This document shows positions 1-64,000 of a DNA stretch of 64,000 nucleotides, in pieces (the stretch's first letter is position 1; each line of letters opens with the position of its first letter). Origin of the DNA: Orbicella franksi. Taxonomy: Eukaryota. A program made the translations under genes and the position numbers. A model generated the notes under the pieces. The model did not search any database, was not told the origin of the DNA, and saw nothing but the letters and a program-made list of their open reading frames with translations. The stretch covers positions 2,232,001-2,296,000 of the forward strand of contig OZ116700.1 of assembly GCA_964199315.1 (NCBI GenBank). The letters run 5' to 3'.

Positions 1-259
1 ACGTGCGTTTATTTTCTGACACTTTCTGTCATATTATAAGCCGTTAGATTATCAGGAGAAGAAAGATTGCTGCAAATTTTTAGTCTTTACCTCCAGCACC
101 AGATTTTCCAAAATTTTCACAAACGCAATCCGAACAGACGTTTCCTCTCTCGTAATAAAACGAAGATAGCCGAATCTTTCCGAAAATGTCCGAAATGTTC
201 CCGAATTGACATCGGTTCTCGTCGGATCCCTTGGCTGTTTGACACATGAGGCTCGAGGT

Positions 260-326
260 CCACCTTGTTCCCAGGGTCTTTTCCCTGGCTTGGGGGTGGG
301 GAAAAAAGACCCTGGGAACGAGGTTG
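260..326. mobile_element. 67-bp palindromic MITE (CAACCTCGTTCCCAGGG...CCCTGGGAACGAGGTTG family) with 9-bp TSD
   Basis: Arms ccaccttgttcccagggtctttt and aaaagaccctgggaacgaggttg are inverted. An exact direct repeat GCTCGAGGT lies at 251-259 and 327-335. Confidence 0.9.
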
Positions 327-750
327 GCTCGAGGTAAGCTGGGTGTCATTTACTGGGTACATATGAGACTGTATAACTTGCATACACTTTAGGACCAGTA
401 ATAGTCAATTTATTACACGTTTCCAGGTGTACAGAACACAAAAGCCTGGAATTTATTTCTGTTGGATTAAGCCTCAGTTGAAATTCTTCTCAAGACAACT
501 TACCAGCCATCTTACTGACCCTGGCTTCCTTCTAATTTTTTTTTTTTTTTTTCATTTCCACCACGTTGTTCCCCAAGGTACAAATAACATTTTACCATCC
601 ATAATCTCAGATTTGTTGGGTTTGTCCCATTATTTGGAGGTTTTGTCCCTTTCCAACTCTAGCTGGTATCAAACCAGTCCCCTGCAGTGCCTCTATGAAC
701 CATGTGTCTTGTCTGAGAAATAACTGGCGAATGGATTTGGTATAGAAATT

Positions 751-1127
751 AACAATTATTCCACGAGCGCGCGTTGGATATATAAACAATAACCTCGATT
801 TCGTACGAAAATATGTTAGGACATTTGACCGCGGACATTATATCGTCCGAGCGTAGCTCAAGGAAAACTGTGAGCTTTGAGAAACACATAACGTCCAAGA
901 ACAGATATCCGAGCATATTTTCGCGCCAAATGGAGGGCATGTTTATTATACTTCACCTGACTTCAAATGTTTTTCTCAACCCGCACAGTTTAGAAAATTG
1001 AGGTATTTCACTCGGATACTCCCCAGTTTTAGCTAGGACATATTCAGTCACGTGACACGTTTACACCAATCGCGCGCGAGCAAAAATATAGATAGCCAAT
1101 AAGGCGCGTAGCGCCGAGTTGACTTAA

Positions 1128-1158
<31 letters not shown>

Positions 1159-1166
1159 CAACTGTT
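751..1166. mobile_element. Non-autonomous DNA transposon (MITE) with ~31-bp imperfect TIRs
   Basis: Left end aacaattattccacgagcgcgcgttggatat (751-781) versus reverse complement of the right end aacagttgttccactcgcgcttgttggatat (1136-1166). Confidence 0.7.
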
Positions 1167-1545
1167 TTCAGGATTAACGCCCCCAAAATATAGAAAATTA
1201 AAATAAAAATGTCCGAAAGAATTACGCGTATGCCTATATTATTTGTAGTATACGCTTAAATCATTGCCCCTGAGGGAAACAATTTTGTTTTCTCAAGAAT
1301 CTCGATGTTTCGCGATTCTCGGGACCAGTAATTAAGTGTTTTGTTATATAGCTGGAGTTTAATGTAAAGTAACAACGGCAAGAAGAAGTCAAAGTAACCT
1401 CTGGTTGTTGGGAGAGCGGGCGACATATAGGTTTAGCCATTGCCACGAGATCATAAATTAACCAATAGGAGCTCACATTAGACTAAACTAAACCCAAGTT
1501 TTATAACAAGTGATCCTACACCCTGATCGCTAAACTAATAAACAC

Positions 1546-1579
<34 letters not shown>

Positions 1580-2279
1580 TTCACAAGACTATGAAGCTGA
1601 GCAAGGCATTGACAAGGACTGCTATGCTAGGACCACAGTGCATGTAGTGATACGTTTCTCACACTATTGCTGTCATGTACAATACTACAGAAATGCGTTC
1701 ACGCACATTTCGTTTAATGCCGTTTTCCCTCTTTCTCCCAAGTTGGCAGAAGAGATTTCTGCTTTTTTTAATGCATGCAGTTGCCAGAAGAGAAACAAAA
1801 ACAAGATCGATAAAACAATATTGAACTTGATATGTAGCCTGATATTTTGGCTTGAAAAAAACAAGTCTTCTACGAGGGCTAATTTCTGGCGCTATAATTG
1901 ACTTAACCCTGTGACAAATGGTGGGTTCACATTTAAATCTAGGTATATCTAAAGCAATGAGTGGAGTTAACTGATAGACTGTATGTTTTAATTTTGTCTG
2001 AGTGAAGTCTTTATCTACCAGTTCCTTGAAATGAAAGCAGAGAATACACATGAACCTTTGGAGCTATATGTATCGTTCCGTCACGCTCCACTTGGCCAAT
2101 CACGATCTCGCACACAAACTCGAGATTTCAAGACGAAGATTTTACTCCAACCAAATGTCACTATGTAGCAAATGGCTAAAGCTGGATGTTATTTTTTTTT
2201 TTTTTAGTCGATGCAAAACATTGAAGAAAACATTGGCCTTGAATGTGTTTGTTTTGCCTTTGTGATATTGTGAACTGAC

Positions 2280-3902
2280 CTGTAGCTGGGTAAACATGAG
2301 GTCTTTGAGCTGAACCCAGAAGGAAACTATACTACATCACGCCGGAAAGATATTATTTATGTATAAAGTTAATTATTTGTAAGCCATGTAATTCAGCCTG
2401 AAATTTAATGAGCTCGTAAACACGAATTACGGCTTTTTAGCGGTCGTCTGCCATACGACCTAAAAATCTATATACATTCCTTGCATCTGAATTCCAATTC
2501 TGCATAAAACAAGTCCTTGAACAACTTTAGCGGGAGGAAAAGTAGCAAAAGATGAAAAAGAACTGAAATTGTTTTAGAGTGAACAACGTAAATGATACGC
2601 GACTTTGTCACAACTTGATAAATCCAGTGAAAATCTATCCAGATGGGATGTACGAATGTATCTGTTTATAACAGTAGTAAAACACGGTATTGCAAGTAAT
2701 ATATTCCATCTGCCTGCCTGCTGACCAAGCGGCTTATGGCATGCACAGTACTGAAAATACTAACTCTCTAGGTCGACCTCTCAAGGTCACCATAAAAACC
2801 TGCTATCATTTTCATACACATTTTTCAAAATATGATATCTATTCTTTTTTTTAACGTGATATTATCAGGTCCGTCGTTTTCATGACCTGTGTTATGAAAT
2901 TATGATTAAAAGAAGCTGAAGGGAAGCAGATAGGCACTAGTGAATCAACACCACTTTTTATCAGAGCAGCTGATTGCTGAGTTGCTTGATTATCTCGCCG
3001 ATCTAACGATTTTGAATGTCGCTTCATCTTGGCTCCGTTTTCATGTTACAAAGTCAGTCACCGAAACACTTTTTTTTGCGAGAGTAATTACCAGTTTACT
3101 CTGCCCTTAATCATTTATTCAAACGTTGCTTGTAATTAAAAATTAATTGCACGACTCTGTATATTACAGAGGGCTGAAACTGTGTATGAGATACACCTTC
3201 AACATAAAGATTGTTCTTTTCGAAAACAATTTTTACTGCCCAGTTCGGGCAATTTTCGCCAGCTAATTGTACGACCTCGACAAATATGTACTTTTCATTG
3301 AATTCGATGACAAACATAGCAAAACAAATAAATGCGATATTAATAATACATCGAAAATAAAGACATGGCAAAATTCAAATTGAAGATTTCAGCAAGAGAT
3401 GGAATTAAATCTTGCCTCGTAAAATCCTCAAATACGAATCGCCCACTAGTTGATAACCATTGAAAAGGTAAATAACTTGTAGTATTTACTGTTCTACCCT
3501 GGAGGGTCATTGTATAGGTAAATCTCGGAGGGGGGACAAAAGCTGCTTTCAAAGCCGATTTCTAATTCAATTATTTCTCGAGTCATCAAGAGCACTCACA
3601 ATATATATATTTTTTAATAATCCGCCTGGGTATTATGGGGCTTCGCTAGCTTACCTCGTAAACTCAGGTCGGTTAACTCCGTTATGCCGGTCAACCTGCG
3701 TGATTGTTTGTCTTCTATCGAGGTCCTTGGCTGTTCTGTAAACTGGTTGAATGAAAGGCTTGTGCCTGACATCTGCTCTACTCAAATTCTCTGGCTCCCT
3801 GCTTCTGAAATCCACGAACTGCGGCTCACCTCGGCTGTCCATTCGAGGGGCGAACATACTTCCTGGGAGAGAATTGGCACCGTGAACGACGCGCAAATCC
3901 AT
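2280..3902 (-). CDS. Uncharacterised multi-exon gene, first two coding exons (3' part unresolved)
   Basis: Exon 1 is 3902-3655 (ATG to a phase-2 GTAAGC donor; MDLRVVHGANSLPGSMFAPRMDSRGEP...RPEFT). Candidate exon 2 is 2326-2280 (TAG acceptor, GTCAGT donor, stays in frame: SFLLGSAQRPHVYPAT). Downstream exon-like segments near 710-560 contain stops. Family not recognised. Confidence 0.5.
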
Positions 3903-4599
3903 TTCAAACTATTAAATAGGCGCCTGTATTTCCCTCGCTGTAGTATTTTCCCCACCGGTGGATAACGCCGTCAGCAGCAAGCAGCTGCTAGTTGCTTGTG
4001 ACTCTATCAGTTCTGATTTGGAGTGAATTTTGATGTGCCGTGTGTCTTACGTAATTAATGGCCTCCACAACCAAATGAATTGGCGTTCAAATTGATGCCC
4101 TGTTTGATCAAGTTACTCTTTGACTACTCTTACATAAGTCTTCTTGTCAAGTTGCCGTTTAAAAATATAAACCGCTGGATATAGTTCACAGTAGAATGCA
4201 TGCATTACACGCCAGATGGGCGAATATTTTATTGTTCAAAATGGCATGCTTCCTCGTGTATAATTTATGTCGACTGAAACTTTTTTTTTTCCTTTGCACG
4301 GTCGAATTGCAGCCGAAAAATATAACTTAAAAAATTCGCCTATTTTCAGTCGAATCAAATCTGTTGGAAAACACCTTAAATTCACGGACCAGCCTGTGGG
4401 AAAAACTCTGCAAATGTTATGGAGTAACCATTAAAAGTCTCGACCAATAGGAAAGCAGGAAATCGCCACCGATCGGAAGCTAATTGAGAATTTAACGATT
4501 TTTTTGCTTTCTTTGGGTGTAAAACTCGTGCCACAAAGCATGGTTTAATGTCATCAAGAATAACGCATTTTGTTCGGTACACGATGCTTACTCCCTTTT

Positions 4600-6450
4600 A
4601 TTTACAAACAATGTCAAGATATTGCTCGATTTAAGGTCTGGGTCGAACGATAACATTGTAAAAGAAATCTCAATTGTACTGTGATGTAAGCCATTGTTTT
4701 TCCAAACCACTAGCTTCGCAGGTGCATCGAACTTCAAACTCGATCCTCAGTTGACAACAAGTTATTCGATGCAGCGAATTTCGCCAGCTAATTAAAATCT
4801 TAGCAGATGTCCTTCTGGCAAAAACGCCACTACCTGAGATAATCGCGAACCACATCAATAATGAACGATCGTGAAACTCTAAGATATTGTTTTCCTTACG
4901 AAGGAAGCTTTTCTCCGGATATCTGAAAATTTAATGCTTGGTGAAACGACAGGTTGTGTCGAGATTCACCGAGAACACAACGAACGCAGTCAGACCGCTT
5001 GCAAGTAATTTTCGAACCTGCTTTCTGTTTAGTTACTCACGAGTACATGTGTGTCACACACGAAAACGGAAAATTTTTGAAACCTCGCCACGACTTGATC
5101 CCACTGGCGAGTAGTCTCGAACGGGAAAACAAGGAAATTTTATTCCTAAATAGCAGGAGCTGTTTCGCCATTCCGCCGAAAAAGCACAACTTTCCCGATA
5201 TGCAAATTTTGACATAGATTTCAACTTCACGAAACATCATTGAAAGGAAGCAAGAAATGATGTTATCGCTGTTTTGAAATCGTTCTGTTTCGGTTTTTAT
5301 GAACCCTTAAGCGCCGCCACTGATGCGAAACGTTACAAACAAGTGAAGGAGAAAATGAGGGAAAATGAACCGCGAAAAATACCTGAAATGTTTGCGAGCA
5401 TCCCTTCCTGTGCCTATATTTCCTTATGGCCTCTCTTAAGTCCATATGTTATCTCTATTGACAACAGCTCCTTTCACAAAAGAATTATTAAGCAAACTCT
5501 AATTAAAATATGCCAGCTGCATCAAACAATAGACGACGTCTTCAGAGGCCGAATCAATTTTGTTCTCCTTTGTAAACTCCGCGGCGTTTAGCCTGTCATG
5601 TGAATTAATCTCGCAGCTGACTCCGCAAAATGCCGGACGAAATCGCCACTGCCATCGGATAAAATTGAGCAGCCTAAACGCGGAGCTAGAAAATATTTCA
5701 TTATTCTCCAAGATAAATACTATGAGACATGGTCGGTGGCAAATCTGGTTTCCTAGAGACGTTATATTGTCTTCCTTTTCCGATGCAAAAATGTGGCATT
5801 AGTATAATTGTAACGTCTTTAAAATGTCATGAATTTCCTTGAAAACGATTTGACTTCTGTAAACATTCTATAGAATGGTCTTTTGTTCCTTTGTCAAGTC
5901 CGCTTTGGATCAAAATTTCTTCGCTTTGCCAGCGAAGGGAAAAAGCCTCTTCTGTTTGGTGACTGACTCGACCGAACGCAGGGCCCAAGGAAAGTCAGAG
6001 GTTTATTAGCGATGTCATGAATGACGGTTTTCGAGCAAAAAGACTTTTAATATGAGCATTACTTTCTCAAACTGAGCCACTAACTCTTTCAAACCTGAAC
6101 TAAAATTTTGGCTTATCACCGATAGTCGAGTGATTTAGCGGAGCAATTAGGTTACATCGTTTTCACTGAATTCGCTGTCTTGACAATAACACTTATCATA
6201 TCAAATTAGAGGACAATTTGTTTTGTGTGCAAAAGATCTGTAGCTCTGATTTCAAATCTTTTTAAACAAAGGACCACGCGATCCCTTTGTGCTGCACACA
6301 AGAATAGTCAAAACACGTCAATACATACAGCATGCGTCGTTTTTGGCGGAATGAGTTGTCCAAGTGTTATCTCCGACACTGTTAGGTAGCACGCTTTGTT
6401 GTTCAATTTCCCCAGTCTTTCTTTCCCCTTTTTCTCTTCTCTGCATGTGA
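4600..6450 (-). pseudogene. Decayed NACHT-domain (NLR-like) coding relic
   Basis: Translation across stops and frameshifts gives NACHT-like motifs in the expected order: LGPAFGRVS...LRW (~5988-5910, Walker A-like), LIVFILENNEI (~5726-5694, Walker B-like), LLNFIRWQWRFRPAFCGVS (sensor-1 region), HDR..AAEFTKE (FDR..xGF) and KLCFFGGMAKQLLLF (~5193-5149). All motifs are degenerate. Confidence 0.5.
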
Positions 6451-7306
6451 ACCTTCGGCCTTAAAAAGCTTTCTAATTATCCTCTGACTCACTTATGGAC
6501 TGAGGTCATTAGTTTATACCCGTCTGTGCACGGTACGTGAGCAAGAAGCTTTTTGAACAATCACCTTAACTTCTTAAGACTCCAAACTCAGTTCAATATT
6601 TGAACAAATGTCCGGTTTAAAAACACATTGAGAGCAAAATGTCAGAAATAGACCGTTACCATGGCAAGAGATAGCTGTTTTCCAGGAACTTTCTGAGGTG
6701 ATATATTAAAACTCTCTTTTATTATCTTTTGCAGAACAATGCCGTGCAACACTCGCTGAACAACGAGTTTAAAGATCTTGGATCGGTTTAAAACATAAAA
6801 CCTTGACAGCACGTGTAGTTGTCACTGACATGTGAGCCAAAATCTTGAAAAGGAAAACTGTCATAGTAGGTTTTTTAGCCCGGGAACTGAGCACTTTTCC
6901 AATTAAAGCTTAGGGCAATAAACATTTATGCTTTAGTGACTTACGTTCGATTCTTCCTTACAGTCTTAATATTATTTGCTTGCTTAGTTGCTTCGCGAAT
7001 TTACTCAGTGCCAGAGTTCTAACCTGTGTTTGTTAATTATAAGCAAGTGTGAACTATAGGCTGGAGTTGGAAAACGTTAAGTTAAGTTAAGTTAAGTTGA
7101 CCACTAACACACAGCTGAAGGGAGCTGTTTCATTCGACCTTGCCGAGCTTCGGTTGCAAGCCCCACCGCACACACCTAGATGAACAAGCAAGCCGATACA
7201 AAAAGTCCCAAATGTTAGTATACCATCAAATTTTGGCGTAAGGCAGTCATTTCGTGTTGTAAATCACGATGCATAATCATTCACTCTCCTTACCACATGT
7301 ATGTAC

Positions 7307-7478
7307 CAGTGGCAGATCCAGACCTTGAGCTAAGAAGGGGTGGGGGCGGGAGTTCTTTTGCTTCCCCTGCCGGCTTTTCTTCCCTCGTCTTTCTGTTTTT
7401 TTTTTTTTTAATTATTATTATTTTACCCAAACTAAGGGGGGGGGGGGGTAGCGGGTCCCTTCCCTAGATTCGCCACTG
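7307..7478. mobile_element. hAT-like MITE with 5-bp TSD
   Basis: TIRs cagtggcagatccag and ctagattcgccactg. TGTAC is duplicated at 7302-7306 and 7479-7483. Confidence 0.75.
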
Positions 7479-7817
7479 TGTACTTTGAAGTTCGAGCACT
7501 TGTTGTTTGACTCGTAACAGAACAGTTTACGTACACCGCTGGCTGGAGCGAGTCTGAACGGAGACTCAGATGCCGATCCTTATTCTGATTGGACAACACT
7601 ATGGATCGGATTTTCAATGGAATACGATCAGTAGATTTTCCAGTTTACATGTAATTTTACTTAAGAGATTTAACTACACCTGTGCACTCGAGAAACGAGA
7701 ATAAACCTCTTGTGGGTATATGTAGTGTCGTTGCGCATTTTTACTCGTCGTCTCAGAGACGTTGTCGCCAAGAAACTGCAGACCTCGAGAAACATACGTC
7801 GTAAAAGAGATGCTTAA

Positions 7818-8608
7818 GGGCCCATTAACCGATTCATGCGCGCGCTCGCGCGCGTTGCTAAGAAGGTGAAATTTCACTTCCGGTCACTTACGTCAGCCTG
7901 AGCACAGAAAATAAAAACAACTCAAAAACTTGCAAATTCGCATACATCTTAGATGTTTTTCTCTGTGTATCGCAAAATGCAAAGTAAAAAAAGTTCAAGC
8001 AAAGACAAAATAAGAGAAAGACAGAAAAACAAGAGCAATAGAAAGAGAAAAATTAACGCCTTGTGGCTTTGTTTGATCTTACCGAAGTGCGCTGGTAGTA
8101 TAAATTGCGCACGCGCTGATAGGGTAACTTCCAATAGATATCGGGCGCACTTCCGGTTTCTTTAAAAGCTAAAGGAAACGCGGTTTTTCATTAAATCCAG
8201 CCTTTTTCGACGAATTTCGATTAAAGCCAACGTTGGTAACATAACTATGCATTCCTTTCTCGAAATCATGCTTTTTTCAGAAAATTACGAATTTCTCAAT
8301 ATTTTGAAATGCTCTCAAAATCTGACCTTTTAGAAATGAAACAAAATCGATGCATATCGTAATGAGGATTTAAATTAAAATATTAAATAATGAAAAAACT
8401 CCCGAGAAAGTAATTTGCCTGGGAGCCTTTGCATTTTTTCTGTATTAGTCACATGACCATGGGCGTGGTCTGATGACGTCATCACTGGTGTTACTGACCA
8501 TGAAAAAGTTGAAACACATGAAATAACTCTGAACTAACTAAAAATGATGAGGTTATATGAGACTAAATTTTCCTTAGCAACGGCTCGAAAAGATCGGTTA
8601 ATGGGCCC
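7818..8608. mobile_element. Kolobok-type non-autonomous DNA transposon (791 bp)
   Basis: Perfect 16-bp TIR GGGCCCATTAACCGAT at 7818-7833 and 8593-8608, flanked by TTAA (7814-7817) and TCAA (8609-8612). A TTAA target with GG termini fits Kolobok rather than piggyBac, which begins CCC. Confidence 0.8.
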
Positions 8609-9478
8609 TCAACACTAAAATGTTTAAGAAGACACTAATTTCTTCATGGAATTCTAAGATCCAATTTTAATGGGGAAAATTCATGGACAATTTGATGTGT
8701 CGAGAGAACAGTAACGAGAAATGAAAAGAAAAACATTTGCATTCAGTTTTGAAAATCGATCACGGAATTTGAGGACTTGGCGCGCTGTTTTCAGGGAGCT
8801 TCGAGAGAATGTCAACTGATCGACCCCGTTTCGTCCGACAATACACTACGTATTTTTTCAGTCTTAAAAGAAATAGGAGATATTCTGGGTTTGAAACAAA
8901 TAATTAATTTCATCGTGGTGGTTTTTGCTATACACCCGGTGATATCAACGAGGGAAGTTAAAAATGATCTGCCGCTTAAAAAGAATAAACATTGCTTGTC
9001 ACAGCGTAACTTCCCGTTGAATTTAACATTTTGTTTCCTTTACAAGATGTTTCAGAAATAGTTATCTTCATAGTTACCGAAATTTGTAGAAAATAAGACT
9101 TTTTCGACATAATTAGATCCTTGTTTATTCGATTTGCATAAATGATCGCGTGTCTTTGCCCCATTAAACGAAAGGTAGACCATTTATACCCTGCCGTTTC
9201 GCGCTATTTTACTTTCATTATTGATCGTAAAACTGTTTTATTTGATACAAAACTCCAGAAAACAAAGAGACCGTGGTCTTTGAGGTTTGTAATTAACTAC
9301 GTAGTGTTTAAAATTTCTACCAATGGCAATCGACTTGAAGAAGCCTGTGTCGGGTTGCTTGGAAATTTTCGTCCAATACTCACAACATCTGCCCTCTTAG
9401 CAACTCGCCATCAACATCAAGTGTATTTTTTTCTTCCTTTCATAAATGTAAAGACAATTCTCTGAATCTGAAGCCGAC

Positions 9479-11300
9479 ATGACTCAAAGAAATTCCTTTT
9501 TACCCTCTATAAAGGGAGGCCGACTTTCATCTTCATCAAAAGCGGCCGTTATTTCTTCGTAAAAACAACGCTACGCAACGGGATTGATGTGGAAAAATCC
9601 GTCTTTGAAATATGCATGGGAAAATCAGAGGAATGGAAGGAAACAGCAGTTGGCTCAACTGCCAAACAGATCGCAATTATTCCGTAGTTACGATTACTCC
9701 ACACCTAAAACGAGTGAAATCACAACAACATTTCACATAAATGATTTCGTTCAAAATTATGTTCATAAGAGAGAGTTGGAATTGCCTCCAGTTAAGCGAC
9801 AGCAAAGTTCTTTGGTTAAAGAAAAGGTGGGGACACAGGAATGTTGCTATGCTAATAAGAAAATGCTCAAAGAAGTTAGCAGCTTGCCGCTCGAATTTAC
9901 CGAGGACGTAATTCATTTCAGAGCTGACCCGAGTTTATCTTCGTATTTCTCAGCGGACATGAAAGATCTGTACAATTTCAAAGACCTTTCCATTTCAACG
10001 AAGCAGCCGAGGAACAAAGACAAGTTGAAAGGAAATTCCAAACGGATCGTACCTCAAAGACACAAGCTTTGCATGCCAGATGACAAAAGCAAGGAGATGA
10101 AAATTCCACAGAAGTCAAAGTATACCTGGAGGAAAGAAACTGAAGAAAATGCTTTGACATATCAAGTCGGAAAATCAACGCATCTTTGGGAAAAGTATGT
10201 ATTGGGACTGATCAGTAAGCAAACAGCTCAATGGATAGCAAATCAGTGCTCTACTGGGGAACAGCGAGGCAGGCTGATCGGCTATTTGGACGAAAAATAC
10301 GAAATCAAAGATTTGGAGAAAGATGGAACAGCGACAGTCAATAAGATCTTGTCCGTGCATGATGACATCATATCGCTACCCAAGAAAGAAAAATGCGTCT
10401 CACAAGCCGAACCTGAAATTCTGAATAACGGTGCACAAAACAAGGAGGATTGAAAATTTCGGAGCTAGGGATTCGCCAGTATTTGGTGTACACAAGAACA
10501 TGGCTTTGAATGAAGCTGAAAACTGGCCCGAAAACTCTATCTACAAACAGATTGCACCTAAAAAAAACTGAATGGGATTCGCAGATTTCAGAGTCCATCC
10601 GGAAGACTGAAAGAAGCAAAAAGATGTTTCCCTTTATTGGAAAACTACATAGTATCAGTAAACATAATTTTGAATAAATGTTAGTCACTGTGACGGTGAA
10701 TCAATGTTAGTGACCTGTGACGAGGGAAATTAAAACATTTTGTTCACAGCCGGAGGGGAATAAAAGGTGTCAGTCATGCATCAAGGTGCCTGGTCTACAA
10801 TATAAGCGTTGTACTGGAACTGAGCTTATATTATAGCTGGTATACTCCATGTGAAGTGAATTAGTTAACATTTTGTAACGTGGAATGTGATGACTCTTTC
10901 CTCTTCGTGTAGATAATGTCCGTGAGAAGTGTTTAACGAGATTAGAATGGTTCAAAATGGGCAGGCGTAAACTGTGATTTTAGTGGCCGCTAAAGAAGTA
11001 GAAACAATTAGTTGACTGTAGGAAGTTAAGTGAAACTTATCAGAATTTGGAAATTCTTTGAACTGCCAGGCAACGTGAAGCACAAATCTGTATCGTGGAC
11101 ACACAGAGATTTCACTCGAGTTCTAGTTCGCGCCCTACATAGACAGTGGAGTAGAGGGACTTCAATCCAGACTTATCAGAGAACAGTGAAACTCACTCAC
11201 CACGAACAAGCTGCTCATATCATTTGCATACAGAAGTACGTCGATACTCTTCGCTGTTTCGTCCGCCGTAGATGCACCACAACTGAATTCGTTTAACACT
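9479..11300 (+). pseudogene. HEATR4: HEATR4-like 5' fragment, disrupted and truncated
   Basis: ATG 9479 is in frame with ORF 9584-10453 but has a TAA at 9560-9562. Recalled HEATR4 motif matches: LKEVSSLPLEFTEDVIHFRADP...DLYNFKDL, HLWEKYVLGLISKQTAQWI and, after frameshifts near 10425 and 10565, MFPFIGKLHSISKHNFE followed by a stop. Degenerate later exons at ~10750-10860 (VSVMHQGA) and ~11030-11150. No HEAT-repeat C-terminal exons seen. Confidence 0.65.
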
Positions 11301-11829
11301 ACCTGACATTGTTGCATGGTCCCTTGAATCTCTCCACAAAACAAAAACAAAGTCGTATTTTCCAGATTATTCTGTAGCTTACCACGATATGTAAACAATC
11401 AAGTGTAATTCAAATCTGAATTGTTTTTTAGCCTGACCGGCCGGTCGCATCGATATCGTTATATTATTCTAATTTATAAAATGAGCTCCTTTTCGCCCGA
11501 GGCACTTCGCCTATTCAAAAATTATCCCAGTCCAAGATGAACTAAATAAATATCATGTATACAATTCACTATCAAAGGAAATCATTTACTGTTAGTTTTG
11601 TTTACACCGAGTTGTTAAAGCACAAACAATGTATAAATTTAAAAAGAAACATTGATTTTGAAGAGCGAGGCACAGACTAAAAAGGTTCAGACTTCTGGGG
11701 TGATCATGATAGAATCGAGAAAGAGTTTGCTCGAAGAGCTGAGTTCTCTGCAGGTGAACTATCACATGGTTTCACTTTAACCAACCGGGTGGTAAGGAAT
11801 GTCTGACAAAACTCGGTCGAAAACTACGA

Positions 11830-12560
11830 TGTGTGTTTCCTTTAAGGATAAGTATCAGTAATCAACCTACCTCTTGATGAAAACCTGTGGAACATTTCTT
11901 CTGCCTTCAATGTGGCTTTCCTTCTGTCCAGTTGCAAGGTATTATTCAGTGTTGTTCAGCCACTTCTTGATTTTTTCCTAGAAAATTCAGCTGGACAAAT
12001 TTGGCAACTTGCCGAAGTCCTAAATTACAACTTCGTTACTTTGCATCCCGTAGTAACCATCACTGGAGTGAGAAATGGGTGATTTGCGAGTCGTAGAAAA
12101 CCTCAGTGAGTATAAATTAAACCGCGAGACATCTCCAAAGTGAAGATTCATCTCAAACAAGTGAAATTGCCGTCCAATTACACATATTTCATGAGATAAA
12201 TGAGCAGTCGAGTTGAAGCTTTGTGTTAACAACATTGCTCCAGGCTTTTTTGGTCACTGACGTCAAAGGAACAAAGCCCGCATGCTAGGAATGCAACCAT
12301 CCTCAAAATTATGTTTGACATGGTTCAGCGACAGTTCTAGTACTTTGAGGTGGAACTGTGTTACATAATTAACCCGAGCACCAAAATCAGCCGCTTAAAC
12401 GTGGTGGGCGAAAAACTAAGGAGGCTCTTAAATATGAGTCAACGGTTGAGCTATTCTTCCGACCAAAAATGCGTAGTGCCATACTAACGAGCTAGTCAAA
12501 ATAGCGCCGAAACCCGAAACAAAGGATTCTACTGAAGAAGCTAATCAATTTTAATTCCTG
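11830..12560 (-). pseudogene. Possible second NACHT/NLR relic
   Basis: Weak ordered motifs FVSGFGAILTSSL (~12523-12485), YV*LDG (~12189-12169), HPFLTPVMVTTG (~12083-12048) and AEFSRK. Many stops; a GTAGGT donor lies near 11830. Confidence 0.3.
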
Positions 12561-12914
12561 ATTTTCGGCACGAACTCCTGAACCTTGCCTAAAATGTTAA
12601 ACGCGTGATCGCGCACGTGAATAAACTTTGCGCCAAAGGACATGGGGAAAAAATCTGCGTCTTTACTTGAAAATGTATTCGTCCGAACGGGGGCCGCCGA
12701 ACCCACGGGTTTGGGGGGGCGGGGGGGAAGCATATGCTTATGCGATCTGTTATCAAAGCCTGACAAGCATCGGGAAAGCAACGGACAAAGAAAATTGGAA
12801 ATTATAAGTTGCAATGAGCAGGGCGACTCAGAAAAAGACACCAGCCATTGTTTCACCAATTTTTTTGTGTGTTTTAAGTGCAATCTGATTGGTTGGCTAA
12901 CCAACTGTCGCTAG

Positions 12915-13195
12915 GCCCTGGACTGGGTTCAAATTGGGTGTTAGCTGGGTATTAAGTTAGTTGATTGACTAGTTGACTAGCTGTTACCTAGCTTTGGAGT
13001 GGTTTCCAACTCTTAGTATGCTACCAAGAACACTATGATTGGCTAGCCGACAAGCGGTTGCAAGATTTGGAATGGTTTCTGACTGGGCTCCACGAGCGCT
13101 AATTAGCGAGCTCACCGGTTTTAGCTAAGCTTTGGAATAGCTTCCAATTGGGTACTCAACTTCACTAAGTTTTAGAATTGCTTTTAATTGGATGT
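12915..13195. repeat. Degenerate minisatellite
   Basis: Recurrent ~25-nt core AAGCTTTGGAATGGTTTCCAATTGGG at ~12988, ~13060, ~13125 and ~13167, with a weaker copy near 12918. Confidence 0.5.
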
Positions 13196-13639
13196 TATCA
13201 GGGTGATATGGCCAACCGTGCTCGATTGACTAGCGTTTCAATGAGTTCCAAAACGACAAAAAGTTAACAAGTCGTTTATTCATTTCCTTCATTCTTTTTC
13301 TCTGTCAATTTGCTGTTTTACAATGACAATATAACCGCTATTTTATTTAAATGCAAGTTCTACTAGTTAAGTGGAGGGAGCCCGGGCGAGTCTTGTTAGT
13401 GGTATTCTTACCACTGGAGATATCTGGCTGCTTACAAGACAAACATAAACATCACCGCCGCAACTTATCTAACTAATCACTACCAAAAATACGGTACACA
13501 ATCTTGTATAGTGTTATTACATAAATAAGTGTTCCAGAATGTCATTTACATATTTACACTAAAATTCTTTGGGTGAAAGGAATTTCACTTCATCTTGTAC
13601 TTTATACACGATCCGGTCAGAAGACACAGCCCTGAGTGG

Positions 13640-16600
13640 TTAGAAGTACAAGCTCATGTAAGCCTCTCTAAACCTTTGTTTCTTGAGGTCCCGTTCTGTT
13701 TTCAGCTGTTGAGGTGAAAGTTTTGTGAACACAATTAGAAATGCTTGTTTGTTGCTGGCTAGTTTCAGATTTCATTTTTCAATCGCTTGCAACTAATTAT
13801 AACACTTATTATTTCACTTATTTCACTTATTATTTCATTTTTAACTAATTACACTTCTGTGTTCTATTTTAAATAATAATTTATTTGCTGTTTTCTCTTT
13901 CAAGCTTCAGCATTTGTTGAAGGGTTAAGCAATTATACCGCGTTCACTTTTTGTCAAAAAGTCAAAAGCTCTACAGGATAAATATATTTTAGAATGCTGC
14001 ATAACTAAGAGGTGACCCAAGATTTACTCTACAAACTAAAAACTAGTTTTAGTGATTGAAAAATCTCAACAGAAATTTCAGAGGAAAAATGCACCAGATG
14101 ATTTTTTCAAACGTTTTTTTAAGGTGGGATTTAGTAAAATGGGGGCTGATAAGGTTTGTTCAGTGGCATATAACTGATTCAAAGCCAGTGTGGATCCCTA
14201 GGGAATCCCTAGGAAATCCCTGGGGGAATCCCTAGGAAATCCCTAGGGGATCCCTAGCACAATCATGCAAATTTTAAGACCCCATAAAAGACTTTTTTAG
14301 ACATTTTATTTGTTTTAATAGTACGATAAAATACATAACTTACAATACTACATACATAAAAGACTTTTGCAGTGATCATATTCTCTTTCAAGGTACCAGT
14401 TTTTTTCTTACCATTAATCTTGCATTTGTTCCCTCATGGTTATGAATGTTTGAGCAGTCTCTGACTTTGTAAAATGATTGGAGATAACTGTAGCAAAAAA
14501 TTTAAGAAATTACCTATTATGAGAAAAGAATAAGCCAGCATAATAGGCCTGCAATGCGTGCAGACATATAATAAATAATGACTGTACCAGGTCTTAGGGA
14601 ACAGACCTTTCTTCACGTACTGTTCATTCTTTTGTGTCAAATTAACAACTACATTCCATATTGCCATGCATCTGTTCAGTAACAGATCACAGATGATGTC
14701 AAAGTGTCATCTTCTGTGATCTATTTAACTGAACAGATGCACAGCAACAAGGAATCTATCTGTAAATTATAAAATAAAGAAATAAAAAAATGGTAATGAC
14801 ATCATATATGCATCTGTTCTTTAATAGATCATAAGTAAGAACTAATGAAAATGCAAGAATAGTTTGGCATTATTATATAATAATTTCGCACTGAGCATAC
14901 ATTGAACAGTCTTCATCAGGGTTGAAAGTAATTCACAAGTGCAGTACATGATGTACTACACTTAGTCATTAAAAAATCCAGTCACTTTCTCAGCTCATCA
15001 GATATCAGATCTAAGCCAATCATGGCACACTTGCACACAGTTTCAGCTATACATGTATTTTCTTTCAGTTTCAATGTCTCACCACATAATTTTTGGCCTT
15101 TGGGATTGGCCAGAGTAATATTACTTTGGTCTTGGTTTACTCCAGTGAAAACTGCTCTACATCGAGATGTTTGCCTCACAGTCAGGGTGAGCAAGGGTGC
15201 AACTCTTACCTCTTTGTGTATTTCTGTCCTGTTGATAAATGGTGATTGTAACATTTCCGACAAAAATGAACTTTTTTGTATTCAAAGTAATCTCCAACAG
15301 GAGGACTCTTGCAAGAATTACACTGCAATTCAGACAGTAAAAAATTACAGTCAATACAAAGTGGCACAATTTGACAACCACACGAACAGACCACAACAGT
15401 TTTAAGGTTATTCCACTGAGTAGTGCATATCTGTGCATCCGTGCTGCATATACTTTCTGCATCATTACCGTGAGTATGGATTATCTGTCAGGATTTTGCC
15501 ATACTTAAGCAATGTATTCTCTGTACCATAATTATAATAAACTACTTTCTAACCTCACTTGCTAAAGCAGTGCTGGGGAATATTGGTCCTCGCTGGTTTT
15601 TGTACGGATCTCACTACACTCGATCTCTAATGTCACAACCTCAGGCCAATATTCCCCTGTACGGCCCTCACACTCCATTAGTTACATGTAGATCAGGTTT
15701 ATTGAACAAGAAAATTAGGTTAATACTATTTTAAATTGAATGTATGTTTATTGTGAAATCACTCTAGAGAAGGGAAACAAATTTTCAAGTAAATCATGAT
15801 CAATTACAACAGGCACATGTACTATCCGGCGTCTAAAAACAGAACAAAACAAGATTTTAATGGTACGTCACAGTTTTCCTTGAGCAATTCCAGTTTCCTG
15901 CCCCCCACCTCCCCCCCCCCCCCCCCCAAAAAAAATGCAATAACCTGGGACCTGTTAACTCAACAATCAAGCTTATACTTACGATGTCAGGTTCTCCAAA
16001 GTCATTACACTTGATTGTAACTGATGTTATCAGTGTCTGCGGTCCACCAAATGAGCCATGAAACTTCACTTTTCTATCTCTTTTAGCATCAAACTCGTAA
16101 GCTCCCGGCCTGTGTAGAAACATGTAATAAATCATTATTCAACCTTAATAGCAATTTTTTCTTCATCTTTCTGATGCAACCAAAATTGTCTACTACTTAG
16201 CATAGGTAATTGTATAAGTGTGAGTGCAATTAATGAGGATTTACACTACGAGTGATATTTGAAAAATTGCTCTCACAATTGCACACGTCTGTAGGCGAGT
16301 CCAGTTTGAAAAAGTTTTCAATATATCACTCCTTAACTGGACAAGCTTTCATAAAACTACTCATTTATTAATATGACTGGGAAAATTATGAATGTACATG
16401 TGTTGGTAATTTATAAATTGGCCCTCTCTGCCAGCCACGGTGAAGTAATTTTTACAGTGACATAATAAACAAAATACAGTAATAACTAACAGTAAAGTGC
16501 GCCACACTACAAACTACATGTACATGAAATAAGACACAAAGTGTCCTTACCCAGGGTGACTTTGGTCCTGAAAAGGGAAAAAGTACAAAGACAAATCAAA

Positions 16601-19600
16601 ATTAATATTAGTTGAGTATGACACAATCCTTGTAACACTGCTTACAAATTATTTCATTCATCAGTATTTACTTACTAATTTCTACTGTCAGAGGAAAAGT
16701 TCAGCATATGAACCAAACTTAAGCAACTCAGAAGTAAAGCCTGGAATGAAAATTATGTTTTTCAGGCTTTATTTTCACAGCCGCTTAAGTTGTGTACGTA
16801 ACTGCAATGACCATTCATGTCTTTACATCTTTTTTTGCAGTTGAACAATTATATATCATCTTTCACATATTCAATTGCATACTCCTCAACAGAAGCATAT
16901 CACCTCGTTGAGGTGATATGCTTCTGTCCTCAATCTATGGGTTTATTATAAACTCACAACCTGACCAGCTCCCACTGGGGTAAATAACTCAATTGGCAGA
17001 GCACTGCACCATTATTGCAGAAGTCGTGGGTTAAAATCCAATTTTTTTAGGCTTTCATTTCACAACTACTTGAGTACATAAAGTTCTGTGATGATATTCA
17101 TTATATATTTTAAAGAAAGGATTTTGACCAATTTTTGCCCTTGAATGTACAGAAAAGTAGATCAAACTTTAATTTACGGTTCATACAGTCATGCAGCTGG
17201 CATCAATACTCTCTATGTGTTCCATGTTTACCCCCAATGCTAAATTATATCCTTTCAGATTTTAATTCACCACAAAACCAAACTTTCTTTGCATAGGTTA
17301 CCTTGTTAATCACTGGGAATCTTGTTGCTCCCACATTAAATGACTTGAATGCTTCATCAAAGTGAATGGGTTTGCTAATGATCTCTTGATGAGTCGGTGG
17401 TCCTGGAACATCCATCTAGGAAACAATTTAAAAACAGTTTTCAAATAGTCAGTCAAAAAGTTGTAATTTAAACCCCTGAGCATTCACAGAGATAAAATAA
17501 ACTTAGGATATAATGGTAAGGCATGTCTGTCAAAAATGATAAATTAAAAACCCTTGCTTAATAAACTCCTGGACTCTGGATCACACGGTCTGGGTTCAAG
17601 CCCTGGTCAACATCACTGTGTTGTGTTCTTGGGCAAGACATTACTCTCACAGTGTCTCTCTAGGGATTAGGTCAGGTGAGTTATCATTTTCCAACTAGTG
17701 AGACAATCTCAGATAGTGCAGAGTGCAATTTACGGCTCTGATACAGTAGTCACATGCTGTTCTCTCCCTTGGTAGTCAACTAGGCCTTTTCCCCTTGCAG
17801 AAAGTGAGTGGACAAAAACTTGATAAGAAGGAATCTTAGCATTGTGTAAGTTTCATGTTTATATTTTCTTTCATGGTCCAAAAATAACTGACAATTACCG
17901 TTTGTCAAGACGGCTTTGAATTTTATTGTGATGTTTTGAGTTTCAATCATTTTAAGTTCAATAATATGCAGAAGTGGCAAATATGACAATTTTACTTTTC
18001 ACTCCAACATATGTAACTTAATACTTTTGTTTTCCTCGCCGAGCTATGCAACGTGATACCCTTGTTTCCTCAACAATATAAGAAAGATATGTATTTTTTT
18101 ACTTACTGCTGGAAATAAATGGAATAAAGCTAAATATCTCATGAAAAATCGAAGACAAATGACTTTGTTTTACTCCAAATGCAAATTTTCAGTTCACAGA
18201 AAAACAAGAACTAATCTAATTATCAAATAGTCACGTCCAGTCTAGGAATAGTTCGTTCTTATTCATATCAAACTAAAATACAATGCTATTGATTAATACA
18301 ACTGAGGAGCGTTTCAACGAGAATAGCACCCCTAGGATTGCAAGAGATTTGCAAAAACATATATGGGTTTGTGATGTTAGCATAGAACTAACGTAAGTAT
18401 GATAGGTTTTACGTGGTAACCAGAGGTACCCCACCCCCTTACCACTACGCTAATTAATTAATTTAAATTAATTAATTAAACAAACATTAAAGTTTACACC
18501 ATATTGTGTTAGTGACTTAGTGCCTGACCGAAAAGCAGCCCCCTAAACCATCCCAATAGGGCACTCTGCACTAAAAACATCAGCAGGCAAGTGAAACGTT
18601 TAGTATAAGCTATTTATCAGCTTACAGCTTATAATAGTTGATAAAGATGAATTCACTGCCATGGCGAGTATGTGAAACTGATGTTTTGAGCATTTAAGCC
18701 CTTCACTTTGATTTGAAAACAGGCTCACACTCAAAGTGTCAGCTTCGCATAGTTTCTACTGTGGTTACGCATCGTCACTGTAAACCCCCACCCCCACCCT
18801 GGGGCAACATGGGGCATGGGTGGGGCTTTGTGGGGGCTTTGACTCTCTGCCTTGCCCAAGGGGGTGGGGATTGATTCATTTTCGTCCTTTGCCTTCCTTG
18901 AGGGGTGGGGGATTAGTACATTTTTGCAGAATCAAATGATGATTCAGGAGATGATGTCCTTTGTCCCTGTGGACGGCCAAATAATCATGAAAACATGATA
19001 GGATGAGACAGCGTAAATTGCAGCATGAAGTGGTACCATTTTTCATGCATGTGCAGGGATTGATAAAAATGCACCAGAGGGAGAATGGCTGTGCGTTTCC
19101 TGCAGGAAAATTTAGGTACACTTCTGAAGTCTGTCCCCAGTATGTGGGTCGTTACCCTCATTTGGTAGGGGCTAGACCAGAAAATATGTCCCCTGTATAT
19201 GTGGCATTATCCTTGTTTGGTTTTTCTCTGGGGCTAATGCCCCATGTTTCCTCAGCGTGGCAGTGGGGGGGACAGGGGGGGGGGATTTACAGTGACAGGT
19301 GCACGTACCCTGATCAACTTAAATAATTAAAGTTGATATTAAGATATGTGGCTTAGTGTTTAAGCATAGTGTGGTCACAGGGAATCATCCCATGACAAGA
19401 ACGCAGAAGCAGCAGTCGGTCTCAGCTACAGAGGCAAGACACTGGTAAATTTTCCTCAAAGTAAAACAGTTCCACCTGGCAGGACATAGTGTGTTCTGAC
19501 TTTTTAATGGCACAAAGGAAATCCACAAACTTACATGAGCTGGTTTAGGGAATCTTGGAGCAGTTCGAGCCCCTACTGAGTACCCTCTTCTGCATACGGG

Positions 19601-20279
19601 TCGACGTTCAAGTTCATAAATAAACCCACTGACCTGTTGAGACAATAAAATAAAAATCTGTGATAAATCTCAACTTCATCAAGTCGACTCGCTGAACAAC
19701 CGAAAAGGACATTTCATCTCTACTAGAACGCGCTCAATACTCCCAACAGGAAAACATTCACAAAATATTACATGCATTGATCTAGAAATCGGAAACAATC
19801 ATTCAGTGCGCTGTTCGAAGAAAGAAAGAGATGTACCTTGACTTTTCAGCATATAAGGTTTTATCCTTGGAAAATCTTGGAATAACTTTTACCAAGCCAA
19901 ACGTTGCTCATGAAGTACACAGATAGGTATCACGCGTTCTATCGATCGAAAGTTGCAGCTGACGAATAATTCCACTCATTTTTCATATCTGGTCAATGTT
20001 TGCAATGCAAGGTAGAAACAGCTTTGCAATAATCAATAATGTTCGTTACCTCAGCATTGTCATAACACCCCGGGCCGCGATTTGGAGCGCCTCGTAAGCC
20101 AAGTTCATTGCCGAAGCGGTTTGCCGGAACTTTGAGCGGCAAGAGTTCGCGGTCGAGAGTTGTTCCAAACGCCACTGCTCTTCGATCTACGAGAGAAGTA
20201 CAAAACTCTCTTAATCACATATAAAATGGTGAAGTCGCAAAAATAAATTGCTAGGGAACATACTGTCGTTTGCCGTCAT
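13640..20279 (-). CDS. PIFO: Pitchfork (primary cilia formation protein / ciliary microtubule-associated protein 3), 254 aa
   Basis: Nine GT-AG exons join in frame: 20279-20264, 20186-20050, 19633-19535, 17415-17302, 16567-16551, 16109-15983, 15322-15210, 14487-14412, 13705-13640 (765 nt). Motifs AFGTT...LRGAPNRGPGCY, RGYSVGARTAPRF, PGPGAY and the C-terminal EAYMSLYF match recalled PIFO (LRGSPHRGPGCY, KGYTLGARTAVRF, PSPGAY, VAYLSLYY). Confidence 0.9.
14193..14257. repeat. 11-bp tandem repeat (~6 x AATCCCTAGG[G/A]) in a PIFO intron
   Basis: gatccctagg gaatccctagg aaatccctggg ggaatccctagg aaatccctagg ggatccctag is visible directly. Confidence 0.85.
14668..14740. mobile_element. Palindromic MITE remnant
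   Basis: gcatctgttcagtaacagatcacaga...tctgtgatctatttaactgaacagatgc forms an imperfect ~30-bp stem. Confidence 0.6.
15548..15682. mobile_element. Palindromic MITE remnant
   Basis: Inverted segments ggggaatattggtcctcg and cctcaggccaatattcccc. Confidence 0.5.
16745..17090 (+). repeat. tRNA-derived repeat (about 1.3 units, degenerate)
   Basis: Degenerate A-box/B-box-like taactcaattggcagagc...gggttaaaatcc (~16985-17040). The segment tttt(c/t)aggcttt(t/c)atttcaca recurs at ~16760 and ~17045. Confidence 0.5.
16890..16926. mobile_element. 37-bp perfect hairpin insertion with 7-bp TSD
   Basis: CAGAAGCATATCACCTC-gtt-GAGGTGATATGCTTCTG, a perfect 17-bp stem, flanked by TCCTCAA at 16883-16889 and 16927-16933. 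Confidence 0.85.
17565..17662 (+). mobile_element. tRNA-derived SINE (MIR-like) 5' fragment
   Basis: ggactctggatc...gggttcaagccctgg...tgtgttgtgttcttgggcaagaca...ctctcacagtgtctctct; same family as 56340-56612 (-). Confidence 0.65.
18769..19303. mobile_element. Non-autonomous DNA transposon with G/C-rich arms
   Basis: Left gcatcgtcactgtaaaccccc versus right ggggatttacagtgacaggtgca (inverted). Confidence 0.65.
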
Positions 20280-20343
20280 GATTCTAAAGTTTCCTTTTGG
20301 CTAAGAAGTCAAATATCTACTGCTGTTTTGCGAGTGCGAACAG

Positions 20344-20357
20344 ATCGCTATGACAAC
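20344..20357. promoter_or_regulatory. RFX X-box upstream of PIFO
   Basis: ATCGCTATGACAAC matches 13/14 of GTHNYYATRRNAAC and lies ~65 bp upstream of the PIFO ATG. Confidence 0.6.
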
Positions 20358-21071
20358 ATGTGGTTACACCCGCTGACTAAGAATGTCACCGGCGCATAAA
20401 ACGGCATGGAGAACTGGGAACGAGTCTGTTAAAAATGAAGTCGCTCACGAAAATTTACAACTGATTTACACTAATAACAGAATGGCTCTTTAGGACTATT
20501 TAGTAATCCGGAAAGTATTTCAAACAATGCGCGGGGGTTTCCCTTCCAAGCCCTGAACGGTAAGGTAAAATGAAAGCGAACTTTACAAATAATATTATAG
20601 ATGCCCCATCATGATTTTGTAACGTCTATTTATACCGCCAGTGTCAAAGTCTCAGGTACTTGTCAAGATCGCGTTTGTTTATATGTGTGAGATTTTGGGG
20701 AACTGTAGAGGGAGGTAATAAGTGTAATAAGTCAAATAAAAGGAAAATAATAATAATAAACCAAGTCATGTAGCAAACGTTTCAAGCATTGCCCTTCCAT
20801 CTCGCTTTGCCAAGTCGAGGGAGTAAGGTTTTAAAAGTCCCAAACGTTTCGTTGGCTTTGTTAGAACCAGAAGGATATCGCTGATATAGCGGTAATGTTG
20901 GATAGATAAATATTGATAGATAAGTACTAGTGCTAAATATATGATTTTCAAGAGGTCAAACGCAAACGAGGAAGGGCGCACAAGCGGTTTGGTTGAAAAA
21001 ACCCGGCTAAGCTTTAATTTGCAACCAGCCCCGTACTAAAATTAGACATGACGACTTCCATTAACCCGGCA

Positions 21072-21096
21072 CAAGAGATTATGATATAGTCTCTTG
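21072..21096. mobile_element. 25-bp hairpin insertion with 7-bp TSD
   Basis: CAAGAGATTAT-gat-ATAGTCTCTTG (10/11 paired), flanked by CCCGGCA at 21065-21071 and 21097-21103. Confidence 0.75.
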
Positions 21097-21689
21097 CCCG
21101 GCACTAAGCTTTCAGTTTCGTTTTGGGAACCTTTATTTATAACGGTACTTCTTCCTATGTAATCATTTTTACATTTTATTTCCGTAGAAAAATTTCTACT
21201 TATCTTCGAAAATGATCTCTCCTTCCTCTGAAGTATTTGACAAGGTTAGACGATTAAATTAACGATTTATTTTGAATAAAATCATTTTATTATCACAAAG
21301 AACTTGCATATAGTTCACAACAATTCTGAAGATTTTCGTGAGAGACTTAGCATATTATTCGTTTAGTTTTAGTTTTCTTGCGGAAGGTCCAAAAAAGTTA
21401 ATTTCAGTTTCAAAGAGTACGTAGCTGAAAAAGGAGAGCGCTAATATCTCACTCTACCCCCATTCCCTGCTAAATTAACCTGCAGTTTTTGTTCTGCATC
21501 TACATCTACATTATGGGGTCTTGCAAAGGGAGGCATGCTCCCATCACTGCAAGACATTAAATAAAAAAAATAATAAATAAAAAGCAGGGTGGGGGGGGGG
21601 GGGTAAAAAACCTTAAAAATATATAATAAAATAAATATATAATAAAAATGTCGTAGACATAGACATAGCCATTTTTCTTGGACCATTCC

Positions 21690-21946
21690 GGCTGTCCGGC
21701 AAGGGGGTAAGGTGCAATGAGGTGAACCCTATGTGAAGCACCAACCCTTGTGACAAAGCCAGACCACAACACTGAGAACTCCGTGCCCTATTCTTTGCGA
21801 TACTGAATGTGCGGGTTCTTAAACGTCCCCTGCTAACCATGTAACACCGAAGATGCAGGATACGGAGGCTATGGTTTATAGTTCTTATACAAGAAGACTT
21901 GAACGTCTAACCATTTGCAGATGTAATTACAAAAGTAGGTAGCAAA

Positions 21947-21978
<32 letters not shown>
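21690..21978 (-). mobile_element. SINE-like repeat (conserved-core type)
   Basis: Contains ctaaccatgtaacaccgaagatgcagga...ctaaccatttgcagatgtaattacaaa...ctcctcagttatttaagaccctgagtgtt, recognised from memory as a common cnidarian SINE body in reverse orientation. Confidence 0.5.
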
Positions 21979-22532
21979 AGGTGCTATATTTGTCGCTTGA
22001 TCACGTTATCAAACTAAAAATGTTATTTTCGTCTGTTACTACTTTGACGTCTTGATTTTAGCTTCATCACACTATATCACACTAAAACAAAAAGAATTTC
22101 CGTTATGCATTAAGTGACATACAACATAAACAGGCATTCCGACTTTTTTACAAAACTTTTCAATATCGAGCGAAATCAGTTTTAAGAATACCTGTATGAA
22201 CATTCCTTTCTCAGTTCATAATATCAGTCAAAATTTGTCTTTTCATTTTTTGATTGTTTCTCTATACTTGCATGCCAATACTAGAAGTTGTCATTTCATT
22301 CAAAGGTACAGAAATCTCTTCTGACACCAACACTTTGCGGTTTCGACCAATATCGGATTTAAATTTTTACGAAATGACGTTAAATCCAAAAGAATGTAAT
22401 GCGTGAAAATTAACTTTACAAGAGCAAGCTTCGTTTGCGGGCCAAGTCAGTCCGAGATAGAGTTCATTCCTACAGTGCGTGGAATCAGACAGCCGTGATC
22501 TACGACTAAAGAACTGACTGAGAAAGTAATCA

Positions 22533-22577
22533 TCATCATCGGTCCTCATCGCGCCATCGGACGCATAAGGCCTTGCC
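22533..22577 (-). mobile_element. Extremely 5'-truncated RTE-type LINE 3' end
   Basis: The minus strand encodes KALCVRWRDEDR* followed by a (GAT)n tail. A 12-bp TSD AGAAAGTAATCA lies at 22521-22532 and 22578-22589. Confidence 0.8.
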
Positions 22578-23489
22578 AGAAAGTAATCAGGTACGAAATA
22601 TCATCCGGCTTTATGTTTCTCCATGTTCTCAGAGCTAAATTAGAAGGAAATGATAGAGATTAGAAAGAGGAATTTATATTTCAATCTTGAAACCGAAAGA
22701 CCTATTGCCACTAACTTTTTAAATTCTTAATGTCATATTACATGTATACTCGCCTAAAACTAAAGACATTACAACACTCTCTACATCACAGAAACAAGTG
22801 AAAAATTTCAAGTATGATCCATAAACGAAACTTAATGAAAACAAGGTACAGGCTGATAAACGTCAATGACGTTAATAAGATATATTGATACAGGCTAAAA
22901 CCAAAATAAGATTATAATATAGGTTTAAATCTCAAGAAGATTAAGTGAACGAGCATGTTTATTGCCTTTAATCCTCAGCCAAACATTCCTCGAAACTTGA
23001 TCATATTAGGACAAAAAATAATTCCTGACTTGAAAACAAATTCTTTCAAAACCTAGACCATTTGACTGAGTCTATCTGCTCCTACGACGCACAAGAAAAA
23101 TCGGCTTAAAACAGTCCGCGCTTTGAAAGTTATAAAAAAGATATTTTCTTGCAAAAGGAAATGTACGGTTGACACTTTATCGTAAAAACCAAAGTGGACG
23201 TCAGACAGATTTAACAGCCACCGTCAGACAGTTCTTAAAAGACACACATTTTAATTTACGATTTTACTCAGCTTCAGTAACCTCAAAAGCCCCCGCCCAC
23301 TAAGACAGCCAATGACACGAAAGGTGGCCTAAACGACGGACCCATGCAATGCCATTATGTTCACAATGCAAGGGAAATTCAAGAATTCGTGAAATTGTTT
23401 ATGTTCGTTTATTGTGTTCGGTGTACTTTGGGAGCGATTTCATATTTTAACTTAGAAATGTTATCTAGCAGTATTTACAGCAATCCATC

Positions 23490-26400
23490 ATTGTGAGAAT
23501 ATTGGAGTATCAGAACATGTCGCCGTGAACGCCTGATACGTCAAATGTCTACAAGAAATGAATTCGTATTTTTTTTTTTGGCTGTTGTTGCATTTCTCGT
23601 CCGCATATTTATTTTGATAAACGGAAAAAAGTAAACATTTGGCAACAAAACCAGCTGACTTGAAGTCAAATTCTTCTACGGACGTAAGAGTCGACGAGTG
23701 ACACGATGTTATGTATTTTATGGCAAAAGTAGACATACCATACAGTGCAAAAACTTTCAGCAGCGTGAGGCTTTCTTTGCGTGCATTTAAACTTATTTAT
23801 TTACATGTGATCTAAGAAGTCAAAGTAGAAATTCCTTGTCCAAGGGGAGTTTTGGGTACTCCAAGGTTTTTACGGAGAAATGCAAGGCGGTTTCTTCGAA
23901 CGAGCAAAACATGCGGGCCTGTCGAATCAGGCTGAAAATACACGCCTTGCACAGAAAAGCAACCGACTTGTTTTTTCCTGTTTTTCTTGTGCGCTAGGTA
24001 ATTATGACCGTCCTAACAGAAAAAGGTTACGTAGGTTACAGGCATAAGAGTTGAAAAAAATTAAAAGAATGTTGTTGACTCATTTCTTGTACGGAAAGGT
24101 TTATTGGATAAGAACAGAGAATTTATGTCATTGCCTCAATTTTCGAGAAATTCTTTACATTGTGAAAGATTCTCTTTGACCGCAGTTGTTTTGCATTGTG
24201 CCTTGTCTTGGACAAAGCTGTAAAATCTCTCCAAATTCGAATTTAATTGATCGCCGGAGTAATTGTTGATGGTTTTAGGCTGTCAAAACAACCCATCACG
24301 TTCATCTTGAAAACAGCTCACGGCATTTCCGAATTAGAAAGAATTTCATTCAAAACCGTGCACAAACTGCTCAAGTGTGACGTTTGTGATGTGAAAAGAT
24401 TGAAGGAATTTTGAAACCTTCACCACAAATTGCGTAAAAGAGTGACGCCGACGGCCAGGAGTACCAGGTGTATTTCAACTCATTTTACGGCTGTGTAATA
24501 CTTCTCAGCTGCAGGGTTGTTATAATACTGTTGCTTTCCAGCCCTGAAATATAAAACGAATACGTGCACTCTGAAGCCACGCTTAGATATCGTGCAGCCA
24601 TATCCCTCAGTTACAGGTAAGTCTGTCTGGGCGTTTGTTGATTCCAAGATCTTTTTAATAATCTAACGATGCTTTTCGTGCATTTTTCTGAATTTTTCTA
24701 TGGAGAATTTGGTTTTTTTTGTCAGTCACGACGTAATTTTATCCACCTCGTCTAATTGCTTGCTCCATATAGGCAAATGAAATTCAGGCTAAAATATTGG
24801 GAAAGCGATACAAATGAAACTGTTCTTCACGAAAAATTAATCATGCCAGGTTGCATTTTCACTACCACATGCATCAGTAAAAATGCCCTCTACTTACCTG
24901 AAGATACAGCCAAAGATAGTGTGGTTTGTCAAACCATTCACAAGCCCAAGTTTGACTGAAATATTAATTCTCCTTACTAACCGGTATAATTATCGTTTAT
25001 GCTAATGTTGAGAATTTAGGGATACATCAGGGGAAATATGATAACACCCACTTGGTGACTATCTAATGATATTATCTAATAAGTGGTAGATCATGATCAG
25101 TCACTTGAAGCCACTTTTAGGAAAGACCGAAAGGCAATCGGTTTTCTAACTTTATCGGAGTGAGTAATATATGAGCTCTGTTTATGCGTTTTCTTTTGTT
25201 TTATTGCGCCAAGCCTCGGAGCCAAGTTAGAATTTTAATAAATCGAAATTAGCCTACTTTCTGGATCTTCACAGGAGAGCTCACTATGCTGGTTATAATC
25301 ACGTTGTTCTAATTCTAAGGCCTCTGGGCGTATATTGTTTAGGACAGGCCACAAGAAGTAAGCAAACAATTTGAATTCCAAACAGGAAAACCACTCAAGG
25401 AGTTGCACACTCAGTCTGCGTTCCTGAAAGTCTTGTGAAAGCCGCTGAAAGAATGACTTTGAATTCTAGGTAGAGCTAAACGAAAATAGCAGGTTTCAAT
25501 AGACTTGAAATACCGAACAGAAGTATCAGTGCAGTCTCTGAAGAAACGGTTGGGCTGCGTCGACACTAAGGCAAGTGAAACATTTTTTAAAAGCCATGTA
25601 TCAACTTGAAGTCAGCTCTTTACAGGCAAAAAGTGACAAACTCTGACATAATTCGCCCAGTTGTTTACTCTTTTCGTCGATCATTCGGTGATCTTCGGCG
25701 CTTTCAATTCTTTTTCTTTTTCTTTTTAACGTTCTGCTTACAGTCATGTTATTTTAAATTCGGTCTGCCCTCTGTTAACAAAAGCCGGAGAGTGCCGACA
25801 AATAACAGTTCAGTGGTTTTCTAGAAGAATGATTTGACAAATAACAGACGAGAAACTTATTAGGAAATGAGTATGATGAGTTAACGATACCGAGGCCAGT
25901 AAAATTGGACCATTTTTACAGTCAAAAGTCTCAGTGTTGAAATAAAAGCCGGTGGGACTGTTTTAGATTCTCTCTGATGTCAGTTTGCGCTTATGATCTT
26001 GTACTTTTTGAGTAAGTGATCAGCTCTCTAGTTTGAGTTTATTAAGTTCAGTGATTGGATAAAATTGTCAAAATTGAGGAAATACTTTCTCATTGCAGTC
26101 ACAGCCCGGCGGTTTTGAGCTGATTGACAGGAGCTCTCAGAAGAAGAGTTCATTTAGACACATTCTGACACAAGGACTACAAACATACAAAATAATCTAG
26201 TTCGAGAACATTCGTTTAACGAAACCATTCATGACCCATTCATCTTTTTGTCAGTTTCACAGTGATTCCTTCAAAAAACCGGAAAACAGAACAATTTGGT
26301 TAGATGTAACTATTTGCTTTAATAGCCCAAGTTCAAGTTCAGTTCTATTGTTATCTCACTTATCTGAATATCCGTGCAAGACCCAAGTGTCTGTTTTTAA

Positions 26401-26800
26401 GTTATACAAATACCACGACAAATTTAGCCGCGTTTTCACGCAAGGTAGCTTGGGAATGTTTTCAATGGCATTCCATTCTACAAAAAAAGTTAAGAAACTT
26501 CGATTGAAGGAGACTTTTAGACAATTATGTTCAATTAAGTACGAGAGCGTTGTCCATGGAAGAGTTTTACAGCAAACAGATATCAGTTCTCTTAGTTACT
26601 GATATGTCCCAGTTTACTCCGTTTTGAAGATACTAGGTATTCTGATCGGGCATCTCCAGTACAGACACTTGCGTGGGACATGTCTGCTACGCAATTCCGA
26701 GGTTTGAACGCCCCTGTTGCCATCAAGGTTTGCTAGACTGGCATCTACTAGTACCACATAGGAATAAGACATGTTATAGCCGTGGGCCCGACAGCAACAA
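23490..26800 (-). pseudogene. Probable third NACHT/NLR relic
   Basis: Ordered degenerate motifs DGNRGVQTSEL (~26722-26693), LRELISV, WVLHGYSD (26385-26362, LDGYDE-like), QIVTSNQ (~26316-26296), VMNGF (26235-26221) and LYVCSPCVRMC (~26190). Further coding-like pieces at ~25240-25620 and 24130-24550. Many stops, and motif spacing is imperfect. Confidence 0.35.
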
Positions 26801-28449
26801 CACAACGACATTCCTACTTATGATAATGATTGGTCATAGTGGAGAGGTCATTAATAAAAACGTTATTGACCAGTGGTGACATTAATTGATGTATCTTGAA
26901 GAAAAAATAATCCAGACTTGAAGCCCTCGGGGCTAATTCAGAAAAGATCGAATTTTGTAGAAAGGTTCAGTTACAATAAATGATCTACGCATTCAAAGTT
27001 GAAGAAAACGCTCCTAAAAGACAACACGAGGCAAACTTATTCGTAAAATCAAACCAAAATGCATATACGGGTATCAGTAAGAAAAACTAGAAGACCTCAT
27101 GGTACAAGGATATGAGCATTTTTCCGATCAGTTTATTCAGTTGGTATTTGGTTTTCCTTGTGTTTGCATAAACTCTTATACCTACCTCTTCCCCTTCACC
27201 ACCGCCCCACCCTCCCCACCCCCTCCCTAGTATGGCCGGCTGGCCATTCAGTACGTGACTGTATTTTGACACAGTACCTTCCAGTCTGTGTTTGTACAGT
27301 GCATATCGCGCACGTGCTTAAACCGGTAAACTGGGTTTACATCTCGATGACAGACAAGATAGCACGCTGTAGACATTCTTACTTGTGTTACGTTAGCGAG
27401 ACTGGAAATCGAAAATCTTGCACGAATGAATGAATTCATGCACGGTCACTCTACATGATACTTAAACAAACTCATAAAGAATTTCACTGACGAGAAATTT
27501 AAGGAATTTTTCCAACTGTTTTTCCACCGTGCAAACTTCTCTGGTCCTCGATCAAAGATCGAAAAGACACAAGGCCGCGGTTTTGCTTATCTCCCGGTGT
27601 GCCCTTAATAGCACTTCGGAGATACAGATGTTTATTTTTATCTAGCGGAATGTGACAAATTTTAAGAGTTATTCTTCATCGCATGCACAACATTCAGTAA
27701 ATCTAGACTGAGAACCGTTTTACGCTTTTGCTTGAGTAAACTATCGCACGGTTAAACAAAAAAGGTACCTGAGTACGTGATATTTTTAGTTTGAGACGAC
27801 TTGATATTTTCGCAGATCATAAACCTTTTCGTGACAGTGCATGTCAAAGAAAACTCCGATTCAAAAGGTCAACAAGTGCAATCTCTTTACGTGACTTAAA
27901 TAAAAACAGGAATTGCCTTTGTTAATCTACAAATAAACACAAGCGTTCAATAGCTTTGGAATACGCATTCTTCTGTTTCCACGTTTAATATCAAATACTT
28001 CCTTGAAAGCAGATGTTGAGCATTCAATGTGAAGGGTGAATATTCCCAAATTGGATATTCCAGTCAACGTTCGCAGTGTGGAAAACTCAAAATTCTTAAA
28101 GGTACTGTTGTGGGAATCTGTTTGCTTTTAAAATGTAGGCATGTTCTGCCATTTTTCCGTGTTACCCTACTCTGCAGCTCAGTTTCAAATCGCAACCTCT
28201 TTAGTCCTGGGCATCCGTTGAATGAATCTGTCTCGGTTATTTTCCTCTTCTGAATACCTAACGTAGTTTGTTCTATTTTCCCTGCTTCTTCGTCATCTTC
28301 TCAAATACTAATCAAGTCTTGTTTTAATAGCTGACACAGCAGTTGAAAAGTATTTTGTGATATTTTGTGAAACTGTCTTTATCATTGCCTTAACTGACTC
28401 GCATATTCACTTCACAATATTAGTAAGATTCAAAGAGGTACAGTTTGAA

Positions 28450-28855
28450 CCGGGGGGGGGGGCACTCCCTTATATGGGTTATATAGGTATGTGCGGCCCC
28501 AAAAGGTAGGGACTTTCAGCCGTTTTGGTCATAAATAGGGTGTCGATTTTGGCCATGTTGGCTATAAATAGGGTATGGTTTTTGAACACTGGTCTTGAAT
28601 TGGGTGTGTTTCTTAGAAGAAGCTACTTTTTCATCATTATCAATAAGACCGTCAACAAAAGCCCTTCATAACTTATGTTTAGGCCAACTGTGTCAGCTGC
28701 AACGGACACCAATATGCTATGGAATTTTTGGTCAGGTCATAAATAGGGTAGGAAAAAATGCAGATTTTGGACATAAAGGGGATAAGGGTTTTGGGAAGCG
28801 GGCTGCACACCCCAATCCAACTTTTCTGGAAGTAACCCCCCCTCCCCCCCCCCGG
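28450..28855. mobile_element. MITE with CCGGGGGG...CCCCCCGG termini
   Basis: Inverted poly-G/poly-C ends; internal repeated ggtcataaatagggt motif. Confidence 0.7.
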
Positions 28856-30469
28856 GGAGTTTGAATCAATCAATATCAATCTTGCAAGTTGGATGCCCGC
28901 AGTATATATTTCTCTTTCTTGAAATCTGCTAGGTCGGTCACTTTAGATATAAACATGACCAATTCTCGGTTTTTCTTCAAGGTATATTTCTTCAAATAAT
29001 ACCCTACACGGTTAATCGTGCGTTGCTTCACGTTCGTAATCACATGAACGGCCAATTTACAGACTTAGGTCAAGAAGACAGGAAGATCAGTAAGATATCT
29101 CACGAGCCACAACAGATCAGTCCCAGTTAGTCTGGTTTAGTATAGTGCTTTTGAGTGGTACACCGTGATACACCGCATGGGACACTTTAGTGACAGAACG
29201 CCACATGTAATGTTCGTTATAAGAATCAGCTCACCGTGTTCTTTTGCAAATCGGCGCATCTGCCAGATTAGTTTATTTATCTTTCATAACGGTATTTGTT
29301 GATAAGAGCATGATATTGATTGCTTGATGGTCCTGACAGAGAAAATTGTGGGCTTATAAAGATACCTATAATTGTACGTTTTGGACTGTCATTCTTCGCG
29401 TTGTCTATTAAAAACTATTTTATAGTACACTAGGTGAACTTGCCCACGATGTCTATGAGCAGTGAGCCAACTCAGATCAACTCAATTGCATGTCGTCAAC
29501 CATTCACTAACTAGTATTCATTTACTGTCCAATATCGAAGCAACTGATTTTCTTTCGTTTCATTGGCTATTTCTTGCCCATGGCAAATTGCTAATCGCAC
29601 AGACAGCACAATTACTACTACAATTCCTGTTGTTGGCTGATTGATGTCAAAGAAAAATGATTGACGTCAAGGAACTCCAAAGAGATGTTTTTTTTGATGG
29701 GATTCTTTTTGAAGCTTACGTTGATTGAACTACAGGTATGTGACAAGAACAGACTGCCTTGAGAGACTTGAGAGGTAAATGACGTCAATTAAAGACGAAA
29801 GAAATTCTCATTGATTGAAAAAAATGTTTAAAGAATTATCTCCTTGGCTTATCAGATAGTTGCATGCAGACATATTGGTATTTTATTACTATTTTGCCTA
29901 GCGTGTTTGCGATGTTATGCGCCTTTATATAAACTTTGTCCCGTATCAGTTTGCAAAAAAAAAAACAATATCCCTCGCCGGCCTCTCTTGTCAAACCAGT
30001 ACTATATCAAGCTAACTTCTCTTTGGTCGTAATAGTCGAATCAGCCAGTCAGCAAGTTTTATTTTTCACATTTTTAATGATCCTGAACTGACCTCTTTAA
30101 AACGTGGATTTATTAATTTTCCTGTGACAACTAGTTGTTGTTCACTCTTCCTTTTCTGGAAATAAAATGAACAGGCCTTTTCTTTTAACACCTGACAATA
30201 AAGTGAATTTAGCGCTTATCTGAGCAATCAGCTATAGACGATTGCCTTTCGACAGCCTTTTCGCAATGTCTATACACGTCTGGCCGATTGGAACTGAATT
30301 AAAAGCGTATATGGTAAACAACACGATTAGTCAATCAGCACCTGAGAGTGGAATGTTGGCCGGGTTTGTCTTATCTCGTCTTACTACAACAACGAATACT
30401 TAGATTAGCAAGCAAGGCAATCGCCGTGGAAAGAGAACTTCTACCTAAGGTTAGCATGTAACCAGTAGC

Positions 30470-30964
30470 TCTAAGTGCAATTGATTATTTCAAACTTGGT
30501 TATTTCGAATTCCCGATTACTATTTAGAACTTCCACACTATTTCCTTTGGATTTGCCACTGCGTTTTTAGTCATTTACTATCGATCACTTCGAAATTTCG
30601 GCAATTTCGAACTGATTTCTGTTGTCCTTGGCCTAAAATCAACCCCGTTATCATATCAAATTCCGTGACCATTGGTGTAGTTCAAAAATAAATATCATCA
30701 TTACGTCAGACCACCTTAGAACATAGGTGGAAAACTACTATAGGCTTTTCATTGCACTTTTTAAAATCTTGTCTTGTAACGAACTTCATCCAGTGGTGTT
30801 GTCATCCTACTCTTGGTCAGTAGAAAAATACATTGCATCATGTTGATTACATATTAATTTAATACGTATTATTTAACGCTGACCATGTTATTTCGAATCC
30901 CCGCTATCGCGAACTATTTTTCTTTTCCTCTCAGAGTTCGAAATAGCAGTGTTTTACTCTAGTA
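30470..30964. mobile_element. Degenerate Tc1/pogo-type MITE
   Basis: Repeated ttatttcgaa/ttcgaa motifs; ends gttcgaaatagcagtgttttactctagta, related to 42549-42722. Confidence 0.45.
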
Positions 30965-33900
30965 CTGCATGATAACTTGTACATTTGCACCTTCGTTATG
31001 AATTTTGTTTGTGCTGATCTTACTTGGAAGAATTTAAAGTCAATACAATTGTTTTATAAAAACAAAACAAAAACAAAGCTAATTAAAGAGAGTCTACAAA
31101 GAAGGAAGGTGGATGAATCCTTGCTATAAATTAAGCGCAATGTTCAAACGATTATCTCTTATTCTGTTCTCAAAATCAACACTTATTTTCTCATTGTTAT
31201 TAATCATGTATTTCTTATAATTTCTCTTAAGAGAATTTACTGCTCAGCTGGTGTCTTTCGTGGGTTGATTCACTTTTCGTACTCTATAACTGCACAATTA
31301 AATATCCTATGACCTGGTTAGGCATCGATTAAAGAAGTTAATAAATTGAAGTGAAAAAGCGATTGCCACCTTGTGTAAAAGGCTCTTAATCGTCACTTAA
31401 ACTCTGTAAAGTCACAAGACTAGGTCTCGTGTGAAACAGTTGTTCCTACAAACAGATGCCTCAAATTTTTCGCATCTTCTTTGAAGCATTTCTGCACTGA
31501 GAGCTTGATTGACTGTTGTCTACAGAATCCTCAGACAGACGTAAGGGAATTTTTTCCGAATTTTGAGTGACAAATGTTTCAACATGCTCTTAAGTTTTCG
31601 GTGAAGCATGACAAAACTGCAGACAGAAATGCAGTGTCGAGTTTACTCATTTCATTTTGATTTTGAAATTCCTAAAGATAGTTTGAAAAAGTTCCTTTCC
31701 AATTATAGAACTACTTCAAAGCGCAACATATAGGTTGATTTCGGTCGGGCAATAACGCGCATTCAGCTTTGTTAAAAACCTGCCCGCGGGGTTATAAGTT
31801 AAGAGACCGTCCAATATTTTGAATACTTGCAGATTACTGTCGACATGTGGAGAGGTTTAAAGCAATTGTGGTGTCATGAACGCGCCACTTTAAATTCATT
31901 CCTTCGCATTTACCTTTGGACTTTGGGCCCAGAAGACCTTTAAAAATAATATTTACCTCTGATACTTGGACCGCAAGAACAATAAGCATCTTTCACCATA
32001 AGTTGTCGTTGAGCGTAGGATATTGTAACTGACTTCCCAAACAGTCTAATTTCAAGAATTACTAACAGTCGGTTCGGTTCCATTTCACGAACTACTGGTT
32101 TAGACCTTTTTTTCGTGACCTCACCTTTTTCAGAGATAGTTTTCGGGCTGATAATTAAGTGGAAGTTATGCTCAGGTTTTGCATGTATATATAGGGTATG
32201 TGAAAACGTAAATGATACGACAAACTCTTAAATATCTTGTATATTGGTGAAATAACGGGCAAAACAACTCGGACCGCTGGCGAGTGTTTCCAAACACAAA
32301 TGTTTTATATCTAGCTCCACAGAGAACTGGTTTTGTTTTCTTCTTGAAATGTAGGGTATTTTTTAGTTGTTACTCAAAGAATCGTATTAAAGCGAGTTCA
32401 CTAGAAAGGAGAAGAATTAATTCACGAAATGTGAACGGTTTCGAGCCGGTGGGCCCTTGATTCGCGTTAATTTATGAGGGCGACGTTTCCAATCTCGGCA
32501 GAGTGGACGTTTCGATTCATGCAAATTTAAATACACAACTAAAATATTTTTTTTATGAAAACCGCCCATGGCACATTGAGTAAGTAAGTTGATTTCAGAG
32601 CCTGAAGCGAGCGCCATTTGTTGCGATCTATTTTTACTCTCTCCTATGAATGGGCGTCATGGTTTGTTTCCTAAATTGGACCTTCCCATTCAGTCACATG
32701 TCGCGGTATATAAATGGTGACTATAAATAGCATTTGTTCTTAAGCGCGCGCGCCTCAGTCACACCCACCCCAGACCAACCCATGTGACCTGAATTTCACA
32801 AACCTGATCGGTTCGCAGTTATATTTTAAATTACCGATTGCAAAACTCTTCTACGGGAAGATTCGTCTCAAAAATAGATGAACTGTTCCATTCTAGGCTA
32901 TCAGATTGTGATGGATATAGACAGCAATCTATTATCTAGCAAGATAAATATGTGAGAGCCTGGAACTTTCTATTCAAAATTGCCGTATACACGGTATGAT
33001 CAGTAATAAACGGGACAAAGACAGAGATCAAATTAAACAATTTGCACCCGAAGAACAAAAGTGCAAAGCCTCGATACATTGTCTCGAAGTATCACCAGAT
33101 TTTAAGACCCAACAAGGACAAATAAATGCGTCGAGCTTTAATAGGCTAAAAAGGCTTAAATCAACCATGCCTGGGTATGCCAATCACAAGGTGATGGTTA
33201 TCTGTCAACGTCAAAATAGATGTTAAGTTATGTTTTTATTCTAATGTGTTTGATGCCACTCTTTCGCTCGGGTCAGTAATCACACTTGATGTGTTATTGT
33301 TACTGAAATGTTACACAAAACAGACAAGATTTTTTTTTTGTCATGTAAATGTAAAACGGCCAGTTTTCAGTGTGCCTCCAAAGTTATCGTAAAAGGATTC
33401 GAATGGAAGCATTTCTTTTCTCGGGTTGTCCAGTGTTTAAATGCTGAGGTCCAGTTCTTGTATTCCGTCGCAGCTTTACCGTAAATAATAAGCAGCACTT
33501 TTGACTTTAATCCAATCAAGCAAATCGTCTGAGCAAGCATATATTTTGCTTTGTAACAAGTATTGTTCACTTGTCTCGCGCCCTCAAGTGTGACGTCAAT
33601 GTAAAACGCCCTGAAAACACCTAAATCAACATTGATCGACATTGATTTGTGTAGCAACGTTATCACATAGTTAAACGGTACTTCTTTGTGTTTCTTTACG
33701 GCAGTCTTTGACGTCAATACAGCTTAATTTCCTTTCAAAACAACTTTAAGCAGTTGAGTCGATTTTGTATATGTTGATGAGTAGGGACGTAAAGTCTCTC
33801 CGGCGAATCGCCTACGCGTAATCAATGTAATGTTAGGAGTAAGAATACGCTCCACACCTTCACAACGACAATACCGACTTCCTGTCGAGCCGGATCTGTA

Positions 33901-35145
33901 CTTAATATGGACGTTTTGCGTATATACAAGTAACCACAGGTTTTCGTAAGATTTCGTGAAGCGTGAACAAATGTTTTAGAAAACACTTCATTCATCTCAC
34001 AGCAGTGCTGGTGCGTAGAGGAAAATTGGATCAAACGCACGCCACGAGAAAATCTTCTTATCCAGCTCAGGTAAAAACTACTCAGCTTTATCGATTATCG
34101 TCTCTCTGTTTTTTATTCATAACCAAACTAGTGAGAACGACAAGACAGGTAAATTCGGCGTGAGAAGAACGCGCGCGGTGTGCACGCGACGCGGGTAACG
34201 GCTTTCGAGATATCTTCCCCAAATTCGTGTCTTAAAAAATTCTTAAATAGTTGTACAGTGAATGCAGCTTTAGTGTAAAAAAGAACAGTTACAAGAAGAG
34301 TGAGACGCATAATTTTCCAATGGCTGTGTTCAGCTTTTCACACGTGGTTTTTTTAATTTGTGCTCGCGTGACTGGCGAGCATTGTTATTTATCGTTTGAT
34401 CTCCATGTGTGGCATCACAGCGCGAAATCATTTCTTAAGTTTGCGAGGCAATTTTCACTTTCCTTCCGCAAACCCTATCTCTTAGTAACATGTAGTGTTA
34501 GTTCACTGCCTTAAGTAGCATCAGTATCGTCAAAGACAGGTTTTAAACCAAGTTTAATCCTCAATTCCCGTAGCACATTGCCGGAAGCGAGAGAGCTACA
34601 GAAACTTGTACGTTTCCGTAATTTGTCGAACTCACTCAAATCAATGCGGAAAGCTCTCGCCATTCGCAAGACGTGTTTCCTAGGGAATTCAGACTTCCTA
34701 TTGCCCTCAGAAAAAATGACTTGAAAAAGCAATCAGTCTTGTTTTAACTGTTGATTTGTAATTCAACAAAGTTTTAAATTACTGTAGTGAGGAGGGTCAC
34801 TTTAAAGAGCCGCTTTTGTACTCCACTTCCGAAAGACAGTCAAACAACATTTCGTGAATAAATTTACGATGTTATTCATAATATTGGAATGTCGTGGTAT
34901 GTCGCGCTATTACACTGCATATTCGCGGTTTTGTCTGGCATATTCTCTTGAGGGTTGTTGCATCCTTGTGGTAAACTGATTAATTTGCAAAACGCGACCA
35001 AAAAAATAGTCATAAATTAGGGGAAACCAACGCGGGAACTCAAACAGGCGTTCGGATTAATTTGCCGAAAATGCAGGGAAAAAATGCTAAAAATTAAACG
35101 GCATCATTTGACACCAATATTTATGAAGTCTGCGGACCCAGTCAA

Positions 35146-35159
35146 GTTTCTATAGTAAC
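35146..35159. promoter_or_regulatory. RFX X-box in the LATS 5' region
   Basis: GTTTCTATAGTAAC is a 14/14 match to GTHNYYATRRNAAC, ~750 bp upstream of the LATS ATG. Confidence 0.4.
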
Positions 35160-35906
35160 CTTCAACCAATCACACAACGCTTCAGCCTGGCACGATCGCT
35201 ATGTGTCAATTAAGTTAATTTTATGTCCTAAAGGGGTGGACTATGTCATTTTCTAATTCTTTCGCACGGCAAACAATAAATTTGGCAAGCTAATCTGTCT
35301 GTCCCTTATCACGGCTTCTCAACAATTTCTATGTTTCCTACAGGTTTTGGAAATCGTGCAGGGCCAGAGAGAACCCAAGCGATTTAGCTCGGAGGGAAAA
35401 TATTGTTGAAGATTCTCCGAATTCTACACTCGCGGATCGGAAGTGTTATTTTGGGTCGTAATAACTCCCGAGTGAGTCGATACCTTGATGTCTTTTGTGG
35501 AATGTCAAATATCCAATTGCGTGAGCAAGTCTTCTCATCTTTAACAGACTAGTTTCATCTCCGCTCAAGCTTCGTTGTGTCGATATTTTATTCTAGCGCA
35601 GTCATCACAGACAAGAGAACGTCTGGGAGCCCAAATTACGATTCAACGTCAATATTCCCGGTTAGAGGTGGACAACGTGAAACTGAATTCTCACTTATTC
35701 AACAATGGAATTTGAGAATCTTGAGCTGGCGTATCAACGGAGATAATTTCATCGCTGAAGGGTCGGGCTCTTGCAAGACTTTATTTTGGGATCTGTCGAG
35801 ATAAGGCCATTCACACAGAGCTTTATTGTGGTTCGACTTGAATTCAACGCTTCTCAAATCTGCGATCACAAAGAAAACATTGACACATACATAAACTCCG
35901 ACTAAA

Positions 35907-38900
35907 ATGGCGGAACGGGAAGGAGAACCAGCCAGGAAAATCGCGTTTGTTGGCAACAGTCAGCAAATGCTGCGAGACATTAAACAAAGTTTGAGGCACC
36001 TAAAAAGGCAACCTGAGCAGCAGCGACCAGAGGCAACTAGGATTTCACAACAACCGGCGACTTCAGCCGGGTCCAATTCGGTTACCGTTGGAGAACCGAA
36101 CGCAACCAGACCCTTGGCACAGAATCCAAACCGCCGGATAAGTCATGCGAAAGCTTTGGCTGAGATTAGGAGCAGTTTAAAACCCTTCGAGACTACAGAG
36201 TCTGGCTATTCCTCCTGCTCCGAAAGCGGAGAGTCAATCAACAAACAGTTTTTTAGTACACTCAAGGCTCTGGGCTTCGATGAGGTATGTATCATGGAAA
36301 CTGCACTTTCAATTTAATACGCTTTTCTTTGCTATTAGGTCATGGGATTCTTATGTTCTTAATGTTTCATTTTTTGATGCATATGTATTATGGCTTCGCC
36401 GCAAATTGTTCACGCCGATTCGTCAACGGGTTTACAACGATAAATTCATACCGTACATGGATGTCGTATATTTACATCTCCATAAAATACACAAGAGGGA
36501 TTTCTTTTGTTCCTCATTACGTCGCTTTTCCTGCCATCGCTCGATTTGCAACAGATGTCATCATGTTTGCGGGCAAATATAGTTTCATTTAAAGCTGATC
36601 TCCTCGATCGCATCTGCTGTCTCGTGTGTTTTTTTGCCGCCGGTGGATTCGCGTTATATTTCAACACCGCTGCCTCGCATTATCTCAAGCATTTCAACTC
36701 TGTGCCAAGTTGTAACTTTGCTTCAAAGTTTGAATGTAGTTTGCCCGGAAACTCGGGTCAAAGGGCTGGCTCCTGTAGATTCTTTTCGATTTCTGGCTTT
36801 TATTTTGTTGCTTTGAATAGCCGTCGTTAATTTCATGCCTTCCTTTCAGTCACGCGGATAAGTGCACGTGAGAACGGACACAAGTGAATGATCATGCGTT
36901 TCAAATCGAAAGTTTCTAAAATTTAGCTTTCTTTCTTGTCTCCGGCTGTAAAACCAGCACTGTGCTTAAATGAACAGGAGGGAAGGAGCTCGAAGCCCTG
37001 AGTTTTCATTACTTGAGTACCCATTTGATATGCTTCAGCTTAAAAATAGCTGCCAAAATATGATGATTGAATATCAAATTACGAGACATTTTTGAAATCC
37101 CGGAAAATCTTTTATGTTGACCAGTTGATTGAAATCCGTGCTATATTGTAAAACACATGTTTTCTATTTCTGTTTTTCTGGGTTAATTACATTTCGAAAT
37201 GTTACATGTCATAAATCTGACAGTCCAATGTGATCTCTTATTTCAGGAGACAGCCACTGAAGCCATAAGACTGACTTCTAACAGGCCTTTGGAGGAATCA
37301 TTAGACATCATTACACAGTTGGCAACAGCACAAGGCTACAACAGAGTAAATTTTGGCTCAAATGCTTCAAATAATAATCGCACACAACTCCCTCCTCCTT
37401 ATAATGCTGCAGTCCATCGCATGTCATGGAAGGGCTCAGAAGAATCACTGAACAGTCCTAAGCGAGCTGAGTCCCCCATGATAGCCATGGAAAGTGCAGT
37501 GCCAATGGTACATCCTCCTAAGAGTACAGTTACAAGTTTCAGTGGACAGGCCAGTGGAAGGGCATCTTCATCAGAGGCCACAAGGGCTGAATGGCATGTC
37601 CAAAGGAACCCCGCATTGGTTGCACCACAACCTTGGCAAGGCGCTCACATGCCAGTGCCTCCTCAGCAAAGATATGTGGAGCGAACTGGTCCAAACATGC
37701 AACTCGGATGGAAACCAGTGACTGTATCTGGTCCGAAACCAGTTCAAGGAATCAGTCAAAATCAAACTCAACATGTTAACAGTGCTGTTGGAAATCCTCC
37801 ACCACCACAATTTCATGTAACTGCAAACCTTACTTTAACTGGAAGTAATTCTGGTAGCGAGAACTTTCAAGGGGGGAGAATGGGAGCAACATGTGCAAAT
37901 GTATCGTCCAGTGGGGCAAATGCCATGTCCTTCAACATACTTGTTCAAACTAATTTTCCACCAAGTTCATCTGGAAGCATCCAATCATCAAATCAAGGAC
38001 AATTTTGTCAAACCTCACCTCAACGCCCCAGTGTTGTTCAAGGATCACACAGTGGTGATGTGTTATGTCACTCTCCTGTACCAAGTACATCTCAGGCTCC
38101 AGTGCCGCACTTTGTACAGTCATTTGACCCAACACTTCATCCTCCACCTGCGTATGCTCCTGTACCAAGAAGACCATTCCCATGTTCAGATGTTAGCATG
38201 TCAGAGACCACCAGTAATTGGCAGAATCATATCCCGCGTGTTTCATCAAGATCACCAGTTCCTCCCCCAGCTCCAGAACAGTGGAGGCACTCCTGGAACA
38301 CAGAAACATCATCAAACTCTGGATCCATCAGTGATGAAATGCCATGGTCTAGTTCACATAATGACAGTGGGCCTCCGTCGCCATTGTCAGACTCATCATT
38401 CACAATAGAGGGTCCAACAAAGGTAACAAATCCAACTGGGACTGTTGTTTACCGTCTTGACTCACCTAATTCTCGTAAACGACCTCCAATTCCAACCATG
38501 GATGGTCAGGAGAACAGACTACCAACAATGGAAGATGATGACCAAATGTCGGAGTCTGATATGGAAATGCTCACTCCAGAACAACGATATAAACAATTCA
38601 GAGACAAAAACTCAAAACTAAAGAAATGTTCTCCAGCAGCGACAAAATTTTACTTTGAACAACACTTTGAAAATTTAATGAAGGACACAGAGGAAAGACA
38701 GAAGAGACGCTTCCAGTTAGAAGAGGAAATGCAAAAAGTTGGACTTTCTCAGGATGCTAGGAACCAAATGCGACAAATCCTAGTGCAGAAAGAGACCAAC
38801 TATAACCGCTTAAAGAGATCAAAAATGGATATAACAATGTTTGAGAAAATAAACAAAATTGGAACTGGTGCATTTGGAGAAGTTTGGCTCGTCAGAAAAG

Positions 38901-40520
38901 TAGACACAAACATGTTGTATGCCATGAAAATCCTACGGAAGACTGAGGTCCTGAAACGCAACCAGGTAGCTCACGTTAAAGCTGAAAGAGACATTCTTGC
39001 AGAGGCGGACAATGAATGGGTTGTTAAGTTGTATTACTCATTTCAAGATGCAAAATTCTTGTATTTTGTGATGGACTACATTCCAGGTGGAGACTTGATG
39101 AGCCTTTTGATTAAATTTGAAATCTTTCCTGAGGATCTGGCAAGATTTTACATTGCCGAACTTGTGCTAGCGATTGAGTCGGTGCACCGAATGGGATTTG
39201 TTCATCGTGATATCAAACCTGACAATGTGTTGATTGACAAAGATGGTCACATCAAACTCACTGACTTTGGTCTTTGCACGGGTTTTCGCTGGACACACGA
39301 CAGCAAATATTACGAGAAGGATGGTCATGACAGACAGCCAAGTATGGAGTATGGCATGCTCCCATGGGATCTTCCTCCTGAGTGGAATGATCATCTGATA
39401 CAGAAGTCACTATTAGAAATGAAGCCACTGGAAAAGCGGCACTTTCGTAAGCACATGAGAAGTCTTGCCCATTCCTTAGTGGGCACACCCAACTACATCG
39501 CGCCAGAGGTATTGCAAAGGAGTGGTTACACACAGCTTTGTGATTGGTGGTCTGTGGGAGTGATAATGTATGAGATGCTTGTTGGACACCCACCATTTCT
39601 TGCCTCCACACCTGCAGACACTCAACTCAAGGTAAGGAAACACTACTTTAAATTTTCAGATCTTTCTTTCAGTGGTAGCAAAGTTTGGCCATTGCGATGG
39701 GATAGGCTGACTGTCCCTGAGTGGTAGTCAAAATTCTCTCTGGACCATACTGATGTATCTTGTCAGCTGGTCAGCTCTCCACCCCCTCCCCGCCCCTTCC
39801 CAGCTTGGATCTGTGCCTTGTTCATTACCCAAGTTCCATGTTATTTTTCTTTGTTGTTCCATATCATCATTATTTCTGTCTTAAACTATATTATATCATC
39901 ACAGCTATTCCTTCTCAGCTCATTACCAATTATTTATTAATGCTTACATATAAACTCCCCTGTAGTTCCCCCCATATAGTTTCCTTACAAGTTGGAGAAT
40001 ACCCCACTTTGTGGACTCTTTTGTTTGTACTAATTAGTAATGGTGATAATTTTTTGTGTGTGTTTAGGTCATCAACTGGGAAGCAACACTGCATGTCCCC
40101 AGGCAGTCCCTTAGCTGGGAGGCCAGAGACTTGATCTTGAAGCTCTGCACAAGTCCAGACAGAAGGCTTGGGGCAAATGGAATTGAAGAAATTAAACAAC
40201 ACCCTTTCTTTGCTAATGTGGACTGGGGCTTTGGTGTGCGTCGCATACAAGCACCATACCGTCCACAGATCTCCTCCCCAACAGACATATCCAACTTTGA
40301 TCCAGTTGATGAATCAGAGAGAATGAGCAGTGATGAAGAAGCTGCTCCTGTTGCGAGTGAGCCAGTACCACCCAGACAGGGCCGACACCCTGAGCATGCA
40401 TTCTATGAGTTCACATTTAGAAGGTTTTTTGATGACGGTGGAAACAGCTATGTATCAGCGCGCAGATACTCTTCTGATGACAGTGGCAGTGACACTAGCA
40501 AAGAACCAGTGTATGTTTAA
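35907..40520 (+). CDS. LATS: Serine/threonine kinase LATS/Warts (Hippo pathway), ~1071 aa
   Basis: Exons 35907-36284, 37247-39631 and 40068-40520 (GT-AG, phase 0). Features: N-terminal KALAEIRSSLKPF, UBA-like region, PPxY motifs (LPPPY, PPAY), MOB-binding region, GTGAFGEV, HRDIKPDN, DFG, activation loop HSLVGTPNYIAPE, hydrophobic motif FYEFTFRRFF and C-terminal PVYV. Confidence 0.98.
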
Positions 40521-41299
40521 TGTATCAAGTCTGTGTCCAGTCTTAGATTTGTAGCTGTTATGTGTAAACATGAGCTGGAAAGTAATATTAGCTCTCAATT
40601 GTTCAAGTTAATAGTCTTGTGCTATGGAAGGGAATGCGTAAATTTTATCGCAGTTAGAATTTGGCATTTCCCTTTCCCTTTCTTACCTGTTCCTTTTTTT
40701 CTGAAATTACCATAAATGGTCTGCTTTTCCAAATTTTTTTTTGAACTTCAATTATTTATTAGAAATCCTGCAATGTTTACTTCTTTCTCGTTGTTTCTCA
40801 AATTTTACTTTGAGTTGTTTAGTTAATTTTGTAGTAACACACAAAAATGTATAAAGTGGGATGTGTGGAGTCAAGTGTGGTTCTTATATGCCACCGTGGC
40901 ACTGCTGACCACTTTGCCTGTGGAACCACCAACATGTGGGAAGTCAAACTTGACTTACTTTCACAGGAACAGTTCTCAGCTGGTGAGCAATAGTCACATG
41001 GGCTGCAACAGTTTCCCAGTCAGTATCAGTAACTATAGGTCGCTTACATGTCAGGCATGCAATCACTACACTTGATTTAGTTTATTCAGTTCCATGATTT
41101 CTCGACCACTTATGTCCCACAATGGTAAATTTATGAAAAAACAGGAATATTTTAATTCTATCAAAGAAAGTTATATCACACTTTGCGTGCCTCAAAGTAA
41201 GACTTGTAGCACAAACACTTTTACACAAAACACTTACTAGAAACCTTTTTTAAGAGGAGGAACATTTTCCTTTTCAACATTTTGTAACCCTGAAGGCGG

Positions 41300-44100
41300 T
41301 CGGTACCTATGCCATATATTTGAAATGAGAATTTCTCACGGAGAAATATAGTCTGTGTATAGTTTTAATTTATAACACTGTTGAGTTTTCCAAGGAAAAA
41401 ACAGTTTCCTTTACTCGCCATAACAAAGAAGGAGGGAAAATAAATTGTTGAGAAAAGAACAGAAGTGTATTGTTTTGCTGTTTTGATTTTACATGCGCTA
41501 TGGGCGCAATGGCTTGCCTATCATCTCCCCACCTTATGAAGTTGTGAATCTGGTTCGGAAAAGTAATTGAATTCTCCAATGGTGAATTATGCAAACTAGT
41601 GGAAAGAGTAAAGAGAATTTGGATATAAAAGGGGCTAAATATTTTAACAAATCAAGTTTTGCTGGTCACGCAATTTCTGAGGAAAGATGACTACGTGACA
41701 AGCAGAAATTATTTCGTGACCAGCTAAATTCACTCGTGTTTTACCTCGATCCCAGGCTTTCTCCCCTTTGCCTCCCACGTCAAGGGAGGGAGGCAAATAA
41801 AGGAGGGAGAGCCTGAATTGAATCGAAGTCAACTCTCGAACTGCTTTTCCACAACCGCGCAACTTTGAAGAATTTGGTCACGACGCCGCTGCTCAGCCGC
41901 AGTTGTGATGATAACCTATATTTTAGCATTTCTAGCTGCTATCAAGTCTAATGACTAGATTTTAAAAAAACCCGTCTGGTTCAGTTACTACAAATTGTGT
42001 AACAAAATATTAGAGGATCGAACAAAGTTCCCTGTAGTGTATGCCGGGAGTGTATGTGCAGGGGGCGTTTTCTTTGACACTGGGATCTTAGACAACTAAA
42101 CAAATAAGTCTTAAAATAGAACTAAGAAAAACCTCCACAAAGGTCGAAAAAACTATAGCATTACGAAGCGCAAGCCAGAAGAAATTAAGTTTGTTAAAAA
42201 CTGCTAAGAGTTCTGGATCACGTCTTGTAAGCGCACGTTTGAAGCTTCTGACATCATTCAGTGAAAAGCTCGAAAGATCGAGATTACAGGATAGGTAAAA
42301 ATAACTTGACCTCCGTTTTAGTAGTCTTTCCAAATATGTTGCTTTAGCAGTCTGTGGTCATACCTACCACTGGTAAATAACGAGAAAATATCACCACTAT
42401 CACCGCAGGCGATGACGCCTGTTTCGGTTTCATAAAAGAAGGTTAAGAGGTTAATTTTGTTCCGAACCACTTGTTCAGTGCCAGTGGTTTCGATAGCTCA
42501 ACTCACCACTTTTAGACCCCTGTGTTATTCAACGTTATGCGTTGGAATATACACTTGAACCCCGTAAAGGGAAAAAAAATGTTCTAGAGGGTGGGGACGC
42601 GAGATAGCCGAAAGAAGATGAATAAATAGTATTTACAAGGGAAAATGGTTTGATTTCGAGATAGGGTGCAGTTCAAGATATAACCGAGTTCGAAATAAAG
42701 GTGGCGAGGTTCAACTCTTTACGCTTTGAGTATGGATTGTAATCAGTTTTTACACATAAAAGCTTCGCCTAACTTTTGTATAAATCAACTTCTAAAAGGA
42801 TTTCAAAACTAATTTCTTCCGAAATAATCGGATCAAACTTCTTTCAGCAATCACTCCCAGAAACAGAAGACTGTGAGAATATTGTGAACATGGCAATTCC
42901 ACACAACGGAAGTCTGTTCCACAGAGAACTGGGAAGCGAAACGGAAGCACATCTTTCCTTTGCTGACCTTTGCTAACAGAAAACTTCAGTTGAAACGAAA
43001 AGCAGCGATTTCCTAATCTAAAACTCGCTCTAACGCAGCTTAAATACTGAAAAGCAAAGGCAAATTGATTTCACTGCCTTCCGGTTCCAAAATTTAGCGG
43101 ATGGGGAGGGGCATGGTAGGTATTTGATTTAATCAGGAGAGGGCGTTAAGCAGATTATTGTTACAAGGGATGATTAAGCATCCCTGAGGCGACAATTTAA
43201 TAAGCATCATTTGTGTTCTTTTGCGATATAACGATGTTAGCCTGTTTAGCATGACTAGCAGTATTTCTCATGAGATGTCGCGTGAGAGAACACCGCGCGC
43301 GCCCCACGAAGCTGCTGGTTGCGCTCGTTTACAGAAAGAAAAATCGTCAGATCCTACGCCACGTGGAGTTTAGCGAAGAAGCGCGAAAACACGAGGAATA
43401 AGAGCTTGACACGACAGCTCCCCAGGGTCACGTGCGCTGAAACAGGATTCTTTGAGAGTAATAGGTGAAAAAAAAGAACGAGAAATCATCATGTCCAACA
43501 CTAATTACTGAAAAAAAGGTAATTAAGAAAAGGTTATGCAAAACAATGCAAATAGGCTACGAAACTCGCATTCTTGAAATACTGAAATATGGTCTTGTAT
43601 GGGTACTAGTCACATGCCAATCTACTTACAAATTGGAAAGATCATTTTCGAGATCAGTTTCTCTATCTCAAGACTAGCCCGTCTGAGAAAATAAGCGATA
43701 TTACTGGAAGAGAAATTAAAAAGGCTGCTTTGAATCACCGAGGCTATATAACGGTTTCAGCGATAAAACGGGTCAAGAGAAGATGCCAAAAGGCAAACAG
43801 ACACTTTATTAGATAACTTCCTGGAATGCCTTCCTGTTAGAAACTTCGTAAACGAGATTCCATGCAAGCTGCGGATAATTTGCGTAGGGCTAATGGTGGA
43901 CCTTGCTCAATATGACTGAGCACACGGTCATTTTCTTCAGCGACGTCGCTTCGGAAAATGGCGTATCATGCGTGCTGATCACGTGTAAGTATACAGCGTA
44001 CTCGATAGCATGCACGTGCTCGTTTGAACTGGATGAGAAAAAGATAGGAAACTCTTCCAAAAGTTTTGGCGAAGATTTGTCCAAAATGCGAAACTTAATC
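41300..44100 (-). pseudogene. Decayed class-A (rhodopsin-like) GPCR, interrupted by insertions
   Basis: TM3/DRY-like GIFS*PVLSL-NRYIA (43787-43742, 1-nt frameshift), TM4-like AAFLISLPVISLIF (43728-43687) and TM7/helix-8-like FFLGKLNSVIN..LYFSVRNSHFK (41400-41320). About 2 kb of repeat-like DNA lies between the TM5 and TM6 regions. Linking both ends to one gene is inference. Confidence 0.45.
42549..42722. mobile_element. Tc1/pogo-type MITE remnant
   Basis: atacacttgaaccccg ... cgaggttcaactcttta imperfect inverted ends with internal ttcgagata motifs. Confidence 0.45.
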
Positions 44101-44479
44101 ACGCCGAGAGATGGAGAAAAACAAGCAGAAATCGGAAATCGGTGATATCACTACTGAGGAACGCACGTGCTCGGACATGCTACTTCCTGACAAGAAGTCT
44201 AAACTCTTGGCGACATGTTTTATTCAATTATCCTTATCTGTATTATTATCTTAATCAGAATCTCGGAGCCTTCGGGTCTGAGTGACAGTCAGGGCTACTT
44301 AATTACAAATATTCGCCTCACATGCCTTCCAGCAAAGTACATTTAAAGCCGGTCAAATTCTTTTAATTGTCATTTAGTAGCTAAAAAGTAGTGAGTATCT
44401 GCAGACCAACAAATACCTAGAAAAAAGGGTTGTTTACGACTTAACGTTGTGTTTGCTTCATTCTGTTTTTCTCCGCTGC

Positions 44480-45700
44480 CTATGCTTAAAAATGTTATGA
44501 TATTTCATACAGTTAAACTCTAATCAGACAAAATGTGCGAGTTCTAGTCACATGTAATCATAAGAGAGACTGGTGCCGTACTGTTTACAATATCATAGGA
44601 ATGTCTGAATACTTTTTTTCACGAATGACCAACATCATGCTAATATCTCTGTTTTTCAATCGAGTCACATTGGTTAAGCCGCATTTACCAAAGTTCTCAT
44701 TCTGCAAAGTGTTTCATCAGCCACCAAAATGATCCGCCTTATCTACCTGCAGATACGTGACGCTAAAGATTTCCCCCCAGGAAATATTTTGGAAACACAA
44801 AAATGTTTTAAATTGCTGGGTAAAGATTTCTTCACGTACAGAATGAAGGCAGACAGATTATCATACATAACCATAATATCACTTAATGATTGTAATAACG
44901 GGCTTAAAACCCCTGAATTTAAAAAAAGAGAACAACAACATAAAAATGCAATTTTGTTCTGGATGGAATGGCTAGTTGTACTCTTGATAGTTTTAGCCAT
45001 TAACTCATTTATTTTTTTACCCTTTTATCATTACCTTATTTTTTGGGGATTTAGCAGTCAGCAAAGCAGACAAGAGCTCCCTTCGAGAATTGAGTTGTGA
45101 AGGTTCTTGGCTCTCACAATTGCCAATAAAATACAAATTCCAAAACGAGTCAAAGTTGATTGAAAGCAAAATTCGAAATGCGTTGGTGCATTTTCGAATT
45201 TAAAACTGAATGTTTCCCCTGGAATGCGTCCCGGCCCATATTAAAACACTTTTCAGTGTTCATGTTTTGGTTCCTTCGTTCATACATTCGCGGAATGCTG
45301 GAAATAACCGCTGTTGGAAAAGCATTCTATCCAAGAGAGTTAGCACTAATACCCTTGGTGCTTCAACCTACAGAAACTGGACTTCACCACCGAGCTCTGG
45401 CGACAATTCTATGATAAAAAGATATCACTAATGGAAAGGATCCAAGAAATTCTGCTATACGGGCTTGGATTTTACAGCTCTCAAACAGCCGCGGGAAAGT
45501 TATCAACTGAATTTTCCGTTTAACTTAAGAAAGAAAACCAAAGCAAAATCAGTTTCGTAACGTCGCCGTTTATTTCTGCAGGTTCATGGAAACTTTGAAC
45601 ACGGTAGCAATGATTTTAGGGGAGGAGAGGGGAAGAGTTGGCAAGCCACTGCATTAGCACCAACACATATCAGTGTGTTACTTTGAGTCACAGGAAAAAA
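44480..45700 (-). pseudogene. Second decayed class-A GPCR
   Basis: SNTLICVG (45682-45661, TM1 GN-like), QFL*V...VLVLTLLDR (45352-45326, TM3), KSVLIWAG (TM4), CIFMLLFSFF (TM5-like) and KNRDISMMLVI (44656-44624, TM6 start), in order with stops. Confidence 0.4.
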
Positions 45701-46367
45701 AACATTTCACAATGAAAAGATACCGCTGGGCCCTTAAATGCTAAAATAACAACGTTTTCCTGTCTCTTTTCTCTCTCGCCTTTATTCTTTGAAGAGCAAG
45801 TTCGCCAGTCCTTCAGACAAGGATTATGTCCGGTTCTCACAGCGTGAAATAACTGGTCTTCGTCATTATCAGCAATCCCTCAGTATCGAGTAAGATGTCA
45901 ACTCGGTATTATTCAGTAAAAGGTTGAAAGGTAAAGTTGACCGCTCAGAGTATGTATTTTTTTTCACCAAAGAAAACTAGCAGTTGGCGGTATTTCTGTA
46001 AAGTTTGACTATTAAAGTGGTGAAAGATACCGAGATATAATATTTGCCATGATTGAATTGACTTTTGTCACCACCAAACCATCGACTGCACTCGAACGTT
46101 CTACCGCCGATGCAACATTTTTTTACTATCCAAACGGAAACGATCGAAATCAGTCAAACTGAAGAGAACAAGACACAAATTGGAATAACTTGGAGTTCAT
46201 ACCAAAATTTCCCCACACAGCGTTGCCTTTTTTTTTCCCAAGGAGCTGATCAACGGATATCGACACTGTTAAGTAACCAATCATATGATACCGTAAATTG
46301 TTTCCCTGCCATGCGACATCAATCCATATTCACCGGCCGCAGCAGATATAGGTCCATATCAACCATG

Positions 46368-49300
46368 TCAACCAAGAAACTTCGGCTCCTCCGGTCTGGG
46401 TAAGTCTCTTTTCTTAACAATTGCGTAGTCACTATAAAATTTCAAAACCGCAGACAAGGCCTCCTGGTCGAGTTGGTAATGTTTAGCAAGCGTCTCTGCT
46501 GTCCATGTGTCGGGATCCTCCAGTCTTTTCGCAAACAGTTCCGACAACTGAACGTTGGTTATTTTCCCCTTGGGCACCTGGCCGATTTCAGCAGGACCCC
46601 GTGACTCACGAGACATGGGTAGACTCCTTTTTGTTTCGGCGCTTCTCGTGATTGGCTGAAAGAAGTGTCAAGTGTTTTGATTGGTCAAAGAGTTCACCAA
46701 TAAGGGAACTAGCGACTGAAATTGGCGAAATGCAAAATTATCACAAAATGATGCAAAACATCTCGCTGGACATAAATGTGCAGGTAGCCATTTAAAAAAA
46801 AATACGTTATGCAACCTTTGTATTCGTCATGACACCATGCAGTTATTTAGAAAATATGGAAAAAATAACATATCCTTTCTCATATCACTATTAGTCCTAG
46901 CTCTAAGCTATACCAGTTCCCATGGTTAGACCTATTTATTCACTATACTGGCTGGCATATCACACTGAGCTGCCTTGCACCAAGCTTCTAATTAGTTCAC
47001 ACTCCTCTACCTGAAATCACTAGCTGGCGTACAGATATTCCGTGCTAACTGCATCCGCTTGCTATTTGCACCATTGAGTCATAACTAACTGACTTACTGT
47101 ATGCATTCCTTTTCACTTGCAATCTTCCTGTAATAGTATTCACTCTACAGGGCTGCAAATAATTTTTTTCTCTTGAAAGGACATTTGTCCTACTAAGACA
47201 CCATCTTGGTCAGACAAAACAAATAATTTATTGTGGTTGGACATCACTGAAAAAGGAAAGATTTACTCAATGTAGATTTTTACTCATCCTTACCATAAAA
47301 TGATTTACGATAAAAAATTGTCTGGACATAATGTCTGACAGTTGGCATTTTGTTGGACATGAGCAAATTTTGGTCAGCCAATGCCTGATGACCAACTGTT
47401 ATTTGCAGCCCCGCTTTATGTTCTCACTACTTTTCTAAAACCCAACCCAGCTTTATGGGTGAAAGGGCACATTGGCATGAATAGACTGTTACAAAGCATG
47501 CTAACAGCTACACCTGCGGGGCTCGAAAAAAGTGTGTCCGGCCGTCCGGGACTATTATCTGCATGCAGCCAGGATGCGCAAAAAGCTCTTTGTAAAAGAA
47601 CACTTGCTAAGCAGACTAGTCCAGAACAAGTAGATTTTCCTATTGGCAAGTAACTTTTTATCCTCACTTGCCCAATGGGAGAGGGCCCAGGCAAGTTGTC
47701 TGCCAACTAAATAACAAAAAGTAATCTAAGACTTGCCCATGGCAAGTAAAATGTGAGAGCTGCTTGTCCGAAAGGTAAGCTGGAATTCAACTTTCTTTGG
47801 AGCCCTGGACCCATACATTTAACCAGTCAAAATGTTTCCCAAAATGTTAATTACGAAGTCTGTTGGCTCATTCTGTAAAGAGTTCAGGAAACTATCTGGG
47901 AGACAATGAAAAGATGTCTGCAGTCTTTCAAAATATTATAATAAAACTGAATTAATTCTATGTTAAGTGGAGAATTGCATTTTCACCATTCATTATGCAA
48001 TCTCCCCCTGCAACATGAACGTTCTTTCAGAAACCAAGAAATGTATGTGCAGGAATAGAGTGTGCTTTTGATTTGTTATTATTTAAAAGCCAGTGATGAT
48101 CTTACAGATAGCAACCTTAGAAAAAAACATTTTAAACTGCTGAGGTACACAAACATGCCTCTTCCAAGAGTGATTTAAATCTAATTTCTCTTCCTATGCT
48201 ATCAATACAGTTTAAACAGACAAGTGATGAGAATAAAGAAAAGAATCTACTCAGGTGATATTGTTGCCTTGGTTTACTACCGAATGCTCAGAGTTAATAC
48301 TAAAAGATGTTTATACTGTGATACTCAAGTAAAAAAATAAAAAAATAAAAAAAAAAATAAATAAATAAAATAAAATGCTTACCATTTGTGCTGGAGCTTC
48401 CAGTGTATCAATTTTGAAATCTTTGAGTCGACCTAAGAACTCATCATCTTTTCTATCTCTTTCTTTAAACAGTTCTTCATTTTCTGGAAATAAAAGGTAA
48501 ATAAACTTGCTGCATACTATGAACTAAAATTGAATTCTTAAGTTCTTTGGGAAGCACACAGGACACTGAAGAGGAAATATGACCCAAGATTAATACAATA
48601 CCCCAGCCAAGCTCAAGTAAACACCTCTGAATCTGATGCAATAGATGGACTTATGCAATAACTATTAGAGCTTGTATACAAGCTCTCTACCTTGGGATTA
48701 GACAGCTCACAGGGTAAAAAGAGGGGGAAGGACAAATCTTTCTTTCTTTTCCCTTTCTCCCTCCTCTACCTTGTCTTTTTATTTCCTCTTTTTATTTAGT
48801 CTTTTTCAATTGTTAAATAGCATTGTTATATGTTGCATTGTATTTTAAGCCATGATTTGTCGACACAATGCAATATACTTTAATTATACAATTGGCACTG
48901 TGAAGTCTTTAGCCTTTCCTTATCTTATTCATAAGCAAATAGAATGCCAAGATAGAGAAGATACCGGGGGGGGGGGGGGGGGGGGAATCCTGTATAAAAA
49001 GGACGGCAGGTGCTTGTTGGAAATTAGAACCCCTTAGAGGTACCAAGACCCTGTTTTGTGGGGGGTGGCTTGAAATCTTTTTCACTCCTAAAGTAACACA
49101 TTAACTAATACTGCTTTTTTTTTGCCTCAATACCCTAAACAGTACTGTGAAAGCCCCTGCTGTGGGTCCTTCCCAGGCTGAACACCCTGAGAGATACCAA
49201 ATCCGCTTTTTAAAACCCTAAAAGGTACGACAAGCACCCCCGGGAAGACACGGCGGGAACAAAATGGAATTGCTATGTCATTCATACACTGCAAACCTGC

Positions 49301-49654
49301 AAAGTTGATTGGATTTATGACCAAAAAAAAGAAGTTCTGTCGCGTATTTCAGTTACAGAAATGTCTACAAAATTTATCTGCGATATCTACATGGAGAGAT
49401 TATGGAATTTAAGTTAAAACTTAGTTAAAATCAAACTATAACTGCACCGGATAGGAGCATGTGATACCTCGCGACGAGCTGCAAGGTAAAATTTGCTCAA
49501 AGTACTCACGTTTTCGCGCATCAGCTAATACAGCCTGGGAGCTGGGATGACTTGGAGCTACTTTTGGTTTGTTTTCCAGTATTTTATCCACTCTCCGTTG
49601 TGTTTCAAGAGGTTTTTTTATAAAACGAGTTGCTCGTGAAATTCTGGCCCCCAT
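46368..49654 (-). CDS. NDUFAF4: NADH dehydrogenase (ubiquinone) complex I assembly factor 4, 177 aa
   Basis: Exons 49654-49510, 48483-48383 and 46655-46368 join in frame (534 nt). MGAR N-terminus, KPKVAPSHPSS, RKDDEFLGRLKD, VPKGKIT and PDTWTAETLAKHYQL match recalled NDUFAF4. Confidence 0.92.
47148..47413. mobile_element. hAT-like MITE
   Basis: TIRs cagggctgcaaataa and ttatttgcagccccg; no intact TSD. Confidence 0.7.
47516..47807. mobile_element. hAT-like MITE (degenerate)
   Basis: Ends gcgggctcgaaaaa and ctttggagccctg; internal cttgccc/gggcaag repeats. Confidence 0.55.
48963..49244. mobile_element. MITE with CCGGGG...CCCCGG termini
   Basis: accggggg(n) at 48963 and cacccccggg at ~49235-49244. 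Confidence 0.6.
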
Positions 49655-50193
49655 GTTGCATTTTTAGTTTTTTGGCGTACTCCGCTGACTGGCTGGTGAA
49701 AATTCGTGTTACCCAGATCACCACGGCCAATCACAGCACTCACGACCTCACAATCTCAGATTATCATCTATTCAATCTGTCATTTCTCCCGAGGCGAGAA
49801 ATAATATTTACAGTGGACTCGGTGGAGAAGGTGTTTGGCCAAAGAGGCTGTGTTACGCAATGCATTTGACGCAACCAAGTTCTGTGGAAAAAAAGGGACC
49901 TCCTTTAGGGAGGACCCTGGGGTGGGTTTCGAAAAAAAACAGCACTCTCGAAACACCATTTTTCTTTCTTTCTTTTTTATTCCACGCCATTTTCAAGTGT
50001 GTTTAAAGCTTAGTTCTCGAATTTGGAGATACGGGTTATCCTTATCAGCTCCCTTCACGCTTGTACCATACTGACACTTCGGATAAATGATCAGTCGCAA
50101 ACTCTATAAACACAGTCAAACCATCAGCAATAAAATTTTATTCTCAGACAAAATCCTGCTTAATAAACTGTACTGACGTATAAACCAAAATCC

Positions 50194-50294
50194 CTTATTA
50201 TTTCGTCAGTTCGCACCACACTTATTATATTTTCTTCGTCAGTTCTTATCACACTCACTTTATTATTTTTTTCGTCAGTTCTTATCACACTCAC
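50194..50294. repeat. ~35-bp tandem repeat x3 downstream of the MATCAP-like stop
   Basis: ttattatt(t)tcgtcagttc..atcacac(tcac) occurs three times. Confidence 0.8.
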
Positions 50295-50365
50295 ACGTGT
50301 ACTTTCAATGCACTTGGATCGAAGACAGCACATCCAAAAAACCCTACAGACACTAAGTTACGTTG

Positions 50366-53300
50366 CTACGACAACGGAGCGAAGGACGCAGCACTCGTAC
50401 ACAGACGTCTGTAGGTGCTGGATCGCCGGGATAAAATCCTTGGACGCGCTGTTGAAAAAGACAGACCGCTCCGTGATCTTGAAGGACAACATGAACTTCG
50501 ATCTTTCGGCGAAGAGAATGGTTTCCTTTTCCGGTCTTTTGGCCTGGCGGCATTTCGACACGAGGATAAAGGTCTAGTTATTTTCTGTATGAGTCCATTC
50601 GTTAAAGCAATTTCGTTCAGGGTTTTCTTGTAAGACACTATGTCCCTAAGGAAGTGAGGTAATTTCACGCAGTCCTGGCGCGCGATGCGCCTGATTCTTC
50701 TGAGTTCATCGCAACAGATTTTTCCCGCGTAAAGGAGCTTGAAATCGATCTCGTTGACTTGACGCAGAATCATGACAGCTCCTACGGTAAAAAGAACAAT
50801 TTGAAGGTAACTGCGTTATAATTTATTCACATTTTACTGCCAAATTTTACTGTCTGTCACTGTACACCAGAAGTCCTGGTATAGACTGATTTTAAACCTT
50901 CAAGTCTGACGGCGTGAATTTATTTTGTTCACGTGACTATGGGAACCACGTTTCGACAGGTTTCTAAGAGTATTTAGAGGAATTCTACTGATAAAAATGC
51001 TGCAATCTTATTGGCTGAGCTACTCGCAAACTATCAGCCAGTAGCGTTTTCTCGTTTGACGAGTGCGCGCACGTACACAACAGGAAAGATTCCAAACGAC
51101 AAATCAGCCCGCGCGATTTTTCTGAGGCGAAAACAATTGGGAATGGTCAGCTGAAGAAAATTTAAATAAGAATTCTACTGAAACAATTAGATTATTAGCC
51201 CTTGAGTTCTATGAGGTGATAGTTGACTCCACCTTCGGCCTCATCAACTATCTCGAGCTCATAATCTAATCGCTAATTTACTATGTTTTACAAGTTGTAT
51301 GATCTTCCGACTTCCGCGGACGCAACACAAGTTATAATTAATACAATCGTGTTCTTTCACACCCTGGACATACCTTCGAAATAGCACTGATCGTATCCAC
51401 AGCCCCCTATATCGCTACAGTCTGACAAGCAGCGCTTGGCTCGTACCACCTGCTTCCATCGCTGCTCTGGATCGTAAATGTATATTGCCAGATGCTCAAA
51501 CAGTTCCTTGAAAGACATTTCAATTGACATACACGCAGTATCTGAAATATAGCAGTGTCAAAATTACGGTAATTGCAAAGCAATCCCATTTTAGCAATGT
51601 CCATTTTTTACTCCGTTACAGATCTTTTACGGTTTGGCTAGGTTTCGCCTAATGGACTCATCCTATAATATGACCTATTTTGCGATTGAATGTTGTAACA
51701 TTTGTGAAACACAATGGATGATAAATTATTCCCTTATGTTAGAGCGAGATCGTTAATGATTTACAATGGTCATTTTCATACTGGTGGACGCATTACCCGT
51801 CCAGAACGATAATGTGTCCTCGCCGTTTTTATACTAAAGAGGCATTATCCGTCTGGACCAGGACTTGGGTAAACATTTGTAGTTCGTCGGTTATGCGTCT
51901 TTAATATAAAGACGGGCGCAAGACGCATAATACGTCTAGATGAACTATCCTTCGAAATACGTCTTGAACGACGCACTACGAGATACAGAATGTCTCGACA
52001 CATGATACGTCTTGTGCCCGTCATAACCAGATGAACTACATATGTTTGCCCAAGTTCGTCCAGACAGGGGATAATGCGTCTTTAGTATAAAAAGGCCATA
52101 TCACATCTAAGAAATTTAACAAAATTCCTGGTCTTAACGGAAGTTGATAACCACCCCCTCCCCCTTCCGCCCCGTATGCCTGTGCGTAACACAGTTTCAA
52201 GATACGTACAGTACAGTAGAGCCGGTAGAAACAGCATCTTGACTTGCGCTTGATAAATAGTGTTAATAGCCGCCAGTCCTTCTTCATTTACCCTGCCAGC
52301 GTAAGACCTGGGAGTCCGCAAATCAAACTTTTTCCTGTTGGAAAACCACGGTTGCAAACCATCATTCGTAGCACGAAGCTAATGTCGATCGAGGATCACA
52401 AGTCAAGGGCATTTGATTTAGAAGACGATTTGGAATTTTGCTGAGTTTGCTCCCATAATTGCAATAAATGGAAATCAGTGTATGGAGCGTATGCACATGA
52501 CGTCATGGCAGCCATATTAGTGTTCCAGTTAAAACAATGAAACGGCTGCCGTGTCGGTGTACCAAACTAATCCTGTGGGAGCTCAATTCTTTTCTTATGT
52601 GAACACTTTCTTTTGTCCCAATAAATTTGCATGGCCACTGGGCACGTGAGTGAATACGCTCTATTCATGACGTTTATGAAATTGAAATGATATGATGATG
52701 ATTAACAAATATTGATTAAATTAATTAAGCTTACCACCAGTTCAGTTGGTATCTGGTTCTGCCACCAGTCACTACACCACTTTCTATTAAATCCGCCGAA
52801 TATAAGCTTGCTCAGTTGCTGTTAAAAATGTTGCAACAGGCAGCTTATCTTACCGAGAAAACTTTTAATGGATAGGTTCTCTGCAGGTCTTCCTCACAAC
52901 AAAAGTATGCCACGGATTCAGGCGAATTGATGACCTTGCTGTTCATTCGCGTGTAACGCGAAGTGTGTGTGTACATTTCACTAATCGAGATGAACCGGCA
53001 CTTTGTTGGGTTTATGAGCACGTGATATCACGCAGTCGCTTCAGAAAAGTTTGGATGTGATGTATTCAGAAAGCTTGGAAATCTTAAAACATGTCCGATC
53101 GAGTAATCGAATGATCGGAAGCCTTTTTTGCTAGGTACATTTTTCTTGAAAATTGTCAAAGTGGTTGACACCTGTATAAACAACAGAAATATGTAAACAA
53201 AGAAAACATTACAGGACAATCTTGTTTACACACCGTTAGATTCTTATCTTGTGCTTCACACACAAATCTTCATTCTGTGAGCAGAAACCAAAGTTTTTAT

Positions 53301-54274
53301 CAAGAATCATTCCTTTTCAGCTGATTTTAGCAAGAAGTCGAAGAAACGTCAATTTGCAGTTCTTTGATCATCAATTCTTTGATCACAAAAGAGCAACTAC
53401 CAGCACCAGAAATTAAAACTTTTTGGCAACTCGTTGTTCCAAGGAAATTCCAACATACCCCAAGCGAAAAATATGTCGATAGCAGTCAATGTCACAGACA
53501 TAACAGATATCGACACCCGCAGTGAAGCATGAAACCACATTTTAATTTGATTAAATAAATCTCACCAAGATATTTCAAATGTAAACAAAAAAATTACTTT
53601 AAGCTCCTTATATAGACCTAATAACATATAGCCCCTAAAGACTTCAAATTTTGACTCTTACTCCAAACCAGTCAAATGAAAAGTTAGCACAAAAAGGATA
53701 CGAAATGCGTCCCAATTTCATGATCCATCAAACCTTTTATCCCATGTTCTCGAAGGTACACATTTTCATTGCTTTTCTTGAGCCACAGAGTGAATTTCCG
53801 TGCTTCCGGCCGGTTGTATCGCACATTAGGTCCCTGCCATAACATCTTTCCACTGCAGTTGAGATCGTTTGTCCAGAAAACGCTTAGCGAACCATCCAAA
53901 CCATGCGATTTTAAATACTGTAAGACTGTCTGCGATGCTTGACCAAGCGAAATCCTCTCTCCAAATGCCGCGTCCAGAAACACATCCCCACTGCCATAAA
54001 CATCTCGCACGCGTTCTAGAATGTAACGCGCTTCTTGAAAAAAATCGAATCGAATCTCAGCTTTCTTCTTGTTTATGCCCAGCCAGTCCACGGCTCCGGC
54101 AAATGTGAAGCGGGGCACCTTACCGAACTTGAGGAAATTTTCTTTTTCTTCTTGTAGATTGTTTATGTGGTCATTCGATTGGTACTTCAATGGCGTTTCG
54201 CGCAAAATTTTTACCGGCGTCTTGACCGACTGATCGGGCGCGTTGCCCATTTCGCTCTTGTCCGAGGAGGGCAT
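50366..54274 (-). CDS. MATCAP: Microtubule-associated tyrosine carboxypeptidase family protein (MATCAP/KIAA0895-like), ~441 aa
   Basis: Exons 54274-53702, 52378-52210, 51541-51374 and 50781-50366 join in frame. Motifs: HEIGTH (HExxxH), QPW, EEGLA, ALLYYT, MSFKELF, RW..VRAKR, DQCYFEG, IDFKLLYAGK and PHFLRD. The start codon is the first in-frame ATG (inference). Confidence 0.9.
51183..51270. mobile_element. Short palindromic MITE remnant
   Basis: ttagattattagc...gatagttgac / tcaactatc...ataatctaa inverted arms. Confidence 0.5.
51826..52093. mobile_element. Foldback element with ~70-bp inverted arms in MATCAP intron 2
   Basis: tttttatactaaagaggcattatcc-gtctgga...ttgggtaaacatttgtagttc pairs with gaactacatatgtttgcccaa...tccagac...ggataatgcgtctttagtataaaaa. 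Confidence 0.75.
52482..52664. mobile_element. Harbinger-like MITE (AGAGCG..TCAC family)
   Basis: Ends ggagcgtatgcacatg and cacgtgagtgaatacgctcta; internal gccatattagtgttcc / aaacggctgccgtgtcggtgtacc. Superfamily assignment is from memory. Confidence 0.6.
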
Positions 54275-54495
54275 CCCTGAATGGGACGGCAGAGAGCGAT
54301 ACACCAAAGCAATTTATCCTGACAGCATTCAGAAGTGGGATTTCACGGCGTCTCCAGCTGATTCGTCGACTTCATTTATGTGTGAACGAATAAAACTATT
54401 ACAGCTAATTACTGTCGTTATGGAAACTTTCAATCTCAATTAGTGAGCTTAGTGACCACGCGTGTACCTAGCAGGCCAGGTTACAGGCATTCAAC
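54275..54495. promoter_or_regulatory. Compact bidirectional promoter (MATCAP-like / EEF1AKMT1) with a perfect X-box
   Basis: Divergent ATGs at 54274 (-) and 54496 (+). GTCGTTATGGAAAC at 54414-54427 is a 14/14 X-box match. Confidence 0.65.
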
Positions 54496-55111
54496 ATGGC
54501 GGATTGCCAGAGTGCAAGCGACCAAAAGGTATGTTAGGGGTATGTTACAGTAACTGTTTCTGAGACGTACCCGTCACAAGTCGACTTCTTTATCAAGATA
54601 TTTTCTCGTCAGCTAGTCTTTTTTCAAACTGAAATTTCTGCTTTCTTTAGTTTGGCGTGCACAATCGATCAAATGGCTATCTCAATTCATGCTTAATTGT
54701 GCACGTGCGTCAGTGTCGTCCGAATTTTGTGTCACTTTCCTTAGCATTCGGCTTGAAAAATTGTAGAACGTTACAAAATCATCTTCTGTCTTAAAGGTGC
54801 ATGCCGTACCACATATTATGCCCGGATGATCCGATCTAGTGTTGTCCTTAGCTTTACAATGCACAGGTAGCTAGTCCAGGCACCGTACCATCCAATATTT
54901 TTTAGTGCTACGAGATATAGGCGACATTCTTCTGCTGTGAGACGATTTCAGCTGCTACAACTGTACAGTGACTTGAATATGAGGTGGTTTACAAATGAGC
55001 ATTTTCTTTGGGCCTTGCTTCCTCTAACTCTAAAGTTAGCAAGCCAGTGGCCTCGGGGTGGGGTGGGGGGGTACTTTAGGAATTTCTGGGTGGGGATGTG
55101 CCACTGGGACC

Positions 55112-55142
<31 letters not shown>

Positions 55143-58100
55143 CAGCTGAATTTTGCTACCCTATACTAGAGTAAACTCCCCAAATCCCCCCATCTATCGA
55201 CACTGTTGAGGCTGATTTGCATAAATTTAAACTTGCCGATTTGATTTTTTTATATTTTTGAGTGGCAATTCCTGGTTTCCTTAGTCTAGATCCTGGTCTA
55301 GATAAAATCGTCAACCAACTAGTCAGTTTTGTGAAAAATGATACCCTATTCTAGAGCCAAACACTCTGATTTATATACCCTATCCTAGAGTAAACTGCTG
55401 GAATACCATACCCTTAACAGCAACACATACCTATATAGCTCATATATGGCAGTGCCCACCCGGGCCAGTGGCCCAGGGCAGGGAGGGGAGTCCCCTATAA
55501 AAATGATGGGGATACACCCACAAAACAAGTCTGGAACCTTCTAGGATTTCTCTCAAAACATTCTGACATTATATGTGGAAAATAATCAGTTTACAAACTA
55601 TTATAAAGTTATACTAAAGAATATAAGCTACAAAAATCAACTGGAATTGTATGATTGCTGTGTGGGAGCCCACAGCCTGTGTGGAGGGGGGTGGGGAGGA
55701 GGGGGGGAGACAGATGATATACCACCACATTCTGAAAACTTAAGAAGTACATGCACATGGAAAACAGTTTTATTATCAGTTTGAACTTGAGACTAAAACT
55801 ATTCCAGTTGTCTTTTTGATAACTGATAAAATTATATTGGGTAAAAACACAATTGCTAGTGTCCCACTGTAGTTTACAGTGTGGCTCTCACTAAGCAAGG
55901 GTATATGGACCTTATTTACATGGATGTAGTACATATACTGGAAATCCAGAAAAGTAATTGAATATTATTGGCTCACTGTCAAAAGTGTCATTAATGATTA
56001 AATTGGCTAGTTTGATGGTCCCCAGAGTCTCCCATTTAACCTACCAACAAATTTATAAAAATTATTACTCAACATGTAAAGAACATAAGTTACTAAATAT
56101 TCAACGCTTTTCCATGTTTTGATGTATGAAACTGTTGCCTCTAGGGTAAAGAGCCAAATGGAAGTGACAATGAGAGTGATGATGACGATATCCCTCAGTT
56201 ATCGGCACATGCCTTGGCAGCTTTGCAGGAATTTTATGATGAACAGAAAACTTTAGCATCAGAAGAAAAAACCCTTAAAATAGATGAGGACTGGGTACGT
56301 TATATCAGATAGAAGACCAGGTATAGGTCTGCGTCAGGCCAATGGCCCATACTGCAAGAGCTTATTCCAGTTTCTGTAGCATGCAGTGACTAGGAGTATT
56401 ACTACTCCCCCCTGAATGGGATGCTTGGCCATCCCAGAGTTACCCCCCCCCCCCCCCCAGCATTAAATTGCCGGTACTCATTTGTACACATGGATGGTGA
56501 GAGACACTGTGAGAGTAAAGCATCCTGCCCAAGAACACAATGCAATGCTGGCCAGTGCTTGAACCTGGACCACTTGATCTGGTGCACTCACGTCAACTAT
56601 TAGGCTAATGGAGGTTAACCCTGGAATAGAGGAAAAAAATTCATCATCATCATCAGTCCTCATCACGCCATCGGATGGATAAGGCCTTCACAGTCTCTCT
56701 TCAGTGCAAACAAACAGAGGTACAGAGGAATAGAGGAAAAAATTACAGAAGGAATAACTCTCTTACAGTTTGTCACTGACAACTAAAAATTCCCTCTGTC
56801 ATAAATGGCTAAACAAATCCAGACTAATGAAGAAGCATTATCAACCAGACAAGTAAAGAGGATAACAATAAAAAGGAAATCATCAACCACCAGATTAAAA
56901 ATGTTTAATTAATATGTATACCATAAAATTCTCAGAACTCACCTTGAAAGAAATGTATGGTTACTGTAAGGAGAATTAAATCTCTGAACTTCATTCTTAA
57001 AGGGTTTAAAAAAATACAGTTAAAAAATTTTTAATTATTAAAAACAATTGTTTTATTATTCTTCTAGCAACTCAGCCAGTTTTGGTATGATTACAACACA
57101 GCTTCTGTTTTGGCAGAAGAAGCTCTAAGAGCATCAAGCAATGGCAGGTGAGGAAATTGCCCAGGGAGGGGCACAGCTTGTCCCCTTGTTTAGGTGTGAA
57201 AACTGAAGGATTGCCAAACACCATTATTTTTAGCTGTCAAAGTGTCTTTTAGGGTGTACTCAAAGAAGTAACAATAAAACGCTCTCATTTCCATTTTTAG
57301 GCTCGATTTCTGCTGGTCTCCAGTCCTGTCTACTAGCACGGGCTCCCTTCCTGAACAGTGGCTTTGGATCGAGCCTTCCATTTTAAATTTTTATCTTTTA
57401 GGGGTCAGGTTAAGCTCAGGTCACCCCAGATCGGTCTAGGGGTTTAATTCAAATTTTCCAATGAGCATCCCTGACCTTTTTGTATGGGAGTCATGGCCCC
57501 CCTCCCTTTGGGAAATTTTCAGTTAGGTTGGTGACAATATTAATAACAGACAGCTGTCAAATCCAGCACACTATTTAATCTTGATCCTCCACCTAATTCT
57601 CAGAACTGCCATTAAAAGAAGTGTTTCTTAATCAGTAAAGAAATAAACAATGTTGGTCATTCTACAATGTTCTTCTGTTTCCAGAATAGCTTGCCTTTGC
57701 GCACCAACTTTGTACAAGAAATTACTGAGCACCAAGCCTGAAGGATGTGAAGCAAAAATATTTGAATACGACAGACGATTTTCTGTGTTTGGTGAAGATT
57801 TTATATTCTATGATTACAAGAAACCGCTTGACTTACCAGCTTCCATCACTGAACACTCCTTTGATCTGGTGTTCGCCGATCCTCCTTTCCTTTCAGAAGA
57901 ATGTCTGACAAAAACTGCCGAGACAATAAAATATCTTGGCAAGGAAAAAATAATTCTTTGCACTGGTAAGGACAATTTGTTTCCAGCTCAGTGAATCATT
58001 GAGTCAGTTGCTGAGATGATTAACTCCATGATTCATGGCAGGCAGTCACTAGAGGAGTATGCTTCTCCCCTTAGATGGAATGCTATGTCATTACTGAGCA

Positions 58101-58735
58101 GCTTCTCCACCCACCCCCCCCCCCCACCTGCCTTTATTGTTAAGTTACCTCAATTGTACATTTTTATGTAGTAAACAACTCCATGTAGAGAATGATAGTG
58201 AATGTATTGTCCAAGGCCATTGCTCTTGAAGAACACAACATTAGGCTAAATAAGAAATCTAGGACACTAGCCATCTTACAAATTCACACCAGGGAGTTTT
58301 ACCTTAACCAATGGTTGGAAAGCAAACTAGACTATAATTTTCCAAAATTTCAGTTGGTTTGAGGAACTCCTGTTGTCCCCAGTTAGTATGAACTGTCAGA
58401 AAATTTCATACTATTTGTTCTTCTCTCCTATATATCCAGTCTCTAGTGTTATAAATTATTATTAATGGTACATTCTGTTACTTTGGATGGGTTTCATGAT
58501 GTTGGAAAAACACTAACCATTATACCAACCACTTTTCTTGGCAAATGGTGAACACCCCTGACTCCTAATTTCCTTACACCATGCTTTTTTTCTCTTCACT
58601 TTAGGGGAAGTTATGGAAGACCTAGCATTCAAGCTACTCAGAGTAACACCTAGTACATTCCAGCCAACACATGCTAGGAATCTGGGAAACAAATTTGCTT
58701 GTTTTGTAAATTATGATAGTGACCTTAATAAATGA
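54496..58735 (+). CDS. EEF1AKMT1: eEF1A lysine methyltransferase 1 (N6AMT2), 224 aa
   Basis: Exons 54496-54528, 56145-56294, 57068-57147, 57685-57965 and 58605-58735 join in frame (675 nt). Motifs: DDDIPQLSAHALAALQEF, EDWQLSQFWY, RIACLCAPT, FEYDRRF, FIFYDY, DPPFLSEECL, ILCTG and FQPTHARNLGNKF. Confidence 0.95.
55050..55465. mobile_element. MITE of the GGGGGGTACT...CCCGGG type
   Basis: Starts cggggtggggtgggggggtact and ends cagtgcccacccggg; internal duplicated ccctat(a/c)ctagagtaaact. Confidence 0.55.
56340..56612 (-). mobile_element. tRNA-derived SINE (MIR-like), near full length
   Basis: The reverse strand reads gtccaggttcaagcactggcc...ttgtgttcttgggcagg...ctctcacagtgtctctc...atgagtaccggcaatttaatgctgggg...taactc...gggagtagtaatactcctagtcactgcatgctacagaaactgg; homologous to 17565-17662. 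Confidence 0.75.
56642..56726 (-). mobile_element. 5'-truncated RTE-type LINE 3' end
   Basis: The minus strand encodes (W>stop)RETVKALSIRWRDED* followed by (GAT)n. An ~18-bp TSD GGAATAGAGGAAAAAA(A)TT lies at 56623-56641 and 56727-56744. Same family as 22533-22577. Confidence 0.8.
58040..58240 (-). mobile_element. Degenerate MIR-like SINE fragment
   Basis: gtcactagaggagtatgcttctcccc...ggaatgcta and ccaagg...gaagaacacaac resemble 56340-56612. Confidence 0.4.
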
Positions 58736-58933
58736 CAAAAACTGTCAGTAGATAATGCCAAGCTCACTGATGAATACTGCTATTTATACCATGGCACAGA
58801 AAAGTATAGCCATTCAGAATATAGGAAAGCCATTGTATATTCGACAGTCTTACATCAAACCTTCCCATCATGTGCTGTGTATATGTCGCATTGATTGTGC
58901 TGGCCACTGTATTTTCTATACCAAGGTATAAAA

Positions 58934-59099
58934 TAGTTATGAACACCATCTTGTGGTATAACCATGGAATATCTTACTTGTCAGTTTTTTTTTCCTGGTA
59001 TATCCACAAGTTTTTAGGCAAACTTATGTGTATAATGAGAAAATACAAGTGACTTGTGGGATATTCCATGGTATACCACGCAAAAACGTTGCATAACTA
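58934..59099. mobile_element. Palindromic MITE (TAGTTATGCAAC...GTTGCATAACTA)
   Basis: Inverted arms gtggtataaccatggaatatc...ttgtca and tgacttgtgggatattccatggtataccac. Confidence 0.75.
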
Positions 59100-60878
59100 G
59101 TATATACTAGTATATATATGAATTATTTCATGTATACTTCACATCACTAGTATATACTGTCGGAAAGATCCCAAGCTAATTGTTTCCCATCAAAGTAAGT
59201 TATGCAACACAAGGAAAAGCAACTTAAATTAAATATTTGGTCTAAAATAGTTTATTTTACAATTGCTTTCAAAATAGAGAAGCAGCAGTGAAAATAACGA
59301 TCATAACTAATTTTCATGCAAGGCAATGTTTGATGTGTTAAGAGGATGTATACAAATTCAGGCAGTCTGTCTAGTATATGTTTGGATGTAATTTTAACTT
59401 GATGTGAATTATCTTTTATGAAAATATCTAATTTACATTTTGTTGAAGAGGTGTAATTTTCTCGGTTTGTACAGTAACACTGATGAAAGGAATTATCCTT
59501 TCAGCTGAAAGAGCTCTTAAAAGTAGTGACCCTCTAAATGTACAAATTTTATGGTCATTAGCAAACCCCACAAGTAGTGACACACAGAAAGTAATAAACA
59601 TTGCAAAGTAGCAGTCATCGGAAAGAAGAGACCTCAAAGTTCATTGGACTTGAGAAAAACTGGAAATAACGGATACGAGACACTGATCCAAAATGATCTT
59701 ACATAGTTTGATTCACATAACTCATTGTTAACTAATGGTAATGTTTCTCTTTTTGGTGTATTTGATGGCTTGGCCCACTTATGGTACAAAATTTAGCTGC
59801 ACAATAGTAGAGATTGGACCCTGGAAAGTTACAACCCTCTGGAAGTAGTCACTGGAACGGGCTGGTAAATCCAAAAGTTGCGAAGGCCATTACGGTCAGA
59901 AATTTGGGAGAAGCATTTTCTAGTTAAGGTGGTTTAAGTACTGCATATTGTTTTAGACTGTACATAATTGGTACTTGTTGTTGCAGCAACAACTTTTAGC
60001 ACATGAATCACAGGCCTATCAATTCAATTTAATTTTTGCACACAAACTTTGATGAGTCTTGAAATCAATTTACTGTTTATTTGAATTTAAATTTATACAA
60101 ATGTCTACTTTTGTTAATAATAAAGAATAAAGAAAATAGCTTACCTACATATTTGTAAAACAGTTGTAACAGCCAAATCAAGAGAGTTCCCTTGCTACCT
60201 TTTTTAAAAAAATACCTGTCCTGCTTTTGCCTGATAATACTAGGATTGGTGTTGTCTTTGTTGAAAATAATCAGAAAATTGAAGACCTGAGTACAAAATG
60301 AGGTACACATGCAAATATTTTGGGACAAAAACACTTTTCCCATTTGAAGGGTTGACTGGAAAAAGACCCTACATGACATCTGATAGATGACGAGATTCCC
60401 TTCACAAATTGCTTTCTGCTTCCTTCTACGAAAAAAGGAGAATTTGAAATGAGATCAAGAGTCATTTAGGGCTTTTTTCCACACACCTTATGCATAGGAT
60501 AACCAGTGATACCAACATGAAGTGTGTTTCTGAAAAGAGTATTTGCATTTGAAACCGTCTTGGTCAGAGGAAGAAGAAACCTTAAAGCTCTAGTGAAATC
60601 CCATCTCCAACAACTGATTTGAATCTGCAGTATTTATTGCCAAAGTTGCAAAAGTATCCAGCCTCATTGTGGCTTGTGGCACTGACAGTTTTGGAGTACA
60701 TGTATCTGTACCAAAAATGGTGACTGTATGAATATCATCGTCGTAAATGTAGTAGTTACTGATTCAAGTTATGAGATGTCTATCCTCCCAAATTATGCAA
60801 TGTTAACTGTACAGTAATACACTCAAGTAGTAAAAGCTATGAACATTATTAATAATATAATAATTATAACAAAAGTGA

Positions 60879-63500
60879 TCATCTGATGACGAGATCTTTG
60901 ACAATAAAAATAGCTTCACAGTCACTTCCACTTAACAAGTGTCTTGATTGAATATCCAACGAATTGATTGACAGTCTGTTATAAGGAAGTAGTGAAAATG
61001 TCTCCATTTTATGTTTTGTCGCGTCCACTGATAGCCAAGGGCTTATGCTGTCATATCCTCCACCCACGCCCGCACCATTACTAATTCCACTGAAGTGACT
61101 TTTACTGGCACCTGCAAACCCTGTGATGTTTTGGACTGCCACAGATGTACCATCCCAGTGCCAAAGAGATCCATCTTCTGAACATGTGAATAGGTTGTCT
61201 GGACTAAGAGGATGAAACCTGACCTCCCATACTGTTAAAAAAATAAACAAAACAGAGAATTCACAGCTATGAACTGCTATTTTACAGCTTCAATAGTTAA
61301 AAGGACATGCCAATCCACTCACTATCGCCTCATGGATCCACAGCGTCATGCTATGACGAAATTCATGATCAATAACAGGAAAGATGCATGAAAAACTGAC
61401 ATCAATTTGTTAAATATCAAATTAGAGGAGGCAACAAAAATCATGGATCTGGGTAAAACAGTGTTGAAATCTAGCACCCTTATGATGAGTCACCAAGTCT
61501 CATCTTTTCTGAGTTTCATTCATCTCTGAGTCTTAAACTATTTTGACCTTGGATTTTCAAATGAGGATCTTTGGTGAAAATTTCGTAGTCAAAGGTTTTA
61601 ATAAAAGCACAATTTTTTCCCCAAACTTTCTATTTTCTCCATAATTCTGCCCAATTGTATTCAGTATTCAGCAAACATGGAAATTAGGAAACAGGAGATT
61701 CGATAACCAGCTGGGACACTGTCCTTGAATAATAATTTCCTGTTCATTTCAAGATTAGACCCACCTGACCCAGGGCTACTTTTTTCATAAATATACTTCA
61801 AGACATTCGCGTGAAAAGTTTCCAACATTGATTTTTTTCTGAGACTTTTACCACTGTAAGATGATGAGTTACTTATGTCAGAAATGTAAAAAAAAAAAAA
61901 AAATGGGGGGTCACCGACTTCGTTTTGGAGAGAACATGCCCGGAAGAACACCCTAAATCTGAAAAAAATCGGACAAAATATTGCAATTAGATCTTTGAAG
62001 TGAAATGTTCTCTGGCAAATATTGTTTAAGTGGATCTATTGCATGAATTTAGTCAACTGGTGAGGTTCCTTAAAGAACAAGTTCGCATTTAGAGACCATA
62101 GTTTTATGCACCTTGCAGCCGCAAGATGCTAGGATTCGATGTCCTATGGACAGAAATCTTGAATTCTTTTTAACTTCCAACATTGATTTTTTGTTCTTTT
62201 TTGGACAATGTGGAGATAATTGTAAATAAAATCTGTTTCTGGAAAGAAAAGTAGGGGTCACCGAACGTCACCGAATGTCCAAGATCGTAGAATCCAAGTA
62301 AAGCTATAGGATGTGCAGAAACAATTAGCGTGAACATCCTTAAATTACAATGATATCACACATCTCAAGGTCTACAAGGACCAGATTCAATTTTCATGGC
62401 CTTAAACTTTTTTTTAAACTTCTGTTCAATTTATTTCAAGGTGCATATCAAGTCAGTAACAGCTTATAGGTCCAGCATATTGATCACAGAATTCATTGAC
62501 CATAAAGTAGAACACAGCACTTGTCTTACTTTCTGCGGCATGTGCCTCCAGTAGTGTGACAGGATACAGTTCCTGTCTCATGTCCCAGATGCTCAGTACA
62601 CCATCTTGACCTCCTGCTGCCAGTAGATGTGGCTGGGTCGGATGTTTGTCAACGCACAACAATGAGACACGATCACCAGAACTGCCCAAAAAATAACACC
62701 GTCACAGAGTTGCTTAGTACATTTCTTTGCATACTTAGGAAATTATTTCAATCTACTTTTTTGCCAATTAAAGTTTTATTCTTGGTAAGTAAGTGTACCA
62801 AGGCTTGGACAATCGGAATGAAGTTTTGTTTTAGGTAGGCCATACCATGGGATTTAAGAACATGAAAGCTTCTGATGCGTCTATCAGAGCTCAAATAAAT
62901 ACAATGTACATGTACGTGTATATAAAACTGGATTTATGAAAAGGCATTAATGAAAAGTGCATTCCATGAACTAAATGAGCTACCCAGTTTGATTTCCCTT
63001 TCGGATGTTAATATATATATTCTATGAACCTGCACTCAGCACTTACAGTAGCATTGTTCTTCCAGGTTTATCAATTGGTTGTCGAAGATCCCAAACTTTG
63101 AGCTGACCACCGAATGTTACTGCAGCTACTTCATGCAATTTTGTAAATTTGATACTGTTTATGGTTGTGCTATCTGCAGAATCTAGGAACAAACCAAATA
63201 AAAAATGACCATTATTTTAATAAATTTATAATGCTAAGAAAATCTTGGATAAAATTTTGGACTAGCAAACTTGTATATAGAAAAAAACAAAGCACAAAAA
63301 TAAGGTTAAATGGATATGATTCCCTTCTTACCTATTGTTCTGACTGGATGTCTATGATCAAGTTTCAGAACATTGATTTTTCCATCTTCACCAGCGCTTA
63401 CAATTTCTGCTGAGCTAGCATTTGTGGAAAGACACGTACATGAACAGCTGCGATCCCCAATGTGATGAAGAGTATTCCACTCATGCTCAGGTCTTATGGA
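60879..63500 (-). CDS. NUP43: Nucleoporin Nup43, last four exons (5' exons beyond the window)
   Basis: Exons 63500-63332, 63173-63047, 62681-62530 and 61231-60879 join in frame. Motifs EIVSAGEDGKIN, GQLKVWDLRQ, CVDKHPTQPHLLAAGGQDGVLSIWD and WEVRFHP..DNLFTCSEDGSLWHWD match the recalled NUP43 WD40 repeats. Confidence 0.95.
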
Positions 63501-63756
63501 CTGAAATTAGAATTATTCTTATATGTTATTCACCAAGTATGAGGGCTGTACTGGGAAATACAGTAGAAATACAGTAGAGCCCCGATATCGGGAGTTCCTA
63601 AGTTATTGGGGGTTGAGAGCAGATGACCGGAAATAACAAAAAAGGGTGTTAACTGTAGTTCTATTCATACTGTGTACATTTTTATCAAATTTAATTACAG
63701 AGAAGTCTCAGGGCTCGACTTTCAGAAAAAAACCTTGGAGTAGCTGGCCCCTAGTT

Positions 63757-64000
63757 TTGAGGGTCCCCAATAGGTTTGGCGGGATGTTGGATTTGGCTTT
63801 TTTTCGCCTTGATATTCAGGATTTGAGCTGAAAACAGGGGAGGGAAGCAGGAATTACAATCACGAGCGGGAGTGGGATTTAGTGTTTTATGGGCTTGGGA
63901 TGTGGGATTCACAAGGGGAACAAAGCGGGATACGGGATTTCAATTCTTATGTGACCTCATAAATTGACCAGCACAAAAGCCGCAAGTTGGGCAGAAATGA
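63757..64000. repeat. Interspersed repeat with recurrent GCGGGAT/GGGATT motifs (runs off the window end)
   Basis: gagggtccccaataggtttggcgggatgttggatttggc...gcgggagtgggattt...gcgggatacgggattt. Confidence 0.5.

Follow-up and report, generated by a model that had tools for sequence, protein, structure and literature searches.

Does the neighborhood of LATS in the coral Orbicella franksi preserve a gene order older than the split between corals and vertebrates? The question was raised by a window of 64 kb, the whole stretch of DNA analyzed here, for which a sequence-only reading had placed LATS, NDUFAF4, a MATCAP-like gene, EEF1AKMT1, and NUP43 within 28 kb and had proposed that this block was split between the LATS1 and LATS2 loci after genome duplication in vertebrates. 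All five genes were found, with the proposed identities and in the proposed order, namely, from 35.9 kb onward, LATS (+), NDUFAF4 (−), the MATCAP-family gene (−), EEF1AKMT1 (+), and NUP43 (−) (Table 1). The linkage was therefore confirmed, but not its end at position 63500, since NUP43 continues beyond the window with three 5′ coding exons (65501-66986 in window coordinates), which extends the five-gene span to ~31 kb (35.9 kb to ~66.9 kb). LATS and NUP43 are convergent in the coral, with three genes between them. LATS encodes a growth-control kinase, and the other four are housekeeping genes unrelated to it. The five genes are real and single copy, LATS, NUP43, and EEF1AKMT1 each having one locus in the 497-Mb genome. 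Neither the window nor 120 kb of flanking DNA contains any N base.

Table 1. Coordinates of the features of the LATS block (positions in the window unless stated otherwise)
Feature	Position	Strand	Evidence
LATS coding exon 1	35907..36287	+	N terminus and first half of UBA-like segment; tblastn residues 1-133
LATS coding exon 2	37247..39636	+	tblastn residues 131-922
LATS coding exon 3	40068..40520	+	tblastn residues 922-1072; Pkinase_C 5e-5
NDUFAF4 last coding exon	46368..46658	-	PF06784 3e-14; Stylophora NDUFAF4-like residues 80-174
NDUFAF4 middle coding exon	48410..48484	-	Stylophora NDUFAF4-like residues 49-73, 80% identity
NDUFAF4 first coding exon	49490..49654	-	ATG at 49654; PF06784 positions 1-47, 7e-7; tblastn residues 1-56
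MATCAP-like last coding exon	50366..50800	-	Stop at 50366; 67% identity to Stylophora last exon
MATCAP-like coding exon 3	51363..51548 (approximate ends)	-	89% identity over 62 aa to Stylophora MATCAP exon
MATCAP-like coding exon 2	52196..52378 (approximate ends)	-	89% identity over 61 aa to Stylophora; also conserved in L028
MATCAP-like coding exon 1	53702..54274	-	HExxH metal site near 3′ end; 86% identity to Stylophora exon 1
Shared divergent promoter region, MATCAP-like (-)/EEF1AKMT1 (+)	54411..54526	.	Holds EEF1AKMT1 5′ noncoding exon, end 54526
EEF1AKMT1 first coding exon	56143..56293	+	RNA joints 54526>56143, 56293>57067; conserved in L012, L026, L028
EEF1AKMT1 coding exon 2	57067..57144	+	RNA joints 56293>57067, 57144>57682
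EEF1AKMT1 coding exon 3, methyltransferase core	57682..57964	+	PF10237 3e-34; RNA joints 57144>57682, 57964>58604
EEF1AKMT1 last coding exon	58604..58735	+	RNA joint 57964>58604; PF10237 positions 123-165
NUP43 last coding exon (open segment, acceptor inside)	60879..61289	-	PDB NUP43 1e-26, residues 261-375; 82% identity to L028
NUP43 coding exon (open segment)	62456..62701	-	WD40-type matches; 94% identity over 52 aa to L028
NUP43 coding exon (open segment)	63046..63216	-	82% identity over 51 aa to L028
NUP43 coding exon (open segment)	63309..63506	-	67% identity over 60 aa to L028
NUP43 three 5′ coding exons, beyond window (L014)	65501-65620, 66449-66655, 66738-66908 (about)	-	N-terminal exon versus human NUP43

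The exons of LATS were mapped by tblastn with a full-length coral LATS query (P0005, 1,072 aa). Exon 1 is also conserved in Nematostella and L010. Exon 2 encodes two PPxY motifs and the MOB-binding regulatory domain, followed by the greater part of the kinase domain (Pfam Pkinase, E value of 3e-58). Exon 3, which is immediately preceded by an acceptor AG, encodes the kinase C-terminal extension, the hydrophobic motif, and the stop codon. The regulatory domain is nearer to LATS than to NDR/STK38, the matches in the PDB being human LATS1 (4e-21), STK38L (3e-5), and Cbk1 (1e-4), which assigns the protein to the LATS/Warts subfamily of NDR kinases. This assignment is consistent with the long N-terminal extension, whose translation contains both PPxY motifs within ~470 residues N-terminal to the regulatory domain, and with the LATS-type C-terminal hydrophobic motif (of the AFYEFTFRRFF type) read in the translation of exon 3. 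Both types of motif presumably resemble those of human LATS1. The coral genome contains no second gene of this kind.

EEF1AKMT1 was identified by PF10237 (118.6 bits for a cutoff of 23.2), with one strong locus in the genome, and its best named relatives are the EEF1AKMT1 proteins of macaque, orangutan, and bed bug (58 to 62% identity), which are among the best matches. All four introns were recovered as GT..AG joints in RNA; the most upstream joint (54526>56143) is present both in raw poly(A) reads and in one contig, and RNA contigs extend the 3′ untranslated region to ~58920. NDUFAF4 matches PF06784 (UPF0240) in its first and last exons (profile positions 1 to 47 and 109 to 169), and NCBI lists the orthologue from Stylophora as NDUFAF4-like. 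The MATCAP-like gene comprises four exons on the minus strand between 54274 and 50366, the first being covered by an RNA-library contig (53702 to 54410, minus strand). Exon by exon, its matches are weak: KIAA0895L (MATCAP) from the PDB at 5e-4, with the HExxH zinc motif aligned, and, for the last exon, a subthreshold PF08014 match (positions 309 to 356, 3.5e-3, 16.8 bits for a cutoff of 27); an exon-wise search of the genome for MATCAP returned no match. PF08014 is on record for the 446-residue MATCAP orthologue of Stylophora, which is 67 to 89% identical exon by exon. NUP43 encodes a WD40 propeller whose only solved relatives at both ends are NUP43: the N-terminal exon matched only NUP43 (1e-6; residues 3 to 41 of the human protein at 7e-6), and NUP43 was the sole PDB match of the last exon.

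Beyond these genes, the segment extends over ~110 kb in the order CUL5, LATS, NDUFAF4, MATCAP, EEF1AKMT1, NUP43, UTP11, RPS4, and an intronless POU class III gene (POU3), the last located 32 kb beyond the window. NUP43 and UTP11 are head to head, with start codons 151 bp apart. KATNA1 and PCMT1, which had been suggested as candidates for the DNA just outside the window, were not found there: KATNA1 belongs, with SAP18 and a ZC3H12 gene, to a second cluster located 15.6 Mb away on the LATS chromosome, and PCMT is on a different chromosome. XPO4 was not located in the coral.

The gene orders attributed to the human loci agree with the published ones, which are GINM1, KATNA1, LATS1, NUP43, and PCMT1 at 6q25.1 (PMC12327078) and IL17D, EEF1AKMT1, XPO4, LATS2, and SAP18 at 13q12.11 (PMC10218699). 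Published maps give the identical 13q12.11 order in chicken and goat, and LATS1 and LATS2 have been reported as whole-genome duplication paralogues (PMC7035326). In humans, NUP43 adjoins LATS1 and EEF1AKMT1 lies one gene away from LATS2; both are also near LATS in the coral. Unlike at the human loci, a single coral LATS has both neighbors, with NDUFAF4 and MATCAP in between, and KATNA1, SAP18, and PCMT are remote. NUP43 and EEF1AKMT1 are single copy in humans. Two neighbors of the one coral LATS are found beside the two human LATS copies, one each, indicating that the block very probably predates the coral-vertebrate split. Since there is one LATS in the coral and since LATS1 and LATS2 are reported as duplication paralogues, an ancestral LATS-NUP43-EEF1AKMT1 arrangement followed by reciprocal loss is the simplest reading and a well-supported one.

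Chance closeness of the block genes is improbable. Even if all six genes located no more than one gene from human LATS1 or two genes from human LATS2 were scattered at random over the 35-Mb LATS chromosome of the coral, the per-locus probability of finding two or more of them within 30 kb of LATS would be 4e-5. It decreases to ~1e-7 when the links of UTP11 and NDUFAF4 with POU3 genes in humans are counted as well. The presence of KATNA1, SAP18, and MMS22L on the LATS chromosome, which accounts for 7% of the genome, has a probability of 3.5e-4.

In Stylophora pistillata, the four genes seen have the order and orientation of the O. franksi genes (EEF1AKMT1 <-> MATCAP -> NDUFAF4 -> <- LATS), and a more distant hexacoral-like assembly, whose LATS is 66% identical, has all five block genes together on a 282-kb contig. 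In Nematostella vectensis (DS469680.1), an upstream gene and LATS are followed, as in the coral, by NDUFAF4 on the opposite strand, but a PIFO-like gene lies between the latter two, whereas in the coral it is upstream of LATS and inverted; LATS-NDUFAF4 is the only block linkage in the DNA compared, which reached as far as NDUFAF4. Another LATS locus retained LATS-NDUFAF4 with no other block gene within 12 kb, and one further LATS locus had no NDUFAF4 within 10 kb. All neighbors of EEF1AKMT1 within 10 kb are unrelated in the mite and the bed bug, which show no linkage over this distance, and its neighbors are likewise unrelated in two further eukaryotes. The proposal of an ancestral block split after vertebrate duplication therefore gains from the single coral LATS, the vertebrate gene orders, and the chance calculation, and linkage in other cnidarians stands for Stylophora, the hexacoral-like assembly, and, as regards LATS-NDUFAF4, Nematostella; the mite and the bug count against the proposal.

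We infer that the linkage was inherited and did not arise by convergence. In this scenario, NUP43 and EEF1AKMT1 would already have been close neighbors of the only LATS gene in the last ancestor shared by cnidarians and bilaterians, with NDUFAF4, UTP11, and a POU3 gene probably nearby as well. Stony corals retain these genes within ~30 kb (~110 kb including the flanks). The two genome duplications of vertebrates would have left LATS in two copies, each singleton neighbor being kept by one of them, NUP43 beside LATS1 and EEF1AKMT1 one gene from LATS2. Persistence of the block probably results mainly from slow rearrangement in both lineages rather than from a mutual need of the genes.

The alternative that the block is ancestral but held together by regulatory constraint, with enhancers of LATS or POU3 located in or past bystander genes or with shared promoters, appears rather unlikely. 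Irimia et al. explain many conserved pairs in this manner (PMC3514665). The transcript starts of MATCAP and EEF1AKMT1 are head to head and ~100 bp apart or less, the pair being kept in Stylophora with 225 bp between the gene models; the short distance between NUP43 and UTP11 points in the same direction, as does the POU class III gene, which belongs to a kind of gene typically regulated over long distances. However, both of these promoter-sharing pairs are separated in humans, no promoter is common to LATS, EEF1AKMT1, and NUP43 in the coral, and the PIFO-like gene was relocated and inverted between the coral and Nematostella while LATS-NDUFAF4 stayed intact. The shared regulation invoked by the sequence-only reading is therefore left without support.

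The flanks add to the case for an ancestral block. The human counterparts of CUL5, UTP11, RPS4 (RPS4X), and POU3 are on segments that are paralogs of the 6q and 13q regions; human UTP11 adjoins POU3F1, and NDUFAF4 is on 6q, ~2 Mb from POU3F2. It is unlikely, though conceivable, that the ~110-kb segment from CUL5 to POU3 is what is left, almost intact, of the unduplicated core of a human paralogon and that a long-range regulatory landscape, shared by LATS and POU3 since the cnidarian-bilaterian ancestor, has kept these two genes together. The four-fold paralogon meant here comprises 1p34, 6q16-q25, 13q12 with 11q22, and Xq13-q21.

Quite unlikely, in our view, is conservation at the chromosome scale only, i.e., a single ancestral linkage group within which the genes came close independently in the coral and in humans by shuffling. 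KATNA1, SAP18, the ZC3H12 gene, and MMS22L are indeed on the LATS chromosome at 0.9 to 15.6 Mb from the block, and much of the human neighborhood was therefore not kept locally. The orientation of LATS relative to NUP43 also differs, the human genes being head to head, and under the strictest null, ~0.4 coincidences of this type are expected genome-wide for ~10,000 anchor genes. Against this alternative, the per-locus probabilities are low, and cnidarians are known to share hundreds of true ancestral pairs with bilaterians (PMC3514665), so real cases far outnumber chance ones. Finally, an artifact, in the form of wrong orthology or of a misassembly uniting unrelated genes, is largely refuted and scarcely credible despite the weak exon-level assignment of MATCAP, since the order is identical in three independent assemblies, there are no gaps, EEF1AKMT1 is backed by RNA joints, and LATS, NUP43, NDUFAF4, and EEF1AKMT1 have strong specific matches.

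The coral block offers a compact and easily read outgroup view of how the LATS1 and LATS2 regions were organized before vertebrate genomes were duplicated and ties these loci to the neighborhoods of POU3F1 and POU3F2. It may be used as an anchor for rebuilding the ancestral chromosome and provides a worked case of reciprocal gene loss. It leaves knowledge of Hippo signaling unchanged, and the present evidence does not indicate a functional reason for the linkage.

The literature searched did not name LATS-NUP43 or LATS-EEF1AKMT1 as a conserved pair. The block is a fresh case of the well-known conserved ancestral microsynteny and not a new kind of phenomenon. Irimia et al. (2012, Genome Res 22:2356; PMC3514665) inferred that the ancestral eumetazoan had at least 378 such conserved ancestral microsyntenic pairs (CAMPs). 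Like CAMPs, the coral block consists of unrelated orthologues that are close together, beyond chance, in two very distant lineages, some of them head to head with short intergenic regions. Unlike in CAMPs, the genes are not immediate neighbors, and the evidence comes from hexacorals and vertebrates only. The second known system is that of the vertebrate 2R paralogons (Ohnologs database, cited in PMC7035326), in which an anchor gene is kept twice and a singleton neighbor remains beside one copy, as for LATS1 and LATS2. In contrast to the usual 2R paralogons, the preduplication state comes in this case from a cnidarian instead of from amphioxus or a reconstructed ancestor, and the coral is an unusually distant yet compact outgroup for such a paralogon.

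The five genes LATS, NDUFAF4, MATCAP-like, EEF1AKMT1, and NUP43 were found in the order proposed by the sequence-only reading, on C3, a 35.15-Mb contig of a stony-coral genome totaling 497 Mb. The window covers C3:2232001-2296000, and neither it nor 60 kb of flanking DNA on each side contains any N letters. The end of NUP43 had been placed at position 63500 and had to be revised, as three 5' exons of this gene are located at 65501-66908, past the end of the window. The large LATS exon encodes a protein kinase domain (3e-58). For the ~100 residues preceding this domain, the match to the human LATS1 MOB-binding domain reached 4e-21, versus only 3e-5 and 1e-4 for the NDR kinases STK38L and Cbk1, respectively. 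PPxY occurs twice in the translation, which also has a hydrophobic motif of the LATS type, and a search of the whole genome did not reveal any second LATS. When the LATS exon, the regulatory region of LATS, and the NDUFAF4 exon were used as queries in word-based protein searches, only coral-like relatives and one Nematostella fragment were returned. The Stylophora orthologue of NDUFAF4 carries the NCBI name NDUFAF4-like.

Features of the window and its flanks (L021, coral DNA 5' of the window; L014, L015, and L017, coral DNA 3' of the window; window coordinates below 0 or above 64000 lie in the flanks)
Feature	Coordinates	Strand	Remarks
Cullin-5 exons	L021:5723-6052, L021:9689-10000; window -14277 to -9997	-	PDB matches CUL5 only, 6e-9
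LATS coding exons	about 35907-36287, 37247-39636, 40068-40520	+	three exons
NDUFAF4	49654 to 46368	-	three exons; ends of PF06784 matched by first and last exons
MATCAP-like gene	54274 to 50366	-	four exons; weakest assignment of the five
NUP43 5' exon	L014:2738-2986; window 66738-66908	-	head to head with UTP11
UTP11	L014:3048-8330; window 67060-72330	+	three collinear PF03998 exon matches
Ribosomal protein S4 exon	L015:4824-5123; window 78824-79123	-	Ribosomal_S4e 4e-18 plus KOW; between UTP11 and POU3
POU class III gene	L017:1478-2674; window 95478-96674	+	intronless, 399 aa

Exon 1 of the MATCAP-like gene aligns with human KIAA0895L (5e-4), including at the HExxH site; the match of the last exon to PF08014 falls below the cut-off, and an exon-wise genome search returned no match for the exons of this gene. 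The annotated Stylophora MATCAP orthologue (446 aa) has PF08014 on record and is 67-89% identical to the coral gene, exon by exon. EEF1AKMT1 (+) matched PF10237 at 3e-34, has a single strong locus in the coral genome, and has the EEF1AKMT1 proteins of macaque, orang-utan, and bed bug as its best named relatives. PolyA RNA reads and contigs contain four GT..AG joints (54526>56143, which splices a 5' non-coding exon, 56293>57067, 57144>57682, and 57964>58604), indicating that the gene is expressed and spliced as modelled. At 55076-55469 and 59016-59212, RNA depth was very high, and loose ends and variant letters were numerous. The two segments, the first within EEF1AKMT1 intron 1 and the second just past the 3' UTR, are probably fragments of repeats or transposons. 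NUP43 (-) is present in a single copy in the coral genome and matched only NUP43 among solved structures (1e-26 for the C-terminal exon and 1e-6 for the N-terminal exon).

In Stylophora pistillata (LSMT01000039.1), EEF1AKMT1 and MATCAP are head to head, 225 bp apart, and are followed by NDUFAF4 and then by LATS in a converging orientation, an arrangement identical to that of the window over a stretch ending just short of the place expected for NUP43. In a more distant assembly (ERZ25071792; LATS 66% identical), all five genes are found on one contig within about 40 kb, in the same order and orientation as in the coral window. Comparisons across assemblies therefore indicate that the five-gene block holds firmly in stony corals and their close relatives. 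The LATS-NDUFAF4 portion extends to sea anemones, since Nematostella scaffold DS469680.1 carries LATS and then, on the opposite strand and at the end of the stretch covered, NDUFAF4. The two Nematostella genes are separated by a gene of 261 aa (L009:18991-22062, +, L009 being the Nematostella locus), the coral orthologue of which is inverted and upstream of LATS (window 13643-20221, -), indicating that this gene has been relocated locally within the block. The coral copy has seven exons, PG-rich repeats, and a Cys-rich module; an identity as PIFO found no Pfam or PDB support. A cnidarian-like organism (LATS 50% identical) has kept LATS-NDUFAF4, the other three genes being absent from the next 12 kb, and NDUFAF4 was not found within 10 kb of LATS at one further LATS locus. 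The block is not kept in fast-evolving arthropods: within 10 kb, EEF1AKMT1 has neighbours unrelated to the block in mite and bed bug, as it does in two further eukaryotes.

Upstream of LATS, no coding exons were recognisable at 20.3-35.9 kb. Farther upstream, coral and Nematostella have a gene in common (window 9563-10450, +; L009:4008-5039, +). The coral version is an open reading frame of 289 aa with 35% identity over 171 aa to its Nematostella counterpart, and its only lead is a weak feature-based Atlas resemblance to TEX33/CIMIP4 (score 0.80). At L029, the LATS locus of an organism with a 55% identical LATS, a gene 8 kb upstream of LATS (L029:1781-2227, +) matches a coral exon located 75 kb upstream of LATS in the 5' flank (L023:334-591, +; window -39666 to -39409), which hints at a wider conserved linkage on this side. 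The Cullin-5 exons are 10-14 kb upstream of the window. Human CUL5 is, we assume, at 11q22.3, and 11q22 genes adjoin 13q12 genes, the LATS2 region, on chromosome 1 in chicken.

On the other side, 32 kb separate the window from the POU class III gene, whose distance is 23 kb to UTP11 and 46 kb to NDUFAF4. Among PDB entries, this gene matched Brn2 at 2.5e-84 and Oct-6 at 2.4e-81, versus 1e-62 or weaker for other POU classes. Two long open frames of 386 and 113 aa between UTP11 and RPS4 (L015:123-1280 and L015:2128-2466, both -; window 74123-76466) had no Pfam or Atlas match and could be a gene restricted to this lineage or the remains of an element. We take human UTP11 to adjoin POU3F1 immediately at 1p34.3, human NDUFAF4 (old name C6orf66) to be at 6q16.1, about 2 Mb (two genes) from POU3F2, and human RPS4X and POU3F4 to be on Xq13-q21; the positions of NDUFAF4 and POU3F2 were not confirmed in the literature searched. 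If these human positions hold, four paralogous regions of the human genome, with LATS (two copies) and POU3 (four copies) as their anchors, have their singletons together in the 110-kb coral segment.

KATNA1 and PCMT1, which had been suggested as genes lying just outside the window, map elsewhere: the only katanin-p60 MIT domain in the coral is at C3:17.93 Mb, and contig C12 carries the PCMT gene, which has multiple exons. SAP18, the other human LATS2 neighbour, is at C3:17.84 Mb, and one of the three coral ZC3H12 genes is at C3:17.78 Mb, human ZC3H12D being presumably four genes from LATS1. The positions of ZC3H12, SAP18, and KATNA1 define a second cluster of 153 kb (G000:C3:17779802-17932928, G000 being the coral genome), 15.6 Mb from LATS. 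The human counterparts of this cluster flank LATS1 (ZC3H12D and KATNA1) and LATS2 (SAP18). MMS22L, which in human presumably lies between NDUFAF4 and POU3F2, is at C3:1.38 Mb. That KATNA1, SAP18, and MMS22L, three single-copy genes, all fall on C3 (7% of the genome) has a P value of 3.5e-4, indicating that C3 corresponds in the coral to the ancestral chromosome behind human 6q16-q25 and 13q12. Cyclophilin matches on C3 at 3.85 and 5.2 Mb were not assignable to PPIL4, and MRP-63 (MRPL57) had no match anywhere in the coral.

The human adjacencies given in the sequence-only reading, LATS1/NUP43 and EEF1AKMT1-XPO4-LATS2, are borne out by published map orders: GINM1, KATNA1, LATS1, NUP43, PCMT1, LRP11 at 6q25.1 (PMC12327078) and CRYL1, IFT88, IL17D, EEF1AKMT1, XPO4, LATS2, SAP18, SKA3 at 13q12.11 (PMC10218699). 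The latter order recurs on chicken chromosome 1 and goat chromosome 12. Whole-genome duplication has been given as the origin of LATS1 and LATS2 on the basis of the Ohnologs database (PMC7035326). On the most likely account, the cnidarian-bilaterian ancestor would have possessed a single LATS near NUP43 and EEF1AKMT1, and NDUFAF4, UTP11, and POU3 were probably in the vicinity as well. Parts of this neighbourhood would have been retained by anthozoans and vertebrates, both slow in local rearrangement. Following the two vertebrate whole-genome duplications (2R), each singleton would have been lost from all paralogous copies but one, leaving NUP43 with LATS1 and EEF1AKMT1 with LATS2. This account is one of genome history, not of a molecular machine. 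The ancestral linkage that it presupposes is likely, and the earlier interpretation is supported in part.

These genes might have stayed close because of a long-range regulatory landscape centred on LATS or POU3. That they are close in both coral and human by chance is improbable. The strictest null places all six genes that lie ≤1 gene from LATS1 or ≤2 from LATS2 randomly along C3; at least two of the six would then be no more than 30 kb from LATS with a probability of 4.4e-5, compared to 2e-7 genome-wide. If ~10,000 anchor genes were scanned under the strict null, about 0.4 such coincidences would be expected, so that 4.4e-5 is by itself not overwhelming. Inclusion of UTP11-POU3 and NDUFAF4-POU3 (four of about 14 candidates within 111 kb) leads to about 1e-7, a value that depends on the human positions assumed above. 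Genuine ancestral gene pairs are common, with at least 378 inferred for the eumetazoan ancestor (PMC3514665).

Promoter sharing does occur in the coral segment. The divergent transcripts of the MATCAP-like gene and EEF1AKMT1, a head-to-head pair conserved in Stylophora, have starts separated by no more than about 100 bp (window 54411-54526), and the start codons of NUP43 and UTP11, also head to head, are 151 bp apart, a gap that is likely a bidirectional promoter. However, neither pair is together in human. Coral LATS and NUP43 are convergent with three genes between them, unlike human LATS1 and NUP43, which we take to be head to head; human LATS2 and EEF1AKMT1 presumably agree with the coral genes in relative order and strand. 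LATS itself has no promoter in common with these other genes. The proposal that shared regulation caused the block to persist found no support.

In the literature searched, to which published pair lists did not belong, we found no paper naming this microsynteny. The block is of moderate interest to comparative genomicists and of low interest otherwise. Ancestral linkage followed by differential loss would place it among textbook phenomena, namely, conserved microsynteny and reciprocal loss after 2R.
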